64,000 bases of DNA, from NCBI GenBank assembly GCA_002440965.1, contig DJWJ01000033.1, positions 7,627-71,626 of the forward strand, in the 5' to 3' direction. The notes beneath the pieces are model-generated. The model was given only the letters and a program-made list of their open reading frames with translations. It was not told the DNA's origin and did no database searches. Below, one piece after another: positions 1 through 64,000 of the stretch. Source of the DNA: Candidatus Omnitrophica bacterium UBA6233 (GTDB lineage Bacteria; Omnitrophota; Gorgyraeia; Gygaellales; Profunditerraquicolaceae). A program made the position numbers and the translations under genes. Position 1 is the stretch's first letter, and each line of letters begins with the position of its first letter.

Positions 1-360
1 ATCTACACCTTCATAATGCCCGCAGATTAAAACCAAATGCTTGCATTTTACTAATCTTTTAGCAATTTTTTGATTTAATTTTTTCCCTTGCGGGCATAAT
101 AAAATAACTTTTGACTTTTGACTTTTGACTTTTGACTTTACGTGTTCCACTGCATCAAAAATTGGTTCCGGGCATAAAAGCATACCTGAACCGCCTCCAA
201 AAACCCGATCATCCACTTTATGATGCTTATCCTTGGTAAAATCCCTTAAATCGTGGATATGAAACTCGGCCTTACCCTTATCCTGAGCCCGCTGCATAAT
301 GGACTCATTTAACACTGGCTCAAACATTTTAGGAAATATGGTAATGATATCAATTCTCAT
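1..360 (-). CDS. trmD: tRNA (guanine37-N1)-methyltransferase TrmD, N-terminal part (gene runs off window start)
   Basis: Minus-strand translation from the ATG at 360-358 gives MRIDIITIFPKMFEPVLNESIMQRAQDKGK...VDDRVFGGGSGMLLCPEPIF, the classic TrmD N-terminus. It was not in the ORF track because it is truncated by the window edge. An in-frame (gtcaaaa)x4 heptamer run at 113-140 encodes a KSKVKSQK linker. Confidence 0.75.
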   Translation of the reverse strand, partial: MRIDIITIFPKMFEPVLNESIMQRAQDKGKAEFHIHDLRDFTKDKHHKVDDRVFGGGSGMLLCPEPIFDAVEHVKSKVKSQKSKVILLCPQGKKLNQKIAKRLVKCKHLVLICGHYEGVD

Positions 361-425
361 GTTTTAACTCATTATAGGATAGATAGCAGGCAGGATTACC
401 CTAAATGCTGCCTGCTATCTACTGC

Positions 426-1550
426 CTACCCGCCATTATAGTTACCTAAAAATTCTCTTTTGAACTCGCCAAAACTATTGTCCGCAATTGCCTTGCGTAT
501 TTTGCGCATCAAATCCAAAAAGAAATACACATTGTGTAGAGATAATAACGTCAACCCCAACATCTCCTGCGCGTTAAACAAATGACGAAGATACGCCCGG
601 CTGAAATTCCTACAACAATAACAGCCGCATTTATCGTCGAGCGGCCGAAAATCTTCGGCGAAAGGCGCGTTTTTAATAACGATCTTTCCGGTAGAGGTAA
701 AAGCAGTGCCATTCCTGCCGTAACGGGTAGGCACCACACAATCAAACATATCCACGCCCCGCTGGACTGCTTCAATTATATCCTGCGGGTAGCCTATACC
801 CATAGCATAACGCGGCTTATCCTGCGGAAGCAATTTCGCGGTGTAATCTAATATATTATAGATTAAATCGCTGGGTTCGCCAACCGAAACACCTCCGATG
901 CTAAAGCCATCGAAGTCAATATCAGTCAATTCCCTGGCGCATTCCGAACGTAAATCTTCGTAAGTAGCTCCCTGCACAATACCAAATAAAAATTGTTTTT
1001 TGGCAGGACTGTGTTTTATATGTTCATTTTTATGTTTAAATGAACGTTTGGCCCAGTTAAGCGTGCGTTGCATAGCCACTTCTGCCTGATCTTTAGTGCA
1101 AGGATAATGCACGCATTCATCCAAAGGCATCATTATATCCGAGCCTAAAACCTGCTGGATATCAATTACGTCTTCCGGCGTCAAAAAATGCTTAAACCCG
1201 TCGATATGCGACTGAAATTCCACCCCCTTATCGCTTAGCTTTCTTAAAAGCGCCAAACTAAATACTTGGTAACCGCCGCTATCAGTAAGAATAGGCCTAT
1301 CCCAGGCCATAAATTTGTGCAGACCGCCGGATTTACGGATAATTTCCATTCCCGGCCGCAAGAATAAATGATAAGTGTTAGAGAGCATGATTTCCGCGCC
1401 GGCATCTACTACATCTTTAGGATAAAGCCCCTTGATTGTGGCATGCGTGCCCACCGGCATAAAAACAGGCGTATTAATTACGCCGTGTTCGGTAGTAATT
1501 TTGCCTAACCGCGCTCCGCTGTTTTTATCCTGCTTAATTAATTCAAACAT
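426..1550 (-). CDS. tgt: queuine tRNA-ribosyltransferase
   Basis: 374 aa. MFELIK..GARLG.ITT.HG.I.TPVFMPVGT...LTDSGGYQV... is the TGT signature, and the length is typical. Confidence 0.9.
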   Translation of the reverse strand: MFELIKQDKNSGARLGKITTEHGVINTPVFMPVGTHATIKGLYPKDVVDAGAEIMLSNTYHLFLRPGMEIIRKSGGLHKFMAWDRPILTDSGGYQVFSLALLRKLSDKGVEFQSHIDGFKHFLTPEDVIDIQQVLGSDIMMPLDECVHYPCTKDQAEVAMQRTLNWAKRSFKHKNEHIKHSPAKKQFLFGIVQGATYEDLRSECARELTDIDFDGFSIGGVSVGEPSDLIYNILDYTAKLLPQDKPRYAMGIGYPQDIIEAVQRGVDMFDCVVPTRYGRNGTAFTSTGKIVIKNAPFAEDFRPLDDKCGCYCCRNFSRAYLRHLFNAQEMLGLTLLSLHNVYFFLDLMRKIRKAIADNSFGEFKREFLGNYNGG

Positions 1551-1946
1551 TTACTTATTCTTAGGTTCCAATTTTAACGTAAAAATAGTTTGTTGGAACG
1601 TCAACCTATTAAGTTTCTGAGGAATATCCGGATCGTGATCCTCGGCTACACCATCAACCAAAGTAAATCTAATCGCATTTCTTTCCGGTATATATATGTA
1701 ATCGCCGCTTTTTGCTTCAAGTGTCTTATTTTGGCTGCTGACTTTTATGCCATAGAGCTTATTTCCCTCTACTCTATCCACCAACACAGTATATCCGGCG
1801 AATTGCAAAGGCCTACCTGCCTTAAGCAATATCTTTCCTGCCAAGCCGGTAACAGCCGCGCCTCTAAAAATAAATATCGCTCCCCAGGCTATGGTAATAA
1901 TAATTAGGGCCGATACCGTTAAAGCAACGATCTTTTTCTCTTTCAT
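1551..1946 (-). CDS. hypothetical membrane-anchored protein (N-terminal TM/signal anchor)
   Basis: 131-aa ORF with a hydrophobic N-terminus (IVALTVSALIIITIAWGAIFIF). It is tightly packed between tgt and the DUF1330 gene. I recognise no motif. Confidence 0.4.
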   Translation of the reverse strand: MKEKKIVALTVSALIIITIAWGAIFIFRGAAVTGLAGKILLKAGRPLQFAGYTVLVDRVEGNKLYGIKVSSQNKTLEAKSGDYIYIPERNAIRFTLVDGVAEDHDPDIPQKLNRLTFQQTIFTLKLEPKNK

Positions 1947-2246
1947 CTATTCAGCCTTTCCTTCCACCATAATTGCCCTGGTAACCGTAGAGGCCTCTCT
2001 TAATATTGCAATTCCCTTATATTCCGGAGAATTAAGCCACTCTTTTACATTCTCTTGCGAGGGGAATTCAATTATTATTATCCTTTCCGGATTCCAATTA
2101 CCAAAGATAGAAGTGATTTTCCCGCCCCGAGTCAAATACCTGCCCTTATATTTCTCGACTATGGGACGAACTTGCTCAATGTACTTAGCGTAAGCCTCTT
2201 TATTCTCGTCCTTAGTCTTTATTTCTACAATAAAATATACTGCCAT
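1947..2246 (-). CDS. DUF1330 family protein
   Basis: 99 aa. MAVYFIVEIKTKDE..Y..Y...V.PIVEKYKGRYLTRGG..T...G.W.PERIIIIEFPS.E....W..SPEY matches the DUF1330 pattern. Confidence 0.6.
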   Translation of the reverse strand: MAVYFIVEIKTKDENKEAYAKYIEQVRPIVEKYKGRYLTRGGKITSIFGNWNPERIIIIEFPSQENVKEWLNSPEYKGIAILREASTVTRAIMVEGKAE

Positions 2247-2256
2247 ACTTATCTCT

Positions 2257-2364
2257 CTAATTCGAAGTTCCGCTAAAAATAATAAACAGAACAGTTACGG
2301 CTAAAATAATTACAATTACCGCAATATGAAAAAAATATTTATGCTTTATTATCCGCATCAACAT
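2257..2364 (-). CDS. possible 35-aa hydrophobic small membrane peptide (MLMRIIKHKYFFHIAVIVIILAVTVLFIIFSGTSN)
   Basis: My own translation of the minus strand in the DUF1330-queA gap. It has an ATG start and a single TM-like segment, and is too short for the ORF track. Speculative. Confidence 0.2.
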   Translation of the reverse strand: MLMRIIKHKYFFHIAVIVIILAVTVLFIIFSGTSN

Positions 2365-2537
2365 TCTACCTCTCCTCATTCACTATAGACCTTACGCGAG
2401 CCCTTGATTCTTAAATGACACTGGCGAGTTTATCCGTGAATGGAGATTTTAGCTATAGATATTTTTCCGAAGGATGTTGTGAGTACGCATTAGAAAATTT
2501 TAGAGCGCCGCGAACAACCACCCTAAAGAGCAAAATA

Positions 2538-3530
2538 TCAAATTATCAACATTGCATCGCCGTAGCTATAAAACCTGTATTTATCATCAACTGCTTGCTG
2601 ATACGCTTTTTTCATCAACTCTTCGCCGCCAAAGGCGCAGACGAGCATAAAAAGTGTGGTCTTGGGCAGATGAAAATTCGTCAGCAGGCAATTGACTAAT
2701 TTGAATTTGTAACCCGGATAAATGAATAAGTTTGTCGCACCCTCTCTCACACCATTCGCATAAGCCTCTAAGGCCCTTAGGGAAGTCGTGCCCACGGCGA
2801 TTATCCCAGATTTGCTCCGGGTAGCTTCTTCTATTTTTTCTTGCGTGGCTTTGGCAACCTGAAAAGCTTCCGGTTCCATTTTATGCTCGGTAATATCATC
2901 GGAGGTTACTGGCTTAAATGTGCCTAAACCCACATGCAAAGTTAAATAAGCAACATTAACTCCCGCTGCTTCTAAATTTTTCAGTAAATCTTTTGTAAAA
3001 TGGAGTCCCGCGGTTGGCGAAGCTATGGCGCCTTCTTTATTCGCGTAAACCGTCTGATAATATTCCTTATCCAGCTCTTCAGGCTCTCTCTTTATATAAG
3101 GAGGGAGCGGGACCTGGCCCAATTCATAGATCCTATCCGCATCACTTACCTTAAAAGAAATTTCCCAGCGGTTAGTCACGATCCCGCAGATTTTTTCATT
3201 CCCGAAATAAATCTTTTCTCCAACTTTAGTCCGACTGGGCTGAATAAGCGCGTCAAAGGTAGATCCGCTTTTGCGCTTAGTCAGCAAAATCTCAACCTTT
3301 CCTCCGGTAGCCTTATGCCCGATCAAACGGCAGGCAAGCACTTTCGTGTCATTTAAAACCAAGAGATCATTTTTCTTAAAATACGCGCTGATATCTTTAA
3401 ATGAACAATGCTTTATAGAGCCGCTAGAGCGCTCAACAACCATCAGCCTTGCTTCTTCTCTTTTCTCTAAAGGATACTGGGCAATTAAATCTTTAGGCAA
3501 GCCGTAATCAAAGTTAGAAAGTTTTAACAT
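2538..3530 (-). CDS. queA: S-adenosylmethionine:tRNA ribosyltransferase-isomerase
   Basis: 330 aa. MLKLSNFDY.LP..LIAQYPLEKRE..RLMVV... and ..TLHVGLGTF.PV... match QueA family conservation. Confidence 0.85.
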   Translation of the reverse strand: MLKLSNFDYGLPKDLIAQYPLEKREEARLMVVERSSGSIKHCSFKDISAYFKKNDLLVLNDTKVLACRLIGHKATGGKVEILLTKRKSGSTFDALIQPSRTKVGEKIYFGNEKICGIVTNRWEISFKVSDADRIYELGQVPLPPYIKREPEELDKEYYQTVYANKEGAIASPTAGLHFTKDLLKNLEAAGVNVAYLTLHVGLGTFKPVTSDDITEHKMEPEAFQVAKATQEKIEEATRSKSGIIAVGTTSLRALEAYANGVREGATNLFIYPGYKFKLVNCLLTNFHLPKTTLFMLVCAFGGEELMKKAYQQAVDDKYRFYSYGDAMLII

Positions 3531-4710
3531 CTATCCCCGGATAATAGTATTTCAAGATTTGTTCAACATTACGGCCGTCTTTAGCCATAAAATACGCTCC
3601 CCACTGACACAACCCCACCCCATGGCCCCAGCCAATCCCTTCAAAAACCGCGTCGCACCCTTCAATGCGCACGGAAAAATTAGCGCTCCTGATGGAATTC
3701 GGCCCGATTATCTCTCTGAAATCTTTAGCAGAGATTTTAAGCTCCTGTTTTTCCGATTTTATTATTAAGTTCGTAATTCTCCCTGAGGAATCCTTATTTT
3801 CTATTGCTATACTCTTAATATTCTTCACCTTAAAACCGGCGGCAGAGAGTTTTTCTGCGATTTCTTTTAAAGACAAGTCATAGTGCCAGCTATAATGCGG
3901 GGACTCCTTGCAAAACGGACAGACTACGCCTCTTAACGGAACCAGGTCTATCCCCCAGAGAATCGCCGCGTTCTCCGTATGGCCGCCGCAAGTGGCGTGA
4001 AAATAAGCCGGGATTATTTTACCCTTATAGAAAATAACCATACCTGCGGTTTCATCAACAGCAATACTGGTGCGGTAACGCTCGGAAACTTGCCCTCCGT
4101 AAACTTGAGAGTAAATATCGTTGGTTACGTCAAAATCCTTAGAAGTATTTTCCTGCATTTGATAAACCGCATAAGTCCGCGAAACGATTGCCTGAGCTTT
4201 AAGCGCCTCCATCGGCCAATAGTGCGAAGCCTCATGATACAGAATCCCCTTTATATAATCTTCCAAATCAATATGGTTAACTACCAGCAGCTTATTATTA
4301 CTCTTCCTGATAAGCTGGATATTTCCCCGGAACGGCTTGGAATTTATGGTAAAGGCCTGCGGATCATCGGACTCAATCAACAGGCTGTTGGAATCCGGCT
4401 TGATTCCCGCCAAATCGATGCCGTCCTTAGAAACAATAACTGTAGTATTAATGTTTCTGGCCCTATGGATAATCCTGCCTTTTTTAAGGTCCTTTATCTG
4501 AAAAAAACCCTTTATTCTTAGATTTAAAGCCGAGGTGTCCTGAATAATGGCTACGCGCACATTTCTCTCCGCGTAACAATCAAAAGTAAAAAGGCAGAAT
4601 GTGAAAGTCAAAACCACAAGTAAAAACTCAAAAGTTTTAACTTTTGGCTTGCGATTTTTAGTTTTTAGTTTTGATTTTTGAATTTTTTTCATTTTCGGGA
4701 AAATAACCAC
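3514..4710 (-). CDS. SpoIID/LytB domain protein (amidase enhancer-like)
   Basis: 398 aa with the SpoIID/LytB motif region ...YLKGILYHEASHYWPMEALKAQAIVSRTYAV... The lysine-rich, hydrophobic N-terminus is encoded by repeat-derived sequence at 4590-4700. Confidence 0.7.
   Translation of the reverse strand: MVIFPKMKKIQKSKLKTKNRKPKVKTFEFLLVVLTFTFCLFTFDCYAERNVRVAIIQDTSALNLRIKGFFQIKDLKKGRIIHRARNINTTVIVSKDGIDLAGIKPDSNSLLIESDDPQAFTINSKPFRGNIQLIRKSNNKLLVVNHIDLEDYIKGILYHEASHYWPMEALKAQAIVSRTYAVYQMQENTSKDFDVTNDIYSQVYGGQVSERYRTSIAVDETAGMVIFYKGKIIPAYFHATCGGHTENAAILWGIDLVPLRGVVCPFCKESPHYSWHYDLSLKEIAEKLSAAGFKVKNIKSIAIENKDSSGRITNLIIKSEKQELKISAKDFREIIGPNSIRSANFSVRIEGCDAVFEGIGWGHGVGLCQWGAYFMAKDGRNVEQILKYYYPGIDVKTF
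4575..4700. repeat. outer-arm module of family 1 alone (short palindrome), overlapping 5' end of SpoIID-like gene
   Basis: caaaagtaaaaaggc...gtgaaagtcaaaaccacaagtaaaaactcaaaagttttaacttttggcttgcgatttttagtttttagttttgatttttgaattttt. Confidence 0.6.
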
Positions 4711-4925
4711 ATTAATAAAGATAGTGCTATACTAATCAATATAGAAGTTGCCAAAGGAAAATAAAAGGAGAAATTCTTCTTTTGAATATAGATATCCCCC
4801 GGAAGCCTGCCTAGAAAAGGTATCTTTGGCAGGAAAAATAAAAACATCCCAACTGCAACTAGCAGAATCCCGAATAAAATCAGAATCTTGGCAATATCCT
4901 GCATATCGAGTATGTTAATTCCCAA
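4689..4925 (-). CDS. DUF2905 family small membrane protein
   Basis: 78 aa with two TM segments and the LGRLPGDI motif typical of DUF2905. Confidence 0.55.
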   Translation of the reverse strand: MGINILDMQDIAKILILFGILLVAVGMFLFFLPKIPFLGRLPGDIYIQKKNFSFYFPLATSILISIALSLLMWLFSRK

Positions 4926-5040
4926 TTACCGAAACCCAATGTCGAATAAAACCCCCTGCCTGTCGGTAGGCAGGCAATGATTCAATACCCCAATTGTAAC
5001 TTGGGATTTAATTAATTCATTCGTCATTGGGACTTGGATA
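4921..5040. repeat. palindromic element, family 2
   Basis: cccaattaccgaaacccaatgtcgaataaaaccccctgcctgtcggtaggcagg...ccccaattgtaacttgggatttaattaattcattcgtcattgggacttggatattgg. It contains an internal perfect hairpin cctgcctgtcggtaggcagg. Confidence 0.7.
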
Positions 5041-5569
5041 TTGGCTTTTTCACAGCGCGCTCTATTTCCGAATAAATACACCCGCAATATTTCTGGCAAT
5101 AAATACCTTTTGCGCGAGCTTGCGCGTGCGCTTTCCGGAAACCGGGCCGGAAATCCGCATAATAAAATTCCACTCCTTCATTGGCCGCTACATCTCTACC
5201 GATTTTCTTTAACAATTCCTGATCCTGATAAGGGCTGACCAAGAGAGTGGTCGAGAAATATTTAAAACCTCGAGCTTTGGCTCTCTGAGCTGTTTTCATA
5301 AGCCTTAAGCGCCAGCATATCGCACATCTTTCGGGAGACTCTTCCTTTAAATTGATTTCGCGAAAGAATTCCCGAGGAGAATAATCGGGATAGGCTATTT
5401 CAACTCCCGCGGCTAGAACGCCTAACGCGTCTTTTCTTCTTATATACTCTGCCAGCGGATGTATATTAGGATTATAAAAAAAACCGGTTACCCTAAAATT
5501 ATCGAGCGTTAATTTTTCCAGCGGATAAATCAGGCACGGAGCGCAACAGGTATGAAGCAGAATATCCAT
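5024..5569 (-). CDS. queH: epoxyqueuosine reductase QueH (DUF208)
   Basis: 181 aa. MDILLHTCCAPC at the N-terminus plus downstream conserved Cys residues. It sits with tgt and queA. Confidence 0.8.
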   Translation of the reverse strand: MDILLHTCCAPCLIYPLEKLTLDNFRVTGFFYNPNIHPLAEYIRRKDALGVLAAGVEIAYPDYSPREFFREINLKEESPERCAICWRLRLMKTAQRAKARGFKYFSTTLLVSPYQDQELLKKIGRDVAANEGVEFYYADFRPGFRKAHAQARAKGIYCQKYCGCIYSEIERAVKKPISKSQ

Positions 5570-6622
5570 CTAGAATAATTCTTTTTGCTGCTCTTTGGTG
5601 TAAACTTTACCGAAATGATCAAACGCAAGCTTTGTGGCGGTGCGGCCGCGCGGAGTACGCTTAAGATAGCCTGCTTTTAGTAAATAAGGTTCGACGGTAT
5701 CAGCGATAGTATCCACTTCTTCATTGAGGCTGGCGGCTATTGATTCCACCCCCACCGGCCCGCCGCTATAAGACTCCAATACCAGCTTGAGAACTTTACG
5801 GTCAAATTCATCCAATCCTGCTTTATCTATTCCCAAATCATCCAAGGATTTAGCCGCCATGCTTTGGCTGACTTTCGCTGCCTTAGCTACCTGAGCATAA
5901 TCTCTTATGCGCCTGAGGAGCCTGTTGGCAACTCTAGGGGTGCCGCGCGCTCTCAAAGCAATCTCTCCTGCTGCCGCATCTTCTATCTGGACCCCCAGAA
6001 TTTCCGCTGAATGTTTTATAATCTTTGCCAAATCTTCAACTTTATAGAAATCCAGATTATAGAATATGCCAAACCTTCCCCTTAGAGGAGCGGCTAATAA
6101 ACCGGTGCGAGTAGTAGCGCCTATCAGGGTAAAAGGCTTAAGGTTAAATTTTATTGTCTTTGCGTAAGGCCCTTTATCAATGACAAAATCTATCTGGAAA
6201 CCTTCCATTGCCGGATACAAGAATTCTTCCACCACTTTTGAAAGCCGGTGGATTTCGTCGATAAAAAGAATATCCCCCCGCTCAAGGTTGGTCAATATGC
6301 CGATCAGGTCTCCGGCGCGCTCAATTGCGGGCCCGCTAGTTGCGGTGATCTTTGCGCCCATTTCATGGGCAATGATATGCGATAAAGAGGTTTTACCTAG
6401 GCCCGGCGGCCCGCTCAATAAAACATGCTCCAGAGGCTCATTCCTCTGTTTGGCCGCCTGAATGGAAATCTTCAGGTTATCGACTATATCTTTATGCCCT
6501 ACAAATTCCGCAAACTTACTCGGCCTTAAAGAAATATTTAATACCGCATCTTCCTCGGATTCATTGCCATCAATTATATTCGGCGCCCCCCTAAGAAGCG
6601 CTTGCCTCTCCTCTGTGCTCAT
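5570..6622 (-). CDS. ruvB: Holliday junction branch migration ATPase RuvB
   Basis: LSGPPGLGKTSLSHIIAHEMG Walker A, an AAA+ fold and the RuvB C-terminal winged helix. 350 aa. Confidence 0.9.
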   Translation of the reverse strand: MSTEERQALLRGAPNIIDGNESEEDAVLNISLRPSKFAEFVGHKDIVDNLKISIQAAKQRNEPLEHVLLSGPPGLGKTSLSHIIAHEMGAKITATSGPAIERAGDLIGILTNLERGDILFIDEIHRLSKVVEEFLYPAMEGFQIDFVIDKGPYAKTIKFNLKPFTLIGATTRTGLLAAPLRGRFGIFYNLDFYKVEDLAKIIKHSAEILGVQIEDAAAGEIALRARGTPRVANRLLRRIRDYAQVAKAAKVSQSMAAKSLDDLGIDKAGLDEFDRKVLKLVLESYSGGPVGVESIAASLNEEVDTIADTVEPYLLKAGYLKRTPRGRTATKLAFDHFGKVYTKEQQKELF

Positions 6623-7352
6623 AGGGTATAATGTTCTCCTTGTTCCTTACGATTTCAATCTCCTGGAATAGCTCGGATTGCCGGGCAGTGATTTCCTTCA
6701 CTTTGATCAGCTCCAGCACTGCCAAAAACATCACGATTATTTCCAGCTTATTCTTGGCGCGGCCAAAAAGCTCGGAAAGTTTTACCTGCGGCTTTACCAA
6801 CAACAAATGGAGGATATTATGTGTTGCTTCCTCTACTGTAAATTTATCTTTGACTACTTCGTAAAAAACCTCTTTTGGGACATCCTTTAACGCCTGAGAA
6901 AAAGCGTTGATTAAATCAAAAATGCTTGCTTCAAAATACACTTCCTTATTTTTATCCTGATTTTTCTCAACCTCTGTTTTGGGACGTTTAAATACCTCGC
7001 GCTGGCTGGTTTCTTTTTCCCGCAGTTGGCCGGCTATTTCCTTAAACCTTTCGTATTCAAGTAACCGCTTGACTAATTCCTCGCGCGGGTCATCTTTCTC
7101 CTCTTCGCTAGTTACCCCTTCTTCCGCAGGAAGCAACATCTTGGATTTAATCTGCATAAGGGTAGCTGCCATCACCAAAAACTCCCCGGCTACATTCAAA
7201 TCCAGCATCTGCATCAAATTCAGATATTCCAGATACTGCTGAGTCACCTCAGCTATAGGAATATCATAAATATTCAAGTGGTCCTTTTTGACTAAATACA
7301 AAAGCAAATCTAAAGGCCCCTCAAACATCTCTAATTTTATCTTATAATTCAT
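6591..7352 (-). CDS. scpA: segregation and condensation protein A
   Basis: MNYKIKLEMFEGPLDLLLYLVKKDHLNIYDIPIAEVTQQYLEYL is the canonical ScpA N-terminus. 253 aa. Confidence 0.8.
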   Translation of the reverse strand: MNYKIKLEMFEGPLDLLLYLVKKDHLNIYDIPIAEVTQQYLEYLNLMQMLDLNVAGEFLVMAATLMQIKSKMLLPAEEGVTSEEEKDDPREELVKRLLEYERFKEIAGQLREKETSQREVFKRPKTEVEKNQDKNKEVYFEASIFDLINAFSQALKDVPKEVFYEVVKDKFTVEEATHNILHLLLVKPQVKLSELFGRAKNKLEIIVMFLAVLELIKVKEITARQSELFQEIEIVRNKENIIPYEHRGEASAS

Positions 7353-8343
7353 AAGTTAACTTGATTATTTCTTTTACTTCGGCAAGGACGGCCGAGGATA
7401 CGGCAATGGCTTTTTCATTGCCTCTCTTCAGCACTCTCTTTATCTTTTCTTTATCCTGCAAGAAATCTTGACGCCGGGAGTGGAATGGTTTTAACTTATC
7501 GATTAGGGCGCCGGATAACCTCTTTTTGCATTCGGTGCATCCGATTTCGGCATTAGCGCACCACTTATATGCCTCTTCTTTTTTGTCCGTAACGAATGTG
7601 GAAAAATACGCGTAAACATTGCAGGTATCCGGATGCCCTTTATCCGCCAGCTTTATACGCTTCGGGTCGGTAAACATAGTAGAAACCTTCTGCCGAATAG
7701 TTTCTTCGGAATCCGAAAGGTTTATCGTATTGTTATAGCTTTTACTCATTTTCCTTCCGTCAGTCCCCAACAGCCGCGGAACCTTAGTTAATATCGCATC
7801 CGGATAAGGAAATACATCTTTTTTATAAGTTAAATTGAAACGCCGGGCAATCTCGCGGGTAAGTTCCAAATGAGGGAGCTGGTCATCGCCTACAGGAACT
7901 TTATCCGCTTTATAAACTAGGATATCCGCTGCCTGAAGCACAGGATACCCCAGAAAACCATAAGTATTTAAATCCCTGGTTTTTATCTGGCGCATCTGTT
8001 CTTTATAGGTCGGGCAGCGCTCAAGTAGACCCAATGGGGTAAGGCAGGAAAATATCATATGTAAATCTAAATGGGCCCTTATTTCTGATTGAATGAATAA
8101 AGTGGATTTTTCCGGGTCAATCCCCGCGGCCAACCAATCCACTACATTATCAATGGCAAATTCAGCCATATTCGCTGTATTTTCATATTCGCTCATCAAA
8201 GCATGCCAATCCGCGACCATAAAGAAACAGTCATATTCTTCCTGAAGTTTTACCCAATTATCCAAAGCTCCGACTAAGTGGCCCAAGTGCAGCTTTCCCG
8301 TTGGACGCATCCCGCTTAATATTCTCTTTTTATCTGCTGCCAA
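7342..8343 (-). CDS. trpS: tryptophan--tRNA ligase
   Basis: 333 aa class I aaRS with HIGH-like (GKLHLGHL) and KMSKS motifs. Confidence 0.9.
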   Translation of the reverse strand: MAADKKRILSGMRPTGKLHLGHLVGALDNWVKLQEEYDCFFMVADWHALMSEYENTANMAEFAIDNVVDWLAAGIDPEKSTLFIQSEIRAHLDLHMIFSCLTPLGLLERCPTYKEQMRQIKTRDLNTYGFLGYPVLQAADILVYKADKVPVGDDQLPHLELTREIARRFNLTYKKDVFPYPDAILTKVPRLLGTDGRKMSKSYNNTINLSDSEETIRQKVSTMFTDPKRIKLADKGHPDTCNVYAYFSTFVTDKKEEAYKWCANAEIGCTECKKRLSGALIDKLKPFHSRRQDFLQDKEKIKRVLKRGNEKAIAVSSAVLAEVKEIIKLTYEL

Positions 8344-8360
8344 GATAATCCTCCTGATAT

Positions 8361-8570
8361 CAAATACTAAAACCCAAAATCAAATGTCAAAGCTCAAAAT
8401 TCAAAATAAATTTAAATGACAAATATCAAATGCTAAATCTTTGGTTTTGATATTTGTATTTTGAGTTTTGGATTTATTTTGGATTTTGAATTTTGTCATT
8501 TGAAATTAATCTTTTTGGTTTTAAATTGTGGTTTTGTCTTTTTACTTTTAACTTTTTACAGTTTTCTGGC
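8361..8570. repeat. palindromic intergenic element, family 1 (full-length, with tail module)
   Basis: caaatgtcaaagctcaaaattcaaaataaatttaaatgacaaa ... tttggatttattttggattttgaattttgtcatttg, plus the tail aaattgtggttttgtctttttacttttaac. Confidence 0.85.
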
Positions 8571-10709
8571 TGTTTTTTCTATATCGTAGGCTTCAATAAT
8601 ATCGCCTTCCATATATTGGTCAAATCCTGACACATTCATTCCGCATTCAAAACCTTCGGCTACTTCGCGCACATCATCCTTAAAACGTTTCAGGGAGGAA
8701 AGTTTCCCCTCAAAGATAACGCTGCCGTTCCTCACCACATCAATCATACAAGTACGATTGAATTTACCTTTGGTAACAAAACATCCGGCGATAGTTCCGG
8801 CGCGGGATAATTTCAACACCTTTCTTATCTCCGCCCGACCCAGAAAAACCTTTCTTAACTTCGGTTCCAGCATGCCTTCGATTGCCGCTTTTACGTCATT
8901 TGCCAACTCATAAATGATATTATAGGTTTTGACATCCACGCCTTCCTTGTTCACCAATTCCCGGGCCAAATCATCCATAGCAACGTTAAAACCCAGGATC
9001 AAAGCATCGGAAGCTACTGCCAGGATTACATCAGAATTGTTTATATTACCGACTCCGGCGTGTATTATATTCAGCTTTATCTCCGATACATTAAGTTTAT
9101 TCAAGGTTTCCTTGATAGCTTCCAACGATCCCTGAACATCCGCTTTGAGAATTACTTTCAGTTCTTTAATCTTACCTTCCAGAATCTGAGCGTGCAAATC
9201 TTCCAGGCTTATATGTTTAATGGTCTTTATCTGTTGTTGTTTTTCTTTTTCAGAGCGCGCTTCAGCTAAGCTCTTGGCTTGCTTTTCGTCAGCTATGGCA
9301 AAGAATTGTTCGCCTGCGCTGGGAACCCCTGATATACCCAATACTTCCACCGGGACCGAAGGAAGCGCGATTGTTACAGCCTGCCCATGATCATTAAACA
9401 TCGCGCGAATCTTGCCATAAAAATTCCCCACGATAATATTCTCGTTTAAATGCAGCGTGCCATTTTGAACCAATAAAGTCGCTACCGGACCCCGGCCTTT
9501 AGACATCTGAGCTTCGATAACTATACCCCGGGCAAAGCGGTTAGGATTGGCTTTTAATTCCAGCATCTGCGCTTCCAAGATAATCATCTCCAGTAAATTA
9601 TCAATACCTTCTCCTGTTTTTGCCGATACAGGAACAGTAATGGTTTTACCACCCCAATCTTCCGGGTTTAAATCCAGTTTGGCCAATTGTTTTTTGACTA
9701 AATCGATATCCGCTCCGGCTTTATCGATTTTATTTATAGCTACGATTATAGAAACTCCGGCTGCCCGGGCATGGTCAATTGCTTCTTGAGTCTGAGGCAT
9801 TATGCCGTCATCAGCTGCCACAACCAAAACGACTATATCCGTAATCTTGGCTCCGCGCGAACGCATAGCGGTAAAAGCTTCATGTCCCGGAGTATCCAAA
9901 AAAGTAATCTCGCCGTGATCGATAACTACCCTATATGCCCCAATGTGCTGAGTAATCCCGCCATGCTCGGATTCAGCAACTTTGGTTTTTCTTATGGCAT
10001 CCAGAAGCGAAGTCTTTCCATGATCAACATGGCCCATAAATGTAACTATCGGAGAACGGCCTTTTAAATCTTTGGCTTCATCTTTAGCTTGATGCGCGCT
10101 TAAGGCTGTTTCTTCTTCGCCTAAAGCTTTTTTAATCTTGCAGTGGTATTTTTCACAAATCTTGACGGTTGTTGCTTCGTCCAAAGCCTGATTTATTCCA
10201 ACCATTATCCTCGCATCCAATAGGTTCTTAATGATAACGGATGGTTTTTCCTGCAATTTGACTGCCAAATCCTTTACAGTAATAGGAAGCTCCAATTCTA
10301 ACTCTTTAAACTCTACAACTGCTACTACTGGTGCGGCTGCAGGCGCAACTTTAATCTCAGGTTTAATTTCAACCTTAGGTTCTATCTTTACCTCATGTTT
10401 AACAGGATGAACAACTGGTTTAGGATGCGGTTTAACTGCTGCTACCGATTCAATATGAGGAACAATTTTCGACTCTATTTTTGTAACAACGGGGTGCGCC
10501 TCAACAGGCTTTTTAATCTCATGATGCGCTGTCGTCTTCTCTATAACAGGCTTAACAACGGGCTTAGCCTTAACCGTTGCTGCTTTAACCGGTTTACCAA
10601 CTGGCTTAACAGCCTTAGCAATATGCTTAACCGGTTTGGCCACTTTCTTTATTTTTGGCTTAACTTCTTTTTTGACTGGCTTCTTTTCTTTTCTTGGTTT
10701 AACAACCAT
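8556..10709 (-). CDS. infB: translation initiation factor IF-2
   Basis: 717 aa. A low-complexity K/P/V-rich N-terminus, then G-domain [12 protein letters not shown]...DTPGHEAF...NKID. Confidence 0.9.
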
Positions 10710-10737
10710 AATACCTTCTTCCTGTTTTTAGGTAGCG

Positions 10738-11967
10738 TTATTTCTTCCCTTTGGCTTGGGCAACTAATTTCTCTGCCTTTTTCTCGCCAATACCTTTTAT
10801 CTTAGTCAAACCCTCTACTTTTGCTTCAAGTAAATCCGCGATAGTATTGATCCCGGCCTCTTTCAAACTAGCTAAAGTTTTCTCTCCCAAACCAGACAAT
10901 TCTTCCAGAGAAATTTCTTCTTTTTTCTTTTTCTTCTCTTTCTTGACCTTCTTCTCTTCAACAACCGGCTCTTCCGCGGCTTTCGCTTCTTCTTTAATCG
11001 CTTCTGCTTTTGCGGCAGCTTCAGCCAGAGCAGCTTTAGTGCGAATATCCAATTCCCAGCCGATAAGTTTAGATGCCAGCCGCACATTCTGACCATGTTT
11101 ACCTATAGCCAAAGACAACTGGTCATCGTCAACTATAACTTCGGCTTTCATACGCTCCTTATCCAGATTAATCTGCGAAACCTTGGCCGGAGAAAGAGCA
11201 TTCTTTATATATTCGCGGATATCATCATTAAAGCGTATAATATCAATCTTTTCTCCATAAACTTCATTCACGATATTTCTCACTCGGTTACCGCGCATAC
11301 CGACACAAGCCCCTACGGAATCGACTTTATCGTTTTTGGAATAAACAGCGATTTTTGTCCGTTCTCCCGCCTGACGGGATATTGCTTTAATCTCAACTAT
11401 TCCTTCGTAAATCTCAGGAACCTCCAGTTCAAATAATTTCTTCACAAAGTTCGGGTGAGTGCGTGACAGGATTATCTGGGCCCCTTTGGCTTCCTTTTTT
11501 ACTTCCAAGACAAAAGCCCGCACGCGCTGGCCCTGCTTGAATTCTTCTTTAGGCGACTGTTCACGCTTAAGCAAGACTCCCTCGGCCTTTCCCAAAAGAT
11601 CTATAACAATGTTTCCTTTTTCAAAGCGATAAACTGTTCCGCTTACAATCTCGCCGACCCTGCCCTGAAATTCACCGAAAACAACATCTTTTTCCGCTTC
11701 GCGCATTTTTTGGATGATTACCTGACGTGCGGTAGAAGCGGCTATGCGCCCAAAATCAATGGAAGTGATTTCCTCTTCATTCCTCCAAGCGCGGATCTTG
11801 CCGCTATTACGGTCAATCTCAACCTTAAATTCCTCATCCGGCTTAAGGTCGATTACGCGTTTGGCTGCGCTCAGCATTGCGCTCTCAACCGCCTGAATCA
11901 AAACCTCTTTTTTAATCCCTTTTTCTCTTTCAATCTGCTCGATTATCGCTAACAGTTCCTGACTCAT
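10738..11967 (-). CDS. nusA: transcription termination/antitermination factor NusA
   Basis: 409 aa with S1 and KH regions, a K/E-rich linker and a C-terminal HhH. It sits in the conserved rimP-nusA-infB order. Confidence 0.9.
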   Translation of the reverse strand: MSQELLAIIEQIEREKGIKKEVLIQAVESAMLSAAKRVIDLKPDEEFKVEIDRNSGKIRAWRNEEEITSIDFGRIAASTARQVIIQKMREAEKDVVFGEFQGRVGEIVSGTVYRFEKGNIVIDLLGKAEGVLLKREQSPKEEFKQGQRVRAFVLEVKKEAKGAQIILSRTHPNFVKKLFELEVPEIYEGIVEIKAISRQAGERTKIAVYSKNDKVDSVGACVGMRGNRVRNIVNEVYGEKIDIIRFNDDIREYIKNALSPAKVSQINLDKERMKAEVIVDDDQLSLAIGKHGQNVRLASKLIGWELDIRTKAALAEAAAKAEAIKEEAKAAEEPVVEEKKVKKEKKKKKEEISLEELSGLGEKTLASLKEAGINTIADLLEAKVEGLTKIKGIGEKKAEKLVAQAKGKK

Positions 11968-11982
11968 TTTTAATCTCCAATT

Positions 11983-12441
11983 TTAAATTATTTGTTTAGC
12001 TTTGTTAATTTTCTCCAATGGTATTTCAAAAATAAAGTCTTTCGCGCTGGCATAAACCTTGCCTTCATCGACCTTATTAATAACACCATCCCATTCAATT
12101 TTACCATTTACATAGTCATTCAAGAAAAACCTTATGTTCTTATGCAAAGAGCGTTTAAAATCGGCTTCGGTTTTAAGCGACCTGTCTAAACCCGGAGAAG
12201 AAACCTCCAGAATATACCTTTGCCGCAAGAAATCCTTTTCATCAAGGGCATCTCCCAGTTCGCGGTTAACCAGCGCGCATTCATCCAAATTTATTCCGCC
12301 TTCCGGTCTATCCACCAGGATCCGCAAAAATAAGTCCCCTCCTTCATACCTATGGATCATTTCAACCAAATCCAGGTTCCGGCCTCTTAAGAAATCCGCC
12401 ACAAAAATATTCAATTCTTTGAATAAAGCTTCGTTATCCAT
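11983..12441 (-). CDS. rimP: ribosome maturation factor RimP
   Basis: RimP/DUF150 core is present. The ORF track starts it at 12498, but those 19 extra codons (MSFGFCHLTLKWNLATTFK) are a translation of the palindromic repeat. I place the start at Met-20 (MDNEALFKEL...). Confidence 0.7.
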   Translation of the reverse strand: MDNEALFKELNIFVADFLRGRNLDLVEMIHRYEGGDLFLRILVDRPEGGINLDECALVNRELGDALDEKDFLRQRYILEVSSPGLDRSLKTEADFKRSLHKNIRFFLNDYVNGKIEWDGVINKVDEGKVYASAKDFIFEIPLEKINKAKQII

Positions 12442-12464
12442 TTTGAATGTAGTAGCTAAATTCC

Positions 12465-12605
12465 ACTTCAATGTCAAATGACAAAATCCAAATGACAAAT
12501 GAAATTCAAAACCCCAATGTCAAATATTTAAAACCAAAGTTTTATTATTTGGAATTTGACATTTAGATTTATTTTGGATTTTGAGTTTTGACATTTGACA
12601 TTAAA
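12465..12605. repeat. palindromic element, family 1 (inner portion)
   Basis: caaatgacaaaatccaaatgacaaatg...tttgacatttagatttattttggattttgagttttgacatttgacatt. It overlaps the rimP start region and the proS stop. Confidence 0.85.
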
Positions 12606-13771
12606 TTTATTATTTCTTTTAAAACTTCTTCTTTAGGCTTAATAACTTTATTCTGGTTGCGCCGGGTTTTAAGCTCAAGAGTGCCGTCTTTAAGGGTATT
12701 CTTTCCGACAATTATCTGTAAAGGTATACCCAGAAGATCCGCATCCTTAAATTTAACCCCTGCCCGTTCATCGCGGTCATCGAATAGAACATCTATTTTA
12801 TTATTCCCTAATTCCTGATAGACATTAAGCGCTAATTCCTTAATCGCTTTATCTCCGGAATCCAGGGATAAAACTATGGCTTTATAAGGCGTAACCTCAT
12901 CGGGCCAGATGATTCCATCTTTATCATTATTCTGCTCGATTACCGCTGAAATCAGCCGGGATACGCCTATTCCGTAGCAACCCATGATTATCGGCTGTAA
13001 CTTTCCGTTCGCATCGAGAAAATTCGCGCCTAAAGAAGCGCTGTATTTTGTTCCCAGTTTAAAGATGTGCCCTATTTCAATAGCGTTTACTTTCTCCGAA
13101 CCAACCGTAACCACATCCTCTCCATCCTGAGCTGGAACCATGAATTCATGCGAAACCTTCCCACCCATAACTCCGGAATCGGCTTCGGTAGCAACAACAT
13201 TTAAACCGCACCTTTTGAATATTCTTAAGTATGCCTGATACATCGCCTGATAATTCTTATCCAGCCCGGCTTCATCACTATCAAAACTATAGGCGTCTTT
13301 CATAATAAATTCGCACGCCCGGATCAGGCCAAAACGGGGACGAATTTCGTCGCGGAATTTAGTTTGGATTTGGTATAGCACCAAAGGCAACTGCTTATAG
13401 CTTGATACCTGGCTCCTGACCAAATCCGTGATTGTCTCTTCGTGGGTCGGGCCCAAACAAATTTTTCTTCCCCGGCGGTCAGTAAATTTAAACATTACCT
13501 CACCTAAGTCTTGGTCGCGCCCGGTGCGCTGCCAAAGCTCCAATGGCTGTAGAGCCGGCAATAATAATTCGCTGGCCGAACAAGAACTCATTTCCTGCCG
13601 GATAATGTTCTGGATATTTTCTAAAACCCTTAGGCCTAAAGGCAAATAAGAATAAGCTCCGGCCATCAGCATGCGCACGAGGCCCGCGCGAAGCAGCAAC
13701 TTGTGGCTGGTTGATTCGGCATCCTGCGGGACTTCCTTTAATGTGGGAATAAGAGTTTTACTCCAACGCAT
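12569..13771 (-). CDS. proS: proline--tRNA ligase (short bacterial form)
   Basis: 400 aa class II aaRS. MRWSKTLIPTLKE.P.DAE..SH.LLLRAG..R resembles the ProRS N-terminus. The last ~11 codons and the stop lie inside a repeat copy. Confidence 0.8.
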   Translation of the reverse strand: MRWSKTLIPTLKEVPQDAESTSHKLLLRAGLVRMLMAGAYSYLPLGLRVLENIQNIIRQEMSSCSASELLLPALQPLELWQRTGRDQDLGEVMFKFTDRRGRKICLGPTHEETITDLVRSQVSSYKQLPLVLYQIQTKFRDEIRPRFGLIRACEFIMKDAYSFDSDEAGLDKNYQAMYQAYLRIFKRCGLNVVATEADSGVMGGKVSHEFMVPAQDGEDVVTVGSEKVNAIEIGHIFKLGTKYSASLGANFLDANGKLQPIIMGCYGIGVSRLISAVIEQNNDKDGIIWPDEVTPYKAIVLSLDSGDKAIKELALNVYQELGNNKIDVLFDDRDERAGVKFKDADLLGIPLQIIVGKNTLKDGTLELKTRRNQNKVIKPKEEVLKEIINLMSNVKTQNPK

Positions 13772-13772
13772 A

Positions 13773-15032
13773 TTAATCCTTGTTAAATATTTCTTTGGAT
13801 AAATTCACGCCTTTTTTGGCAAATAAAGGGAAAAGCACCGGCACAACTCCATTGGCCTTGAATTTCCCCTGCAATCTGCCATCTTGCCCAACGTCGCTTG
13901 ATTCATAGTTAAAAATGTCTTCCAGGACCACGCTACCGTCTTTTAAACCATTGACTTGAGTTATGTGCGTAATCTTGCGTGAGCCATCGGAAAGCTGCTC
14001 CTGGTGCACGATTATATTCAAAGCAGAAGCTATCTGCCGGTGTATTACATCCAGACTTATGGGTAACCCCGAAGTAAGAATCATCGTTTCCAGCCGATAG
14101 ACTACTTCTTTAGGTGAATTAGCGTGCAGAACCGCCAGCGAACCGGCATGTCCCGAGCACATGGCCTGAAGCATATCTAATGCCTCGGAACCACGGATCT
14201 CTCCAAGTATAATTCTTCCCGGGCGCATACGCAGTGAATTCTTAAAAAGATCGCGTATAGCAACTTCTCCCTTACCCTCGATATTGGGAGGACGGGTTTC
14301 CAGCCTCACCACGTGCTCCTGCTTAAGATGCAATTCCGCGGTATCTTCAATAGTGACAATTCGTTCATCATTATCAATATATGCGGAAAGAACTGCCAAA
14401 GTGGTGGTTTTTCCCGCTCCGGTGGCGCCGCTAAAAAGTATATTCATTTTTGCTTTTATCAAAGCAATGAGAAAATCAGCCATCCGTCTATCCAAAGCTT
14501 CAAGCCTGATTAAATCATCGATACTTTTGATACTTTCGCTAAATTTCCTGATGGTGACGCTTGCTCCATCCAAAGCCAACGGCGGAATTATGATATTCAC
14601 TCTTGAACCGTCCTTTAAAGAAACATCGACAAAAGGATAAGACTCATCCACGCGCCTGCGGGTGGGGGCCAATAACTTATAGATAAGGCATCTTAACTGT
14701 TGCTCATCATCAAACTTAAGACCGGACAAAATCTTTTTTCCGTTTTTCTCAATATAAACCTTTTGCGCTCCGTTGATCATAATTTCGGTGACTTCCGGAT
14801 CTTTCATAAGCGTTTCTATCGGGCCAAAACCCATCAACTCATCGATCATCTCACTGATTATCTTGGCTTTATCCTGTTCGGTTATGTTCAAATGCCTATG
14901 ATAAATAGTGTCGGCCAGTATATCCTTAAGGACAGCCCCCAGTTCGGCTTTATCGATTGTCTCCCTATTTAATAAATTGTTATGATACGTAAGCAGCTTC
15001 TGACGAATATCTTCTTTGGCAATCTTAATCAT
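13773..15032 (-). CDS. CpaF/TadA-family type II/IV secretion ATPase
   Basis: 419 aa. GFGPIETLMKDPEVTEIMINGAQKVYIE is a CpaF-type N-domain. Walker A is FSGATGAGKTTTLAVL and Walker B is IVTIEDTAELHL. No other pilus genes are nearby. Confidence 0.7.
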   Translation of the reverse strand: MIKIAKEDIRQKLLTYHNNLLNRETIDKAELGAVLKDILADTIYHRHLNITEQDKAKIISEMIDELMGFGPIETLMKDPEVTEIMINGAQKVYIEKNGKKILSGLKFDDEQQLRCLIYKLLAPTRRRVDESYPFVDVSLKDGSRVNIIIPPLALDGASVTIRKFSESIKSIDDLIRLEALDRRMADFLIALIKAKMNILFSGATGAGKTTTLAVLSAYIDNDERIVTIEDTAELHLKQEHVVRLETRPPNIEGKGEVAIRDLFKNSLRMRPGRIILGEIRGSEALDMLQAMCSGHAGSLAVLHANSPKEVVYRLETMILTSGLPISLDVIHRQIASALNIIVHQEQLSDGSRKITHITQVNGLKDGSVVLEDIFNYESSDVGQDGRLQGKFKANGVVPVLFPLFAKKGVNLSKEIFNKD

Positions 15033-16089
15033 TTATTCTCCCCATTTCAGACAAAAGTATCTTGACACAATCTTGAAAAGAAACCTTTTTAACCGGCTTG
15101 CCTTTTTTAAATAACAAACCTTCGGATTTTCCAAAAGCAATTCCTATATCAGCTTCTTTGGCTTCACCCGGGCCGTTGACTACGCAGCCCATTACTGCAA
15201 TTTTTAACGGCTTGGTCGATAGTCGATAGTCAATGGTCGATAGTTTCTCTTCTAACTCCCTAACCAGTTTTACCAGATCCACCTCACAGCGGCCGCAGGT
15301 AGGACAACTGATAATGCTATGCCCGAATTTACGTAAATCCAAGGATTCTAAGATAGCTTTACCGGCATAAATTTCCCTGGCAGGAGTATCTGTCAGGGAT
15401 ACCCTTATTGTATCACCAATCCCCTCTAATAGCAAAGCCCCTAAAGCAATACTTGTCTTTATCGCTCCACTAAAAGGAGAGCCTGTCGCGGTAACCCCCA
15501 GGTGCAGCGGATAATCGCAAAGATTAGCCAGTTTCCTGTAAGCGCTAACTGTATCCAAAACATCGGAAGCCTTTAAAGAAACAACGATATCGCGGAACTT
15601 AAAGCCTTCGATTATTTTTATATACTCCAACGCGCTATTTACTAATTTATCGGGCATATCCTTGGAGCGTGTTTCTTTCACTGAACCCGAATTTAAACCG
15701 ATCCTTAAAGGAATACGGGCGTCTTTTAACGCACTTACTACCTGCCTAATTTGGTCCTTCTTATAGATATTCCCCGGATTAAGCCTTATTTTATCCACTC
15801 CGCTGTCTATCGCCATTAGAGCCAAACGATAATCAAAATGGATATCCGCCACTATCGGCATCTTAACCTGTTCTTTAATCTTTCTCAGAGAACGCGCATC
15901 CAGATCATCCTTAACCGCTAACCTTATAATTTCACACCCCGCAGATTCCAATTCGCGCGCTTGACGCAAAACTCTTGCGGTATCAGAGGTTTTAAACTTG
16001 ATCATTGACTGTATCGCAATGGGATTATCCCCTCCGATTGAAACTCGGCCAATCTTAATTACCCTAGATTTTCTTCGTTTTATTACCAT
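15025..16089 (-). CDS. ispG: 4-hydroxy-3-methylbut-2-enyl-diphosphate synthase
   Basis: 354 aa with a GcpE TIM-barrel and CPTCGRCEVD Fe-S motifs. In-frame 7-nt tandem repeats (tcgatag-like) lie at about 15211-15246. Confidence 0.9.
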   Translation of the reverse strand: MVIKRRKSRVIKIGRVSIGGDNPIAIQSMIKFKTSDTARVLRQARELESAGCEIIRLAVKDDLDARSLRKIKEQVKMPIVADIHFDYRLALMAIDSGVDKIRLNPGNIYKKDQIRQVVSALKDARIPLRIGLNSGSVKETRSKDMPDKLVNSALEYIKIIEGFKFRDIVVSLKASDVLDTVSAYRKLANLCDYPLHLGVTATGSPFSGAIKTSIALGALLLEGIGDTIRVSLTDTPAREIYAGKAILESLDLRKFGHSIISCPTCGRCEVDLVKLVRELEEKLSTIDYRLSTKPLKIAVMGCVVNGPGEAKEADIGIAFGKSEGLLFKKGKPVKKVSFQDCVKILLSEMGRIND

Positions 16090-16091
16090 AG

Positions 16092-17171
16092 CTATTTAAA
16101 TATTTTGGTAAGCTTGTCTCCGAAATTCCTCACTATATCATTATAAGTTACAAAAACAACCAGGAATATAATAAAAGAAAAACCTACTTTATTAATAACC
16201 TCTTCGGCCTTGATACTTAGAGCCTTTCTCCGTATCTTTTCTATAGCCAAAAGAACTATATGCCCTCCGTCAAGTATCGGCAAAGGTAAAAGATTAAAAA
16301 TCGCAAGGCTTAAAGATAATACAGCCATTAAATGCAGTACGGCAATCGCGCCTAGTTGAGCGGCTTTGGACGTAATAAAAAAAATGCCCAACGGCCCGGT
16401 CATCGATTCACGCATAGAGAGCCCTCCGGTAGCTAGGCGTCCTAACGCTTTATAAGTTAAAAGTGTCAGATCCCAGGCTTTAGCTACCCCTAAACCAAAT
16501 GATTTGAAGAAACCATACCTTACTTCAATTACCTCATCAAAAGGCTTAACCCCAAGAAGCCCGGTCTTGCGTTTTTGGCCTACCCTGTCTTCTAAAACCT
16601 CTTCCTTAAGTTCTACATTGACCGACTGCTCCTTGCCTTGCCTTACAAAAGTAACGTTTACGGATTTTAAAGTCTTCTTGGAATAAATTATCTTTTGCAG
16701 TTCTTCCCATGTTCCTGTATTTTGTCCGTCTATAGCAATAATCTTATCGCCAACCTCCAGGCCGGAAGCCTTAGCGCCATAACCATCAATCAATCCGCCA
16801 ATCTTAGTAGTCAAAGTAGGGTAACCGATAAAGAATATCGCCCAAAAAAGCAAAATTGCCAAGATGTAGTTTAACAACGGCCCGAAAAATATTATCCAAA
16901 AACGTTTACCCGGCGGCTTGGAGAAATATTCATCCGGCTTGCCTCTATATTCTTCGGGATTATCGCCGGCCAGCTTGACAAATCCTCCCAAGGGTATGGC
17001 GCTTACGCTGTATTCTGTATCGCCTTTCTTCTTTTTGAACAAAACCTTTCCAAATCCCAGAGAAAATTTTTCTACCCGGACGCCTATCTTTTTAGCGATA
17101 ATAAAATGCCCGAATTCATGGACAACAATTAAAACGCTCAAGATGAAGAAAAATATGAACAAAGCAAACAT
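16092..17171 (-). CDS. rseP: RIP metalloprotease RseP (site-2 protease, M50)
   Basis: HEFGHF zinc motif in the first TM region, a PDZ domain and the LDGG motif. 359 aa. Confidence 0.85.
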   Translation of the reverse strand: MFALFIFFFILSVLIVVHEFGHFIIAKKIGVRVEKFSLGFGKVLFKKKKGDTEYSVSAIPLGGFVKLAGDNPEEYRGKPDEYFSKPPGKRFWIIFFGPLLNYILAILLFWAIFFIGYPTLTTKIGGLIDGYGAKASGLEVGDKIIAIDGQNTGTWEELQKIIYSKKTLKSVNVTFVRQGKEQSVNVELKEEVLEDRVGQKRKTGLLGVKPFDEVIEVRYGFFKSFGLGVAKAWDLTLLTYKALGRLATGGLSMRESMTGPLGIFFITSKAAQLGAIAVLHLMAVLSLSLAIFNLLPLPILDGGHIVLLAIEKIRRKALSIKAEEVINKVGFSFIIFLVVFVTYNDIVRNFGDKLTKIFK

Positions 17172-17174
17172 AGA

Positions 17175-18329
17175 TTAACTCAACCTCCCTGCTACGCTAA
17201 ACGCTGCGTCCCTCGCCCAATTATCTGCTTGCTGGATTTCCAAGAGCCCTGGCTCAGGAATATTTCTATGCAAACGCATGACTTTTTCAACTACTTTCGG
17301 GATATCTATAAAACGCAATTTTTCTTTTAAAAATTCAGCTACGGCTATTTCATTGGCGGCATTAAGAACACAAGGCAATGTTCCTAATTCCTTGGCGGCT
17401 TCATACGCCAGGGACAAACACGGGAATCTGGCAAAACACGGTTTTTCAAAATTCAAGGCACCTGTTTTACAAAAATCTACTCCCTTCAGCTTATTCTCCA
17501 GCCTCTCAGGGTATGAAAGCGCGTATTGAATCGGAACGCGCATATCAGTAACGGATAGCTGAGCCAAGATTACTCCATCGACAAACTCGACCATGGAATG
17601 AATGAGCGCTTCCGGATGCACCAAAACTTTGATTTTAGAAACATCCATATCGAACAAAAACATCGCTTCCAGCAGCTCCAGGCCTTTATTCATAAGTGTT
17701 GCTGAATCTACCGTTATTTTCTTCCCCATTTTCCAACGGGGATGTCTTAGCACTTCTTTTAAACCAATATCCTTCAGAGCTTGTCTGTTTAATTTACGTA
17801 ACGGCCCTCCGGAAGCAGTCAGATAAATATTTTTAACATCATTACCTTTTTCGCCTCTAAGGCATTGCCAGATCGCCGATTGCTCGCTGTCAACAGGTAT
17901 AATCCGGGCTCCCTTCTTCTTGGCTAAACGACGGATTATCGGGCCGGCCATCACAAGAGCCTCTTTATTGGCCAAAGCAATGTCCTTGCCGGATTCTAAC
18001 GCGCTAAGCAAAGGAGAAAGCGCGCTTGATCCGCTTATGGCAAACATAATCTGCCTGATCGTTCTCTCCCCAGCCAACTCATTCAATCCTTCAGCGCCGG
18101 AAAAAACCTTTACCTTTGGGCTTATAATTTTAGAAAGATCTGCGGCGTAATCCTTATTACTTACGCAAACATACGCAGGCTTGAATTCTTTAACCTGCTT
18201 TGCTAATTTAGCGATATCGGAATTAGCGCTTAAAGCGACCAAACGGAATCTCCCGGGAAAATTGCGAATTACATCAAGCGTACTCTCTCCGATTGAACCT
18301 GTTGAGCCAAAAACCGCGATGTTCTTCAT
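17175..18329 (-). CDS. dxr: 1-deoxy-D-xylulose 5-phosphate reductoisomerase
   Basis: VFGSTGSIGESTLDVI NADPH-binding N-terminus. 384 aa. It is next to ispG, cdsA and uppS. Confidence 0.9.
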   Translation of the reverse strand: MKNIAVFGSTGSIGESTLDVIRNFPGRFRLVALSANSDIAKLAKQVKEFKPAYVCVSNKDYAADLSKIISPKVKVFSGAEGLNELAGERTIRQIMFAISGSSALSPLLSALESGKDIALANKEALVMAGPIIRRLAKKKGARIIPVDSEQSAIWQCLRGEKGNDVKNIYLTASGGPLRKLNRQALKDIGLKEVLRHPRWKMGKKITVDSATLMNKGLELLEAMFLFDMDVSKIKVLVHPEALIHSMVEFVDGVILAQLSVTDMRVPIQYALSYPERLENKLKGVDFCKTGALNFEKPCFARFPCLSLAYEAAKELGTLPCVLNAANEIAVAEFLKEKLRFIDIPKVVEKVMRLHRNIPEPGLLEIQQADNWARDAAFSVAGRLS

Positions 18330-19120
18330 TTAAGGACTACGCTCATATAAAAATAAAATACCGGAGCCACAAAAAGCAGGCTGTCGATTTCATCCAATAT
18401 CCCGCCCATGCCGGGAAATATCTTTCCCGAATCTTTTACTTCGCAATCGCGCTTAATCAGAGATTCCGAAAGATCCCCCAACTGACCCAATATGCCCATA
18501 CAAACGCCCAAAATAACAAGATGAAAATAGCTAAACCCGAGAAACGGCTTGCAGACGAACGCCGCAAGTACGCTAAAAAACAATCCTCCGAGAGAACCCT
18601 CGACGGTCTTGTTGGGACTTATGCGCGGCATAAGCGGGAGCTTGCCAAAAGAAGTTCCCACTAAATACGCCCCGATATCGCCTGATTTCGTAATCAATAA
18701 TACAGCTGCCAACAACCCAAGTCCGCCTTCAAGGTATCTTATCCTTATCAGGAAACTAAAAAACCAGGAAACATAGATTATCCCGAATATTGTGGTCGAG
18801 ATATCCACGATTGCTCCGGAATTCTTCCTGCGCTTAAACTGCATAAGGATAAGAAACAAAAGAGCTGAAACGATAAATAAAAACTCCCAGCCGCGGGTTA
18901 GCTCAAAACGAAGCATTATGGATAACGGTATAACTATGCCTAAACCGATACCGAAATATTTGTAGGCGCTTATCCCTTTTTTATCGAGCATAGAAAAAAA
19001 CTCGTGCAGGCCGCCGATTATAAAAAAAGTGACCACCAAACCGCATAGCCAGTCAACAAATATTACCCCGGCAATCATGCTGATGAGTAAAATTGAGGTG
19101 ACTATTCTTTTTGCTGGCAT
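18326..19120 (-). CDS. cdsA: phosphatidate cytidylyltransferase
   Basis: 264 aa polytopic membrane protein with the CTP_transf_1 C-terminal motif region. It sits in the canonical uppS-cdsA-dxr-rseP order. Confidence 0.8.
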   Translation of the reverse strand: MPAKRIVTSILLISMIAGVIFVDWLCGLVVTFFIIGGLHEFFSMLDKKGISAYKYFGIGLGIVIPLSIMLRFELTRGWEFLFIVSALLFLILMQFKRRKNSGAIVDISTTIFGIIYVSWFFSFLIRIRYLEGGLGLLAAVLLITKSGDIGAYLVGTSFGKLPLMPRISPNKTVEGSLGGLFFSVLAAFVCKPFLGFSYFHLVILGVCMGILGQLGDLSESLIKRDCEVKDSGKIFPGMGGILDEIDSLLFVAPVFYFYMSVVLK

Positions 19121-19121
19121 A

Positions 19122-19832
19122 CTATAATCCTCCGAACCTTCTCTCCCTGGACTGGTATTGTTTTACTGCTTCATTTAAATCGTCGGCGCCAAAATCCGGC
19201 CAGAACTTACCGGGAAAATACAATTCCGCGTAAGAAAGCTGCCAAAGCAGGAAATTGCTGATACGTAACTGCCCGCTGGTGCGAATCAATAGATCCGGAT
19301 CGGGCAGCTTACCTGTATAGAGATACCGGCTAAACATTTCTTCATCCAAATCGTTTGCGTCTGTTTTGGAATTAACGACATCAAGGGCAAAATTTTTGGC
19401 TGCATCCACTATTTCCTGACGCGCTCCATAATTTAACGCTAAAACCACAGTAAGCCCGGTATTATCCGCCGTCTTGGCTTGAGCCTCTTTAATCTTCTTC
19501 TGGATGGCCAACGGCAGCGGTTCGTCCCTGCCTATTACCAGAAAACGGATATTCCTCTTATCCATCTCTTTTACTTCATTAACTAAGTAATTATTTAAAT
19601 ACCGCATCAACATGTTAATCTCTTGTTTAGGCCTTGACCAGTTTTCGGAAGAAAATGCAAAGAATGTTATAACCTTGATCCCCAATTCCTGGGCGCACCT
19701 TATGACTTCTTTGACTCTCTTCATCCCCTCGCGGTGCCCCTGGGTCCGCGAAAGACCGCGCTCTTTGGCCCAACGGCCATTGCCATCCATTATTATTGCT
19801 ATATGTTTGGGCATTTTGTTTTTATCCGGCAT
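19122..19832 (-). CDS. uppS: isoprenyl transferase (undecaprenyl-diphosphate synthase)
   Basis: HIAIIMDGNGRWAKERGL..R..GH..G is the cis-prenyltransferase signature. 236 aa. Confidence 0.9.
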   Translation of the reverse strand: MPDKNKMPKHIAIIMDGNGRWAKERGLSRTQGHREGMKRVKEVIRCAQELGIKVITFFAFSSENWSRPKQEINMLMRYLNNYLVNEVKEMDKRNIRFLVIGRDEPLPLAIQKKIKEAQAKTADNTGLTVVLALNYGARQEIVDAAKNFALDVVNSKTDANDLDEEMFSRYLYTGKLPDPDLLIRTSGQLRISNFLLWQLSYAELYFPGKFWPDFGADDLNEAVKQYQSRERRFGGL

Positions 19833-19876
19833 TGTAAGTTTAACTTAAAAGTAAAAATACAGAAGGTAAAGCTATT

Positions 19877-20052
19877 AATGTCAAAGGTCAAAGCCCAAAA
19901 TTCAAAATAAATCTAAATGACAAAATCCAAATGGCCAAACTTCTGTTCTAAAATTTGACATTTTAATTTTGGATTTATTTTGGATTTTAAATTTTGTCAT
20001 TTGTTATTAAACTTTCAAATTGTGGTTTTACTTTTTTTAACTTTTGACTTCT
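19877..20052. repeat. palindromic element, family 1 (full-length, centre variant ccaaatggccaaacttctgttctaaaat)
   Basis: gtcaaagcccaaaattcaaaataaatctaaatgacaaaatccaaatggcc...tttggatttattttggattttaaattttgtcatttg, plus the tail aaattgtggttttactttttttaacttttgac. Confidence 0.85.
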
Positions 20053-20075
20053 ATAATTGAATTACTGCTTGGATT

Positions 20076-21656
20076 TTATTGATGTGCCCGGTAATCTATA
20101 TTGGGGAAAATATTGTCTTTGTACTCTATTTCTGAAAGCCAGGATTCGTCTACGGAGTTAGCATTCAAATCATCATAAAGCCGGTTGAACCGCAAAAGAT
20201 GGTCTTTGGTGCGGCGTAAAGCGTATTCGGTATGTGTGCCTGTGCCTAAAATAAAGGCCCAATCAGAACTTTGAGCCAATAATAATTCGCGTAAAGCTTG
20301 ATTCAAAGCCCTCTTAGTCAAACCGTTTACTCCATTATATTTCTTAGCCAACTCTGTCATCTCTTGCGAAGCAATATGCAAGTGGCGGTATATCCAATCA
20401 TTTGTGCCCTGCAGCCACATCTCGCTATACCCCTTCCATCCCCAGCTCGACATTGACGGAGTTATAACCTGATTACGCGGATTCTCATCCAAATACTCCG
20501 AAGGAGTGATAAGCCGGATTTCATCCTGATCGCAAGCAATCTTTCTTATCAAAAACTCTAGCCACGTCGGTCCTTCATACCACCAATGCCCGAATAGCTC
20601 CGCGTCGTACGGAGAAATGATTATGGGCTTTTTTTGCATGAAATCATAGAGATACTCCACTTGCTTTTGACGGTTAAACATAAAATTACCCGCTTGCTCT
20701 GCCGCCCTGTTTTGCGCCAAATGCGGGTTATAAGGCTCTTTATGGTTTCCTGAACCGGTGATACGGTAATATTTTATCCCGGTATTTATCCTCACCCCGT
20801 CAGGATGGATATAAGGTTTGATATATTCGTACTCCAGATCAAAGCCTATGTCTCGATAGAACTCACGGTAATTATAGTCTCCCGGGTAACCTTCGACAGA
20901 AGACCAAACCTGTTTTGAAGATTCCAGGTCTCTGGCAAAACAAGCTACACCTGTTCCCTTGCAATAGACCGGAGCAAAAACTCCGTATTTTGGGCGAGGA
21001 GTTCCATGCAATAATCCGTGAGAATCGGTAAAGAAATAACGCAGCCCGGTTTCTTTCAAGATTTCGTCCTGCCCCGGATAGTAACCGCACTCAGGCAACC
21101 AAATACCTCTTGGTTTTCTGCCGAATACACTTTCATAGTGGCTTACAGCGACTTTTACCTGAGCCCTGACTGATTCCCTATGCACGTCCATAAGCGGGAA
21201 ATAACCGTGGGTTGCGCCGCAGGTAATAATCTCCAACTTTCCTAAATCCTGAAATTTCTTGAATGCGTTTACTAAATTGCGGTTATACCTTAAAAAAGTA
21301 TCCCTGGCCTTGGAGAATTCGGATAAATACATTAAAGCCAAATTATGGAATTCCGGCTGCCAGCGGGTTCGCTCTATCTCCTTATGCGCAAGCTCAATCA
21401 ATCTATTTATGTGTTTTAAATATCTTTCCTGAAGGAGAGCATCGCCCAGCATTGAAGTCAATGTCGGGCTAAGAGTCATTGTTATGCGAAAGTCTATCCC
21501 ATCATTAACCAGCCTCTCAAATACCAAAATCAGAGGGACATACGTTTCGGTGATTGCTTCGTAGAGCCAGTCTTCCTCCAAGAAATCTTCGTGCTCGGGA
21601 TGACGCACATACGGAAGATGGCCGTGCAAAACTAAACTAAGATAACCTTTATTCAT
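20076..21656 (-). CDS. glycoside hydrolase family 57 protein (Thermus-type glucan branching enzyme-like)
   Basis: 526 aa. The N-terminus LSLVLHGHLPYV and overall size match GH57 branching enzymes. Confidence 0.75.
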   Translation of the reverse strand: MNKGYLSLVLHGHLPYVRHPEHEDFLEEDWLYEAITETYVPLILVFERLVNDGIDFRITMTLSPTLTSMLGDALLQERYLKHINRLIELAHKEIERTRWQPEFHNLALMYLSEFSKARDTFLRYNRNLVNAFKKFQDLGKLEIITCGATHGYFPLMDVHRESVRAQVKVAVSHYESVFGRKPRGIWLPECGYYPGQDEILKETGLRYFFTDSHGLLHGTPRPKYGVFAPVYCKGTGVACFARDLESSKQVWSSVEGYPGDYNYREFYRDIGFDLEYEYIKPYIHPDGVRINTGIKYYRITGSGNHKEPYNPHLAQNRAAEQAGNFMFNRQKQVEYLYDFMQKKPIIISPYDAELFGHWWYEGPTWLEFLIRKIACDQDEIRLITPSEYLDENPRNQVITPSMSSWGWKGYSEMWLQGTNDWIYRHLHIASQEMTELAKKYNGVNGLTKRALNQALRELLLAQSSDWAFILGTGTHTEYALRRTKDHLLRFNRLYDDLNANSVDESWLSEIEYKDNIFPNIDYRAHQ

Positions 21657-21675
21657 ATTTAATTATACGGGTATA

Positions 21676-21810
21676 ATGACAAATGATAAAATTCAAAAAC
21701 CAAAATAAATCCAAAATTAAAATGTCAAATTTTAGAACAGAGGTTTGGCCATTTGGATTTTGTCATTTAGATTTATTTTGAATTTTGAGCTTTGTCATTT
21801 GACATTAAGC
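21676..21810. repeat. palindromic element, family 1 (same centre variant as 19877 copy, opposite orientation)
   Basis: The centre atgtcaaattttagaacagaggtttggccatttgg is the reverse complement of the centre of the 19877 copy. The arms are gacaaatgataaaattcaaaaaccaaaataaatccaaaa / ttttgtcatttagatttattttgaattttgagctttgtcatttgacatt. Confidence 0.85.
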
Positions 21811-22775
21811 TACTTGGTTTCTCTATTCACAATCGGAGTTATTGTACGTTCATCTACCTTATCTGCGGATATGGCCTTAACCGGGATGACCTGTTTCCCG
21901 TCGGGAAGGGCAAAACGCAAAGTAAATGTCCCATCCGGCCTCAAATTTATCGGCTTACCCTGAACGGTAACTTTGGCATCAGGTTCAGTTGCTCCATACA
22001 CAATCAGCTCACAATCAACCCTAAGCCAAAAAGCTCTTTTTAAAGGCTTTCTTACGGGGCTGGTCATTGAAGCTATGCCCGGAGAGCTCACAATCTTTTC
22101 TCTCCAGGTTTTTCCTGCCGGGGAACTCTTCCCCTGTCCAAAACCCATACCATAAAGCCGGGCGAACATTTCATCGGGTATCATCCATTCTTCATCCGTA
22201 ATCCAGGAAGGGCCGTCTAAAGGAGTTTGAGCGACATTTGAACGAAGTATTGTAAGAAACCTCCCGTCGCTCAAAATGAACCCAAAATCAACACACCAGG
22301 ATTTACCCGGCGCACCGACATCAATATACCAGTTACTGGCAAATTCATGAATATGGATGTCAAAAAAACGGTTGGCGTTTGAACCGTTAAAATTGATATT
22401 GGTTACGTCATAAACCCTCAGTACCCGCTTAGCTTTATAGAATTCTTCCCGGAGTTCGGACTTTAATCTTGCTACCGTAGTTTGCTTAACTTCCCAATAA
22501 GTATATAGCCACCAGGGATCTCGAACAAGAAGCGCCATCTTGTCGACTTCATATTTGGAGGGTAAATCCTGGGGCAGATTTTTACTGGGTTGGCGTAAAA
22601 TTTCCGGGTGAGAAAACTTAGTGGTCCCTATAGCAATTTCTTGCGCTCCAAGAGTCACTTTTACATCTTCTTGGACAGCAGCCTTGGCTTTTATTTTTCT
22701 TGCAGGCCTTTTTCCTCCTAAGAGCGGCTTTTTCAAAAGAATTTTCTTTATCTTCTTTATTTTAACCCTAGCCAT
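21810..22775 (-). CDS. DUF4912 domain protein
   Basis: 321 aa with a basic N-terminal tail, then a domain I recall as DUF4912, which commonly neighbours GH57 genes. Confidence 0.5.
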   Translation of the reverse strand: MARVKIKKIKKILLKKPLLGGKRPARKIKAKAAVQEDVKVTLGAQEIAIGTTKFSHPEILRQPSKNLPQDLPSKYEVDKMALLVRDPWWLYTYWEVKQTTVARLKSELREEFYKAKRVLRVYDVTNINFNGSNANRFFDIHIHEFASNWYIDVGAPGKSWCVDFGFILSDGRFLTILRSNVAQTPLDGPSWITDEEWMIPDEMFARLYGMGFGQGKSSPAGKTWREKIVSSPGIASMTSPVRKPLKRAFWLRVDCELIVYGATEPDAKVTVQGKPINLRPDGTFTLRFALPDGKQVIPVKAISADKVDERTITPIVNRETK

Positions 22776-22862
22776 AACATACCTCCGTCTTCCCTAATAA
22801 AAAAGGGGATTACTCTCCCCTTTTTTCAAGAACTGTATGGTCTGTTCTTTACCTCCCCTATT

Positions 22863-23237
22863 TCATTTCTTGGCCTTTTTATTAAATGCCAATTGCTTCC
22901 TAAGCTCTTCCTCTAAGGTCTCTTTAGCCTTGTTCAACTTCTGCAAATCTTCCTTAAGGCTGTTGTTCATCAACTGCTCCTGAGCCAGAATCTTTTTTGT
23001 TTCCAGATTAGCGGTTGCCTCTTGTTCTAACTGCTTTTGCAATTCTTTTAATTTACCGGCGGTGTTCGCATTCTCCAGCGCAAGCTTACCTGACTTCTCT
23101 TCCAACTCCATCCTCTGGAACATTTCTTTCTTACGGGCGGAACTCTGGTTATGGGCGCTAACACAGGAACCTATATTGAAAACGAAAAGCATTAAAGCTA
23201 ATCCACTCAATATTATGACAACTCTATTTTTATCCAT
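22863..23237 (-). CDS. coiled-coil protein with N-terminal signal/TM anchor
   Basis: 124 aa. A hydrophobic N-terminus, then heptad-like E/K/L/Q-rich sequence. Confidence 0.4.
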   Translation of the reverse strand: MDKNRVVIILSGLALMLFVFNIGSCVSAHNQSSARKKEMFQRMELEEKSGKLALENANTAGKLKELQKQLEQEATANLETKKILAQEQLMNNSLKEDLQKLNKAKETLEEELRKQLAFNKKAKK

Positions 23238-23240
23238 AAT

Positions 23241-23300
23241 TACATATACCCAGGATTGAATCTTGGAATTTTAAACATTCATTCGTCATTGAAACTTAGA
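23241..23300. repeat. partial family 2 element
   Basis: cccaggattgaatcttggaattttaaacattcattcgtcattgaaacttag shares the cattcgtcattg core with the 4921 and 32195 copies. Confidence 0.5.
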
Positions 23301-23318
23301 TACTGGTCATTATTAATA

Positions 23319-23969
23319 TTATTTAAGGTTTTCTTTAGGCTCGCTAAGCCCAGTCTCCTCGGCGGCCTTGCCTTCTTTGACCTTGCTCACCTTAGGCTGA
23401 ATTACAATCTCAACCCTGCGGTTAAGCTTGCGGCCCTCTTTTGTATCATTGCCGGAAACCGGCCGGTACTCGCCGAAGCCAATGGCAGAAAGCCGTTCAG
23501 GAGAAATACCTTTATCATTAGCCAGAAAATGTAAAACACTTAAAGCCCGGGCAGTAGAAAGTTCCCAATTCGACTTCCAATTTGAATGCTTAATCGGAAC
23601 GTTATCGGTATAGCCTTCTATGCCTACATTAAAATTAGCCATATTATCCTTCAGGACGACAGCGACCTTATCCAAAAGAGGATAAGCGCTATGTTTGATT
23701 TTTGCTTTTCCGGAATCAAAAAGCACATCGCCGACGACGGTAATAACCAACCCCTTCTCCATCATCTGCAGCTTAACTTCATTATCGGAAATCTCTTTTC
23801 CCAATCTTTCCTCAAGCAGTTTTTTGGCTTGAGCCAAATCTTCCAACTGTTGAGAAAGCTGGTCGATAGTCTGTTTATCCGAACGCCTGCCGCTTTGAAA
23901 GATAAAAGTGCATCCGGCCAGCGAAAAACCCAAGATAACGATAAGAACGGTCTTGAAAATTTTCTTCAT
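23319..23969 (-). CDS. OmpA-family lipoprotein (coiled-coil + OmpA C-terminal peptidoglycan-binding domain)
   Basis: Lipobox LAGC. The OmpA_C motifs NLSLSEARA-like (NWELSTARA) and R.VEIV are present. Confidence 0.7.
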   Translation of the reverse strand: MKKIFKTVLIVILGFSLAGCTFIFQSGRRSDKQTIDQLSQQLEDLAQAKKLLEERLGKEISDNEVKLQMMEKGLVITVVGDVLFDSGKAKIKHSAYPLLDKVAVVLKDNMANFNVGIEGYTDNVPIKHSNWKSNWELSTARALSVLHFLANDKGISPERLSAIGFGEYRPVSGNDTKEGRKLNRRVEIVIQPKVSKVKEGKAAEETGLSEPKENLK

Positions 23970-24017
23970 GGTTCACCTCTCCTTTTGTTGAAATTTACTA
24001 TAACACAGGCCTAAAAC

Positions 24018-25310
<1,293 letters not shown>

Positions 25311-25347
25311 CTATACTATCTACTGAATACTCTCTATCCTAGACATA

Positions 25348-26583
25348 TTACGGCGCCATCGTAAATATCTTACGCGCTATATCCGGATACTTGGCTACAA
25401 ACTTAAGCTCATCGTCAACTAGGGGCTTTTGATTATGAACATTGGCATATCTGACCAGTTCCAAAACTTCCGTTGCCTCAGCATCATCCTTAAAAATAAT
25501 CTCCAATTTATCATAAACGTTTCTAAATCCTTTTATTCCTGAATATTCACCGGCGGTTATTTTTCTTCCGGTATCGATTATTTCAGGATCGCCTCTGCCT
25601 AATTCCTCATAATCATAAAGCTCATAATTGCGCCGGTCCTTAAGCGCGCCATCCGCGTGAATCCCGGATTCATGGGCAAACGCGTTTGCGCCTACCCCCG
25701 GCTGATTTATCGGTATAGGCACTCCAAAGGCATACGAAGCGTATTTACAAATTTTCCAAGCAATCTTTAAATTCACTTTCTCATCAAGAGAATATTTTTT
25801 CATATCATTACCATACCTGATGGCTAGTATTACAGACACCAAATCCGCGTTTCCGGCGCGCTCACCCATTCCGTTGACACAAGTATTAATATAGGCATCG
25901 CACCCGGCGTCATTTGCCGCTTTTGCTCCGGCAATGGAATTAGCTACCACCAAACCCAAATCATTATGGCAATGCACTTCAATAGGTATATTTACCGCCT
26001 CTGCCAATATCTTTATCCTGTCGTAGATTGAAAATGGAGTGTCACAACCCAAGGTATCACAGTAACGAATCCTGTCTGCCCCGGCTTTCTTGGCTGCTTG
26101 GGCGAATTCAATCAAATAGTCCATATCTGTCCGGGAGGCGTCTTCGGCGTTTACGCCTACGGAATCGGTTCCCAGATGTTTAGCTTCTTTAACCGACTCG
26201 GCCATCTCTTTAATCACTGATTGGTGATCGAGCTTCCCTTTAAACTTATGGATAATCATCTGGTCTGAAGTGGAAATAGATAAGTTGACGTGTTTTAAGT
26301 GAGGGACGAGCTTAAAAGCGCTCTTTACATCATCTTTTGTCGCCCGGAGCCAGCCACCCAGCCTGATTGAAGAAAGCTCGCTGTTCTTTACCAGTTCTAA
26401 GTTGGCATTTAGATAATTCGTTTCATGGTGGGTAAGCGGGAAACCGAACTCTGACTGGAATACGCCCATTTCATTCAGAAAAATATTAAGCATGGTCTTC
26501 TGTAATTTGGAAAGGCATATTCGCGATGTTTGGACTCCGTCCCGATTGGTTACATCAATAAGGTAGATTTTTGGTTTAGTCAT
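25348..26583 (-). CDS. HMGL-like / homocitrate-isopropylmalate synthase family protein
   Basis: 411 aa DRE-TIM metallolyase with H.HNDLGLVVANSIAGAKAG. The N-terminus reads DVTNRDGVQ where DTTLRDGEQ is expected, so the conserved Glu is Val here. Confidence 0.6.
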   Translation of the reverse strand: MTKPKIYLIDVTNRDGVQTSRICLSKLQKTMLNIFLNEMGVFQSEFGFPLTHHETNYLNANLELVKNSELSSIRLGGWLRATKDDVKSAFKLVPHLKHVNLSISTSDQMIIHKFKGKLDHQSVIKEMAESVKEAKHLGTDSVGVNAEDASRTDMDYLIEFAQAAKKAGADRIRYCDTLGCDTPFSIYDRIKILAEAVNIPIEVHCHNDLGLVVANSIAGAKAANDAGCDAYINTCVNGMGERAGNADLVSVILAIRYGNDMKKYSLDEKVNLKIAWKICKYASYAFGVPIPINQPGVGANAFAHESGIHADGALKDRRNYELYDYEELGRGDPEIIDTGRKITAGEYSGIKGFRNVYDKLEIIFKDDAEATEVLELVRYANVHNQKPLVDDELKFVAKYPDIARKIFTMAP

Positions 26584-26602
26584 AGCTAACTCCCTTTTAA
26601 AT

Positions 26603-26745
26603 TAATGACAAATGACAAAATTCAAAGCTCAAAATAAGCCCAAAGCACTAATGATAAATACCAAAACAAAAGTTTTGTTATTTGAAATTTGACCTTTGAA
26701 CCTATCTTGGATTTTGAGTTTTGACATTTGTCATTAAACTATCTA
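26603..26745. repeat. palindromic element, family 1 (diverged)
   Basis: aatgacaaatgacaaaattcaaagctcaaaataagcc...ttggattttgagttttgacatttgtcatt. Confidence 0.75.
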
Positions 26746-28586
26746 TTTTTTAACAATCTTTTCAATTCCTTCTTAGCAGGCGCTCCTTTAGAAGAAAAAA
26801 TCTGCTGGTTATCTATAAGATATGTCGGTCCAAACATAATTTTGGACTCTTTGGCTAAACTGATATTATTTCTCAACAGAGCCAAACCTTCCTGGCCGCG
26901 GGCGCAGGATTTTATCTTATTTAAATCGATTTTGACAGCGCAATCATCCCACCAAGAGCTACCGATATTCTTAACCCTGCAGGTAATATAATCCCAGAAT
27001 CTATCCGGATAATATTTTTGAACGCAAACAGCGCGCAAATCCTCTTCTATCTCCGCGTCTCCATTCATAGTTTCAATCTTATTCCCATCCATAACGGCCA
27101 AGAAGTGCAGTGCCGGGTTGAATTCTCTAACCACATTCAAAACCTCAAGCGTATTTTTCCCGAAGAGACTTATGAATAAATCGAATTTCCCTTTAATGCC
27201 CTGACGGTTAACAAGATACCCTATTCCGGCAACTTCGGGTTTCAATAGATAAAAATTATCCCTCTCAATGAACTTAGTTTTCAATTTATCGAAATTTTCT
27301 TCTTTGAATATTTCTTTTCCTAAAAGAAATACCGGTAAGCCAATCGCTTTGGAATCCTCAAACAGTTTTGCAGCTTTTTTGTCCGGATAATATAAATATG
27401 AAGTCTCTAGGCCCGGAAATTGCTTTTTAAGAAAACTTATCGCTGGTTCAGGGTTGCAAACCAAACAGTCTTTAGTGGTAATAACCGTAAGATTGATTTT
27501 GGCCGCCTTACTGAATGAACACTCGGCATTATATAACCCGGGATTCCTGCAGATTCCGATAAAACCTTCTTTCTTGCATTCAGTAGCCGAAAAACAGCGC
27601 GGTAAGATAGAAAGAATAGAGGGTTCGTCGCCAATCTTATCCGAAAGCCTCAATTCTTCAACCTTGAATTTCTTTATCTTATCGCCTCTAATACCAAGCA
27701 CGGCTTTTCCGAGCCGGCGGCCCTGCCAATTCGCACGCAGGATAACAGTATCCCCCGCCTTGCCAAATGAATCACTAATAGTATTGCCTCGACCGTGTCC
27801 ATCAATAAGAACAGAAATTCCCGGCACACCCCCGATAATCTTTAAATCCTCCTGTTCACCCAGGTTGCTTAAAAGGATAATCAGTTTGACTTTCTGCTTT
27901 TTCAATTCCCGGACTGACGATTCTACGGCCTGCTTAGGATCAATAAGTTTTAAATCCGGGCTTCTGCGTTCAGCCGCTAAATTCGTCAATCCTATAATAC
28001 CAACCTTTATACCCGCCACATTCCTGACGACATAAGGTTTAACCGTGCCAAGGCTTAAATTCGAAGAGACGAAATCTAATTTTGTTTTATTGATGTTCTC
28101 GCTCAAGAAATCTTTACCGAAATTGAATTCATCATTGCTTATATTTACCGCATCGTATTTCATTGATTCCATAGCAGAAAGGCTTATCTTCGCCCGCTGC
28201 ATATCTAATTGTGTATTCTGCGTATTCTGGTCCAAAGGCCCTGCGCTAAAGAAATTCCCTGAATCCAAGACCAAAACATCAGGATATTCTTTTCTTAATT
28301 GTTTGATTAAAGTTGCCCGGCGGGCTACTCCGCCATCCGGTTCAACAGGACAATTACAATGGTAAAGCATAGCATGCGTTTCACCGGTATAGATCAAGAC
28401 CAACTCTTTATCTTTAGTGTAAACGGAGCTAATGATAAGCGCCAAAACACAAATAACAAATGAAATCCAAATGACAAAATTCAAATGAGAAAACTTTTTA
28501 TAGTTTTGACATTTTAGATTTGGATTCATTTTTCCTGCTTGTTCGGCAGAAGGAGAATTTGGGATTTGGAATTTGGGATTGTTCAT
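26739..28586 (-). CDS. metallophosphatase/5'-nucleotidase (UshA-like) fused to C-terminal tandem thioredoxin/DsbA-like domains
   Basis: 615 aa. The N-half has calcineurin-like and 5'-nucleotidase motifs (VLDSGN, ISNDEFNFG). The C-half has CLVCNPE (a CxxC) and a DsbA-like FGPTYLIDNQ. The first ~45 codons are encoded by repeat sequence, so the true start is uncertain. Confidence 0.6.
   Translation of the reverse strand: MNNPKFQIPNSPSAEQAGKMNPNLKCQNYKKFSHLNFVIWISFVICVLALIISSVYTKDKELVLIYTGETHAMLYHCNCPVEPDGGVARRATLIKQLRKEYPDVLVLDSGNFFSAGPLDQNTQNTQLDMQRAKISLSAMESMKYDAVNISNDEFNFGKDFLSENINKTKLDFVSSNLSLGTVKPYVVRNVAGIKVGIIGLTNLAAERRSPDLKLIDPKQAVESSVRELKKQKVKLIILLSNLGEQEDLKIIGGVPGISVLIDGHGRGNTISDSFGKAGDTVILRANWQGRRLGKAVLGIRGDKIKKFKVEELRLSDKIGDEPSILSILPRCFSATECKKEGFIGICRNPGLYNAECSFSKAAKINLTVITTKDCLVCNPEPAISFLKKQFPGLETSYLYYPDKKAAKLFEDSKAIGLPVFLLGKEIFKEENFDKLKTKFIERDNFYLLKPEVAGIGYLVNRQGIKGKFDLFISLFGKNTLEVLNVVREFNPALHFLAVMDGNKIETMNGDAEIEEDLRAVCVQKYYPDRFWDYITCRVKNIGSSWWDDCAVKIDLNKIKSCARGQEGLALLRNNISLAKESKIMFGPTYLIDNQQIFSSKGAPAKKELKRLLKNR
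28430..28580. repeat. palindromic element (family 1 arm plus family 2-like ggatttggaatttgggatt) overlapping predicted 5' end of the 5'-nucleotidase ORF
   Basis: caaatgaaatccaaatgacaaaattcaaatgagaaaac...ttttgacattttagatttggatt...gggatttggaatttgggatt. Confidence 0.7.
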
Positions 28587-28588
28587 AT

Positions 28589-30175
28589 TTATACTCTAAT
28601 TCCTTTTATGGTCAGAATGTTTTCCAGTTTCTTGATTTTCCCGGCCAGCTCCGCCGATACCGGGCTATCTACGCTTAAAACGCTGATTGCCTTTCCTGCG
28701 GGTTTATCGCGGCCAAAAGTCATGGCAGCGATATTCACGCCATGCTTACCCAAAACCGTGCCCAAACTTCCGATTAAACCGGGCCTATCCCAATTCTCGA
28801 TATAGATCATTTCCCCGGTAGGATATAACTCCACGTAGTATTCGTCGATTTTAACGATCCTTGCCTGTTTATTGCCAGAGAGCGTGCCCCAAATTACCCT
28901 CGTCTCTTTATCGGTTTTCAAGGCCAACTTGATAAGATTGACAAATTCTTCTTCCTTAGAAGCTTTCCCTTCTTTGACCTTTATCCCCCGCTCTTTAGCC
29001 AAAGAAACCGCGTTAACAAAATTTACGGTTTCTTTCAGTATGGGGAAAAGTAAACCTTTGCAGACGGACATAGTCAGCGGGCTTAGATCATAAGCAGAAA
29101 TTTCTCCGCTATAACTTATATCCAATTCCTGGAATCTACCTTCAACCAGTTGCGCCAAAAATAAACCGAGTTTCTCAGCTAAAACTATATGCGGATTAAG
29201 CACCTTGCACGCTTCGGGCTCGAGGCAGGGATAATTGGCGGCGTTACGTATTCCCTTGCCCAAAAGCGCGTCTCTCACAATTTCGGCTACTTCTATGGCG
29301 ACATTAACCTGCGCCTCTTCAGTGGAAGCGCCTAAATGCGGCGTAACAATGACATTATCCAGTTTTAAAAGTTCGTTATCCGGGGCAACAGGTTCTTTTT
29401 CAAAAACATCGAAAGCGGCGCCGGCAATCTTGCCTTCCTTTATGGCTGCAATCAAAGCCTGCTCATCGATAATGCCGCCTCTTGCGCAATTAATAACCCG
29501 CGCGCCTTTTTTCATAATCTCAAATTGAGGTTGGGAAATCATATGTCTTGTTTCTTCGGTCAAAGGGGTATGCACCGTGATATAATCAGAAGATTGTAAC
29601 AACTCGTTAAGTTCAACTACTTTTATACCGAGAGATTCGGCAATCTCTTTCGATAAAAACGGGTCATAAACCAAAACCGACATCCCGAAAGATATAGCCC
29701 GTTTAGCCACTTCTTTGCCAATCCTGCCGAAACCAACTATACCCAGCGTCTTGGCGTAAAGCTCAACGCCCATGAATTTCGAACGTTTCCATTCACCCTT
29801 TTTGGTAGAGGCAGTTGCCTGCGGTATGTTTCTAGATAAAGCGAGAATCATACTGAACGCGTGTTCCGCCGTTGAAATGGTATTGCCTGCGGGAGTATTC
29901 ATGACAATGATACCTTTTTGCGTCGCAGCTGCCAAATCAACATTATCCAGCCCGACACCTGCGCGGCCGATAACCTTAAGCTTACTTGCGGCATCAATTA
30001 TATCTTTGGTAACTTTGGTAGCGCTCCTGACCAAAAGGGCATCGTAATCCTTGATAATCTCCTTTAATCCGTCGGGTTTTAGTTCTGTCTTTATATCAGT
30101 TTGAAATTCTTTTACATCTTTGAGAATTTTCAAGCCCTCATCGGACAAAGCGTCACTAACTAAAATTTTAATCAT
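28589..30175 (-). CDS. serA: D-3-phosphoglycerate dehydrogenase (with ACT domain)
   Basis: 528 aa. A 2-hydroxyacid dehydrogenase core with GIVGFGRIG NAD motif, an ASB domain and a C-terminal ACT domain. Confidence 0.85.
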   Translation of the reverse strand: MIKILVSDALSDEGLKILKDVKEFQTDIKTELKPDGLKEIIKDYDALLVRSATKVTKDIIDAASKLKVIGRAGVGLDNVDLAAATQKGIIVMNTPAGNTISTAEHAFSMILALSRNIPQATASTKKGEWKRSKFMGVELYAKTLGIVGFGRIGKEVAKRAISFGMSVLVYDPFLSKEIAESLGIKVVELNELLQSSDYITVHTPLTEETRHMISQPQFEIMKKGARVINCARGGIIDEQALIAAIKEGKIAGAAFDVFEKEPVAPDNELLKLDNVIVTPHLGASTEEAQVNVAIEVAEIVRDALLGKGIRNAANYPCLEPEACKVLNPHIVLAEKLGLFLAQLVEGRFQELDISYSGEISAYDLSPLTMSVCKGLLFPILKETVNFVNAVSLAKERGIKVKEGKASKEEEFVNLIKLALKTDKETRVIWGTLSGNKQARIVKIDEYYVELYPTGEMIYIENWDRPGLIGSLGTVLGKHGVNIAAMTFGRDKPAGKAISVLSVDSPVSAELAGKIKKLENILTIKGIRV

Positions 30176-30185
30176 AGCCTGCTCC

Positions 30186-31322
30186 TTATTTCAAAAAAAT
30201 CTCTTCTGCCGCCCTTATGCCTGTGCCCATCTGGAATTTATAACCCATCTGCGTTAAAACTTTTTCCAAACAGGAAATCCCAATGACTATATCAAACTCC
30301 TCGATAAAACCCATATGCGCGAATCTGAAAACTTTGCCTTTTAATTCATCCTGTCCTCCGGCTATTGTAACGCCGTAGGTATCACGCATGGTTTTAACCA
30401 GTTTTTCTCCATCAAACCCGGCAGGGACCTTAACCGAAGTTACTACATCCGAACCCGATTCTGGAGCGAATAATTCCAACCCTAATGCCTTTACTGCCGC
30501 TCTTGTCGCATCCGCTAATTTTCTATGACGGTTAAAAACTACATCCAGCCCATCCTGACGGATCAACTTAAGCGCCTCATTAAGCGCAATCACCAAAGTA
30601 ATGGCTGGAGTAAAAGGCGTATCGGTTTTATCCAAAGCCTTTTTGGCTTTTCTTAAATCAAAATAATATCTGGGGCTCTTGGAATTTTCAACCAGCTTAG
30701 CTGCCTTGAGGCTAACTGAAATAAAACTCAATCCCGGAGGAAGCATCAATCCTTTTTGCGAACCGCTGACAACCACATCGCAGGCCCATTCGTCAGTTTT
30801 TAAATCAACCGCGCCTAATGAACTTATTGCATCAACCACTAATACGGCTTCCGTATTTTTTACGGCCTTTCCGATAGCCGCAATATCGTTCAACACGCCG
30901 GTCGAAGTTTCACACTGAGTGGTAAATACCGCTTTAATCTTGGGGTTAGCTTTTAATTTTTTTTCTATATCCAAAGGATTAACCGCCTTCCCCCATTTTA
31001 CATCGATTACTTCAACGGTTATCCCATAAGCCTTGCAAATCTCAGTCCATCTTTCGCCAAATTTACCACCTTGAACAACCAAAGCAGTATCACCGGCTGA
31101 CAACAGGTTGATTACCGCTGCCTCCATTGCTCCGGTACCGGAAGAAGTAAGGATAAAAACGTCGTTATTGGTCTGAAAAACATATTTCAATCCTTCAACC
31201 GCTTCTTTCAACATCGCCTGAAACTGCGGAGTCCGGTGATGAATTATGGGACGAGCCATCGACTCCATTACCTGCGGAGGTAAAGGTGTCGGTCCGGGAG
31301 TCAATAAATAGTTCTTTCTCAT
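30186..31322 (-). CDS. class V aminotransferase (AGXT/SerC-like; probable phosphoserine aminotransferase)
   Basis: 378 aa PLP fold-type I class V. It sits immediately downstream of serA, which suggests a role in serine synthesis. Confidence 0.6.
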   Translation of the reverse strand: MRKNYLLTPGPTPLPPQVMESMARPIIHHRTPQFQAMLKEAVEGLKYVFQTNNDVFILTSSGTGAMEAAVINLLSAGDTALVVQGGKFGERWTEICKAYGITVEVIDVKWGKAVNPLDIEKKLKANPKIKAVFTTQCETSTGVLNDIAAIGKAVKNTEAVLVVDAISSLGAVDLKTDEWACDVVVSGSQKGLMLPPGLSFISVSLKAAKLVENSKSPRYYFDLRKAKKALDKTDTPFTPAITLVIALNEALKLIRQDGLDVVFNRHRKLADATRAAVKALGLELFAPESGSDVVTSVKVPAGFDGEKLVKTMRDTYGVTIAGGQDELKGKVFRFAHMGFIEEFDIVIGISCLEKVLTQMGYKFQMGTGIRAAEEIFLK

Positions 31323-31355
31323 GCGTGAATCCTCCTAGTTGGTTACTTTAAACTA

Positions 31356-31552
31356 AAAAGTCTGAATGCAAAAGTCAAAATCACAAGTCAAAAAGCAAAA
31401 CTGTTAATATCAAAGCTCGGAGACCAAAATTCAAAATAAATCTAAATGACAAAGACCCAATGCCAAAACCTTGGTTTTGATATTTGAGCTTGGGGATTTA
31501 TTTTGGATTTCGAATTTTGTCATTTGTCACTACACTTTTTTACTTTTGCTAT
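31356..31552. repeat. palindromic element, family 1 (full-length with outer caaaagtcaaaa module)
   Basis: aatgcaaaagtcaaaatcacaagtcaaaaagcaaaactg...caaagctcggagaccaaaattcaaaataaatctaaatgacaaagacccaatgccaaaaccttggttttgatatttgagcttggggatttattttggatttcgaattttgtcatttgtcac...ttttttacttttgc. Confidence 0.85.
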
Positions 31553-31555
31553 ATT

Positions 31556-32173
31556 TTATTTCTTTTTTTCCTGCGGTAAAATTACTTCATCAACCAAACC
31601 ATAGGCTTTGGCTTCATCAGCGGACATAAAATAATCCCTATCCGTATCTTTTTTCACTTTTTCAATCGACTGTCCCGTATGATGGGCAATTATCTCATTA
31701 ATCTTGTCCCGCATTCTTAAAATTTCCTGGGCATGGCGCGAAATATCTTCTGCTTGTCCTTGCACGCCTCCCCATGGCTGATGAATCATAATCCTTGAAT
31801 TAGGAAGGGCCTGACGTTTTCCTTTTGTTCCAGCGAGTAAAAGCAAAGCCCCCATACTGGAAGCCTGCCCCACGCAATAAGTAGCTATATCACATTTGAC
31901 AAATTGCATAGTATCATAAATGGCCAACCCGGCAGTAACTGAACCCCCCGGAGAATTTATATAAACGTTTATATCTTTGTTCACATCTTCCATCTGCAAA
32001 AACAGTATCTGGGCAATGATTAAATTAGCCACATAATCATCAATAGGAGTCCCGATAAAAAGAATACGATCCTTAAGCAGTCTAGAGTAAATATCATAAG
32101 CCCGTTCATAGCCTCTGGCGGTCTGTTCGATTACCATCGGCACTAAAGTCTGATTTTTAATCTCCATACCCAC
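31556..32173 (-). CDS. clpP: ATP-dependent Clp protease proteolytic subunit
   Basis: 205 aa. The ClpP catalytic triad context is present ([17 protein letters not shown]). Confidence 0.9.
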
Positions 32174-32194
32174 CTCCTTATGTTATATTAATGC

Positions 32195-32300
32195 CTAAAA
32201 AGTCCAAGCTTCAATGACGATTCAAATCCCAAGCTCCAATTTTATATATTGAATCATTGGGATTTTATTCGACATTGGGATTTGGTGATTGGACATTAGT
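32195..32300. repeat. palindromic element, family 2 (cccaat / caatgacgaatg type)
   Basis: aagtccaagcttcaatgacgattcaaatcccaagctccaatttta/tatattgaatcattgggattttattcgacattgggatttggtgattggacatt. Related copies are at 4921-5040 and 23241-23300. Confidence 0.7.
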
Positions 32301-32305
32301 ATATA

Positions 32306-33187
32306 TTATTTTGTATCTACGCGCCAATTAGCTTCTCTCAACAAAAATTCCATTACCCTGCGCGGCATATGATCGTCGGAAGCGATATTCTCTTTCTTGG
32401 CTATCGCTGCCAGAACCAAATAAATTCTTACCTGCTTAACTGCTTCCGGCTCAAGTTCTTCGCGCATTTTTTTATCCTGTTCTTCTATCTTATCACGCGG
32501 AACTCCTTTTATGGCTAAATCTACCTTAGCCTGGCGAAGCATATCTTCCAATTGCCGCTTAACCAAACCCTGAGGAGATTTAAAATCCACGCCCTTAATC
32601 AGGTTCTCGACAATTTCAGTTTCGATTTTCTGGCGTTCAGCATTTTCCTTCTGGATAAAAATCTGTTTCTCTAGGATTTTCTCCAGTTCCCCCAGATTCG
32701 GATACCCTAAAGATTTGGCAAGGTTATCATCTATACTGTCAATCTTGCGCGATTCCTTTAATGCGTCAATTGCGCGCTTAACTTCATCAGAAGCGACGCT
32801 TACGCTTTTATATTCAATCTTAATCCCCCTATAATCCTTAGCCTCAATCTCCGGGCTAACCTCTACTTTAGCCTTAAAAGAAAGAGACTCGCGTTCAAGC
32901 TTTACTTCGGATATTTCAGGAAGCTCGATGACATCCAGCCCTTCTTTGTTAATCGCGTCATTATAAATATCCGGAACCAGCTCTTTCAGCACCTGTTCGT
33001 GAGCAACAGCGGCATAATTTTTCTCCAAGATGTCGCGCGGGGCATGCCCGGGGCGAAAACCCGGGATTTTAGCTTCCTGCCCTATACGTTTGAAAACTTC
33101 CTCAAATTTATTTTTTACTACATCTCCGTTAATTTCAATATTAAGTTCTCTTATGTTGCTTTCCAGTTTCTTTACCTCTGTTTTCAT
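32306..33187 (-). CDS. tig: trigger factor-like chaperone lacking the central PPIase domain
   Basis: 293 aa. The N-terminal ribosome-binding region (GFRPGHAPR) and C-terminal arm are present. It sits upstream of clpP as in the tig-clpP arrangement. It is about 140 aa shorter than canonical TF. Confidence 0.6.
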   Translation of the reverse strand: MKTEVKKLESNIRELNIEINGDVVKNKFEEVFKRIGQEAKIPGFRPGHAPRDILEKNYAAVAHEQVLKELVPDIYNDAINKEGLDVIELPEISEVKLERESLSFKAKVEVSPEIEAKDYRGIKIEYKSVSVASDEVKRAIDALKESRKIDSIDDNLAKSLGYPNLGELEKILEKQIFIQKENAERQKIETEIVENLIKGVDFKSPQGLVKRQLEDMLRQAKVDLAIKGVPRDKIEEQDKKMREELEPEAVKQVRIYLVLAAIAKKENIASDDHMPRRVMEFLLREANWRVDTK

Positions 33188-33237
33188 TTCTCCCTTTCTT
33201 AGTTGAGATTCCTAGTTACAGCGAATCCAATCCTCAC

Positions 33238-33969
33238 TCACATTCTGAATTTTTCGCCCAGATAAATCGAACGGGCTTGCGCGTTGTTAATAAGTTCTTC
33301 GGCTGTGCCTGAAATAAGGATCTTACCGTCAGCAATTAAATATGCCCTATCGGTTATTGAAAGCGTCTCTCTCACATTATGATCCGTAAGCAAAATCCCC
33401 AGCCCTTTTTCTCTTAATTCCTTGATAATCTCCTGCGCCTCATTAACCACAATCGGGTCAATCCCGGAAAACGGCTCATCCAGAAGTATAAAAGACGGAT
33501 TAGTTACCAGGGCCCGGGTAATCTCTAAACGCCTGCGTTCGCCGCCGGATAAAGTAAAAGCCTTGGATTTGGCAAGATGGGCTATATTCAATTCATTAAG
33601 CAGACTCTCAAGGCGTTTTCTTCTCTCGGTCTTTCCTATGGGAAGAGTTTCCAGGATCGCCATGATATTTTCTTCAACTGTAAGTTTACGGAATATCGAG
33701 GCTTCCTGCGACAAATAGCCTATCCCGAAATGCGCGCGCTCATGGATAGACAAATTGGTTATATCATAATTATCAAAAACAATCTTTCCGCGGTTCGGAG
33801 GGATAATCCCTACCACCATATAGAAAGTAGTGGTTTTACCGGCGCCGTTTGGCCCGAGGAGCCCGACGATTTCTCCGCGTTTTACCAAAAGGTCTACGCC
33901 CTTGACTACCTCTCTGCCGCCGTAAGACTTGCTTAAACCTTTAATTTCTAAAAGATGCATTTTCAACAA
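33238..33969 (-). CDS. lptB: LPS export ABC transporter ATP-binding protein
   Basis: 243 aa single NBD with Walker A GPNGAGKTT and signature LSGGERRR. It is adjacent to an OstA-like gene and the kds genes. Confidence 0.85.
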   Translation of the reverse strand: MLKMHLLEIKGLSKSYGGREVVKGVDLLVKRGEIVGLLGPNGAGKTTTFYMVVGIIPPNRGKIVFDNYDITNLSIHERAHFGIGYLSQEASIFRKLTVEENIMAILETLPIGKTERRKRLESLLNELNIAHLAKSKAFTLSGGERRRLEITRALVTNPSFILLDEPFSGIDPIVVNEAQEIIKELREKGLGILLTDHNVRETLSITDRAYLIADGKILISGTAEELINNAQARSIYLGEKFRM

Positions 33970-34849
33970 TATCCTTTGTGGAATAGAAAACCAGCTTCGG
34001 CCTTCCGATTAAAACTATTTTTCGGTCGCTGGCCGTATACACCGCCTCTTCGCTAAAAGACGTATTCTCTCCGCGGACAATCTTAACATTCCCCTTAGCC
34101 ACAATCTTATCTATCTTATTGTTGCCCATCGGCTCCGGGGTTTTATTTGCCAATTTTGTATCCTTACCCGCGCTAAAATAAAGATACATCGTATCACTAT
34201 ATATCTGAGAATCGGATCTTTCCACTAAAACATTCTTGCTAAATGTAGCGATATTCTTTTCATAATCTATTTCCAGCGAGCCATCGCAAGTAATGGTGAT
34301 TTTTTCTTTTATTCCTAAGCCTTCGGGGTTAGTTGTTGTTTTTGTCGTCGGATTTATATCCACCTTAACATCTTTATTCAACGCCAGTTTTTTCAGGTTC
34401 ATCTGGCCGTTGGCGCCGGTGCCGACGATATTCATATTGTCTCTGGCTATATTTACCTTATCTTTGGTAGTTACCAACTGCTTGTTCCTGTCCCAATCCA
34501 TGGAATCGGTAGTAAGCTTGGCTCCTTTTGATGTAGTAATGACCACATCCTTTTCCAAATGCACTTTACCGTCTTTTTTGTTGAAATTTCCGGTTTTCGC
34601 CGTAAGGTTCACATTTTCATCTTTGCCGTATAAATTACCGTCTACGTCTTTTAATTTAACTTCTTCCGTGAATATATCCGCTGACTTACCGGAAAGATCC
34701 CAGCTTTTTTTACCCTTATCTCCGTAACCAGCGAGGGAAAAACCGTTAATCTGCTGGTCGGATTCCTGACTCTCGACAGTATCGGCAAAAACAGGCGCGC
34801 AGAACAAAAAAACCAATATAAAGGATAAACAACCTTCCTTAAGCTTCAT
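33941..34849 (-). CDS. LptA/OstA-like periplasmic LPS transport protein
   Basis: 302 aa, signal peptide and an OstA-like beta-jellyroll pattern (repeated ...G.V.I...). It sits in the lptB-lptA-kdsC-kdsD order. Confidence 0.6.
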   Translation of the reverse strand: MKLKEGCLSFILVFLFCAPVFADTVESQESDQQINGFSLAGYGDKGKKSWDLSGKSADIFTEEVKLKDVDGNLYGKDENVNLTAKTGNFNKKDGKVHLEKDVVITTSKGAKLTTDSMDWDRNKQLVTTKDKVNIARDNMNIVGTGANGQMNLKKLALNKDVKVDINPTTKTTTNPEGLGIKEKITITCDGSLEIDYEKNIATFSKNVLVERSDSQIYSDTMYLYFSAGKDTKLANKTPEPMGNNKIDKIVAKGNVKIVRGENTSFSEEAVYTASDRKIVLIGRPKLVFYSTKDIVENASFRN

Positions 34850-35381
34850 AAAATCTGATAACCTCTCCCCATTTACCCTGCGATTTGAGGATTAGCTCAG
34901 CAATCTCGCGCACAGCGCCCCTTCCGCCATGCCTGACGGTAATGTAACTGGCAGCCTGTTTTATTTCAGGGCAAGCATTAAATACCGCGATTGGCAAACC
35001 CACGATTCTCATCAAACCCAAATCTACCAAATCGTCTCCTACAAAACAAACTTCTTCGCGAGTTACCTTATATTTCTTCATAATCTTTCCCAATATCGCG
35101 CTTTTGGGAGAAACATCTGTGTAAACTTCGGTCACCCGCATATCCTTAGCCCTGGGTATAATAGCCCTTGAACTTTTAGCGGTAACGATAACTGTTTTTA
35201 TCCCGGCTTTACTCAATGCATAAACTCCCAAACCATCGTGGACATCAAAAAACTTCGAGTCCCTCCCCTTAGAATCATAAATGATTCTACCGTCTGTTAA
35301 AACCCCGTCTACGTCAAGCAGGAGGACTTTTATCTTACTGGCGCGGACATCCAACTCTTGTTTAAATGTATCACTGGACAT
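34839..35381 (-). CDS. kdsC: 3-deoxy-D-manno-octulosonate 8-phosphate phosphatase (HAD)
   Basis: 180 aa. The HAD motif I is VLLLDVDGVLTDG, then the KdsC-type tetramer fold. Confidence 0.85.
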   Translation of the reverse strand: MSSDTFKQELDVRASKIKVLLLDVDGVLTDGRIIYDSKGRDSKFFDVHDGLGVYALSKAGIKTVIVTAKSSRAIIPRAKDMRVTEVYTDVSPKSAILGKIMKKYKVTREEVCFVGDDLVDLGLMRIVGLPIAVFNACPEIKQAASYITVRHGGRGAVREIAELILKSQGKWGEVIRFYEA

Positions 35382-35383
35382 TT

Positions 35384-36352
35384 TTATACCAATCCTGCCT
35401 TTAAAAGATCCTGCACATCCAATAAACCCACCGGACGATTATTTTTATCCACTACAGGAAGTTCATCAACTCTTTTTTCCTGCAATATCCGCATCGCTTC
35501 GGCTGCCAACATCTCCCGATAAACAACCGTCGGATTTTTAGTCATTACTTCTTTTATTTTACGTAAAGGAAGCTTATCATCTATCCCGAGATGCCGGCGC
35601 AAATCTCCGTCGGTAAAAATACCCTTTAATTTCCCCTGTTTATCCACGACCGTAGCGGAACCCGCGCGCGCCTGAGTAATCTTAAGGAGAACTTGCGATA
35701 CTTTTTCTTCTTCTTTAACAATAGGATTGGAGCGTCCCGAACGCATAATATCTTCAACCCTTAAAAGCAGGCGCCTTCCTAAAGCCCCTCCGGGGTGGAA
35801 AAAAGCAAAATCTTTTTCTTGGAAATTCTTTAGCTCCAATAAGCATATAGCCAAAGCATCTGCCATGGCCAAAGCCGCGGTGGTCGAAGCTGTCGGCGCT
35901 AAACCTAAAGGACAAGCCTCCTTCTTTACCGAAACATCCAAAACTATATCGCTATATTTTGCCAAAATGGATTTGGTGTTTCCGGTAAGGGCAATCACTT
36001 TACAACCTATCTTTTTTAACAGGGGCAAAAACTGCTTCATTTCTTCCGTAGAGCCGCTATTGGAAAGCACAATCACTACATCATCCGCAGTAACCTTACC
36101 CAAATCTCCGTGGATTGCTTCGGCGGTATGCAAAAACAGACTCGGAGTTCCGGTTGAAGCAAGGGTGGCGGAAAATTTCTGGGCGATGATACCGGTTTTG
36201 CCCATGCCGCTTACTATAGCCCTGGCCTTTGTTTTATAAATTAAATTTACGGCGCTCTTGAAATCATCATTAATACGCGCTTTTAAGTTTCTAATCGCGT
36301 CGGCTTCGATATCCAAAACTTCTTTTGCTCTTTTTGCTACATTTATTTTCAT
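35384..36352 (-). CDS. kdsD: arabinose-5-phosphate isomerase (SIS + tandem CBS; KpsF/GutQ family)
   Basis: 322 aa. A SIS domain is followed by a CBS pair. Confidence 0.85.
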   Translation of the reverse strand: MKINVAKRAKEVLDIEADAIRNLKARINDDFKSAVNLIYKTKARAIVSGMGKTGIIAQKFSATLASTGTPSLFLHTAEAIHGDLGKVTADDVVIVLSNSGSTEEMKQFLPLLKKIGCKVIALTGNTKSILAKYSDIVLDVSVKKEACPLGLAPTASTTAALAMADALAICLLELKNFQEKDFAFFHPGGALGRRLLLRVEDIMRSGRSNPIVKEEEKVSQVLLKITQARAGSATVVDKQGKLKGIFTDGDLRRHLGIDDKLPLRKIKEVMTKNPTVVYREMLAAEAMRILQEKRVDELPVVDKNNRPVGLLDVQDLLKAGLV

Positions 36353-36398
36353 TTTTATGCCTTCTGAATTAAGCTAAGTATAGAAAAATTTCCTGCCT

Positions 36399-37220
36399 TT
36401 ACCTATCCATCATTGCAATTTCTATTTTCTTAACCTGTTTTAAGAGTTTTTCTAATTGTTTTAAATTAATCATATTCGGGCCGTCGCACGGAGCTTTATC
36501 CGGATCCGGATGCACTTCCAAAAATAAACCGTCACAGCCAAAGGCAACTGCTGCGCGGGATAAACCTTCTACAAATTCGCGCTCTCCTCCGGAGGATGAA
36601 CCCTTACCTCCGGGGATTTGAATGCTGTGGGTCGCGTCATAAATCACCGGATAACCAAATCCGGCCATAATCTTTAAAGCTCTAAAATCCGAAACTAAAT
36701 TATTATAACCAAAACTAACTCCCCGTTCGGTAATCAGGATCTTTTTATTTCCCGCAGACTCAACTTTCTTAATGATCGGCAGAATATTCCAAGGAGCAAG
36801 GAATTGCCCTTTTTTAATGTTGACTACCTTGCCGGTTCTTGCTGCAGCTATCACTATATCGGTCTGCCGGCATAAAAATGCGGGAATCTGGATTATATCC
36901 AAGACTTTCGCAGCCTCGGCCATGTCTTTAGCACAATGCACATCGCTTAATATAGGCAGCTTGAGCTGCTGCTTAACTTTGCTCAAAACCTCTAAACCTT
37001 TTTTTATTCCGGGGCCGCGAAAAGAATCCACCGACATCCGATTGGCCTTATCAAAACTGGATTTAAATATGAAAGGGATGCCGAGCTTATGGGTAATATC
37101 TTTTATTCTCTTGGCGGTATCAAGAACAAGCGTCTGAGACTCGATAACGCAAGGTCCGGCAATAAGCGCTATAGGATTTTTATTGCCTATTTTAATGTTC
37201 TCGACCATAACCTCAGGCAT
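36399..37220 (-). CDS. kdsA: 2-dehydro-3-deoxyphosphooctonate aldolase (KDO8P synthase)
   Basis: 273 aa DAHP-synthase-I-like TIM barrel. It is the KdsA family, in the kds cluster. Confidence 0.9.
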   Translation of the reverse strand: MPEVMVENIKIGNKNPIALIAGPCVIESQTLVLDTAKRIKDITHKLGIPFIFKSSFDKANRMSVDSFRGPGIKKGLEVLSKVKQQLKLPILSDVHCAKDMAEAAKVLDIIQIPAFLCRQTDIVIAAARTGKVVNIKKGQFLAPWNILPIIKKVESAGNKKILITERGVSFGYNNLVSDFRALKIMAGFGYPVIYDATHSIQIPGGKGSSSGGEREFVEGLSRAAVAFGCDGLFLEVHPDPDKAPCDGPNMINLKQLEKLLKQVKKIEIAMMDR

Positions 37221-37960
37221 TATATTTTATCCTTTTCTAAAATAGCTCTGACCTTTTCCAGGTCTTCCGGCGTATCTACGCCTACTGTATCGAACTTAGT
37301 TTCAATAACCTTAATGCGAAAACCTTCTTCAAGCACCCTTAATTGCTCAAGACGCTCGGTCTTTTCTAAATTGGAAACCGGTAGGTTCTTGTAAGTAAAA
37401 AGGAAGTCTTTGGTGTAACCATACAGGCCGATATGTTTGAAATATACGGGCTTGGCAACTTCGGAGTTAAGCGCAAAATGCGGGATAGTTGCGCGCGAAA
37501 AATAAAGCGCGAAATTATTCTTATCCACCACTACCTTGACTACATTCGGATCATTGATTAAAGCCGGATCCTCTATTCTTTTCATAAGAGTAGCCATATT
37601 TAAGTCTTTATTATTTAAAAGCGCTTCTGCCACGCTATCGATCATGCTAGGATGAATCAACGGCTCATCACCTTGAATGTTCACCACTATCTTTACGTCT
37701 AAAGGATTGACTACCTCGCTGATCCTGTCTGTTCCGCAAGGATGCGCCTTGGCAGTAAAGACTACTTTGGCTCCGAATCCCCGGGCAACGCTGGCAACCA
37801 GCTCATGGTCACAGGCAATGATTACATCATCCAGCAGCCTTGCCTGTTTTGCCCTTTCATAGACCAGCTGGATCATCGGCTTGCCAAGTATCTTGGCCAA
37901 AACCTTCCCCTCGAACCTGGTGGAAGAAAACCTTGCCGGTATAACTCCGATTACATCCAT
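37220..37960 (-). CDS. kdsB: 3-deoxy-manno-octulosonate cytidylyltransferase (CMP-KDO synthetase)
   Basis: 246 aa. VIGVIPARFSSTRFEGKVL is the KdsB N-terminal signature. Confidence 0.9.
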   Translation of the reverse strand: MDVIGVIPARFSSTRFEGKVLAKILGKPMIQLVYERAKQARLLDDVIIACDHELVASVARGFGAKVVFTAKAHPCGTDRISEVVNPLDVKIVVNIQGDEPLIHPSMIDSVAEALLNNKDLNMATLMKRIEDPALINDPNVVKVVVDKNNFALYFSRATIPHFALNSEVAKPVYFKHIGLYGYTKDFLFTYKNLPVSNLEKTERLEQLRVLEEGFRIKVIETKFDTVGVDTPEDLEKVRAILEKDKI

Positions 37961-38979
37961 TATTTTAACCTTTCCAATAATTCTTCCCTTGAAGTTGTAG
38001 CTGTTCCGATCTTACCCACGACAATTCCGGCGGCGTGATTAGCGATATGCGCTGCTTCCAGTTTACTGGCCCCGGCGCATAACCCTAAAGTAAAAGTTGA
38101 AATTACGGTATCTCCTGCCCCGGACACATCAAACACTTCCTGGGCCACAGTCGGAATACTTGTCACAACCCCATTCTTCTCGAATATTTTCATGCCTTGC
38201 TCGCCTAAAGTAACCAATAACGATTCGAGTTCCAGATATTCTAAAACCTGTTTTCCTGCGGCATCGACATCTTTATCGGTAAACAATTTATCGCTCTCCA
38301 GCTTCAATCTATTTTTATTATCCTTGATCTTTAAATTCCTTACCGCATTCTCTAGCTCCTTACGGTTAGGAGTGATGGAAGTTACCTGACGGTAATATTG
38401 AAAATGGTCTTCTTTCGGGTCAACTGTCACTATTTTTTTATGCGCTTGAGCGAGCAAAATTACCCCCTCTAAGACTTGCGCGTTGATTACGCCCTTTCCG
38501 TAATCCTCGATGATTATAGCGTCAAAATCATCGATACCCTCCTTAATAAAACTGAAAATCTTGCGGATCGTCTCCTGACGAAGGCTCTCGGTATGCTCCC
38601 AATCCACTCGCACTATCTGCTGGTGCCCGGCTATTATCCGGGTTTTTACCGTCGTGTACCTGTCCGGATCGATAAATATCCCTTTTGTATTTATTTTATT
38701 TTTCTTTAACTCCGCAAGAAGAATCTTGGCGTTTGGGTCACTCCCGATAACTCCGGCTAAATATACATCCGCTCCAAACGCGCGGATATTATTGGCGACA
38801 TTAGCCGCTCCTCCCGGAACATGCGTGCGCTTATTCGCCCAGACCACCGGAACCGGCGCTTCGGGCGAAATCCTCTCTACCTTGCCCCAAATATATTGAT
38901 CAAGAATAAGGTCGCCGATAACCAAAACTCTGGCTTTATTAAGCCTATGGATTATATCTTTTAGATTCTTAATATTCAT
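37960..38979 (-). CDS. D-glycero-beta-D-manno-heptose-7-phosphate kinase (HldE/RfaE domain I-like PfkB kinase)
   Basis: 339 aa ribokinase-like. The N-terminal pattern VLVIGDLILDQYIWGKVERISPEAPVPVV is typical of RfaE domain I. Confidence 0.7.
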   Translation of the reverse strand: MNIKNLKDIIHRLNKARVLVIGDLILDQYIWGKVERISPEAPVPVVWANKRTHVPGGAANVANNIRAFGADVYLAGVIGSDPNAKILLAELKKNKINTKGIFIDPDRYTTVKTRIIAGHQQIVRVDWEHTESLRQETIRKIFSFIKEGIDDFDAIIIEDYGKGVINAQVLEGVILLAQAHKKIVTVDPKEDHFQYYRQVTSITPNRKELENAVRNLKIKDNKNRLKLESDKLFTDKDVDAAGKQVLEYLELESLLVTLGEQGMKIFEKNGVVTSIPTVAQEVFDVSGAGDTVISTFTLGLCAGASKLEAAHIANHAAGIVVGKIGTATTSREELLERLK

Positions 38980-39002
38980 ATAATGATAATGTTCAATTTA
39001 AA

Positions 39003-39197
39003 ACTCAAAAGTTAAAACGCAAAAAACAAAACTGGCAATGTCAAATGACAAAGCTCAAAATTCAAAATAAATTTAAATGACAAAATCCAAATAGCCAAAC
39101 TTCTGTTTTGATATTTGACATTTGACCTTTGGATTTATTTTGGACTTTGTATTTTGTCATTTGTCATTTAAATTTCGACTTTACTTAATATTCATAA
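39003..39197. repeat. palindromic element, family 1 (full-length)
   Basis: aaactcaaaagttaaaacgcaaaaaacaaaactg...caatgtcaaatgacaaagctcaaaattcaaaataaatttaaatgacaaaatccaaatagccaaacttctgttttgatatttgacatttgacctttggatttattttggactttgtattttgtcatttgtcatt. Confidence 0.85.
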
Positions 39198-39205
39198 CAG
39201 AATAC

Positions 39206-40135
39206 TCAAAGTTTCTCAATAATTGCCTGCGCTAAAAACGGCAGCATTATTTCGTGGTGGCCGATTATATAATAGCCCTTGCCGCCGGAAAGCACCGGCC
39301 GAGCTACTACATTTTGCGCGGCGCGGTATTGATAAATCATATCAAAAGTAGCTGTGGAAAAATCTTTAACCCTGTTCCTCAGATTACGGGCCAAATTTAG
39401 GGCCTTTAAGAAAACTTCCGGGAGCATAACCGCTGAACCAAAATTTAAAACAACACCTCCGTTATTCAAAGAGCGGATATTCTCGGTCAAAGCGTAAAAA
39501 TCCTCCTGGCTTCCTTTACCGGTTAATCCGGCGTCAAACGAAGGATGCTGGTGGATTATATCGGTTCCTATCCCGACAAAAACACACACCGGGACTTTGT
39601 ATTTATAGGCATTATATAAAAGGCTTAAGTTCTTATTGCGCAGTCCTGATTCGGCTATTTTCTTGGCGACGGAATACCCCAAACCTAACCCGCTCTCCAC
39701 ACCTTCAGCCACAGCAGTATTGATAAATTCTGCAGTCTCTCTACTCATCCCGAATTTACCGGTTTTAAGATTCTGGGTGACATCTTCCGAAGTCTTTCCC
39801 TGATAAGCAATCTCAAAATCGTGGATGATGCCAGCGCCATTCAGGCAAATACAGGTAATAACCTTGTTCTTAATCAACTCGATTAATATGGGGTTAAGTC
39901 CGCATTTTATGACGTGAGCGCCAGCCATAAATATGACTGCTTTTCCCTTTTTCCGCGCGCTTACAATGTCATTGACGATACAACGTAAATCCTTAGCCTT
40001 TAAAATATTCGGCAAAGAATCATAAAAGGCTTTAAAAGCCTTATTTTTAGCCGGAATCCGGGCAAAATCCGCGGAATTCACCTTGCTAAAACGCAACTTA
40101 ACCGAGTATGTCTTAACCTTGTGTATGTTTATCAT
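39206..40135 (-). CDS. deoxyhypusine synthase-like family protein
   Basis: 309 aa. The segment AVIFMAGAHVIKCGLNPILIELIKNKVITCICLNGAGIIHDFE parallels the DHS core (IFLGYTSNLISSGIRE..L...VDVLVTTAGGVEEDL). Confidence 0.45.
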   Translation of the reverse strand: MINIHKVKTYSVKLRFSKVNSADFARIPAKNKAFKAFYDSLPNILKAKDLRCIVNDIVSARKKGKAVIFMAGAHVIKCGLNPILIELIKNKVITCICLNGAGIIHDFEIAYQGKTSEDVTQNLKTGKFGMSRETAEFINTAVAEGVESGLGLGYSVAKKIAESGLRNKNLSLLYNAYKYKVPVCVFVGIGTDIIHQHPSFDAGLTGKGSQEDFYALTENIRSLNNGGVVLNFGSAVMLPEVFLKALNLARNLRNRVKDFSTATFDMIYQYRAAQNVVARPVLSGGKGYYIIGHHEIMLPFLAQAIIEKL

Positions 40136-40195
40136 AATGAAGTAATAATTTTAGCATAATCCAGCGCTAAATCAACTAGATATTTATACTATTAT

Positions 40196-40660
40196 TGCCC
40201 TTAAGCAGAGCGTCAGGCTCGCTCTCATCAGCGGGTCCTGCCGCGGAAGTATCCCCATTCCTGCGGGCGGCCGTGCCGTCCTCGGAACGGGGAAGCCCCT
40301 CTTCCGCGTCACCTGCGCACAGCTCTTTCCGCTCGCTAGCTCTAGAGTAGACCCACTGTCCCGATTGAATTGGAAACAGGGAGTACTGCTCGCCACCCGC
40401 TAACGGACATATTAACTACAAATATGTTTATAAATGACACTGACAAGTTGAGCCGCGAATTAGAGCTTTTGTGGTTTTGGCGGAGCGCGCATTAGAAAAT
40501 TTTCGGCAAGTGAGTGCGAGGAATTACGGCGAACGGAGGACCTTCTCGAAAGCGTAAGTCTGTCCGGGAGTGAGCCGTAAACCGAAGCACTCGGCGAAAA
40601 TTTTCAGCGCGCGGAGACAAAACCGCAAAAGCTGCCTCACACGATGAGACTTAACAGTGG
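40196..40660. ncRNA. candidate structured non-coding RNA / regulatory leader (GC-rich island with long-range helices); identity and strand unresolved
   Basis: The local GC content is far above the window background. No credible ORF covers it; the 40184-40396 ORF translates to R/S/P-rich nonsense. A 170-nt domain at 40464-40633 closes with about 27 bp of near-perfect pairing, with interior helices GAAAAUUUUC..GAGUGC/GCACUC..GAAAAUUUUC and UUACGGC/GCCGUAA. The 5' half has hairpins at 40207-40225 and 40289-40299, and a CCGCGGAAG/CUUCCGCG stem at 40241-40249/40301-40308. Confidence 0.35.
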
Positions 40661-40671
40661 CATTTAAATTA

Positions 40672-42690
40672 TTAAACCTTGAGAATTGAATCCGCGGCAG
40701 AGATTACGTCCTCGACGCTTATTGCCTTTAGACAGGCGAATCCTTTCTGGCAATTGTGCGCCAAACATTCAATACAGGCAGCTTTATGCAGAATCCTGTC
40801 GCGCGCGCCCACCGGCCCCCATCTTTTCGGGCTTAACCCCGCCTGATTCCTTGCGAATATCGAAATGACCGGCGTACCCACGGCGCAAGCAATATGCACC
40901 GGGCCGGAATCGTTGGAAATAAAAAGCTGACATCTTTTTAATATGCCGGCTAACTGTGTTATGGAGGTTTTCCCGGCTAAATTTATGGCAGCAGAATGCA
41001 TATGTTTAATCAGGTTATCCGCAAGTTTATAGTCTTTTGCGCTGGATATGACTAAAATCTTGAAACCGTATTTTTGCGCTAACCTATCGGCTGCCTGAGC
41101 AAAGCGTTCAACCGGCCAAATCTTCGACGGACAACTGGCTGCCGGGTTAAGAGCCAATAACCTATCCGTTTCATTTACAGCCTCCTGTTTAAAGAATCCC
41201 TGAACCCACTTTTCAGAATCAATTCTTACCGGCATAAATAAACTTCTATCTTTTGCTTCAATCCCCAGATACCTCAACAAATCCAGGTTATATTCCGATT
41301 CATGTTTTTCGCCGAGTTGCTTGGTATGTTTGATTGCATCCGTAAGCAAAAATCCGAGCTTGCGGTCATAACCGATTCTTCTGGGTATACCGCTAAGAAA
41401 AGTTAACAAATGCACCCGGCTAGCCGGATGCAAAATCAGCGCCAAATCGAATTTCTCTTTTTTAAGTTCCCGGACCAATTTAACCGAACGAAACCAACCT
41501 TTATGTTTTCCTTCTTTGTCCAAAACAATCACTTTATCCAAATACGGATTGCCCGCGACTATGTCTTTAGCATACGGAGAAACCATCATCGCTATATAAC
41601 TCTGGGGAAATCTGTCTCTTAAAGCTTTGATCACCGGCGTAGACAAGAGCACATCGCCGATTCTATCCGTGCGCGCAATGAGTATACGCTTAAAATTATC
41701 CCGGCTCCTGGCTCTTGGCTCCTGGCTCTTGGAAGTAAAAATTTCCTTTACCGCCCTGAAAACATCCTCTGTTTTTACTAAAAATATACATTCTAAAGTC
41801 CCGAACCGGCATTGCGCTTTTTGGCATGGACGGCAAGAGATTTCTTTTTTAACTACAAAAGAATGCTCTGACCACGGGCCGTATTTAGCATCACTGGTTA
41901 TCCCGAATACCGCCACCACCGAAACATTTAAATAGCTTGCCAGATGCAAAGCCGCGCTATCATTCGTAACCAAAAGCCCGGCCCTCTTTATAAGATAACC
42001 TAATTCGCTTAATGAAGTCTTGGCGCCTAAATTCAAGGCCCCGGTATTTTGGGCTATATATTCATTGGTTGGCTCATCGTTTTTATCTCCGACTAAAACG
42101 ATTTTTACCGGTAACTCTTTGGACAATCTCTTGATTAATTCGACAAATCGCTCCTTTGGCCAACGCTTGGTGTGACTGCGGGCTCCTGCGGAAATTACGA
42201 TAAATTTATCACTCTGGCCTATCCCGCCTTCTTTTAATAAACTGTCCACCTTCTCCCGGCTAGCCCCGCTGAAATGAAGCGACTTACCGGCTTCTGCCGC
42301 ATGCAGACCTTTAAGGATTCTCCCGATTTTATAAAGATGCCTGTCTTTAGCATGTTTTACATCTTTGGGTATGCGCGTATAAAAAGAGGTTTTATATCTG
42401 GCCGCAAGAAGTACTCCGAAAAAACTATTTCGCAGGTCAACCACCGCCTCAAACCTCTCCTTCCATAAAAAAATCAGCAATTTTATGTTTTCTCTGAGGC
42501 TTGAGCGTTTTTCATATACGATCAAACGCTGGATATCGGGATTCCCTTCAAAAATGCCCCTTGCCCGGGCTCCGCAGATCACGGTAACTTTTGCTTCAGG
42601 AAACTTTTTCCGAAGACTATCCAATACCGGCAAGGTAAGGATTACGTCGCCGATATTACTTAGAGTAATGAAGAGGATTTTATTAACCAT
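40672..42690 (-). CDS. tandem double glycosyltransferase family 9 (heptosyltransferase-like) fusion protein
   Basis: Two complete GT9 modules, each with N-terminal ILxxxxxxIGDVLLSTP-type and C-terminal ND(S/T)GPxHxAxAxGTP motifs. The track ORF starts at 42777, but the first 29 codons are repeat-encoded, so I place the start at MVNKILFITLSNIGDV (42690). Confidence 0.7.
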   Translation of the reverse strand: MVNKILFITLSNIGDVILTLPVLDSLRKKFPEAKVTVICGARARGIFEGNPDIQRLIVYEKRSSLRENIKLLIFLWKERFEAVVDLRNSFFGVLLAARYKTSFYTRIPKDVKHAKDRHLYKIGRILKGLHAAEAGKSLHFSGASREKVDSLLKEGGIGQSDKFIVISAGARSHTKRWPKERFVELIKRLSKELPVKIVLVGDKNDEPTNEYIAQNTGALNLGAKTSLSELGYLIKRAGLLVTNDSAALHLASYLNVSVVAVFGITSDAKYGPWSEHSFVVKKEISCRPCQKAQCRFGTLECIFLVKTEDVFRAVKEIFTSKSQEPRARSRDNFKRILIARTDRIGDVLLSTPVIKALRDRFPQSYIAMMVSPYAKDIVAGNPYLDKVIVLDKEGKHKGWFRSVKLVRELKKEKFDLALILHPASRVHLLTFLSGIPRRIGYDRKLGFLLTDAIKHTKQLGEKHESEYNLDLLRYLGIEAKDRSLFMPVRIDSEKWVQGFFKQEAVNETDRLLALNPAASCPSKIWPVERFAQAADRLAQKYGFKILVISSAKDYKLADNLIKHMHSAAINLAGKTSITQLAGILKRCQLFISNDSGPVHIACAVGTPVISIFARNQAGLSPKRWGPVGARDRILHKAACIECLAHNCQKGFACLKAISVEDVISAADSILKV

Positions 42691-42699
42691 AATTAATTT

Positions 42700-42850
42700 T
42701 GATCGCGGCTGTTTTAATGTCAAAGCCCAAAAATTCAAAATGACAAATACCCAATGACAAAACCTTGGTTTTGACATTTGTAATTTTGATTTTGAATTTA
42801 TTTTGGGCTTTGAATTTTGTCATTTGTCATTACACTTTTTACTTCTTCTA
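42700..42850. repeat. palindromic element, family 1 (between the two GT9 genes; supplies stop of upstream gene and spurious 5' extension of downstream gene)
   Basis: ttttaatgtcaaagcccaaaaattcaaaatgacaaatacccaatgacaaaaccttggttttgacatttgtaattttgattttgaatttattttgggctttgaattttgtcatttgtcattacactttttacttc. Confidence 0.85.
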
Positions 42851-43853
42851 TCACCTCATCCGGAGTAATGGCTTTCATGCAGCGGTTATCGTGACAACTG
42901 GTTTCGTAACAGGGGATTTTACAGCCCACGTTTTTTTGCAGGATAATTACATTTTTTAGCGGATACGGCCCGGTAATCGCGGGAGAGGTAGGGCCAAAAA
43001 GAGCGATTATCTTCTTTGCTCCTACGCTATTGGCGATATGCAGCGGCCCGGTATCGGCGGTAATAAATAAACTCGCCCTTCTTGCCAACGCGCCGAATTG
43101 CTTTATATTAAATACGCCGCAGGCCACTAGGGGTTTATGTATCATTTTATCCCGGATATAAGTAACTAATGACAAGTCATTAACCGCTCCGGTGAGGATA
43201 ATTTTAGCCCCAAATTTTTCGACTAATTTATCCGCTAAAACCGGCCAATAATCTTTAGGCCAGCGTTTAGGCGACCAATTTCCTCCGGGATTGCATACCA
43301 CAATAAAATCATTATCCTTGACCGAATTTTTCCTAAAGAAATCTTCCATGAAAGCATTATCTTCAACGCTTATAAAAAAATCTGTATACCGGTCTTCTAT
43401 CCTCAGCCCTGATTTTTCGATGACATCAAGATAATAATCTATGCGGTGCAAAGAATCTCTTTGGGGAGGAATAATTTTCTTTGTAAGCAGAAAGGCCCTT
43501 TTTTTAGTGAGATGTCCTATCCTTTCGGGTATACCTGCCAGACGGCAAATCAGGGCCCGGCTAAATGACTTGTGCAGGAGAAAAACTGCGTCGAACTTCT
43601 TGAGCCGAAGAACACGTATGAAACTTAACAAAGAAAACACGCCCTTATGCCTGTCTTTCTCGTCAAAGATGATTATCTCATCCAGATACGGATTGCCTTT
43701 CAAAACAGGATAACACCTCGGAGGAATAATACAGGCCAAGTAACTCTCCGGATAGTTATGCCGGATATTCCTGATTACTGCGGTAGAAAATAGCACATCC
43801 CCTAACCAATTGACATTAAAGACCAATATCTTTTTGTAACTTTTGGCATTCAT
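42798..43853 (-). CDS. glycosyltransferase family 9 (ADP-heptose:LPS heptosyltransferase, WaaC/WaaF-like)
   Basis: 351 aa GT9 with NWLGDVLFSTAVI and TADTGPLHIANSVGAKKIIALFGPTSP. The C-terminal ~14 codons and the stop lie within a repeat copy. Confidence 0.75.
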   Translation of the reverse strand: MNAKSYKKILVFNVNWLGDVLFSTAVIRNIRHNYPESYLACIIPPRCYPVLKGNPYLDEIIIFDEKDRHKGVFSLLSFIRVLRLKKFDAVFLLHKSFSRALICRLAGIPERIGHLTKKRAFLLTKKIIPPQRDSLHRIDYYLDVIEKSGLRIEDRYTDFFISVEDNAFMEDFFRKNSVKDNDFIVVCNPGGNWSPKRWPKDYWPVLADKLVEKFGAKIILTGAVNDLSLVTYIRDKMIHKPLVACGVFNIKQFGALARRASLFITADTGPLHIANSVGAKKIIALFGPTSPAITGPYPLKNVIILQKNVGCKIPCYETSCHDNRCMKAITPDEVIEEVKSVMTNDKIQSPK

Positions 43854-44668
43854 TTGCTGCGATTCTCCCTTATAAAATTATAATATCCGCTCGTCTCAAC
43901 CCAGAAAACAAACATATTCGCGCAATTCCTGGAAATCCTTAATCTTTTTAAAGCAAAGATATCGTCATCGGGGATTTTCATGCCGGGATTGGTCGCCACT
44001 GCAAATTTATAGCCGGTCTCGACAACTACCCTCCTTATTCTTTCATTGAATCTGCCTGCGGGATAACTAAAGGATTTTATTTCACACCCCAATCTATCTT
44101 CCAATATTTTTTTAGAGTCCCGGATTTCTTTTACTATCTCTTCCTGCGAGGACAAATCAACCAGATAAGAATGATTGACAGTGTGGGATCCGATATCGAC
44201 AAGCCCGGATGCCTGCATAGTTTTTATTTCATCCCAGGAGACCCTGTCGGCCTGCGCCCGGCCCACCTCGTTGATTATTATAAATAGGGTTGCCGGAAAA
44301 TTATACTCCTTTAGCACAGGAAAGGCGTAATTATAATTATCTTTGTATCCGTCATCAAAGGTTATAACTATAGGACGGACAGGGACTCTCTTTTTATTCT
44401 TAATGATATCAACTGCTTCCTCCAAAGTGATAATATTATAATGCCGGTCTTGCAAAAAACGCATCTGTTTCCTGAAGATTTCCGGGGTTATAGCCAGAGA
44501 CTCTCCTTCCTTGGCATCCGGGCTAATCGAGTGATACATTAAAATCGGGATAACATATTTTCCCCTGACAAAATTTATAAGCGACGCTGCCAAAATCCCC
44601 AGAATCACAACAATTATAATTAATCTTTTGCGTTTAAACACCTTGAGTACTCCTCTTCTGTTTCGCAA
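43850..44668 (-). CDS. polysaccharide deacetylase (NodB-homology, CE4)
   Basis: 272 aa with an N-terminal TM and the NodB motifs ITFDDGY and HTVNH. Confidence 0.75.
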   Translation of the reverse strand: MRNRRGVLKVFKRKRLIIIVVILGILAASLINFVRGKYVIPILMYHSISPDAKEGESLAITPEIFRKQMRFLQDRHYNIITLEEAVDIIKNKKRVPVRPIVITFDDGYKDNYNYAFPVLKEYNFPATLFIIINEVGRAQADRVSWDEIKTMQASGLVDIGSHTVNHSYLVDLSSQEEIVKEIRDSKKILEDRLGCEIKSFSYPAGRFNERIRRVVVETGYKFAVATNPGMKIPDDDIFALKRLRISRNCANMFVFWVETSGYYNFIRENRSK

Positions 44669-45723
44669 ACCATCTTTTCTTGGGAAAAATTCTGCCGGAT
44701 AAATACCTGAGCCTGTTTTCCCAAGCTAGCCCTTTTTACCGGATTATTTAACAAAGCTAGGATTGCTTTTGCCAACCCTCGGCTATCGGCAGGCTCAACC
44801 AGTAAACCGCTGATTCCGTCTTGAATCAAGGTTTTGATCCCGCCGACATTTGAACCAATAACCGCTAACCCTTGCGCCATTGCCTCCATAAGAGCCAGAC
44901 CTAATCCCTCCCGAAGCGAGGGCATAACGAATATATCCATCAAAGCTAAAGTATTTACAGTATCCTGGATTTCCGGCATAAAAAACACTTTCCTGTCAAT
45001 ACCAAGCAAACTGACCTGCCGAATTAACTCTTCCTGCATTCTCCCGGAACCGACAATAAGGAGATTAGCCGAAGGGAATTCTCCTAAAACCGTCTTCATC
45101 GCTTCAATCAAGTATTTATGCCCTTTTACATCCGAGAGCCGGGCAATTATACCGACGACAGGGCCATCGCCTAAACCTAACCCTGCCTTATCCGGCAGGA
45201 GGCCAGAAGCAGAGGGGGCGCGAAACCTATCCATATCTATACCGTTGTTTATTACAGTTATTTTATTCTCGGCCAATTTAAAATCGACGATAAGATGCTC
45301 TTTCACCTGCCGGCTTATGGCAATCACTTTATCCCCCCAGCAAGGAAAAAACCTACGCAAAAAACGCCTCTTGAAGAAACCGTGACAGGTAAATATATGT
45401 TTTACTCCGCTAGCATGAGCCAACAAACAACCTAAAACTTGAGTAGTCCGGCTATGCGAGTGAACGATATCAATTTTATTTTCTTTTACTACACCGGACA
45501 GCTTAAACGCGCTCAGGATTATTTTAGGATTAATCTCTTTCTTCGTCATTATCGGTATAGGAATAACTTCCAGGCCCGATTCTTTAAATTTATCCGTGAG
45601 TTCTCCTCCGGAAGCAGCAACGAATACATTATGCCCTTTTTTCTTAAGGCCGCCGGCCAAGGTAAAAAGATAGCTGGTTATTCCGCCGGTGTTGAGATGG
45701 TTTGTGATAAATAAAATATTCAT
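44620..45723 (-). CDS. glycosyltransferase family 4
   Basis: 367 aa GT-B. The N-terminus resembles Glyco_trans_4-like N domains and the C-terminus carries the E..G..E.MA.G.PV motif. Confidence 0.75.
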   Translation of the reverse strand: MNILFITNHLNTGGITSYLFTLAGGLKKKGHNVFVAASGGELTDKFKESGLEVIPIPIMTKKEINPKIILSAFKLSGVVKENKIDIVHSHSRTTQVLGCLLAHASGVKHIFTCHGFFKRRFLRRFFPCWGDKVIAISRQVKEHLIVDFKLAENKITVINNGIDMDRFRAPSASGLLPDKAGLGLGDGPVVGIIARLSDVKGHKYLIEAMKTVLGEFPSANLLIVGSGRMQEELIRQVSLLGIDRKVFFMPEIQDTVNTLALMDIFVMPSLREGLGLALMEAMAQGLAVIGSNVGGIKTLIQDGISGLLVEPADSRGLAKAILALLNNPVKRASLGKQAQVFIRQNFSQEKMVCETEEEYSRCLNAKD

Positions 45724-45737
45724 ATATTCTTAAATTA

Positions 45738-45920
45738 CAAAGGTCAAAGCTCAAAATTCAAAATAAATCTAAATGACAAATACCAAATGAAAAAACCTTA
45801 GTTTTGATATTTGTGTTTTTAGTTTTGGATTTATTTTGTGCTTTGAATTTTGTCATTTGTCATTAAACTTTCTACTTTTAAATTGTGGTTTTGACTTCTG
45901 ATTTGTTACTTTCTACTTCG
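45738..45920. repeat. palindromic element, family 1 (full-length with tail module)
   Basis: aaaggtcaaagctcaaaattcaaaataaatctaaatgacaaataccaaatgaaaaaaccttagttttgatatttgtgtttttagttttggatttattttgtgctttgaattttgtcatttgtcatt, plus aaattgtggttttgacttctg. Confidence 0.85.
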
Positions 45921-45925
45921 GCTAT

Positions 45926-48046
45926 TTACTTGAGTAATTTCTCTATTGCTTCCAGCACTTCCTCAACCGTAATCAAATTCATGCACTTTTTATGCCTGCA
46001 TTTTGGTTTATAGCAGGGGCTGCAGGGCAATTCCCTTCTGATGATTACACGCTCTCTTGCCGGAGGCATATGCCTTGCCGGATCAGTCGGGCCAAAAAAA
46101 GCGATTACCGGGATATTCACCGCGCAAGCTACATGTAAAGGCGAAGAATCCGCTGAAATATACAGAGAACAGCGTTTAATAAGCGCGGCTAACTGGTTAA
46201 TGCTGGTCTTGGCGCAGGCATTAATGATCTTGGTGCTCTTTACCATCGAGGCTAACATATTAGCTTGAGCCACGTCCTCCTGTGTTCCGGTAACAACCAC
46301 GCGTATATTCTTGAGGCCGAGTTCATCGCATAATTTAGCCAAGCGTTCTTTAGGCCAACACTTGGTTAACCACCGTTTACTAGCGCTGATATTTATCCCG
46401 ATAATTTTCTGGTCGGCGCTTAACCATTCCTTATTCAGGAAATTCTCAATATACTCTTGGTCTTCTTTGCTCGGCCATAATTCCAAACGGTTATCCCGCA
46501 AATCTATCCCCAGCATCTTCAATACGCGGAACTGATGCGTAACCGGGTCCATAGCCGGTTTTTCATCTTTGATCCGGTGGTTAAGCAGAAAACCAAACCT
46601 CTTGTTATCATAACCAAAACGATCAGGGGCCAAAGAAAGGAAAGAAAGCAAATGGCTGGCTTTGTTATTCTGCAGGTCAATGACCAAATCAAAATTCTTT
46701 TTTCTTAACGAGCGGGCAATATTCAAAAATCCCTTAACTCCTTTATCCTTATTTTTAAGGTCGACCACCAGTAGTTCGTCTATATAAGGGCTTCTAAGCA
46801 AAACCTCTTTGGATTCTTCTCCGACCATAAAACTGATTTTATGCTGGGGGAATTTCTCCCTTATCGCCCGCAAACCCGGCGTAGACAGAATCACGTCTCC
46901 CAGAGAACTCAACTTGATAATTAAAAGCTTAAAGCTGGTTAACGCGTCCTTATAAACATCAAGCGTATTGTTCACCATCAACTCGACGCTATATTTCTCT
47001 TTCACCTTCTGGTAGGCTGCTTCGGCAAAATTACGCGCTAATTCCGGATCCTTGTATATTTTAATCACCGCTTCGGCTATGCTTTGAGGATCGCTTGGCG
47101 CTACCATCAATCCTGTGCGGCCATTCTCAATAATATCAACTACGCCTCCCACTTTGGTCGCTACAACCGGCACACCGGATGCCTGCGCTTCCACAATCAC
47201 CCTGCCAAAGGCTTCATGCGTCGTCGTAGCCAAAACCACCAGATCCAAATTGGACAAGACTTCCGGGATATTCCTTTGCGTGCCTAAAAATTCCGTGCAA
47301 TGGTCAAGCCCTAACCTTCTGGTCAAAACCTGTATCTGTTCTTTATAAGCTTGCCGCGAACTCGGAGCATCCCCGACTATCCAGATTTTTAAATTCGGCA
47401 CAACCCGGGCTACCTTAGCCATAGCCTTGATAAAAAAGAGATGCCCCTTTAACGGAGTAATCCTGCCGATAATGCCGACGTTAAAATCCTTGCCGCGTTT
47501 CTTATCCGGACTCAAGTATTTAAATTTCTCCAAATCTACGCTGCGGGGAACCAGCTTAATCCGGTCATGCGGAACTTGAAAATCTTCGATCATGTGCCGG
47601 GCAATTATGTTACTTAAAACTATCACCCGCTTGGCCCATCCCATCACATAACTAAAAGGATGCTTTTTGTAATAACCATGGCAAGTAGTAACAAAGACGG
47701 TTTTTGTCGAACGAGCCGCAAAATAAGCAATCCAAGCCGGAACTCGCGAACGGGCATGCACAATATCGATTTCTTCTTTTTTGATAATCTCAATCAACCG
47801 GGGAATAGTTCTAATTATACTGATGAAGGATTTTCTATGCACCGGGAGCTGGTAATGAATCCCCCCCAGCGCCTCTAGATCCTTAACCAGCGAGCCGCCG
47901 GCAGAAACCACCACTGCTTTATGGCCCAGGCGCACCAAATACTTAGATAAATCCAGGGTTCCGGTTTCAACCCCGCCGACATTCAGTTCAGGTAATATTT
48001 GTAGAATATTCATAATTTTCAATTCGAAGTTAATGTCAAAGGCCAA
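45926..48046 (-). CDS. GT4 glycosyltransferase fused to C-terminal GT9 heptosyltransferase-like domain
   Basis: 706 aa. Residues ~1-365 are GT4 (EAQASGVPVVATKVGG). Residues ~370-706 are GT9 (LIIKLSSLGDVILSTP...SADSSPLHVACAVNIPVIAFFGPTDP). Confidence 0.7.
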   Translation of the reverse strand: MAFDINFELKIMNILQILPELNVGGVETGTLDLSKYLVRLGHKAVVVSAGGSLVKDLEALGGIHYQLPVHRKSFISIIRTIPRLIEIIKKEEIDIVHARSRVPAWIAYFAARSTKTVFVTTCHGYYKKHPFSYVMGWAKRVIVLSNIIARHMIEDFQVPHDRIKLVPRSVDLEKFKYLSPDKKRGKDFNVGIIGRITPLKGHLFFIKAMAKVARVVPNLKIWIVGDAPSSRQAYKEQIQVLTRRLGLDHCTEFLGTQRNIPEVLSNLDLVVLATTTHEAFGRVIVEAQASGVPVVATKVGGVVDIIENGRTGLMVAPSDPQSIAEAVIKIYKDPELARNFAEAAYQKVKEKYSVELMVNNTLDVYKDALTSFKLLIIKLSSLGDVILSTPGLRAIREKFPQHKISFMVGEESKEVLLRSPYIDELLVVDLKNKDKGVKGFLNIARSLRKKNFDLVIDLQNNKASHLLSFLSLAPDRFGYDNKRFGFLLNHRIKDEKPAMDPVTHQFRVLKMLGIDLRDNRLELWPSKEDQEYIENFLNKEWLSADQKIIGINISASKRWLTKCWPKERLAKLCDELGLKNIRVVVTGTQEDVAQANMLASMVKSTKIINACAKTSINQLAALIKRCSLYISADSSPLHVACAVNIPVIAFFGPTDPARHMPPARERVIIRRELPCSPCYKPKCRHKKCMNLITVEEVLEAIEKLLK

Positions 48047-48150
48047 AGCTCAAAATCCAAAATAAATCCAAAACTCAAATACCAAAACGAGGATTTTGTC
48101 ATTTGGTATTTGTAATTTGTGCTTATTTTGAATTTTGTCATTTTTCATTA
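48030..48150. repeat. palindromic element, family 1 (diverged, short)
   Basis: ttaatgtcaaaggccaaagctcaaaatccaaaataaatccaaaactcaaataccaaaacgaggattttgtcatttggtatttgtaatttgtgcttattttgaattttgtcatttttcatt. Confidence 0.75.
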
Positions 48151-48161
48151 CGCTTCTTAAT

Positions 48162-50111
48162 TTATAATATCTTCTCCACCGCTTCTCTTACCAACTCATT
48201 ATCTTCTAAAGGGATTACCGGATCCCTGCTATTCCAGGCATCTTCCAATTTCCGGCCTAAATTATCAACCTTGCTTAAAATTATATGTTTATTCCCGGAT
48301 AAATCTTTTAAAAAGGCCTTATGTTTACGGCTTAAGCCGCCTGCCTCAAAAACCAGAACCGGCTTGGCGCTATTAGCTGCCTCGGAAAGCATAGAAATAC
48401 TTTCCGGAGAACTGACAATTACCTTACTTAAGCCTAAAATTCCTCCCACTGCTTCCGGGATATTCTTTTCATTGGCAATAACCATAAGTTTTGTGCGCGG
48501 ATAACTTTGAAGCTCTTGCTTTAGCAAAGCTTCTGCTTCTTCCGGAGTCCGGCGCGAAGTTGTAATTAAAATATACGCTCTTAATTTTTCTGAGGCGGAC
48601 TTGAGTTGATTGATAAGTTCCAGCACCGTATCCCTACGGAGCTTGAATCCTTTGCTGTCACCCCCGATTAACACACCAATATATAAATCCGAAGACGACA
48701 CTCCAAGAATAGAAGACCGGACCAATTTATCGCTTTGCTCTTTGAGATACTTCTCGTTTATCAAATTCAAAGCTCCCGCAGTAACAACTACATTCTTTTT
48801 TCTGGGAGGCTTATCATGCCGCGGCATAATCACCAAATCAAATTTATTTAAACTTAAGATCGACGGCCGCATAATTACTATAGATTTACTTAAGGCTTCA
48901 CGCGAAACTACAAAGTTAACCGCAGCCAGCTTTGAACCGCAGGATATAACTATATCCGGCCGAACGTGCGAAATTATCCTATAGGTATCCTCGCTAAGAG
49001 ACCGTTTTAAACCCGCTAAATTCCCCTGAGAGCCGTATTTCCCTGAAAGCAAATTATCTAGGGTTAAACCGAACTTGCCCAAATTATCCTTAAATTTTAC
49101 CTCCGCAACACTTACCTTGACCTCAATCCCTTTCTTTTCCAAATATTCTCTAATTACGTTGCTGACAGCCTCTGATTGACGAAGATGCCCGGCTTTTGTA
49201 TCGCTTAAAATAAGGATATTTCTCTGATCCGAATATTTCCAGATTTTATAGGTCCAAAGATATTCTTTAGGATAACTACGGATTAAGGCTTCGAAAATCC
49301 CGGTAACTTTCTTCAGATTTTCCTTTAAGTCCGCCTCAATATCCTGTGTTTTGTTTAATTTTATTTCGTCCCCCACCAAAACCTTAACTTTATGGTCGGA
49401 TGTGCGCCTAAAATATACCGGAATAATGGGGGCGTCATATTTATAGGCCAGTTTTATTCCGCCGGTAGACATTGAAGCGGTCTTGCCAAAAAAACCAACC
49501 AGCTCTCCAGTCTTACCCCCTTGATCCAAAGTTATGCCAATAGCGTAATTACTTTTAAACGCTTCGATCAATTGTTTAAGCCCGCCTTCTTTGGTAATTA
49601 TCTTGCAGCCTTTCTGGCGGCGGTATTTATTCAACAATCCGTTCAAGCGGGGAAAATCCTGGTCTTTGACAAAAAGGCAAAATGGAAAACCAAGGTTGGC
49701 GCAAATGATATTAGCCAATTCCCAGCTTCCGGCATGCACCGCGATAAGGATAACGCCTTTCCCTTTTTTTAACCCGGAGTAAATATTATCCAGACCTTCC
49801 ACAATGACGTATTTATCCATATAGGCCTTATCCACTTTGGGAATAAGAAAAATCTCGATAAGGCTTTCGCCGAAAGAACGGTAAAAGTCATGCGTGATTC
49901 TGGAAATTTCTTTAGGAGCTAAATTTTCTCCCAAAGCAAACTTTAGGTTTGCATAACACCTTGCTTTATGTTTAAGGTCAAAATAATAAAAAATGTCTCC
50001 GAGCAAGCGGCCAAAACAAAGGCTCCACTCCACAGGAATAAACCTGAAGATAGCCCCCAAGGACCTAAAAAGTATACAAGCTAAGTAATCTAGCAAAAAA
50101 AGGTTCTTCAT
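48162..50111 (-). CDS. lipid A late acyltransferase (LpxL/HtrB-like LPLAT) fused to ELM1/DUF1022-like domain
   Basis: 649 aa. The N-terminal ~300 aa is a lauroyl/myristoyl acyltransferase family with the HAGSWE motif. The C-terminal ~340 aa starts ILILSDTKAGHLRQSEAV, which resembles the ELM1-family N-terminus. Confidence 0.6.
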   Translation of the reverse strand: MKNLFLLDYLACILFRSLGAIFRFIPVEWSLCFGRLLGDIFYYFDLKHKARCYANLKFALGENLAPKEISRITHDFYRSFGESLIEIFLIPKVDKAYMDKYVIVEGLDNIYSGLKKGKGVILIAVHAGSWELANIICANLGFPFCLFVKDQDFPRLNGLLNKYRRQKGCKIITKEGGLKQLIEAFKSNYAIGITLDQGGKTGELVGFFGKTASMSTGGIKLAYKYDAPIIPVYFRRTSDHKVKVLVGDEIKLNKTQDIEADLKENLKKVTGIFEALIRSYPKEYLWTYKIWKYSDQRNILILSDTKAGHLRQSEAVSNVIREYLEKKGIEVKVSVAEVKFKDNLGKFGLTLDNLLSGKYGSQGNLAGLKRSLSEDTYRIISHVRPDIVISCGSKLAAVNFVVSREALSKSIVIMRPSILSLNKFDLVIMPRHDKPPRKKNVVVTAGALNLINEKYLKEQSDKLVRSSILGVSSSDLYIGVLIGGDSKGFKLRRDTVLELINQLKSASEKLRAYILITTSRRTPEEAEALLKQELQSYPRTKLMVIANEKNIPEAVGGILGLSKVIVSSPESISMLSEAANSAKPVLVFEAGGLSRKHKAFLKDLSGNKHIILSKVDNLGRKLEDAWNSRDPVIPLEDNELVREAVEKIL

Positions 50112-51111
50112 TTTTTGTTATTTTTAAGGCCACGCGTAAAACCAAAACCTGGAATCCTTTAAGCGGTTTTAACTTTTCCTCGGATAATCTGGCAGCGTCT
50201 TTTTCAGTTGTAATAATTATGTTTAAACTCAGGGTTTGCGCCCGGGAAGCAATATTTGTTAAATCTTCTTCGCTATAATTATGGTGGTCGTCAAATATCA
50301 AATCCAAACCAATATTTACCCCCAGATTAGCGATTAGCTTATTGAACGAATCCGGGTCTCCTATGCCGGAAAACAAAACTACGTCTTTACCTTTTAAATG
50401 GTTCAGGCTAAATATTTCATCCGGATTATTGATAGCATAAAATCCTAAAGCCTCGTGCACTGATTCTACAATCAGGGCCTGCGGATTAACCTTGCTCAAA
50501 TAACCTTTAATGCCCGCTAGGGAGCCGGATAAATCAGTTTTGGTTAGAACAAAAATGTCCGCTTCCCCTAATGAAGAGAGCGGCTGGCGCAATATCCCTC
50601 TGGGCAACATATGCCGGTTGCCGAAGCCTTGCTTTGAACTTATCGTGACAATCTCCAGGTTTTTCTTTATCCGCCATTGCTGCATACCATCATCAAGAAT
50701 AACCGTATCCACAGCATATTCCTTAATTGCTCTTTGAGCGCCTTTAATCCTGTTATGTCCCACAATCACCGGAATGTCGCCTAAACTCTTGGATAACATC
50801 GAAGGCTCATCTCCCATTTCCTGACCGAGCCTGTTATATCCTCTGCTCAACACCGCTACATTATGGCCCTTTGCCTTAAGATAACGGCTAACAAATTCAA
50901 CCAAAGAAGTTTTACCTGTTCCACCAAGGGTAATATTACCGATACTGATGACTTTACAAGACAGTTGGGCCGGCCTAAGCTTATAAAACAAAACCAGGCC
51001 CCTGATGATAATTCCGTAGAGAAAAGAGGCTAAAAGTAAGAAGAATTGCAAAAACGAAGCTGGAAAGCCCCGGTATTTATCCGTAGCCAGATTATAAAGG
51101 TATTCTTTCAT
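50065..51111 (-). CDS. lpxK: tetraacyldisaccharide 4'-kinase
   Basis: 348 aa with N-terminal TM, then P-loop ISIGNITLGGTGKTSLV, which is an LpxK signature. Confidence 0.85.
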   Translation of the reverse strand: MKEYLYNLATDKYRGFPASFLQFFLLLASFLYGIIIRGLVLFYKLRPAQLSCKVISIGNITLGGTGKTSLVEFVSRYLKAKGHNVAVLSRGYNRLGQEMGDEPSMLSKSLGDIPVIVGHNRIKGAQRAIKEYAVDTVILDDGMQQWRIKKNLEIVTISSKQGFGNRHMLPRGILRQPLSSLGEADIFVLTKTDLSGSLAGIKGYLSKVNPQALIVESVHEALGFYAINNPDEIFSLNHLKGKDVVLFSGIGDPDSFNKLIANLGVNIGLDLIFDDHHNYSEEDLTNIASRAQTLSLNIIITTEKDAARLSEEKLKPLKGFQVLVLRVALKITKNEEPFFARLLSLYTF

Positions 51112-51200
51112 CTTAGTCTATTATGATAACACAGGGAAAAACAAGAAGCAACTGCTTTTGCTAGGAAGAAAACTCTTTTAATTATAAGGAGATATGATAG

Positions 51201-51851
51201 TTACAGCTTAATAAACTTTAAGATATCCTGCAGCTTATCCACAATAAAATCTGCCTGCCTAAGGTATTCTTTAGGCAGGCTTGTGGTTATGGCAATGCAA
51301 GGCATTTTAGCCATTTTAGCGGATTTGATCCCAAGCGGCGCGTTTTCAATCACTAAACACTGCCCAGGCTTAAGGCCAAAGAGCTTAGCGGCCTTTAGAT
51401 ACGGCTCAGGATTTGGCTTACCTTTCTTTACCTGGTCTCCCGCTACAATAATTCCAAACTTAGTTTTAACCTTTAAAGGAAGAATAGTATTCACTTCTTT
51501 TAGGGGACTACCCGTAACTAAACCTAAAAGATAACCTTTTTTCTCCAAAAAGGCCAGAAGCTCTTCTGCTCCGCTAAAAACAAAACTCTGGAAAAATCTC
51601 CGGAATATCCTCCGGCGCCGCGCGAATATTTCATCCAAAAGCCTTTTGGAAGGATTTATGCCGGAGTGGATAAGTAAATCCTTAAGGGTCTTATTCCATT
51701 TTTCTCCTTCTTTGGAATAGACATCAAAACAGCTTACCCGCACCCCATAAGGCCTTAAGGCCTCATACCAGGCCAGAAAATGATACGGCATAGAGTCAAC
51801 GATTACCCCATCCATATCAAAAATTACCGCTTCAGGTTTAAATTTATTCAT
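51201..51851 (-). CDS. HAD-IA family hydrolase (beta-phosphoglucomutase-like)
   Basis: 216 aa. AVIFDMDGVIVDS is motif I, and motifs II and III follow. Confidence 0.7.
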   Translation of the reverse strand: MNKFKPEAVIFDMDGVIVDSMPYHFLAWYEALRPYGVRVSCFDVYSKEGEKWNKTLKDLLIHSGINPSKRLLDEIFARRRRIFRRFFQSFVFSGAEELLAFLEKKGYLLGLVTGSPLKEVNTILPLKVKTKFGIIVAGDQVKKGKPNPEPYLKAAKLFGLKPGQCLVIENAPLGIKSAKMAKMPCIAITTSLPKEYLRQADFIVDKLQDILKFIKL

Positions 51852-51857
51852 TGGGGA

Positions 51858-52595
51858 TTAATCCGACGGGCTTAGAGATATATTTCTTTCGACAAATTCA
51901 ACCAGCTCTTCCTGCACCTGCGCAGGCAAATTGACAAACTCTACGCCCACTCCGGGATAAGAGTGCGGCTGGATCTGCTTATCGGGAATCCAGACTACTT
52001 TGGCTTCCAATTCCAATTCTTCTTTTTTGGGAGGAAGTTTCATCTTAAGGATAACTTTATCTCCGAGTTTGAATTTATCGCAGCCGAAGATGAAAGCGCC
52101 CACGCCGCTTAAATTCAAGACATCCAGTTTTAAACATACGGGGTTTCTTACGTCCCTAGCCTTTAATTCGACCTTTATATCTATGGGCAGCCGCTTAAAC
52201 CTGCGGCGCAGCTGCATCTTCTTTATTTCTTCGATAGCTTTATCTTCTTTGAAACTATTTAAAGCCAGATCCTCGCTGGCGAACATCTCGATTACCCTGT
52301 CTAAACCGGCAATGCAGAAAATGTTCCGGATATGCACCGGGACATTGCAAAATTTCATCCTTCCATGGCTATTAATTATTTCTTTATAAGCGATGACGAT
52401 AACAGAAGTACCCATATAATCGATAAAATCTACATCCTCCAAGTTACAAAGTATATCGTTATAACCGTCACGCACGCACTGGCCGACTATTTCGACTAAA
52501 TTGGCGCAATTCACGTCGATACGCCCCGACATATCTAGAATCACTATATCATTATTCTGCCTGACTTTAATCTCCATTAAATTCTCCCATGGCAT
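51858..52595 (-). CDS. STAS (anti-sigma-factor antagonist-like) domain fused to PilZ-like c-di-GMP-binding domain
   Basis: 245 aa. The N-terminal ~115 aa has a SpoIIAA/STAS-like pattern (IVILDMSGRID..N...L......DVDFIDYMGTSVIV). The C-terminal half has RRRFKR (RxxxR) and LNLSGVGAF (a variant of DxSxGG). Confidence 0.5.
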   Translation of the reverse strand: MPWENLMEIKVRQNNDIVILDMSGRIDVNCANLVEIVGQCVRDGYNDILCNLEDVDFIDYMGTSVIVIAYKEIINSHGRMKFCNVPVHIRNIFCIAGLDRVIEMFASEDLALNSFKEDKAIEEIKKMQLRRRFKRLPIDIKVELKARDVRNPVCLKLDVLNLSGVGAFIFGCDKFKLGDKVILKMKLPPKKEELELEAKVVWIPDKQIQPHSYPGVGVEFVNLPAQVQEELVEFVERNISLSPSD

Positions 52596-53841
52596 TAAAG
52601 GATTCGATAATCTTTAAGGTTGCTCCCCGGTTCTTGGCAATTACCATATTTGCGTTTCTGGTTAGCTGGATCGCTTTTAGGCTGTTCCTTAACAACCCTC
52701 TTATGCTGGACTCCAAAGCTTCTTGAGTCTGGACCTCTATAGCGGCATTGTTGTCCAAAAACATCCTGGCTATATCGTGAAAATTAAACATATGCGGGCC
52801 GAAAATTACCGGCTTGCCCGCATAAGCCGGCTCAAGAATATTATGCCCGCCTTTCTTGATCAAGCTTCCGCCTACAAAAACAATATCTGCCGTTGTGTAA
52901 AAATCCCTTAAGTTACCCACGGTATCCAAAATAAATACGGTTTGCGGTTTTACAACTTGTTGGCTAGACTGACTTATCCTTAAAACGGAGAGTCCGCTCT
53001 TTAATATCTCTTTTTCTACCTCTGGCGTCCTTTCTGTATGCCGGGGCGCGATTAAAAGCCTAAGGCCGGGAAATTCTTTGAGCAGATTCTTGTATGCTCC
53101 CAAAATTATCTTTTCTTCTCCGGGATGGGTTGAACCCGCCACAAGGAGCCTGTCTTGCGGACCCAATCCGATATTATGCCTGTAATCAACAGAGCCCTTC
53201 TCCGAAACTGCGCAAGCATTTATGTCAAATTTTAAATTTCCGGTAACTTTTATTCTATCGGGACAAACGCCTAATTGCTTTAACCTTTCTGCGTCGGTTT
53301 CGGTTTGCACGCAAAACAATCTTATCTTGTTCAAAATAGGCTTAATTAAAAATTTAACCGCCGAATACCCCCGGAATGAATTATCTGATATCCGGCCGTT
53401 TACCGTGACAATAGGCACGCCCTTTTTATAAAGATACGCAATAAGATTCGGCCAGATTTCAGTTTCGGCGATAATAAAAAGTGACGGATTAATCTTATTA
53501 ATCACGCTTCTAACCGTAAAACTGAAATCCAAAGGCAGATAAATAACCCTATCGCCCGGCTTGGCTATAGTGCCAGCGATCTTGTTCCCCGTAGAAGTAA
53601 CGGTAGAAATAACGAATCTTTTACCGGGATAAACCTTGCGTAATTCTTCTACCAAGCCGCGCACGGATATAGCCTCGCCTAAACTTACAGCATGTATCCA
53701 GATTGGCCTATTTAAATCTAAATCCTTGGGTAAAATTCCCAAGCGGTTAAGAAATCCCCGATGAAACTTGCCTTTAAATAAATATATAGGCAGGTAAATT
53801 AAGGCAAATATCAGGAATATTAAATCATACAATATAAACAT
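52567..53841 (-). CDS. waaA: 3-deoxy-D-manno-octulosonic acid (KDO) transferase
   Basis: 424 aa with N-terminal TM. IWIHAVSLGEAISVRGLVEEL is a KdtA signature, then a GT-B C-domain. Confidence 0.85.
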   Translation of the reverse strand: MFILYDLIFLIFALIYLPIYLFKGKFHRGFLNRLGILPKDLDLNRPIWIHAVSLGEAISVRGLVEELRKVYPGKRFVISTVTSTGNKIAGTIAKPGDRVIYLPLDFSFTVRSVINKINPSLFIIAETEIWPNLIAYLYKKGVPIVTVNGRISDNSFRGYSAVKFLIKPILNKIRLFCVQTETDAERLKQLGVCPDRIKVTGNLKFDINACAVSEKGSVDYRHNIGLGPQDRLLVAGSTHPGEEKIILGAYKNLLKEFPGLRLLIAPRHTERTPEVEKEILKSGLSVLRISQSSQQVVKPQTVFILDTVGNLRDFYTTADIVFVGGSLIKKGGHNILEPAYAGKPVIFGPHMFNFHDIARMFLDNNAAIEVQTQEALESSIRGLLRNSLKAIQLTRNANMVIAKNRGATLKIIESFNAMGEFNGD

Positions 53842-53858
53842 ATCCTATCTTTTCTTTC

Positions 53859-54749
53859 TCATGCGTGCGGATGAGCTTTATCATAAACGGTTTTGAGCCT
53901 ATCAGTCGTCAAATGCGTATAAATCTGCGTAGTGGACAAATTTGCATGGCCCAACAATTCCTGCACAGTGCGTAAATCCGCCCCCCTGTTCAATAAATGC
54001 GTGGCAAAAGAATGCCTGAATGTATGCGGTGATACCCCATGCCGGATACCGGCGTTTTTCAAATATTTTTCTACCACATCACGCACACCCCGCGTAGAAA
54101 TACGCTTCCCGTTTTTATTCAAGAACAATGCGTTATTCTGTTTTTTTCGTTTATCAAGGTATTTTCTTATCGCTCTTAGCGCAACTTCTCCTATCGGGAC
54201 CACTCTTTCCTTTTTACCCTTGCCCATCGCCTTAACTATTCCTGCAATAAAATCCACATCCTCAAGGCTTAAAGCGACAAGCTCCGATATTCTTAATCCG
54301 CTGGAATAAAAAGTCTCGAGGATCGCGCGGTTACGTAAGCCTAATTCATCTTCATTGTCTTTTGGTAAAACAGATTCGATTAATTTAGCGGCCTCTTCTT
54401 CCGTCATAAAAGACGGCAGGTGTTTATCGAGTTTCGGGCTGGAAAGCATAAGGATAGGATTAGTTTTAATCAGGCCTTCCCGGCTTAAGAACCTGAAGAA
54501 ACTGCGCAAAGCCGATAGGTGCCGGCCGACGCTGCGGTTACCTAAACTCTTTTCTTTGAGGACAGCAAGATATTTTCGTAAAAGCAAATAATCTATTTTA
54601 TCTAAGTCGACTTTTCCGCAAAACTTATAAAAGTCGTTTAAATCAAGTTTATAATTTAATAGGGTGTGCTGCGAATAATTCTTTTCAATCTCCATATAAC
54701 GCATGAATTTCTCGATATATTTATCCATATTTATAGACTCAAAAATCAA
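53859..54749 (-). CDS. tyrosine site-specific recombinase (XerC/XerD family)
   Basis: 296 aa. The C-terminus has R..HSFATHLL..G.DLR.VQELLGH....TTQIYTH with the catalytic Tyr context. Confidence 0.8.
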   Translation of the reverse strand: MIFESINMDKYIEKFMRYMEIEKNYSQHTLLNYKLDLNDFYKFCGKVDLDKIDYLLLRKYLAVLKEKSLGNRSVGRHLSALRSFFRFLSREGLIKTNPILMLSSPKLDKHLPSFMTEEEAAKLIESVLPKDNEDELGLRNRAILETFYSSGLRISELVALSLEDVDFIAGIVKAMGKGKKERVVPIGEVALRAIRKYLDKRKKQNNALFLNKNGKRISTRGVRDVVEKYLKNAGIRHGVSPHTFRHSFATHLLNRGADLRTVQELLGHANLSTTQIYTHLTTDRLKTVYDKAHPHA

Positions 54750-54950
54750 AGCGCAAAAGCCAAAACCACAACTAAAAATTAAAACTGTTTATTCAGATTA
54801 ATGACAAATGTCAAAGCACAAAATTCAAAATAAATTTAAATGACAAATACCTAATGACAAAACATGGGTTTTGATATTTGGATTTTGAGTTTTGGATTTA
54901 TTTTGGGCTTTGAATTTTGTCATTTGACATTAGGCTTTTTACTTTTGCCT
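54740..54950. repeat. palindromic element, family 1 (full-length with outer module caaaagccaaaaccacaa)
   Basis: aaagcgcaaaagccaaaaccacaactaaaaattaaaactg...aatgacaaatgtcaaagcacaaaattcaaaataaatttaaatgacaaatacctaatgacaaaacatgggttttgatatttggattttgagttttggatttattttgggctttgaattttgtcatttgacatt...ctttttacttttgcc. Confidence 0.85.
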
Positions 54951-54956
54951 TTTTAT

Positions 54957-56939
54957 TTATGCCTGTGTTTTCTCCTCGGGTAACGTTCTTGAGGTAAATG
55001 TGCATTTGGGAAAATTCGAACAGCCATAAAAGAAACCGCGCGAAGAACGCCGCTCAATAAGTTCTCCGCCGCAACCCTCTTGGGGGCATTTAACGCCGGT
55101 GGTAATCGACTTGGAATTCTTACACTCCGGAAAGGCCGAACAACTTAAGAACTTTCCCTTTCTGCCCCATTTAACAATCATCGGCTTGCCGCATTTGTCG
55201 CAGATTTGATCCGTAGTAATAACTTCTTTCTTGATATTAGCCTGGGCAAAATCAACGCTGACTTTAAATGGCGCGTAGAAATCCTGCAAGACCTTAATCC
55301 GGGTTAACGCGCCTTCCTCGATTTGATCCAATTCTTCTTCCATTCCGGCGGTAAAATTTACATCGATAATCTTGGGAAAATATTCAACCAGTAAATCACA
55401 AACTTTAAAGCCTAATTCCGTCGGGTTAAGATATCCCTTGATCCTGCGCACATAATCGCGCAATATCAAAGTATAGATTATCGGGGCATATGTGGATGGA
55501 CGGCCAATCCCGTCTTCTTCCAACGCCCTGATCAGAGAACTATCCGAGAAGCGAGCCGACGGCTTGGTAAAATGCTGCGAAGGCGAAAGTTTCAACAATT
55601 CCAGAATATCGCCTTTCTCCAAAACCGGGATTACATTCTTTTTGGGCTTATCATTATTAGTTTCATCCTCTTCCTCGGTTTTATTATAGACTGCCATAAA
55701 ACCGCTAAAAGCCAACACGCTGCCTGAAGCATTGAATTTATATTGGCCGGCCTCTATGACAACTGAAGTTACGGAATAAACCGCAGGAGTCATTTGGCTG
55801 GCTACAAAACGGTTATAAATAAGCTCATATAATTTTTGCTGGTCAGGGGTTAAGAAGTTCTTTAGACTTTCGGGGTGACGCGAAATAAATGTCGGGCGGA
55901 TTGCTTCATGCGCTTCCTGAGCGAGCTTCTTAACCTTATAAGAATTTGGTTTCTCCGGCAGATATTCCTTGCCAAAATTTCTGGCGATATATTCCCGCAC
56001 TTCCTTGATTGCTTCGGGAGCTGCCCTCGGAGAATCCGTGCGCATATAAGTAATCAATCCAACCGGATTATCCGCGCCTAAATCAATACCTTCATAAAGT
56101 TGTTGAGCCACCAACATTGTTTTGTTGGCGTTAAACCTTAGCTTGTTGAACGCTTCCTGCTGCATTGTGCTGGTAATAAAAGGAGCGTCGGCGAAACGCC
56201 TCTTTTCGCTTTTCTTGACCTCGGCGACCACAAACTGCTTTTGTCTTATATCATCGCACAATTTATCCGCTTCTTCTTTTTTCTTGATCTCTATTTTCTC
56301 GCCATTTATCTTTTCCAATTTAGCCAGGAATTTATCATTCCCCTTGGCTAGATCCGCTTCGATCTCCCAATACTCCTGAGAAACAAATTTCTGAATTTCT
56401 CTTTCCCTTTCAATAATCAGCCTTAAAGCCACTGATTGAACGCGTCCCGCGCTTAAACCCCGGGCAATCTTTTTCCAAAGTAGCGGGCTTAAGAAATAAC
56501 CCATAATCCTATCCAACACCCTGCGCCCTACTTGAGCTTCAATCATCTTGGCGTCGAATTCACGCGGATGCTTAAAAGCCTCATTAACGGCGGCAGGCGT
56601 AATCTCATGAAAAGTAACCCTCAAGATTTTCGCTTTCTTAAGTATCCGCTCTTTAATCTGCCAGCCGATTGCTTCGCCTTCCCGGTCAGGGTCGGTAGCG
56701 ACATAAACAACCTCTTTGTTCTTGGCTTCTTTCTTGAGCTCGCTTAGAATCTTTTGCCTTCCGGCGATCGTGACATATTCCGGTTCAAAATCCTTATCGA
56801 TTTCCACCCCGAGTTTTTTCTGCGGCAGGTCAACGATATGGCCCATGGAAGATACTACGCTAAAGGCATCGCCTAAAATCCTGCCGATGGTCTTGGCTTT
56901 GGTCGGCGATTCCACAATAACTAAGCTTTTTTTCTTCAT
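54957..56939 (-). CDS. topA: type I DNA topoisomerase
   Basis: 660 aa. A Toprim N-terminus (LVIVESPTKAKTI), the catalytic Tyr region, and C-terminal C4 zinc-ribbon repeats. Confidence 0.9.
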   Translation of the reverse strand: MKKKSLVIVESPTKAKTIGRILGDAFSVVSSMGHIVDLPQKKLGVEIDKDFEPEYVTIAGRQKILSELKKEAKNKEVVYVATDPDREGEAIGWQIKERILKKAKILRVTFHEITPAAVNEAFKHPREFDAKMIEAQVGRRVLDRIMGYFLSPLLWKKIARGLSAGRVQSVALRLIIEREREIQKFVSQEYWEIEADLAKGNDKFLAKLEKINGEKIEIKKKEEADKLCDDIRQKQFVVAEVKKSEKRRFADAPFITSTMQQEAFNKLRFNANKTMLVAQQLYEGIDLGADNPVGLITYMRTDSPRAAPEAIKEVREYIARNFGKEYLPEKPNSYKVKKLAQEAHEAIRPTFISRHPESLKNFLTPDQQKLYELIYNRFVASQMTPAVYSVTSVVIEAGQYKFNASGSVLAFSGFMAVYNKTEEEDETNNDKPKKNVIPVLEKGDILELLKLSPSQHFTKPSARFSDSSLIRALEEDGIGRPSTYAPIIYTLILRDYVRRIKGYLNPTELGFKVCDLLVEYFPKIIDVNFTAGMEEELDQIEEGALTRIKVLQDFYAPFKVSVDFAQANIKKEVITTDQICDKCGKPMIVKWGRKGKFLSCSAFPECKNSKSITTGVKCPQEGCGGELIERRSSRGFFYGCSNFPKCTFTSRTLPEEKTQA

Positions 56940-58081
56940 TAAACGATCCTCACAAATTGTTTACCCGGAAGCTGCCTGATCAATTTCCTGACCTGTAAAT
57001 TTAAAAGTATGCCGGAAACCCGGGAGACATCCATATTCGCTTTCCCGATCAATTCATCCAAAGTCACTGCCTGGCGCGTTATCAAACCATAAAGCCTATT
57101 TTCGCTTTTGTCATCCAAACCGGACTCTAAGCTCAAGCTCTCTTTTACGCCTAAAGCCTCCGGTTGGGTCTGGCTGGCCTTAAATTCTTTTAATTTATTT
57201 ATTAATATGGGCTCCAATTCTTCAATTATGTCGTCGGCGCTCTCGACCAATTTCGCTCCCTCCCTCAAAAGTTGATTGGTGCCCTTACTGACAAAACTAT
57301 CTGCGCGCCCCGGAACACTAAAGACTTCGCGGCCTTGTTCATTGGCATGGGTTACGGTAATCAACGCTCCGCTTTTGTGCGGCGCCTCGATTACTACCAC
57401 TCCCAGCGATAAACCGCTGATTATCCTGTTCCTGGCGGGAAAATTTCCTTTGTCCGGACGAGTAGTTAAAGGAAATTCTGAAATTACCGCCCCTTTCCCT
57501 TCAATTTCTCCAAATAGTTTTTTATTCTCCGGGGGATAAACTATATCTAAACCGCAGCCTAATACTGCCAGAGTGCGGCCATTCGCCTTTAAGGCGGATT
57601 GATGGCTAAACGTATCTATACCGCGCGCTCCCCCGCTTACCACGGTAAAACCCTTCTCGGCTAATTCCCGGCTAAGATTCTCCGACATAATTCTGCCGTA
57701 AAGGGAAGCCCGGCGCGTGCCCACCATAGCAATGGAAAAGAAATCTTGGGGCAAAATCTCGCCTTTTACAAATAGGAGTAACGGCGGGTCAATTATAGAC
57801 TTCAAACTAGCAGGATAGAATTCACTGTCTAAAGGAATAAGCGTAACCTTGTTTTTCTCGATTAACTTAATCTGACGGCCTAAGTCTACTCTTTGCCTTC
57901 CTTCAACTATTTTTTTAGCAACACCCCGGCCTATGTTTTCTACTTCGGAGAGCTTGTCTAATGAAGCTTCCAATATCGCCCCGGGAGTCCTGAATCTTGC
58001 CAAAAGGCTTTTCCCCCGCCTTGCCCCAATTCCAGGAGTTAGCGCTAAACGCAACCAGTCTGCTGATTTCTGGGTTAACAT
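56939..58081 (-). CDS. dprA: DNA-processing protein DprA
   Basis: 380 aa with a Rossmann-like DprA core (GCGLDIVYPPEN, PLTTRP), an N-terminal SAM-like domain and a C-terminal WH domain. Confidence 0.8.
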   Translation of the reverse strand: MLTQKSADWLRLALTPGIGARRGKSLLARFRTPGAILEASLDKLSEVENIGRGVAKKIVEGRQRVDLGRQIKLIEKNKVTLIPLDSEFYPASLKSIIDPPLLLFVKGEILPQDFFSIAMVGTRRASLYGRIMSENLSRELAEKGFTVVSGGARGIDTFSHQSALKANGRTLAVLGCGLDIVYPPENKKLFGEIEGKGAVISEFPLTTRPDKGNFPARNRIISGLSLGVVVIEAPHKSGALITVTHANEQGREVFSVPGRADSFVSKGTNQLLREGAKLVESADDIIEELEPILINKLKEFKASQTQPEALGVKESLSLESGLDDKSENRLYGLITRQAVTLDELIGKANMDVSRVSGILLNLQVRKLIRQLPGKQFVRIV

Positions 58082-58158
58082 AATAATTTACAAAAACCGT
58101 CCGCGAAACACATATTACAAATCTCCTATTCCTCTAGTTTTGGGTTTTGCGCTAATTT

Positions 58159-58713
58159 TTAGCCGCTCTTTAAGGCCTGTTGCTTTGCGCGGGGAAAAAG
58201 TTTTAAAATCCTGCCGGCAACCTGCTTTACCGAAAGCCTGGAGGTATCAATGGCCTTGTCCGCTTCAGCATAATACGGAGAACGCAATTTTAAAAGCAAC
58301 CCGATTTGTTTTTCAGGATCCTTTACGTTAAGGAGCGGGCGGTGAGTTTGTGCGGAAACCCGTTTTAATATGACTTCGGGAAGGGCCTTCAGGCAAATCA
58401 TCGTCCCCGAATCTTTCATAACCCTTATATTCTCTTCATTAATCACGATCCCGCCGCCGCAGGCCACAACAAAACCATTTTCTTTAGCTATTTCTTTAAG
58501 CGCTTTTTTTTCTGCCCGCCTGAAATACTGCTCACCATCTTTGGCAAAGATATCGGCTATAGTTCTTTTTTCTTTTAATTCAATGAAATCGTCAAGGTCG
58601 ACAAAATGCCACTTCTTTTTTTTGGCTAATTCGCAGCCTACCGCGCTCTTGCCTGTTCCCATGAACCCCACCAGATAGATATTTTTCATATGATTTGTAG
58701 GGACGGTTCTCAA
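58159..58713 (-). CDS. aroK: shikimate kinase
   Basis: 184 aa. P-loop GFMGTGKSAVG and the shikimate-binding GGG motif. Confidence 0.85.
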   Translation of the reverse strand: MRTVPTNHMKNIYLVGFMGTGKSAVGCELAKKKKWHFVDLDDFIELKEKRTIADIFAKDGEQYFRRAEKKALKEIAKENGFVVACGGGIVINEENIRVMKDSGTMICLKALPEVILKRVSAQTHRPLLNVKDPEKQIGLLLKLRSPYYAEADKAIDTSRLSVKQVAGRILKLFPRAKQQALKSG

Positions 58714-58777
58714 CTCAATCTAAAAGTGTCCCCGGATAGGGGACAGTTTTGCTCTGGTTTGAGAACCGTCCCCTTGG

Positions 58778-59041
58778 TTATTCCTTATACGCTGTCAAAA
58801 CCGCCTCGCATAGCTGCGTTTTGAGTTCCTTAGTGGTAGGATAAACTGTGTTATACCACTTGCCATCTTTACCCTGATGCCTCGGCATGCTGACGAATAA
58901 CCCCTGGCTGCCATCAACTATGCTAAAACCCTTGATTATTATCCCTGCCAACGACACATCGGCAAAGGCCTTCAGCTTTGATTCGCCGCTAAACCGATAG
59001 ATCCGGCTAACCTGTATTTCCTTGCCATCCATTGTAATCAC
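58778..59041 (-). CDS. spoVG: SpoVG family protein
   Basis: 87 aa. The SpoVG family pattern is present (FADVSL...I.GF.I.....GLFVSMP). Confidence 0.75.
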   Translation of the reverse strand: MITMDGKEIQVSRIYRFSGESKLKAFADVSLAGIIIKGFSIVDGSQGLFVSMPRHQGKDGKWYNTVYPTTKELKTQLCEAVLTAYKE

Positions 59042-59078
59042 CCCCTTCTAACTCAATAGACGTAAGGGATGAGGTTTT

Positions 59079-60119
59079 CTAACTAATTCTCTTTAAATAA
59101 TTCTTAAAGTTATCTTGGATATCCCCTAAGGAGTCTGCACCGAATTTCTCCAGCAAAGCATCGGCTAAAACAAACGCGCTTGCCGCCTCCGCAACCACCG
59201 CCGCAGCAGCCACTACCGAAGTATCCGAACGCTCGGTAGCTGCCTTGGAAGCCCTTTTGTTGTTTATATTAACTGAACATAAAGGATTCATCAAAGTGCA
59301 TATGGGTTTCATACAGGCGCGTAAAATTATATCTTCGCCGTTAGATATGCCGCCTTCGATTCCGCCGGCATTATTTGTTTTATGGAAATACCCCTTGGGC
59401 CTGGAATAAAAAATCTCATCGTGCACTTCCGAGCCAAAACTAACCGCATACCCTAACCCCAAGCCTATCTCCAGCGCTTTTATTCCAGGAATAGATATTA
59501 ACGCCTGCGCCAGCTTTCCATCCAAACGCCTGTCAGGCTGGACATAACTTCCCAAGCCTACTGGCGCGCCTTTGATGGTTACCTCAAATATTCCGCCAAC
59601 AGTATCTTTATTTTTTATAGCTTCGCTTATTTTAGCTTTCATACCCGGAGGGCTGTTTTCGCCGCCAACAGACAAAACCCGGCTGGTAATGTTAATTTTG
59701 AATTCATTCAATAAAATCTTGCATAACGCGCCTATGCCAACGGTTGCCGCGGTGCTCCGGGCAGAAGCGCGCTCCAAAACTTCCCTTATATCCGAAAAGC
59801 CGTATTTTAACAACCCGGCCAAATCCGCATGCCCCGGTCGGGGGCACAATACCTTATGGAGTTTCTCGATGCTAGAATCTTTGTTTTCGACAAGAAGCGT
59901 GATAGGGCTGCCTAAAGTCGTGTTGTTTTTTAAGCCCGAAAGAAGTTTGGCCCGGTCATTCTCAATCTGCATACGCTTGCCCCGGCCAAATCCGGACTGC
60001 CTGCGTTTTAATTCTTTATTAATCAGTTCCGGGGTTATCCTAAGGCCTGCCGGCATACCTTCCAAAATCGCAACTATTGCCTTGCCATGCGATTCACCTG
60101 CGGTTAAAAGACGCAGCAT
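59079..60119 (-). CDS. aroC: chorismate synthase
   Basis: 346 aa. MLRLLTAGESHG and downstream conserved blocks (GRSSARET-like SARSTAATV). Confidence 0.9.
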   Translation of the reverse strand: MLRLLTAGESHGKAIVAILEGMPAGLRITPELINKELKRRQSGFGRGKRMQIENDRAKLLSGLKNNTTLGSPITLLVENKDSSIEKLHKVLCPRPGHADLAGLLKYGFSDIREVLERASARSTAATVGIGALCKILLNEFKINITSRVLSVGGENSPPGMKAKISEAIKNKDTVGGIFEVTIKGAPVGLGSYVQPDRRLDGKLAQALISIPGIKALEIGLGLGYAVSFGSEVHDEIFYSRPKGYFHKTNNAGGIEGGISNGEDIILRACMKPICTLMNPLCSVNINNKRASKAATERSDTSVVAAAAVVAEAASAFVLADALLEKFGADSLGDIQDNFKNYLKRIS

Positions 60120-60162
60120 ACTGTCTCCTTTCGTGTTGCCCCGCGATAATTCAACTGTAAGT

Positions 60163-60347
60163 TTGACTCAAAAGTTAAAATGTAAAACCAAAAACTGTTA
60201 AGGTCAAAGGTCAAAGCTCAAAATTCAAAATAAGCACAAATGACAAATAGCAAATGACAAAACTCCAGTTTTGATATTTGACATTTGAGTTTTAGATTTA
60301 TTTTGAGCTTTGAATTTTGTCATTTGTCATTAAGCTTTTGACTTTAT
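60163..60347. repeat. palindromic element, family 1 (full-length)
   Basis: gactcaaaagttaaaatgtaaaaccaaaaactg...aaggtcaaaggtcaaagctcaaaattcaaaataagcacaaatgacaaatagcaaatgacaaaactccagttttgatatttgacatttgagttttagatttattttgagctttgaattttgtcatttgtcatt...gcttttgactttat. Confidence 0.85.
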
Positions 60348-60360
60348 AATAGCAGCCTGT

Positions 60361-60927
60361 CTATTTCCACAGTCCGCGCTGGTTCTGACGCGCCTGTCGG
60401 TATAACTTAGAAAATAAATCCGCGTATTTGACGTTCGGCGGGTAAGTCATCAAAGACGCATACCCTTCTTCTACAATCTTAGCATTTACGAAAGTGCCGT
60501 CTTTTAGAAATACATACGCTAACAGCCTATCGTATTTATCATACTTGTTGACGTCAAATTCCAAACTTACCCGCTTGCCCTCAACCAAATTCTTGGTGAA
60601 TTTGAAAGAACGCTCTCCCAGTTTTTGAATAGCAGCAACGTCCTGTTTGGAACGCTGCGCGTCGCGGTAAAGCTTTTTGGAAACATGCATCTCCGGAGTA
60701 TCGATTCCGATAAGCCGGACTTTCTCTCCCGTCTCAAGCACAAGAGTATCTCCGTCTACTGCCCTGGTTACCAAAATATCGGCGTAATCATAACTTTTAC
60801 CGAAAGGCATAACGAATTTTGCATCTTTGGAATCATAGGCAATCTGCGCGTCTTCATTACAACCTGCCAGGTTAAACAACATAACCAAGGCGGCAAAAGC
60901 AGAGATTCTTCTAAGCAAATTATTCAT
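60361..60927 (-). CDS. thermonuclease (SNase-like) lipoprotein
   Basis: 188 aa with lipobox LAGC and the SNase core VDGDTLVLETGEKVRLIGIDTPE. Confidence 0.75.
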   Translation of the reverse strand: MNNLLRRISAFAALVMLFNLAGCNEDAQIAYDSKDAKFVMPFGKSYDYADILVTRAVDGDTLVLETGEKVRLIGIDTPEMHVSKKLYRDAQRSKQDVAAIQKLGERSFKFTKNLVEGKRVSLEFDVNKYDKYDRLLAYVFLKDGTFVNAKIVEEGYASLMTYPPNVKYADLFSKLYRQARQNQRGLWK

Positions 60928-61018
60928 TCCATTTCTCCATTTATCCGTTAATAATGCGACGGTTTCATTTTACTATTTATTATTAGATAAATCAACCCTT
61001 TTAGACTATAATATTCTT

Positions 61019-62899
61019 ATGATTTACGACCGGTTCCAGCAGGAAGCAATCGACTTTATCAATCAGGGACATTCGGTAATCGTTTCGGCTCCGACTGGCG
61101 CCGGCAAAACCGCCATTGCCGAACACATTATCACCACTTCGATTGAAAAGAATATCGGCGTAATTTATACCGCTCCCATCAAGGCGCTTTCTAACCAGAA
61201 ATTCCGCGACTTTCAGGCCCAATTCGGGGATAAAATCGGCTTATTAACCGGCGATGTTTCCTTAAACGCTTCGGCTCCGATTTTAATCATGACTACCGAG
61301 ATCTTCCGCAATAAAATCCTGGATGAGCCTAAGAGCCTCGAACAATATTCCTGGATCATCTTTGACGAAATCCACTATATCGATAATCCCGAGCGCGGCA
61401 CTGTCTGGGAAGAATCCCTGATATTTCTGCCTAAGCATATGAATCTTCTGGGCCTATCCGCGACCATTCCAAATATCCAACAATTCGCTTCTTGGATCGA
61501 ATCCATCCATAACAAAACAGTAAAGGTCGTTATCGAAGATAAACGCCCTGTCCCTTTGCACTTCCTTTTCCAGGCAGGCGGCGAAATAACCGATAAAATC
61601 GAACATTTTAAAAGATTAAGGTTTTTTAAGCCCAACAAATTATTCGGCCTTATAAACTACGTGCGTAACGCCCAGGGCCTGCCTTGCATATATTTTGTTT
61701 TTGGCCGCAGGCGGGCCGAAGAATTAGCCTCGGAATTGGCCTGTTCTAATTTCTTAAACGGCGAGGAGAAAACCCGCATCCTCAAAATGTATACGGATCT
61801 TTGCGAACGTTTTGACCTCAAGAACGACCGGACTGCTCAAAACCTTTACCGGCTTATTCAAAACGGAATCGCCTATCATCATGCCGGTATGCTGCCTACC
61901 CTCAAAGAAGTCATTGAAAGGCTGTTTACCAGTCGGCTCCTCAAGGTTATCTTTACAACCGAAACTTTCGCGCTGGGGATAAATATGCCCAGCCGCACGG
62001 TTATCTTCGATGAACTGCGTAAATTTTACGGGCGCTACGTGCGGAATTTGAAAACCCGCGATTTTTATCAGATGGCCGGACGCGCAGGCAGACGCGGTAT
62101 AGATACCGAAGGTTTTGTTTATTGCCGGCTTAACCTGCAAAGAATCCGCATTGACGAAGCTAAACGCATAATCTACGGGAAACCCGAAGAAGTAAGAAGC
62201 CAACTTAACACTTCTTACGCCACAATCCTGAATCTTTACGAAAAATACCAAGAGGATTTATTCAAAATTTATCCTCTCTCTCTGCATTTCTTTCAGTCGC
62301 GAAAAAATGACCAGAAAGAAGCTCTCCGGCTCATCGAAGCAAAATTAAAACTCCTGAAAGACTTAAATTACATCAATAACGGCGCGCTTACCGAAAAAGG
62401 AGAATTCGCCAAGAACGTCTACGGTTACGAATTGATTTTGAGCGAGCTGTATGAACAGCATATCCTGGAACAGCTTGACGAATTCGGGCTGGGGGTAATC
62501 GCGGTTTCCGCCGTATTTGAACCGCGCAAAAACCAACGCATCCCTTCCAATCTTTCCAGGAATACCCGGCAGATTAAAAAGATGTGCGAAGGAATCTACG
62601 ACGAGGTTAAACATAAGGAAGAAAGATTTAGAATCTACCCCTTTAGCAAACTCCCCTATTTTCATATGAGCACGGCAATGGAGGCGTGGCTGCGCGGGAC
62701 AAACTTCGAGAAAACTTTAAGGCTGGGAGATACTGATGAAGGAGAAGTCGTGCGGTATTTCCGGATGAGCGTGCAGGTGTTGCGCGAAATTGCCGACGCA
62801 AAAGTATCTTCCTATGTCTTGAAAGACAAAATCAAAGAAACAATCCGCGTGATTAACCGCGATGTAGTAGATGCGGAGAAACAACTCAGAGAAGGCTAA
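61019..62899 (+). CDS. DExH-box (Ski2-like superfamily 2) helicase
   Basis: 626 aa. Walker A SAPTGAGKT, motif II DEIH, motif III SAT, and motif VI QMAGRAGRRG. It is the only plus-strand gene in the window. Confidence 0.7.
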   Translation: MIYDRFQQEAIDFINQGHSVIVSAPTGAGKTAIAEHIITTSIEKNIGVIYTAPIKALSNQKFRDFQAQFGDKIGLLTGDVSLNASAPILIMTTEIFRNKILDEPKSLEQYSWIIFDEIHYIDNPERGTVWEESLIFLPKHMNLLGLSATIPNIQQFASWIESIHNKTVKVVIEDKRPVPLHFLFQAGGEITDKIEHFKRLRFFKPNKLFGLINYVRNAQGLPCIYFVFGRRRAEELASELACSNFLNGEEKTRILKMYTDLCERFDLKNDRTAQNLYRLIQNGIAYHHAGMLPTLKEVIERLFTSRLLKVIFTTETFALGINMPSRTVIFDELRKFYGRYVRNLKTRDFYQMAGRAGRRGIDTEGFVYCRLNLQRIRIDEAKRIIYGKPEEVRSQLNTSYATILNLYEKYQEDLFKIYPLSLHFFQSRKNDQKEALRLIEAKLKLLKDLNYINNGALTEKGEFAKNVYGYELILSELYEQHILEQLDEFGLGVIAVSAVFEPRKNQRIPSNLSRNTRQIKKMCEGIYDEVKHKEERFRIYPFSKLPYFHMSTAMEAWLRGTNFEKTLRLGDTDEGEVVRYFRMSVQVLREIADAKVSSYVLKDKIKETIRVINRDVVDAEKQLREG

Positions 62900-64000
62900 A
62901 TATGTAGCTTTCGAATCTCACCTTTTAGTTCTTCTATCTGTTTTTTTTGTTCCTGAACAGTTCTCTCGAGTAACTCTGTTTTTTGTTGAAGATCGGCTCC
63001 GAACCAAACCGGATTTACAAATACTGTAATCTTACCGACCTTCTTCGGATTTTTTTCTTTATATTCCTCCATTGCCTTACCCACTACCTGCCCGGGTTTT
63101 GTCGCCCTCATAGCCACCCCGCGGATTGAAGAAGAAGTTAAGTAATCTCCTAATTTAATTACTCCATTTTCCGTACAAACCTTAACCGGAACCCGGCCCG
63201 CTAAAGAAAGAGCCTTATCAATATCAGGAGGATTAACCGGTTTATCCTCCCAAGGGACCCCTCCTATAAAACCAGGCTTGGTAGAAACTATCCCTATGAT
63301 TGTTTCTTGATAAGGATAACTGCTTCTATCAGCATAATCCTTATTGCCTTTCTTCCCGATACAAACAATTACATCTCCCGCTTCTATCTTATTTTTGTCC
63401 TCATAGTTGATTAATTCGGCATAATCAAAAGACTGACTTCCCCAGCCTCCGCCTTCAACGCTATTCTGATAAGCTGTAGCAGAATCCGTCCAAAAACGAA
63501 ACATCTCATCTCCGTCTCGAGCCTGTATACTTATGAAACCTGCAGTGCTAGTATTTGGCGCTCCGCCCTTAATAACAGATATGTTATCAGAGGTGGTAAG
63601 TATGATCTCGCGCCCAAGGTCTACAGTTCCGGCAGTAAAATACGTCTTGCTAGATCTAATTTCTAAAGGAATGTTGACGCTGTCTGTGTCGTTAACTGCG
63701 TTGATAGATATCGCTCCAGAAACAGCACACCCGCCTTTAATGAGCAAATCTACGCCTGAGCTTTGCCTAACGTGTAGTATGCCAAGAGGATTCCCCGTCC
63801 CAATCCCCACATTGCCTCCCCCATTGGCCAAGAGCACATTACCTGTAGAGGTATAGTTAAGCCAGAGAGTGCCCAGGGCCCCTCCCAGTATGCCTTCGAT
63901 GACATTACCGTTGGCATCAGCCATACGCACACCGCTGTTACCACTGTTACGGACATCCAGGGCTCCGACAGGGCTGGTAGTGCCGATGCCGACCCTACCG
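62896..64000 (-). CDS. tail-fibre-domain protein with C-terminal intramolecular-chaperone (peptidase S74-like) region; 5' end beyond window
   Basis: Gly-rich N-region with repeated GNVGIGTGNPLGILHV-type motifs. The reading frame stays open upstream of the GTG at 63928, where it encodes GRVGIGTTSPVGALDV. The C-terminus ends in the coiled-coil ELLERTVQEQKKQIEELKGEIRKL. Confidence 0.5.
   Translation of the reverse strand, partial: GRVGIGTTSPVGALDVRNSGNSGVRMADANGNVIEGILGGALGTLWLNYTSTGNVLLANGGGNVGIGTGNPLGILHVRQSSGVDLLIKGGCAVSGAISINAVNDTDSVNIPLEIRSSKTYFTAGTVDLGREIILTTSDNISVIKGGAPNTSTAGFISIQARDGDEMFRFWTDSATAYQNSVEGGGWGSQSFDYAELINYEDKNKIEAGDVIVCIGKKGNKDYADRSSYPYQETIIGIVSTKPGFIGGVPWEDKPVNPPDIDKALSLAGRVPVKVCTENGVIKLGDYLTSSSIRGVAMRATKPGQVVGKAMEEYKEKNPKKVGKITVFVNPVWFGADLQQKTELLERTVQEQKKQIEELKGEIRKLHI

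Follow-up and report, generated by a model that had tools for sequence, protein, structure and literature searches.

Correia elements of Neisseria are associated with a TA duplication. Cyanobacterial STRR heptanucleotide repeats form plain tandem arrays in intergenic sites, and Nostoc carries nested small dispersed repeats. STRR serves as a fingerprinting marker (PMC5088731). Correia elements (CREE/NEMIS) are palindromic, non-coding, 100-200 bp long, dense, mostly intergenic and co-transcribed; they have no known cognate transposase and differ by presence or absence between strains (PMC2649163, PMC10969869). In Rickettsia, the RPE palindromic repeats, of ~150 bp, are able to sit in frame in protein genes (PMC10969869). 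The ERIC/IRU and RUP/BOX elements of enterobacteria and pneumococcus are imperfect palindromes of ~100-130 bp, transcribed from intergenic positions and able to change mRNA stability (PMC10969869, PMC3049150, PMC2229807). For the Omnitrophota, an uncultured and widespread phylum, no repeat element was described in the literature searched.

We analysed a window of 64,000 nucleotides from Candidatus Omnitrophica bacterium UBA6233, in which an earlier note had pointed out a dense family of palindromes, called here family 1. Family 1 is MITE-like (Correia/ERIC/RPE-like) and new for the phylum Omnitrophota, and is not a new regulatory system. Our preferred reading, to which we give a probability of about 0.65, is that it corresponds to a palindromic repeat of the MITE type, non-autonomous and carried by an uncultured lineage of this phylum.

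Copies and structure of family 1

Using blastn and an nhmmer profile on the 64-kb window, 12 strong copies were recovered between 8374 and 60341 (scores 98-135), together with one weak copy (Table 1). Fragments were also present beyond this interval, and the earlier count of at least 13 copies plus fragments holds. A pattern search of the window for the inner arm and the centre quoted in the note returned 7 (at 3 mismatches or fewer) and 3 occurrences, respectively, against 0 expected by chance. Both orientations are represented, as had been noticed, the 19875 and 21668 copies being 90% identical in opposite orientation. The family reaches a high density in some lineages; this density, about one copy per 5 kb, is the same in the window, ~3% of which is family 1, and in the MAG STD1_202 (JAQUOO01).

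Table 1. Family-1 copies and related features in the window.
Feature	Position	Strand	Score or method	Remark
Family-1 copy	8374-8515	+	nhmmer 119.8, blastn	between infB stop and next gene
Long form of 8374 copy	to about 8553			right outer-arm motif at 8526-8543
Family-1 copy	12463-12604	-	113.0	between class II tRNA synthetase gene and rimP; overlaps both flanking mechanical ORF ends, -35/-35
Family-1 copy	19875-20016	+	123.9	downstream of GH57 gene; same centre sub-variant as 21668 copy
Family-1 copy	21668-21810	-	125.1	upstream of GH57 gene
Family-1 copy	26601-26738	-	116.9	
Degenerate copy	28430-28580	+	47.5	in frame within N-terminus of ORF 26739-28586
Family-1 copy	31403-31539	+	119.3	left outer-arm motif at 31369-31386
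Family-1 copy	39034-39177	+	130.9	
Shortened family-1 copy, 120 nt	42715-42839	+	105.0	
Family-1 copy	45733-45873	+	129.1	right outer-arm motif at 45883-45900
Family-1 copy, 122 nt	48025-48151	-	98.3	modal length minus two heptamers
Family-1 copy	54797-54940	+	134.2	left outer-arm motif at 54754-54771
Family-1 copy	60197-60341	+	135.2	
Outer-arm-heptamer palindrome, centre AAAAGTTTTAACTTTTGG, no inner element	4581-4692	.	18.3	outer-arm motif pair at 4602(+)/4663(-)
Tandem array of outer-arm heptamer, ACTTTTG x 4.7	107-139	.	TRF, 100% matches	

The core of family 1 is an AT-rich quasi-palindrome of 136 bp, reaching 120-220 bp with outer arms, in agreement with the size first proposed. It runs from TAATG(T/A)CAAATG to CATTTG(T/A)CATTA, and the base just outside TAATG/CATTA is variable, which sets the ends of the element. 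The terminal inverted repeat TAATG(T/A)CAAATG(T/A)CAAA is matched by its complement at the opposite end, the terminal pairs holding in 54-100% of 37 copies. Family 1 resembles a MITE in size and content (50-800 bp (PMC11602168), AT-rich, no coding capacity of its own) and has terminal inverted repeats exceeding the 10-15 bp expected of one. Some 16 heptamer units make up the core as a mosaic, with the form CAAANNN in the 5′ arm and NNNTTTG in the 3′ arm; TRF reports a period of 7 nt, and the lengths of copies differ by steps of 7. Such tandem 7-nt units are those of STRR-type repeats, but in family 1 they make up a fixed inverted composite and no plain array.

Folding into a long imperfect hairpin, as initially described, far exceeds that of shuffled sequences, with z-scores of -8.9 (consensus) and of -3 to -6 (individual copies). 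The inverted-repeat architecture is less strict than had been thought: arms are complementary at about 76% of strict mirror positions and 87% of MFE pairs, and a pairing of 62-65% persists when the register is shifted by ±7. Pairing stems from the invariant CAAA/TTTG blocks. No copy contained the inner arm together with its exact reverse complement, the minus-strand matches being oppositely oriented copies. As for the outer arm ascribed to the longest copies, the motif itself was found in four long copies, on one side only; its pairing was seen just in the palindrome at 4581-4692.

Gene context and regulatory potential

The statement that the elements fill almost every intergenic gap is too broad: of 15 internal gaps measuring 100 nt or more, 10 contain a copy, and short gaps contain none. 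Among the matches listed, 86 of 89 copies sit between co-directional genes, with a 66:20 bias in orientation relative to the genes (p = 7e-7). The supposed lack of coding capacity does not apply to every copy. The 12463, 42715 and 48025 copies overlap ORF ends; the second of these encodes the C-terminal 13 codons of ORF 42798-43853 with its stop, as well as the mechanical start of ORF 40672-42777 (overlaps -62/-41). Upon translation, the degenerate copy was found to lie in frame in a signal-peptide-like region, and hairpin elements are in frame in the signal-peptide region in four lineages. The hairpin spans the intergenic gap, and 6 of 10 downstream genes are devoid of a Shine-Dalgarno-like motif, and in the orthologues of these genes in relatives, stop and start overlap.

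A promoter, terminator or sRNA role had been put forward as an alternative to mobility. We regard as very unlikely that family 1 is a conserved cis-acting module under selection, be it a promoter, a bidirectional terminator/attenuator, an sRNA or a protein-binding array, even if the sequence is 80-90% conserved across species, orientation is non-random, T-rich flanks extend beyond the hairpin, and, out of 69 copies, TTGACA is directed toward the downstream gene in 32 and toward the upstream one in 16. Most relatives have no element at the orthologous sites. Promoter-like matches were at chance (39 vs 39.8±7.4), TTGACA lacked a consistent -10 partner, and complete -35/-10 pairs were no commoner on the sense side; outward promoters of the Correia type were discarded on these grounds. 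Terminator-like matches were also at chance (22 vs 19.5±5.0). The terminator scan called no element, the stems being AT-rich, though T-rich flanks follow the hairpin, so that an intrinsic terminator with a short G+C-rich stem and a U tract was rejected. Sense and antisense RNA folds are equal (-36.4 vs -36.7 kcal/mol). Covariation was absent, with 87.4% of paired cells vs 87.5±0.3 in shuffles and a covariation score of 0.069 vs 0.069, as well as in a mirror-register test (0.763 vs 0.772). With compensatory changes at the shuffle level and no Rfam match, a structured RNA family was dismissed as well.

Empty sites, spread and ageing of the copies

Orthology was examined in 80 loci around the GH57 gene, of up to 21 kb each. 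According to the earlier note, orthologous gaps carrying the element unchanged in all relatives would speak against mobility; 70 of the 80 loci had no copy, and the empty junctions were tight (TAATG or TAAnATG). At the site of the 19875 copy, relatives have an empty TAAnATG junction. The 21668 site is empty in L095/L096 (TAAtATG), has another centre in L094 and a family 2 element in L143, while at the 26601 site relatives have short gaps carrying a Shine-Dalgarno motif. At the same sites, other heptamer arrays (catccag, gttcatg, tagttcg, caaaagg) were observed in relatives. Long palindromes amount to 0-2 per 15-21 kb locus in relatives (0 in 23 of 33), compared to 11 per 64 kb here.

The presence/absence comparison that had been called for yielded one clean filled/empty pair, L100 against L161, L104 and L099, with a precise 150-nt insert at the stop/start junction TAA|TATG. 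Target-site duplications of MITEs span 2-10 bp; in this single pair, which involves a divergent family member (HMM score 50), at most 3 nt are duplicated (TA or TAA), and these bases could alternatively belong to the ends of the element. No flanking direct repeats had been seen at first; a short terminal duplication is compatible with the ends. Complete units have entered once-tight junctions of co-directional genes, often exactly between a stop and the next start.

Restriction of the motif to this region would also have weighed against mobility; the exact 26-base family pattern occurs in at least 89 stretches from at least 34 MAG assemblies, at least 26 of them labelled Omnitrophota, and has no match in viral contigs. 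In at least 30 MAGs distinct at species level, loci unrelated to one another share these ends and a single order of variant heptamers along the 136 nt. Family 1 is missing in closer relatives yet found in more distant ones, since L095, 84-92% identical to the window at the amino acid level, is element-free, whereas L028, L009 and L032, only 62-78% identical, bear elements; in the distant MAG locus L032, an element occupies the gap corresponding to the 45733-45873 copy. Many dispersed copies, present or absent between relatives, are what is expected of MITEs. The spread over these assemblies, the empty orthologous sites and the precise insertion all support the mobile, MITE- or Correia-like reading of the earlier note.

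It is unlikely, in our opinion, that no transposition took place and that family 1 consists of heptamer satellite arrays like the cyanobacterial STRR, expanded at each site through slippage on both strands and homogenised by inter-locus recombination. A 7-nt period, lengths in steps of 7, the pure array at 107-139, other heptamer arrays at the same sites in relatives, centres swapped between copies, and the absence of covariation and of a detected transposase all fit such growth. It is opposed by the shared heptamer order and ends at unrelated loci, and by the L100 vs L161 comparison, where the entire unit arrives between TAA and TATG with nothing intermediate.

Resident copies are old: they are 60-90% identical to one another, and nothing points to a recent burst. 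Their changes include heptamers gained or lost, half of the element deleted, and the middle 60-70 nt replaced, either by the centre of a different copy or by a second hairpin family; between strains about 92-93% identical, orthologous copies already have centres overwritten or swapped for this second family. The 54797-54940 copy is 93% identical to the same-site copy in STD1_202, and the 60197-60341 copy only 78%, with flanks at 93-94%.

Mode of propagation and comparison with described repeats

Under the MITE-like reading, a transposase encoded elsewhere would mobilise family 1 in trans, and an IS630/Tc1-type DDE enzyme, which duplicates TA, would suit its symmetric ends best. Copies may afterwards be homogenised by gene conversion or by template switching at the hairpin. 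They are probably co-transcribed in operons as long AU-rich hairpins, and insertions would be tolerated between genes because those within genes would be lethal and the base of the hairpin would keep stop and start close; effects on expression (RNA processing, partial uncoupling), if any, would be secondary. The search suggested earlier for an autonomous partner transposase with matching terminal inverted repeats covered the window and about 1.7 Mb of retrieved loci and found none, and end pairs 0.5-4 kb apart flank housekeeping genes. Against this reading, the identities between copies show no recent burst, the 3.3:1 orientation bias is not what a cut-and-paste enzyme acting alone would produce, and the heptamer mosaic and the absent arm-to-arm covariation are atypical of described MITEs.

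The bias, which holds relative to the gene strand and probably to the replication strand too, would be explained if a Y1/HUH enzyme moved the element as single-stranded DNA, in the manner of an IS200/IS605 derivative or of REP/BIME with RAYT, recognising the hairpin and inserting it 3′ of a short target (…TAA) with no true duplication. In the resolved insertion, TAA terminates both the left flank and the element, which resembles the left and right cleavage sites of IS608-type elements (IS200/IS605). We nevertheless find this mechanism improbable: in its favour, the whole element is a hairpin and no DDE partner was found, but the symmetric inverted-repeat ends fit TA-duplicating DDE elements better, and the L100 junction suits either model. 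Membership in the REP/BIME-RAYT group was rejected, the consensus being 136 nt long rather than the 20-40 nt of a REP and having no conserved GT(A/G)G head, and a scan of 20 proteins of the window giving no Y1_Tnp match.

Also unlikely is the idea that family 1 represents a distinct class of self-propagating heptamer-array palindromes, and not classical transposon derivatives. Hairpin-templated or recombinational copying would overwrite resident hairpins, and would account for the swapped centres, the nesting, the 7-nt steps, the orientation bias and the absence of both covariation and transposase. Persistence in operons would follow from the hairpin setting the upstream stop beside the downstream start; translational coupling would survive a 150-250-nt insertion, as supported by the downstream genes without Shine-Dalgarno-like motif and the stop/start overlap of their orthologues. 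Translated in frame, these A-rich and T-rich arms can serve as the charged and the hydrophobic portion of a signal peptide.

Whatever its mover, family 1 accounts for the majority of long intergenic gaps, lengthens or shortens ORFs at their ends and adds length to a signal peptide, and by these effects will mislead the calling of genes, the prediction of operons, and assembly or binning in these MAGs. It is usable as a marker of strain-level variation, and it offers a natural experiment in which tightly coupled operons tolerate 150-250-nt hairpins at the stop/start.

Among described systems, Correia elements share with family 1 a palindromic non-coding structure, high density, mostly intergenic sites, no known cognate transposase and patchiness among strains. 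They belong to another lineage, the comparison being by description; they are not built of heptamers, and they have defined promoters and an IHF site and are processed by RNase III, where promoter scans were at chance here. RPE are likewise hairpin elements found in frame, here in the signal-peptide region and in four lineages, but only 1 of 13 copies is in frame in the window, the others being intergenic, and lineage and sequence differ. ERIC/IRU and RUP/BOX are imperfect palindromes of similar size between genes, with no heptamer periodicity and a far lower density; ERIC is largely fixed at orthologous sites, whereas family 1 has a patchy occurrence and its copies have often been overwritten. 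REP/BIME with RAYT are also intergenic palindromes within operons with non-random orientation, differing by their 20-40 nt length, the head and the linked Y1 transposase gene; neither the head in the consensus nor such a gene among the 20 window proteins scanned was seen here. Finally, STRR and the Nostoc repeats have in common with family 1 the 7-nt unit, the intergenic site, and nesting or replacement inside other hairpin repeats. In family 1, found in another phylum, heptamers form a fixed 136-bp inverted composite copied as a unit, and this build links it to the cyanobacterial heptanucleotide repeats.

Family-1 copies and their heptamer build

Copies of family 1, the AT-rich hairpin repeat, were sought in the window by blastn with two copies as queries and by nhmmer with a profile made from 12 aligned copies. 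Twelve strong copies were obtained (scores of 98 to 135), 8 in one orientation and 4 in the other. Their positions, and those of the other features, are reported in the table below. The earlier note had proposed a repeat family present in both orientations and folding as a long hairpin, and all of this held: the 36-nt arm that it quoted occurs 7 times at 3 mismatches or fewer (0 expected from shuffles), its centre 3 times (0 expected), and the consensus folds as a single long hairpin of −49 kcal/mol (z = −8.9), with z-scores of −3.1 to −6.3 for individual copies. The architecture is nevertheless not the strict inverted repeat described, as the quoted arm never occurs together with its exact reverse complement in one copy; minus-strand matches to this arm are copies in the opposite orientation. 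The outer arm, an additional motif beyond the core, is present, but single-sided in 4 of the long copies rather than as a flanking pair. Among the 15 internal gaps that reach 100 nt, 10 are occupied by a copy, against none of the ∼25 shorter ones, and "almost every gap" is thus to be qualified. Most are non-coding as claimed, but one lies in frame within an ORF, and three (12463, 42715 and 48025) overlap ORF ends.

Coordinates of repeats and neighbouring features
Feature	Sequence	Coordinates	Remark
Strong family-1 copies	window	starts 8374, 12463, 19875, 21668, 26601, 31403, 39034, 42715, 45733, 48025, 54797, 60197	blastn + nhmmer
Degenerate family-1 copy	window	28430-28580	score 47
Palindrome of outer arm only	window	4581-4692	blastn/nhmmer
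Pure ACTTTTG × 4.7 array	window	107-139	TRF
GTCGATA × 4.3 array	window	15215-15244	inside long ORF
TCCTGGC × 4.9 array	window	41699-41732	inside long ORF
Family-2 site	window	32174-32305	
Family-2 site	window	23238-23318	half element, complete in L094
Family-2 site	window	about 4940-5023	
Family-2 site	L143	1160-1346	
Family-2 site	L094	1216-1302	
Family-2 site	L094	4520-4720	
Family-1 copy, full or near-full	L065 (Patescibacteria-labelled)	4525-4646	
Family-1 copy, full or near-full	L041 (Wildermuthbacteria-labelled)	5356-5449	
G+C-rich island	window	40136-40671	536 nt, non-coding
87-aa ORF	window	58778-59041	minus strand

The core of the element measures 136 bp and is bounded by TTAATG and CATTAA. 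Anchored copies were taken from many genomes; 37 of the 73 have exactly this length, and the other lengths (122, 129, 143, 157, 171) are mostly 136 plus or minus multiples of 7. Copies are mosaics of heptamers, CAAANNN in the left arm and NNNTTTG in the right arm, with a period of 7 or 14 detected by TRF. The base next to TAATG…CATTA is variable (left T>A,C,G; right A>C,T,G), which places the limit of the conserved element at TA; outer-arm heptamers (ACTTTT…) often make up the right flank. In the mirror register 76% of cells are paired, almost wholly thanks to the invariant CAAA and TTTG tetramers, the variable triplets being systematically mismatched, and pairing still reaches 62-65% when the partner arm is shifted by ±7. 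No covariation was detected among copies, whether by paired cells (87.4% versus 87.5±0.3 in shuffles), by covariation score (0.069 versus 0.069) or in the mirror register (0.763 versus 0.772±0.003).

Two other period-7 arrays lie inside long ORFs of the window, which is unusual for coding sequence. At the junctions orthologous to window 28590 and 31323-31555, five relatives (L104, L118, L098, L138 and L100) have other heptamer arrays or palindromes with lineage-specific units (catccag, gttcatg, tagttcg, caaaagg), which suggests that 7-nt repeats are a general tendency of this clade.

Filled and empty sites, and turnover of the hairpins

The gene for the GH57 branching enzyme, flanked by copies 19875 and 21668, was taken as reference for a set of 80 orthologous loci (67-97% amino acid identity, with flanks of up to 10 kb). 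A conserved regulatory site would be carried unchanged by all relatives; instead, 70 of the 80 loci have no family-1 match at all. Only one, in the 97% relative L094, has family 1 at a window site, and family-1 variants were found downstream of GH57 in L100 and L117. The other loci have tight junctions where the window has elements, …AAATAATATG… between the upstream gene and GH57, and …TAAaATG… or overlapping codons between GH57 and uppS. Per 15-21 kb, relatives show only 2-5 gaps of 60 nt or more, with 0-2 long palindromes (none in 23 of 33 loci), compared to 22 such gaps and 11 long palindromes in the 64 kb of the window. Presence is patchy: L095, at 84-92% amino acid identity to the window, is devoid of the element, and the element-bearing L028, L009 and L032 are at only 62-78%.

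One insertion could be resolved by comparing L100 (filled) with L161 (empty), whose flanks are 88-90% identical. The empty site reads cataaaTAAtATG, and the filled one cataagTAA[aatccagatgacaaagc … gctttgacatttgatatTAA]tATG, a whole 150-nt unit placed exactly between stop and start codons; L104 and L099 are also empty there. The two sides have no more than 3 nt (TA or TAA) in common, in this single pair involving a divergent family member (score 50). With TA counted as a duplication, the two ends are perfectly symmetric, ATG(T/A)CAAATG…. Elements of the IS630/Tc1 type likewise have symmetric ends with a TA duplication.

Copies in the window are only 59-90% identical to each other, and are therefore old. 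In close strains, orthologous copies are often less alike than their flanks. The copy at 60197 is 78% identical to that of STD1_202, a MAG that also has a copy at this site, for flanks at 93-94%. The copy at 21668 is 82% identical to its L094 counterpart, itself 88-91% identical to copies at the 54797 site; the differences from 21668 all fall in the central 60-70 nt, between identical ends. The centres of copies 19875 and 21668 had been given as reverse complements, and these two inverted copies do have a private centre in common. The hairpin centres would have been changed by gene conversion, template switching or re-insertion.

Other gaps are filled by hairpins of a second family, …caccaaatcccaaat … atttgggatttgg…, some of which have cctgcctgtcggtaggcagg as a GC-rich centre. 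This family 2 replaces family 1 or its centre in L143 and L094 (GH57 protein at 92% and 97%, L094 DNA at ∼92%): it stands at the site upstream of GH57 in L143, where L094 has family 1, and in the downstream copy of L094 the centre is replaced by a family-2 hairpin and a GC-rich stem.

Gene context, orientation and tests of function

Genes around the elements are all housekeeping (among them infB, nusA, rimP, a class II tRNA synthetase, the GH57 enzyme, topA, LPS heptosyltransferases, aroC, aroK, queuosine genes) and nearly all on the minus strand. Over ∼60 kb, genes are almost all on one strand and plus-strand GC skew is constantly negative (−0.08 to −0.22), so that gene orientation and replication direction are inseparable in the window. 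No tRNA or tmRNA was found in it, nor any Rfam match at gathering thresholds.

Two other gaps deserve mention. The G+C-rich island, flanked by two minus-strand genes, contains a long hairpin, gagcgcgcattagaaaattttcggc … gccgaaaattttcagcgcgcggag; a fold of −199.9 kcal/mol (z = −4.8) is predicted for its minus strand, Rfam gave no match to it even at E≤1, and another gap (1947-2537) also contains its motif gcattagaaaatttt. The island could be a structured RNA not described before. The seemingly empty gap near 59 kb is probably coding and not a missed element, because it holds an 87-aa ORF, SpoVG-like by eye.

Strong family-1 copies lie between co-directional genes in 86 of 89 cases and never in convergent gaps. 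With respect to the gene strand, they are oriented 66:20 (p = 7e-7, an optimistic value because copies of the same genome are not fully independent). No strand preference was seen at the RNA level, sense and antisense folds being at −36.4 and −36.7 kcal/mol. The alternative of a promoter or terminator module gained no support: promoter-like and terminator-like matches are at chance level in the 8-27 kb stretch, and the TTGACA hexamers invoked in its favour, exact in 32 of 69 copies facing downstream and 16 of 69 facing upstream, do not form complete −35/−10 pairs enriched on the sense side (16 versus 13). The predicted hairpin covers nearly the whole gap, its base being placed, in 9 of 10 gaps, from 3 nt inside to 32 nt past the stop codon, and 6 of the 10 downstream genes have no Shine-Dalgarno-like motif; both observations are compatible with a coupling that the hairpin would preserve.

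Hairpin elements were also seen as in-frame parts of a signal-peptide region, in a secreted-looking protein (window 26739-28586, N-terminus at 28400-28586) and in its orthologues in L117, L100 and L111, that is, four lineages with different element families. The A-rich arm is translated as a K/N/Q-rich stretch and the T-rich arm as one that is F/L/I-rich, with an AxA-like end (SYA|QE, AFA|KE), and the region measures 45-57 aa, compared to 24-30 aa in element-free relatives.

Distribution and comparison with known elements

An exact pattern of 26 specified bases from the right arm matched at least 89 stretches in at least 34 species-level assemblies, so the family is not confined to this region. 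Among the matches listed, 26 assemblies are labelled Omnitrophota or Omnitrophica (groundwater, Black Sea, Guaymas, marine biofilm and other sites), 4 TPA bins carry a Planctomycetia or Planctomycetales label, and Elusimicrobia, Schekmanbacteria, Wildermuthbacteria and Patescibacteria label one each. Where copies in these assemblies are full-length, they share 72-91% identity with the window consensus. Full or near-full copies under non-Omnitrophota labels were seen in L065, L041 and two Planctomycetia-labelled TPA bins (L036 and L071); such cases could reflect mis-binning, mislabelling or true inter-phylum transfer. Viral contigs gave no match to the pattern. The element is about as dense in STD1_202, where 10-16 kb of contiguous sequence contain 3-4 copies; over 8 kb, this MAG shows ∼93% identity to the window. 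At the strain level, one uncultured strain, represented by JGI, ENA and Logan contigs, matches the window at 99.98-100%; the exact-protein look-up for polymorphism gave only copies at least 99.98% identical to it over the returned stretch.

An autonomous partner was sought in the window and ∼1.7 Mb of loci, among end pairs at distances of 0.26-4.5 kb and among ORF-filled intervals; this gave only enclosed housekeeping genes (argC, argJ, ahcY, pfkA, an ABC ATPase and a radical-SAM-like protein among them). No transposase was found in the window, and Pfam on 20 of its proteins returned housekeeping families only. We found no literature report of repeats in Omnitrophota.

Family 1 is neither a REP, nor a terminator (matches at chance level), nor a covarying RNA. 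Heptamer build, orientation bias and centre-swapping are unusual features, and they keep alive two other models: single-strand transposition, which we consider unlikely, and a STRR-like process without transposase, to which we give an equally small chance. Four features by which MITEs are recognised, size, inverted ends, copy number and presence/absence polymorphism, were all found in family 1, which works as do the Correia, ERIC, RUP and RPE elements, a class of bacterial MITEs (PMC10969869, PMC2649163, PMC2229807).

Follow-up and report, generated by a model that had tools for sequence, protein, structure and literature searches.

What occupies the long gap at positions 40136-40671, between a deoxyhypusine-synthase-like (DHS-like) gene and a fused heptosyltransferase gene? 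The Omnitrophota, a phylum whose cells are very small, are uncultivated, and almost nothing is on record about their non-coding repertoire. A search of the literature on the phylum for non-coding RNA, structured RNA or repeats found nothing relevant. Within the window (the whole 64-kb stretch of DNA that was analysed), the sequence-only reading had singled out this gap as a strikingly GC-rich island and a candidate large structured RNA, and comparative analysis now bears this out in part. What lies in the gap is a doublet made of two interspersed intergenic elements, called here A and B, which form hairpins and are widespread in Omnitrophota. The features on which the argument rests are the following.

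2411-2535, plus strand: second copy of element B, decayed and internally deleted, directly past the queA stop codon
2538-3530, minus strand: queA
39206-40135, minus strand: DHS-like gene, 309 aa, downstream flank (Pfam DS, 29.5 bits, cut-off 27)
40175-40148, minus strand: sigma-70-like promoter site of the DHS-like gene, TTGATT-16-TG-TAAAAT, from a promoter scan
40207-40225: small hairpin AGAGCG-7-CGCTCT, with the A-like module on one side and the DHS-like promoter region on the other, not conserved in relatives
40229-40404, plus strand: GC-rich A-like module, with the terminal arms only of family A and an interior unique to the lineage
40230-40240 and 40386-40404: A-type arms, AGCGGGTCCTG and CTGCTCG-CCACCCGCTAAC
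40405-40430: AT-rich spacer between the two modules (GC 0.23), with the palindrome ACATATT-7-AATATGT (40407-40427)
40431-40666, plus strand: element B, a full hairpin rod of 236 nt (inverted repeats I1-I4; fold z = -7.3)
40431-40448 and 40649-40666: outer arms of B, which pair together (repeat I3)
40462-40637, plus strand: conserved core of B, matched by covariance model R1
40489-40508, 40514-40536 and 40574-40605: B core motifs GCATTAGAAAATTTTCGGCA, GTGCGAGGAATTACGGCGAACGG and GCCGTAAACCGAAGCACTCGGCGAAAATTTTC
40672-42777, minus strand: fused double family-9 glycosyltransferase (heptosyltransferase), 701 aa, upstream flank

In stretches of 200 nt, the GC peak of the window lies at 40206-40405 (0.635, against 0.425 overall), which confirms the composition first noticed. 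The GC skew of the window suggests that genes run with replication. Compared with dinucleotide shuffles, the whole gap folds with z = -5.8 on the plus strand and -4.8 on the minus strand, the hairpin at 40425-40671 with -7.3, and the GC-rich half by itself with -2.1. All of the helices that had been drawn by eye are real: the small hairpin at 40207-40225, the stem CCGCGGAAG (40241-40249) / CTTCCGCG (40301-40308) and the GGGGaagCCCC hairpin GGGGAAGCCCC (40289-40299), both within the A-like module, the 27-nt arms 40464-40490 / 40607-40633 (81% complementary), GAAAATTTTC at 40495-40504 and 40596-40605, and the TTACGGC / GCCGTAA stem. The long domain placed at 40464-40633 extends further still, as its outer arms pair too; these correspond to the AAATGAATCTG... 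/ ...CAGATTCATTT arms of other copies.

Known families do not account for the island. Neither on its two strands nor across the whole window is there an Rfam 15 covariance-model match at gathering score, and 39900-40900 yields only two chance-level matches (E 1.6 and 8.4), outside the island or at its edge. A and B copies at ten other loci gave zero Rfam matches, and ARAGORN reports neither tRNA nor tmRNA in the island. The earlier failure to recognise a known RNA is thus borne out, and the known Rfam classes (6S, SRP, RNase P, tmRNA, riboswitches, OLE/ROOL/GOLLD/HEARO) drop out as candidates. The island is unmatched in plasmid and phage sequences, a motif scan of viral contigs returned 0 matches, and a scan of the island's plus strand detected neither promoter nor terminator. 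ORFs of 70 and 51 aa can be drawn within it. A search of 5.8 billion proteins brought up no homologue of the first (40184-40396), which also lacks a Pfam match; it had been dismissed as nonsense, and a coding sequence or pseudogene was rejected.

The 3' half of the island carries the clearest signal. Element B, at 40431-40666, is an intact, canonical member of a new Omnitrophota hairpin family. Covariance model R1 scores 164 bits at 40462-40637, with the window copy in its seed; independent support for membership comes from 90.5% identity with one other copy (L075) and 67-75% identity with seven other genome loci. All of the family motifs, aGAAAnUUUUyGGCA...GCrAGGnnUUACG...GUAArCCGwAGCnnnCGGCrrAAA, are present within the same coordinates. 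With R1, at least 112 full-length copies, all distinct in sequence, are found in Omnitrophota genomes and metagenomes, most of them collected with a pattern drawn from B's 3' motif, so that the invariance of this motif and the apparent uniformity of the family are inflated. One motif scan led to at least 120 metagenome stretches.

These copies share a covarying rod structure with near-invariant internal loops. Among seven genome homologues, 13 of the 40 pairs show compensatory changes, with about nine G.U and zero A.C on the plus orientation. When 104 copies are compared, compensatory changes reach 27 of 40 pairs, and 95.3% of cells pair (78.0% in shuffles). Covariation scores 0.435 in the real alignment and 0.123 in shuffled ones, none of 500 shuffles reaching the observed value, and slid controls stay at or below 0.081. 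Around 45 loop and stem positions are near-invariant, among them purine-rich internal loops with tandem G.A; no conserved internal loop exceeds about 6 x 6 nt, and the one of this size encloses two G-C pairs. The pairs also reveal which strand matters. In B, G.U outnumbers A.C by 52 to 17, and on the element's own strand G.A/A.G pairs outnumber C.U/U.C by 121 to 7. This bias is independent of the direction of neighbouring genes, the G.U:A.C ratio being 33:16 in copies antisense to their neighbours and 31:8 in sense copies. Both families are constrained on one strand, here the plus strand of the window, which is antisense to all of the flanking genes. Of the two options left by the sequence-only reading, the signal therefore falls on the plus-strand one, that of an independent RNA. 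Its candidate large structured RNA survives in part: the 3' domain is conserved and covarying, but the island is not one 0.5-kb unit, being made of two separate modules.

The GC-rich 5' half is harder to place. It occupies the usual position of family A, directly 5' of B and on the same strand. Family A is a second new family of about 160 nt with 31 nhmmer matches, compensatory changes at 22 of 27 pairs and a covariation score of 0.502 against 0.149. A lies upstream of B on the same strand in 25 of the 26 loci that hold both, and within 400 nt of it in 21; across 30 loci, no conserved promoter is found upstream of A. The assignment of the window's GC-rich half to family A is made by position and arms only, and it fails the covariance model. 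Blastn, nhmmer and an iterated family-A profile found no homologue of it across 190 related loci; the mutually exclusive, riboswitch-like pairing suggested for this half would thus be peculiar to the lineage. The nhmmer family-A profile gives no match even with --max. With default filters, the family-A model R2 finds nothing in the window; with filters off, just the arms align, at 9.5 bits (40229-40324) and 6.1 bits (40377-40408). Aligned to family A, the GC-rich half has short motifs alone in common, and the interior helices of the family (the GUUUUGCC...GGCAAAAC hairpin and the GAACCnUGCCCGCUCG motif) have no R2 or profile match in it. The arm pattern TTAGCGGGTCCTG... / ...CTGCTCG..CCACCCGCTAA is present in the window, with the second arm 27 nt before the outer arm of B. 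Two ways in which the modules might pair were rejected. A kissing interaction between CCUCGC of A and GCGAGG of B fails because B reads GCAAGG in most copies and the CUCGC facing it does not change. Pairing of A arms with B arms fails for the window because each set is self-complementary and the two are not mutually complementary.

The doublet fills the space between the heptosyltransferase stop codon, which is 5 nt from the outer arm of B, and the DHS-like gene's own promoter-like site, which lies between the island and the start codon. The heptosyltransferase matches Pfam Glyco_transf_9 in two stretches (229.5 bits). In the closest relatives, the only conserved part of the gap is the last ~50 nt before the DHS-like start codon, promoter-like site included, and several to many of the relatives that keep this gene have gaps of just 48-100 nt.

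Elsewhere, A and B elements are dispersed among housekeeping genes in either orientation. All B copies but one are intergenic; most abut a gene end, and about two thirds run antisense to the genes on both sides. Among 869 clustered ORFs, no neighbour recurs except the heptosyltransferase and DHS-like genes, no transposase, integrase or reverse transcriptase recurs beside the elements, and just 4 of 112 B copies adjoin a tRNA. The 64-kb window itself contains two B copies of different subtypes, and overall density is low, at roughly one copy per 100-300 kb. The gap had been described as the only long one free of the window's AT-rich repeat; in fact, the region before 2538 holds the second hairpin copy. 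This copy keeps the 5' outer arm and outer helices and has lost a core of about 105 nt between two GAAAATTTT(C) repeats. Its positions 2412-2441 are 83% identical to 40431-40460 (repeat D13), it aligns on both sides with a full-length copy at the syntenic site in L119, which comes from the same sample, and R1 with filters off gives it only 7.6 bits.

Turnover is visible at other loci too. Two close relatives (L005, L006) retain only a remnant arm. A related 344-kb contig carries, at a different locus, a copy with 90.5% identity to the B of the window; the positional orthologue on that contig reaches less than 72%, and the DHS-like gene 81.5%. Between copies that share a contig, identity is 58-83%, and every such copy has a closer match on some other contig, so nothing points to recent bursts. 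In four loci (L146, L140, L129, L168) an ORF sits between A and B, on the opposite strand. Two loci (L093, L103) have B-/B+ pairs around ORFs, and in another (L191) A+ and A- flank a gene. The elements are old residents of intergenic sites that have been lost, internally deleted, inverted and exchanged between loci, and inverted pairs of them sometimes bracket unrelated genes. Searching for target-site duplications from minimum-free-energy folds proved too noisy; an arm-anchored comparison revealed none at the six copies with clearly defined arms on both sides. Comparison of filled and empty sites gave no clean boundary. A tblastn search of 1.2 Mb of fragments with an approximate IS200 TnpA query gave no match, and one genome (L086) showed no genome-specific repeats with B's arm motif.

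The reading that we prefer, with a probability of about one half, is that of a dispersed, two-family structured repeat, in which the A and B units are non-autonomous, mobile-element-like modules of DNA. Their working form would be the folded single strand, and a conserved factor, with its gene at some other place in the genome, may read the B rod; a transcript of the plus strand would be slightly favoured over single-stranded DNA. Mobility sits uneasily with the lack of any transposase, integrase or reverse transcriptase recurring near the elements, with the missing target-site duplications and the empty search with the approximate TnpA query, and with the divergence of same-contig copies. We see only a slim chance for a bolder version: A and B as two undescribed functional classes of nucleic acid forming a bipartite unit, whose inverted arms surround a slot (empty here) and which, read as RNA or single-stranded DNA by a conserved factor, captures single accessory genes or moves them between housekeeping loci, as a new kind of cassette mobility unrelated to integrons or known IS families. 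Alternatively, the B rod could be a new protein-binding or catalytic RNA.

This last thought leads to the strongest competitor, a family of cellular non-coding RNA genes, which we regard as possible though rather unlikely. On this view, a single plus-strand transcript of about 440 nt would contain A and B as domains, or the two would be small RNAs lying side by side. They would serve the host, for instance by catalysis or by binding a conserved protein, and their scatter would come from gene duplication instead of mobility. Such a role would suit sequence and structure kept across the phylum, near-invariant purine-rich loops with tandem G.A, a strand bias that ignores neighbouring genes, and the A-before-B order on one strand. 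The paralogues are also old, by their greater similarity to copies on other contigs, and conservation is higher in B than in the coding gene beside it (90.5% against 81.5%). However, no promoter or terminator was detected in the island, none is conserved upstream of A, and most copies run antisense to both neighbours. Whole genes on the opposite strand separate A from B in four loci, genes also lie between inverted pairs (B/B or A/A), close relatives have freely lost copies or deleted their interiors, and in the window the position of A is held by a non-member.

It is doubtful that the elements are purely single-stranded DNA hairpins mobilised in trans by a hairpin-specific HUH (Y1) transposase, as a giant analogue of REP/REPIN sequences or of IS200/IS605-derived palindrome-associated elements (PATEs), A forming the left end and B the right. 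IS200/IS605 transposition leaves no target-site duplication, in keeping with the absence seen here, and the hairpin is conserved on one strand, where G.T mismatches would be tolerated. The fixed polarity of A and B with occasional cargo between, the inverted pairs and the exchange of copies between loci agree as well. But a search of 1.2 Mb, made with a weak query, turned up no Y1 transposase, and the elements are 5-10 times longer than REPs, low in copy number (about one per 100-300 kb) and without near-identical copies in a genome. REPs are species-specific, whereas the core here is conserved phylum-wide. Lastly, about two thirds of copies place the favoured strand opposite the gene-sense strand, which is not the orientation expected for lagging-strand-template elements if genes run with replication.

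A bulky, orientation-independent hairpin could also serve as a terminator or 3'-end stabiliser of the heptosyltransferase operon, insulating it from the DHS-like promoter, as the AT-rich palindromic repeat may do elsewhere in the window. In its favour, 5 nt separate the outer arm of B from the stop codon, and most copies adjoin the end of a gene. The folds of both strands are very stable, and almost every other inter-operon gap of the window carries a palindromic repeat. We nevertheless consider this very unlikely: a generic hairpin needs neither some 45 near-invariant positions, nor a strand-specific G.U/G.A bias, nor a fixed A-to-B order, the scan of the island showed no terminator-like site, and close relatives do with a gap of 48-100 nt. 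Least credible of all is a minus-strand 5' leader or riboswitch of the DHS-like gene, proposed at first as a 0.5-kb structured leader, or a decayed protein-coding remnant: the island does lie upstream of that gene and reading frames can be drawn in it, but the promoter-like site is downstream of the island, which is thus not the gene's leader, the closest relatives keep gene and promoter without the island, the element adjoins many other genes at unrelated loci in both orientations, with two thirds of copies antisense and the structural signal on the other strand, and the ORF has no homologue or Pfam domain.

Whichever reading prevails, the gain is two covariation-supported structured families with alignments and covariance models, of more than 100 and about 30 copies and without an Rfam 15 match. 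If they are RNAs, they make two sizeable classes of unknown function, and their fixed A-then-B layout invites biochemistry. If they are mobile modules, these are unusually long, conserved and strand-specific, and they mark the entry sites of accessory genes into conserved operon arrays. In either case, the models let annotators drop spurious ORF calls in GC-rich gaps, and they explain some assembly breaks in Omnitrophota genomes recovered from metagenomes.

Several known systems resemble parts of this picture. The REP, BIME and REPIN sequences of proteobacteria are likewise intergenic palindromes whose single strands fold. They lie close to gene ends, facing either way, and frequently pair up as inverted doublets of set relative polarity; they are vertically persistent and encode no gene. 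However, REPs measure 20-40 nt and REPINs about 100 nt, and they come in hundreds of almost identical copies that are specific to a species and linked to a RAYT gene, whereas A and B are 160-240 nt long, low-copy, divergent within a genome and complex in their interiors, with a phylum-wide core. No RAYT was found in the 1.2 Mb of fragments with the approximate query, and in size and copy number A and B do not match REP. The bcr1-type repeats of Bacillus cereus are comparable to ERIC-like repeats. With ERIC, RU, other MITEs and bcr1, our elements share the form of imperfect intergenic palindromes of 100-250 nt with internal deletion or insertion variants, as well as folding of the transcript and, for some, compensatory changes. 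The ERIC/RU-type and other bacterial MITEs are reviewed in PMC3184786. By definition, a MITE has terminal inverted repeats, target-site duplications and a parent IS. The window's B has such repeats (40431-40448 / 40649-40666), trivially so for any long hairpin, but among the copies and neighbours examined neither target-site duplications nor near-identical copies with a related or parent IS were found. Neither ERIC nor bcr1 has a two-family A-then-B layout or brackets diverse genes.

Shared with PATEs and TnpB's omega RNA are two different structured ends on one strand, optional cargo, no target duplication, and a long conserved structured right end that could double as RNA. Yet no tnpA or tnpB lies near any of the ~112 copies, the related Rfam families are unmatched, and B is a simple rod whose loops are conserved and not variable. 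Among protein-binding RNAs, 6S RNA and other rod-shaped molecules are also stacks of helices and internal loops of about 180-240 nt, with structure conserved above stem sequence. 6S RNA has a large central bubble that mimics an open promoter, and one or two copies per genome; B lacks such a bubble and an Rfam 6S match, is multi-copy and dispersed, and showed no promoter or terminator in the window copy. Finally, integron attC sites are also imperfect palindromes of which one folded strand is the active form, and the genes beside them are likewise small and of unknown function. They measure 57-141 nt, vary in sequence, carry R''/R' boxes (RYYYAAC / GTTRRRY) and form arrays in the same orientation, whereas A and B have greater length and a conserved sequence, end in TTTAGCGGG / CCCGCTAAA or AAATGAATC / GATTCATTT, and are scattered among housekeeping genes.

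The GC-rich island in the gap at 40136-40671 is real. Every sequence feature quoted in the sequence-only reading lies where that reading had placed it, and the 200 nt at 40206-40405 do have the highest GC content of the window (0.635 vs. 0.425 overall). The island is made up of two structured repeats, one from each of two paired families dispersed throughout the Omnitrophota: element B (the 3' hairpin), which is intact, and an A-like, degenerate partner. The metagenome loci are assigned to Omnitrophota solely through the named genome loci, each either Omnitrophota or an automatically labelled relative. Two minus-strand genes, identified by ORF and Pfam, bound the gap:

Features of the gap, its flanks and the second B site
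2411-2535: second copy of B, different in subtype, directly behind the stop codon of queA, with a core of ~105 nt missing
39206-40135, minus strand: deoxyhypusine-synthase-like (DHS-like) gene
40175-40148, minus strand: sigma-70-like site (TTGATT, 16 nt, TG-TAAAAT)
40230-40240: A-like terminal arm, AGCGGGTCCTG
40386-40404: A-like terminal arm, CTGCTCG-CCACCCGCTAAC
40672-42777, minus strand: fused double family-9 glycosyltransferase (heptosyltransferase) gene

Against dinucleotide shuffles, the whole gap folds with a z-score of -5.8 on the plus strand and -4.8 on the minus strand, the hairpin at 40425-40671 with -7.3, and the GC-rich half by itself with -2.1. The long 3' hairpin first described is genuine and extends further than described, with arms 40431-40448 and 40649-40666 pairing too. 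Rfam 15 contains no family matching the island on either strand, the whole window, or the homologous elements of ten other loci. ARAGORN finds no tRNA and no tmRNA, and plasmid and phage collections hold nothing resembling the island. For its 70-aa ORF, already dismissed as nonsense, a comparison with 5.8 billion proteins gives no homologue, and Pfam gives no domain.

Seven other genome loci contain counterparts of the hairpin at 40431-40666, with 67-75% identity. Their position is either the same gap or 1-2 kb away, and with respect to the DHS-like gene both strands are represented. Their seven-sequence alignment contains compensatory changes in 13 of 40 pairs and, in the window's plus orientation, about nine G.U and no A.C. 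A degenerate 24-nt pattern drawn from B's 3' motif matches at least 120 metagenome stretches and no viral contigs. Among the matches listed, the covariance model of B (R1, with rough E-values and the window in its seed) recovers at least about 112 full-length copies, every sequence distinct, and ~15 more cut by contig ends. Since most copies were fished by the 3' motif, the invariance of that motif and the apparent limits of the family are biased by this retrieval. The candidate structure is borne out for this half by covariation in relatives: across 104 copies, compensatory changes occur in 27 of 40 pairs, standard pairs fill 95.3% of cells (78.0% in shuffles), and the covariation score is 0.435 vs. 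0.123 when shuffled, with none of 500 shuffles reaching 0.435 and sliding the partners giving no more than 0.081. The 3' half is thus a well-supported new structured element. The motifs aGAAAnUUUUyGGCA and GCrAGGnnUUACG, both outside the fishing pattern, are almost invariant. The apical region varies in length, optional additional hairpins occur in some copies, and the whole spans 159-248 nt.

B pairs include 52 G.U vs. 17 A.C. A count by gene context shows the bias both in copies antisense to their neighbors (33:16) and in sense copies (31:8), and mismatches are G.A/A.G in 121 cases vs. C.U/U.C in seven. The bias in both gene contexts and the G.A excess place the constraint on the element's own strand, rather than in transcription-linked mutational bias. 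In the window this is the plus strand.

Family A, a conserved element of ~160 nt with 31 profile matches, lies 5' of many B copies and shares their strand. Its structure is strongly supported by compensatory changes in 22 of 27 pairs and by a covariation score of 0.502 (0.149 shuffled). On that common strand, the pair table gives a count of ~19 G.U vs. ~6 A.C. A precedes B on one strand in 25 of the 26 loci with both, 21 of them at most 400 nt apart; the lone exception, L157 (1808-2259), has B on the minus strand and then A on the plus strand. In the window, the GC-rich half occupies A's usual place just upstream of B and retains the terminal arms of A. The family A model aligns to its arms alone (9.5 and 6.1 bits), and searches of related loci found no homologue of its interior. 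Because of this, the half is called A-like and not a family A member; it is probably a degenerate or replaced module. The single large RNA of ~0.5 kb first proposed is not supported; the unit consists of two modules.

Nor is the island a leader of the DHS-like gene. Among 68 related loci retrieved via the DHS-like protein, the closest relatives (80-93% protein identity) conserve only ~50 nt directly before the start codon, including the sole sigma-70-like site of the region, and in several relatives the heptosyltransferase gene lies merely 48-100 nt upstream. The DHS-like gene's own promoter thus lies between the island and the start codon, and the island is dispensable. Remnant arms after the stop codon (AAATTAATCTGGTG in L005, AAATGATACTGGCAG in L006) indicate that it is ancestral and was lost there rather than gained in the window. 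Besides this gene and the heptosyltransferase, B's neighbors are assorted housekeeping genes, with no recurrent transposase among them.

All but one of the 112 B copies are intergenic, and no target-site duplication is seen around the elements; those with co-directional neighbors are antisense in 46 cases and sense in 27, on heuristic gene calls (longest ORFs). Estimated from fragments, there is about one copy per 100-300 kb per genome. Within a contig, copies share 58-83% identity, and every one of them has a nearer counterpart on another contig, so these paralogues are old. With L075, at another locus of a related 344-kb contig, the window's B shares 90.5% identity, vs. <72% with L145, its positional orthologue on that contig; the DHS-like genes of L145 and the window are 81.5% identical. 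B subtypes therefore move from one locus to another or undergo conversion between them. The core missing at 2411-2535 had lain between two GAAAATTTT(C) repeats, each its own reverse complement and hence both direct and inverted, and the syntenic site of L119, from the same sample, holds a full-length B. Further internally deleted copies of ~80 nt, also coreless, are seen at L012 (2645-2728) and L146 (14-87), with R1 scores of 33-39 bits. The coreless copies suggest recurrent deletion between two GAAAATTTTC repeats.

Both B copies of the window's genome start with TAAATGACACTG and share AAATGACA with its abundant AT-rich repeat; in other genomes the corresponding position carries AAATGAAT or AAATGAAC. 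This high-copy palindromic intergenic repeat (~180 nt; arms TAATGTCAAATGACAAAATTCAAAA... / ...TTTTGAATTTTGTCATTTGTCATTA) occupies most inter-operon gaps of the window. One copy folds with z = -4.2, and AAATGACA occurs 30 times in the window.

Copies of the AT-rich repeat
8376-8560, 12462-12622, 19877-20060, 21675-21858, 26604-26787, 31406-31589
39037-39220, 42729-42851, 45733-45920, 48031-48169, 54800-54983, 60200-60383

A third short repeat family, of 52 nt, lies at gene ends (4993-5044, 23255-23306, 32241-32292), its copies 63-79% identical (consensus ATTG.A.CTTGG.ATTT...CATTCGTCATTG..ACTT.GATA.TGG). The heptamer TTTTGAC forms a short tandem array at 109-140. The sole long plus-strand gene (61019-62899) encodes a DEAD-box helicase with a DSHCT (Ski2/Mtr4-type C-terminal) domain; the rest of the window is transcribed from the minus strand.

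The analysis shows two conserved structures under constraint on a single strand each, dispersed and in a fixed order. The conserved and asymmetric loops of B suggest that its folded single strand is recognized by a factor whose gene lies elsewhere. As to the working form, RNA is slightly favored, given the deep sequence conservation, purine-rich loops and tandem G.A, although a promoter/terminator scan of the island found neither, a conserved promoter is absent upstream of A, and about two thirds of copies run opposite to their operons. The main alternative is that single-stranded DNA is the working form, recognized by a transposase specific for hairpins. Simple termination fails to account for the conservation, which is both sequence- and strand-specific.

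The outer "shell" helices of A and B are of the same type and of inverse polarity, and one shell polarity around a central slot is common to three arrangements:

A+ then B+: 25 loci
B- then B+: L077, L088, L093, L103
A+ ... A-: L191

The slot usually measures 9-130 nt (26 nt in the window, 40405-40430), and holds a single gene in L146, L140, L129, L168, L093, L103 and L191. These genes are mutually unrelated and match no Pfam or PADLOC family, including the one inside the B-/B+ pair of L103. Directly after that pair, downstream of a heptosyltransferase gene, L103 carries a putative toxin-antitoxin pair (11973-12511; AbrB/SpoVT-like antitoxin and small toxin). The elements undergo loss, deletion and exchange, and in places inverted shells bracket genes; A/B units may be non-autonomous mobile or recombinogenic modules. 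In L191 (2210-3453; also in L192), an inverted family A pair (175-179 bits, arms 75-92% complementary) brackets a hypothetical gene of 243 aa, with folD and the gene for methylenetetrahydrofolate reductase on either side of the insertion, a transposon-like layout.
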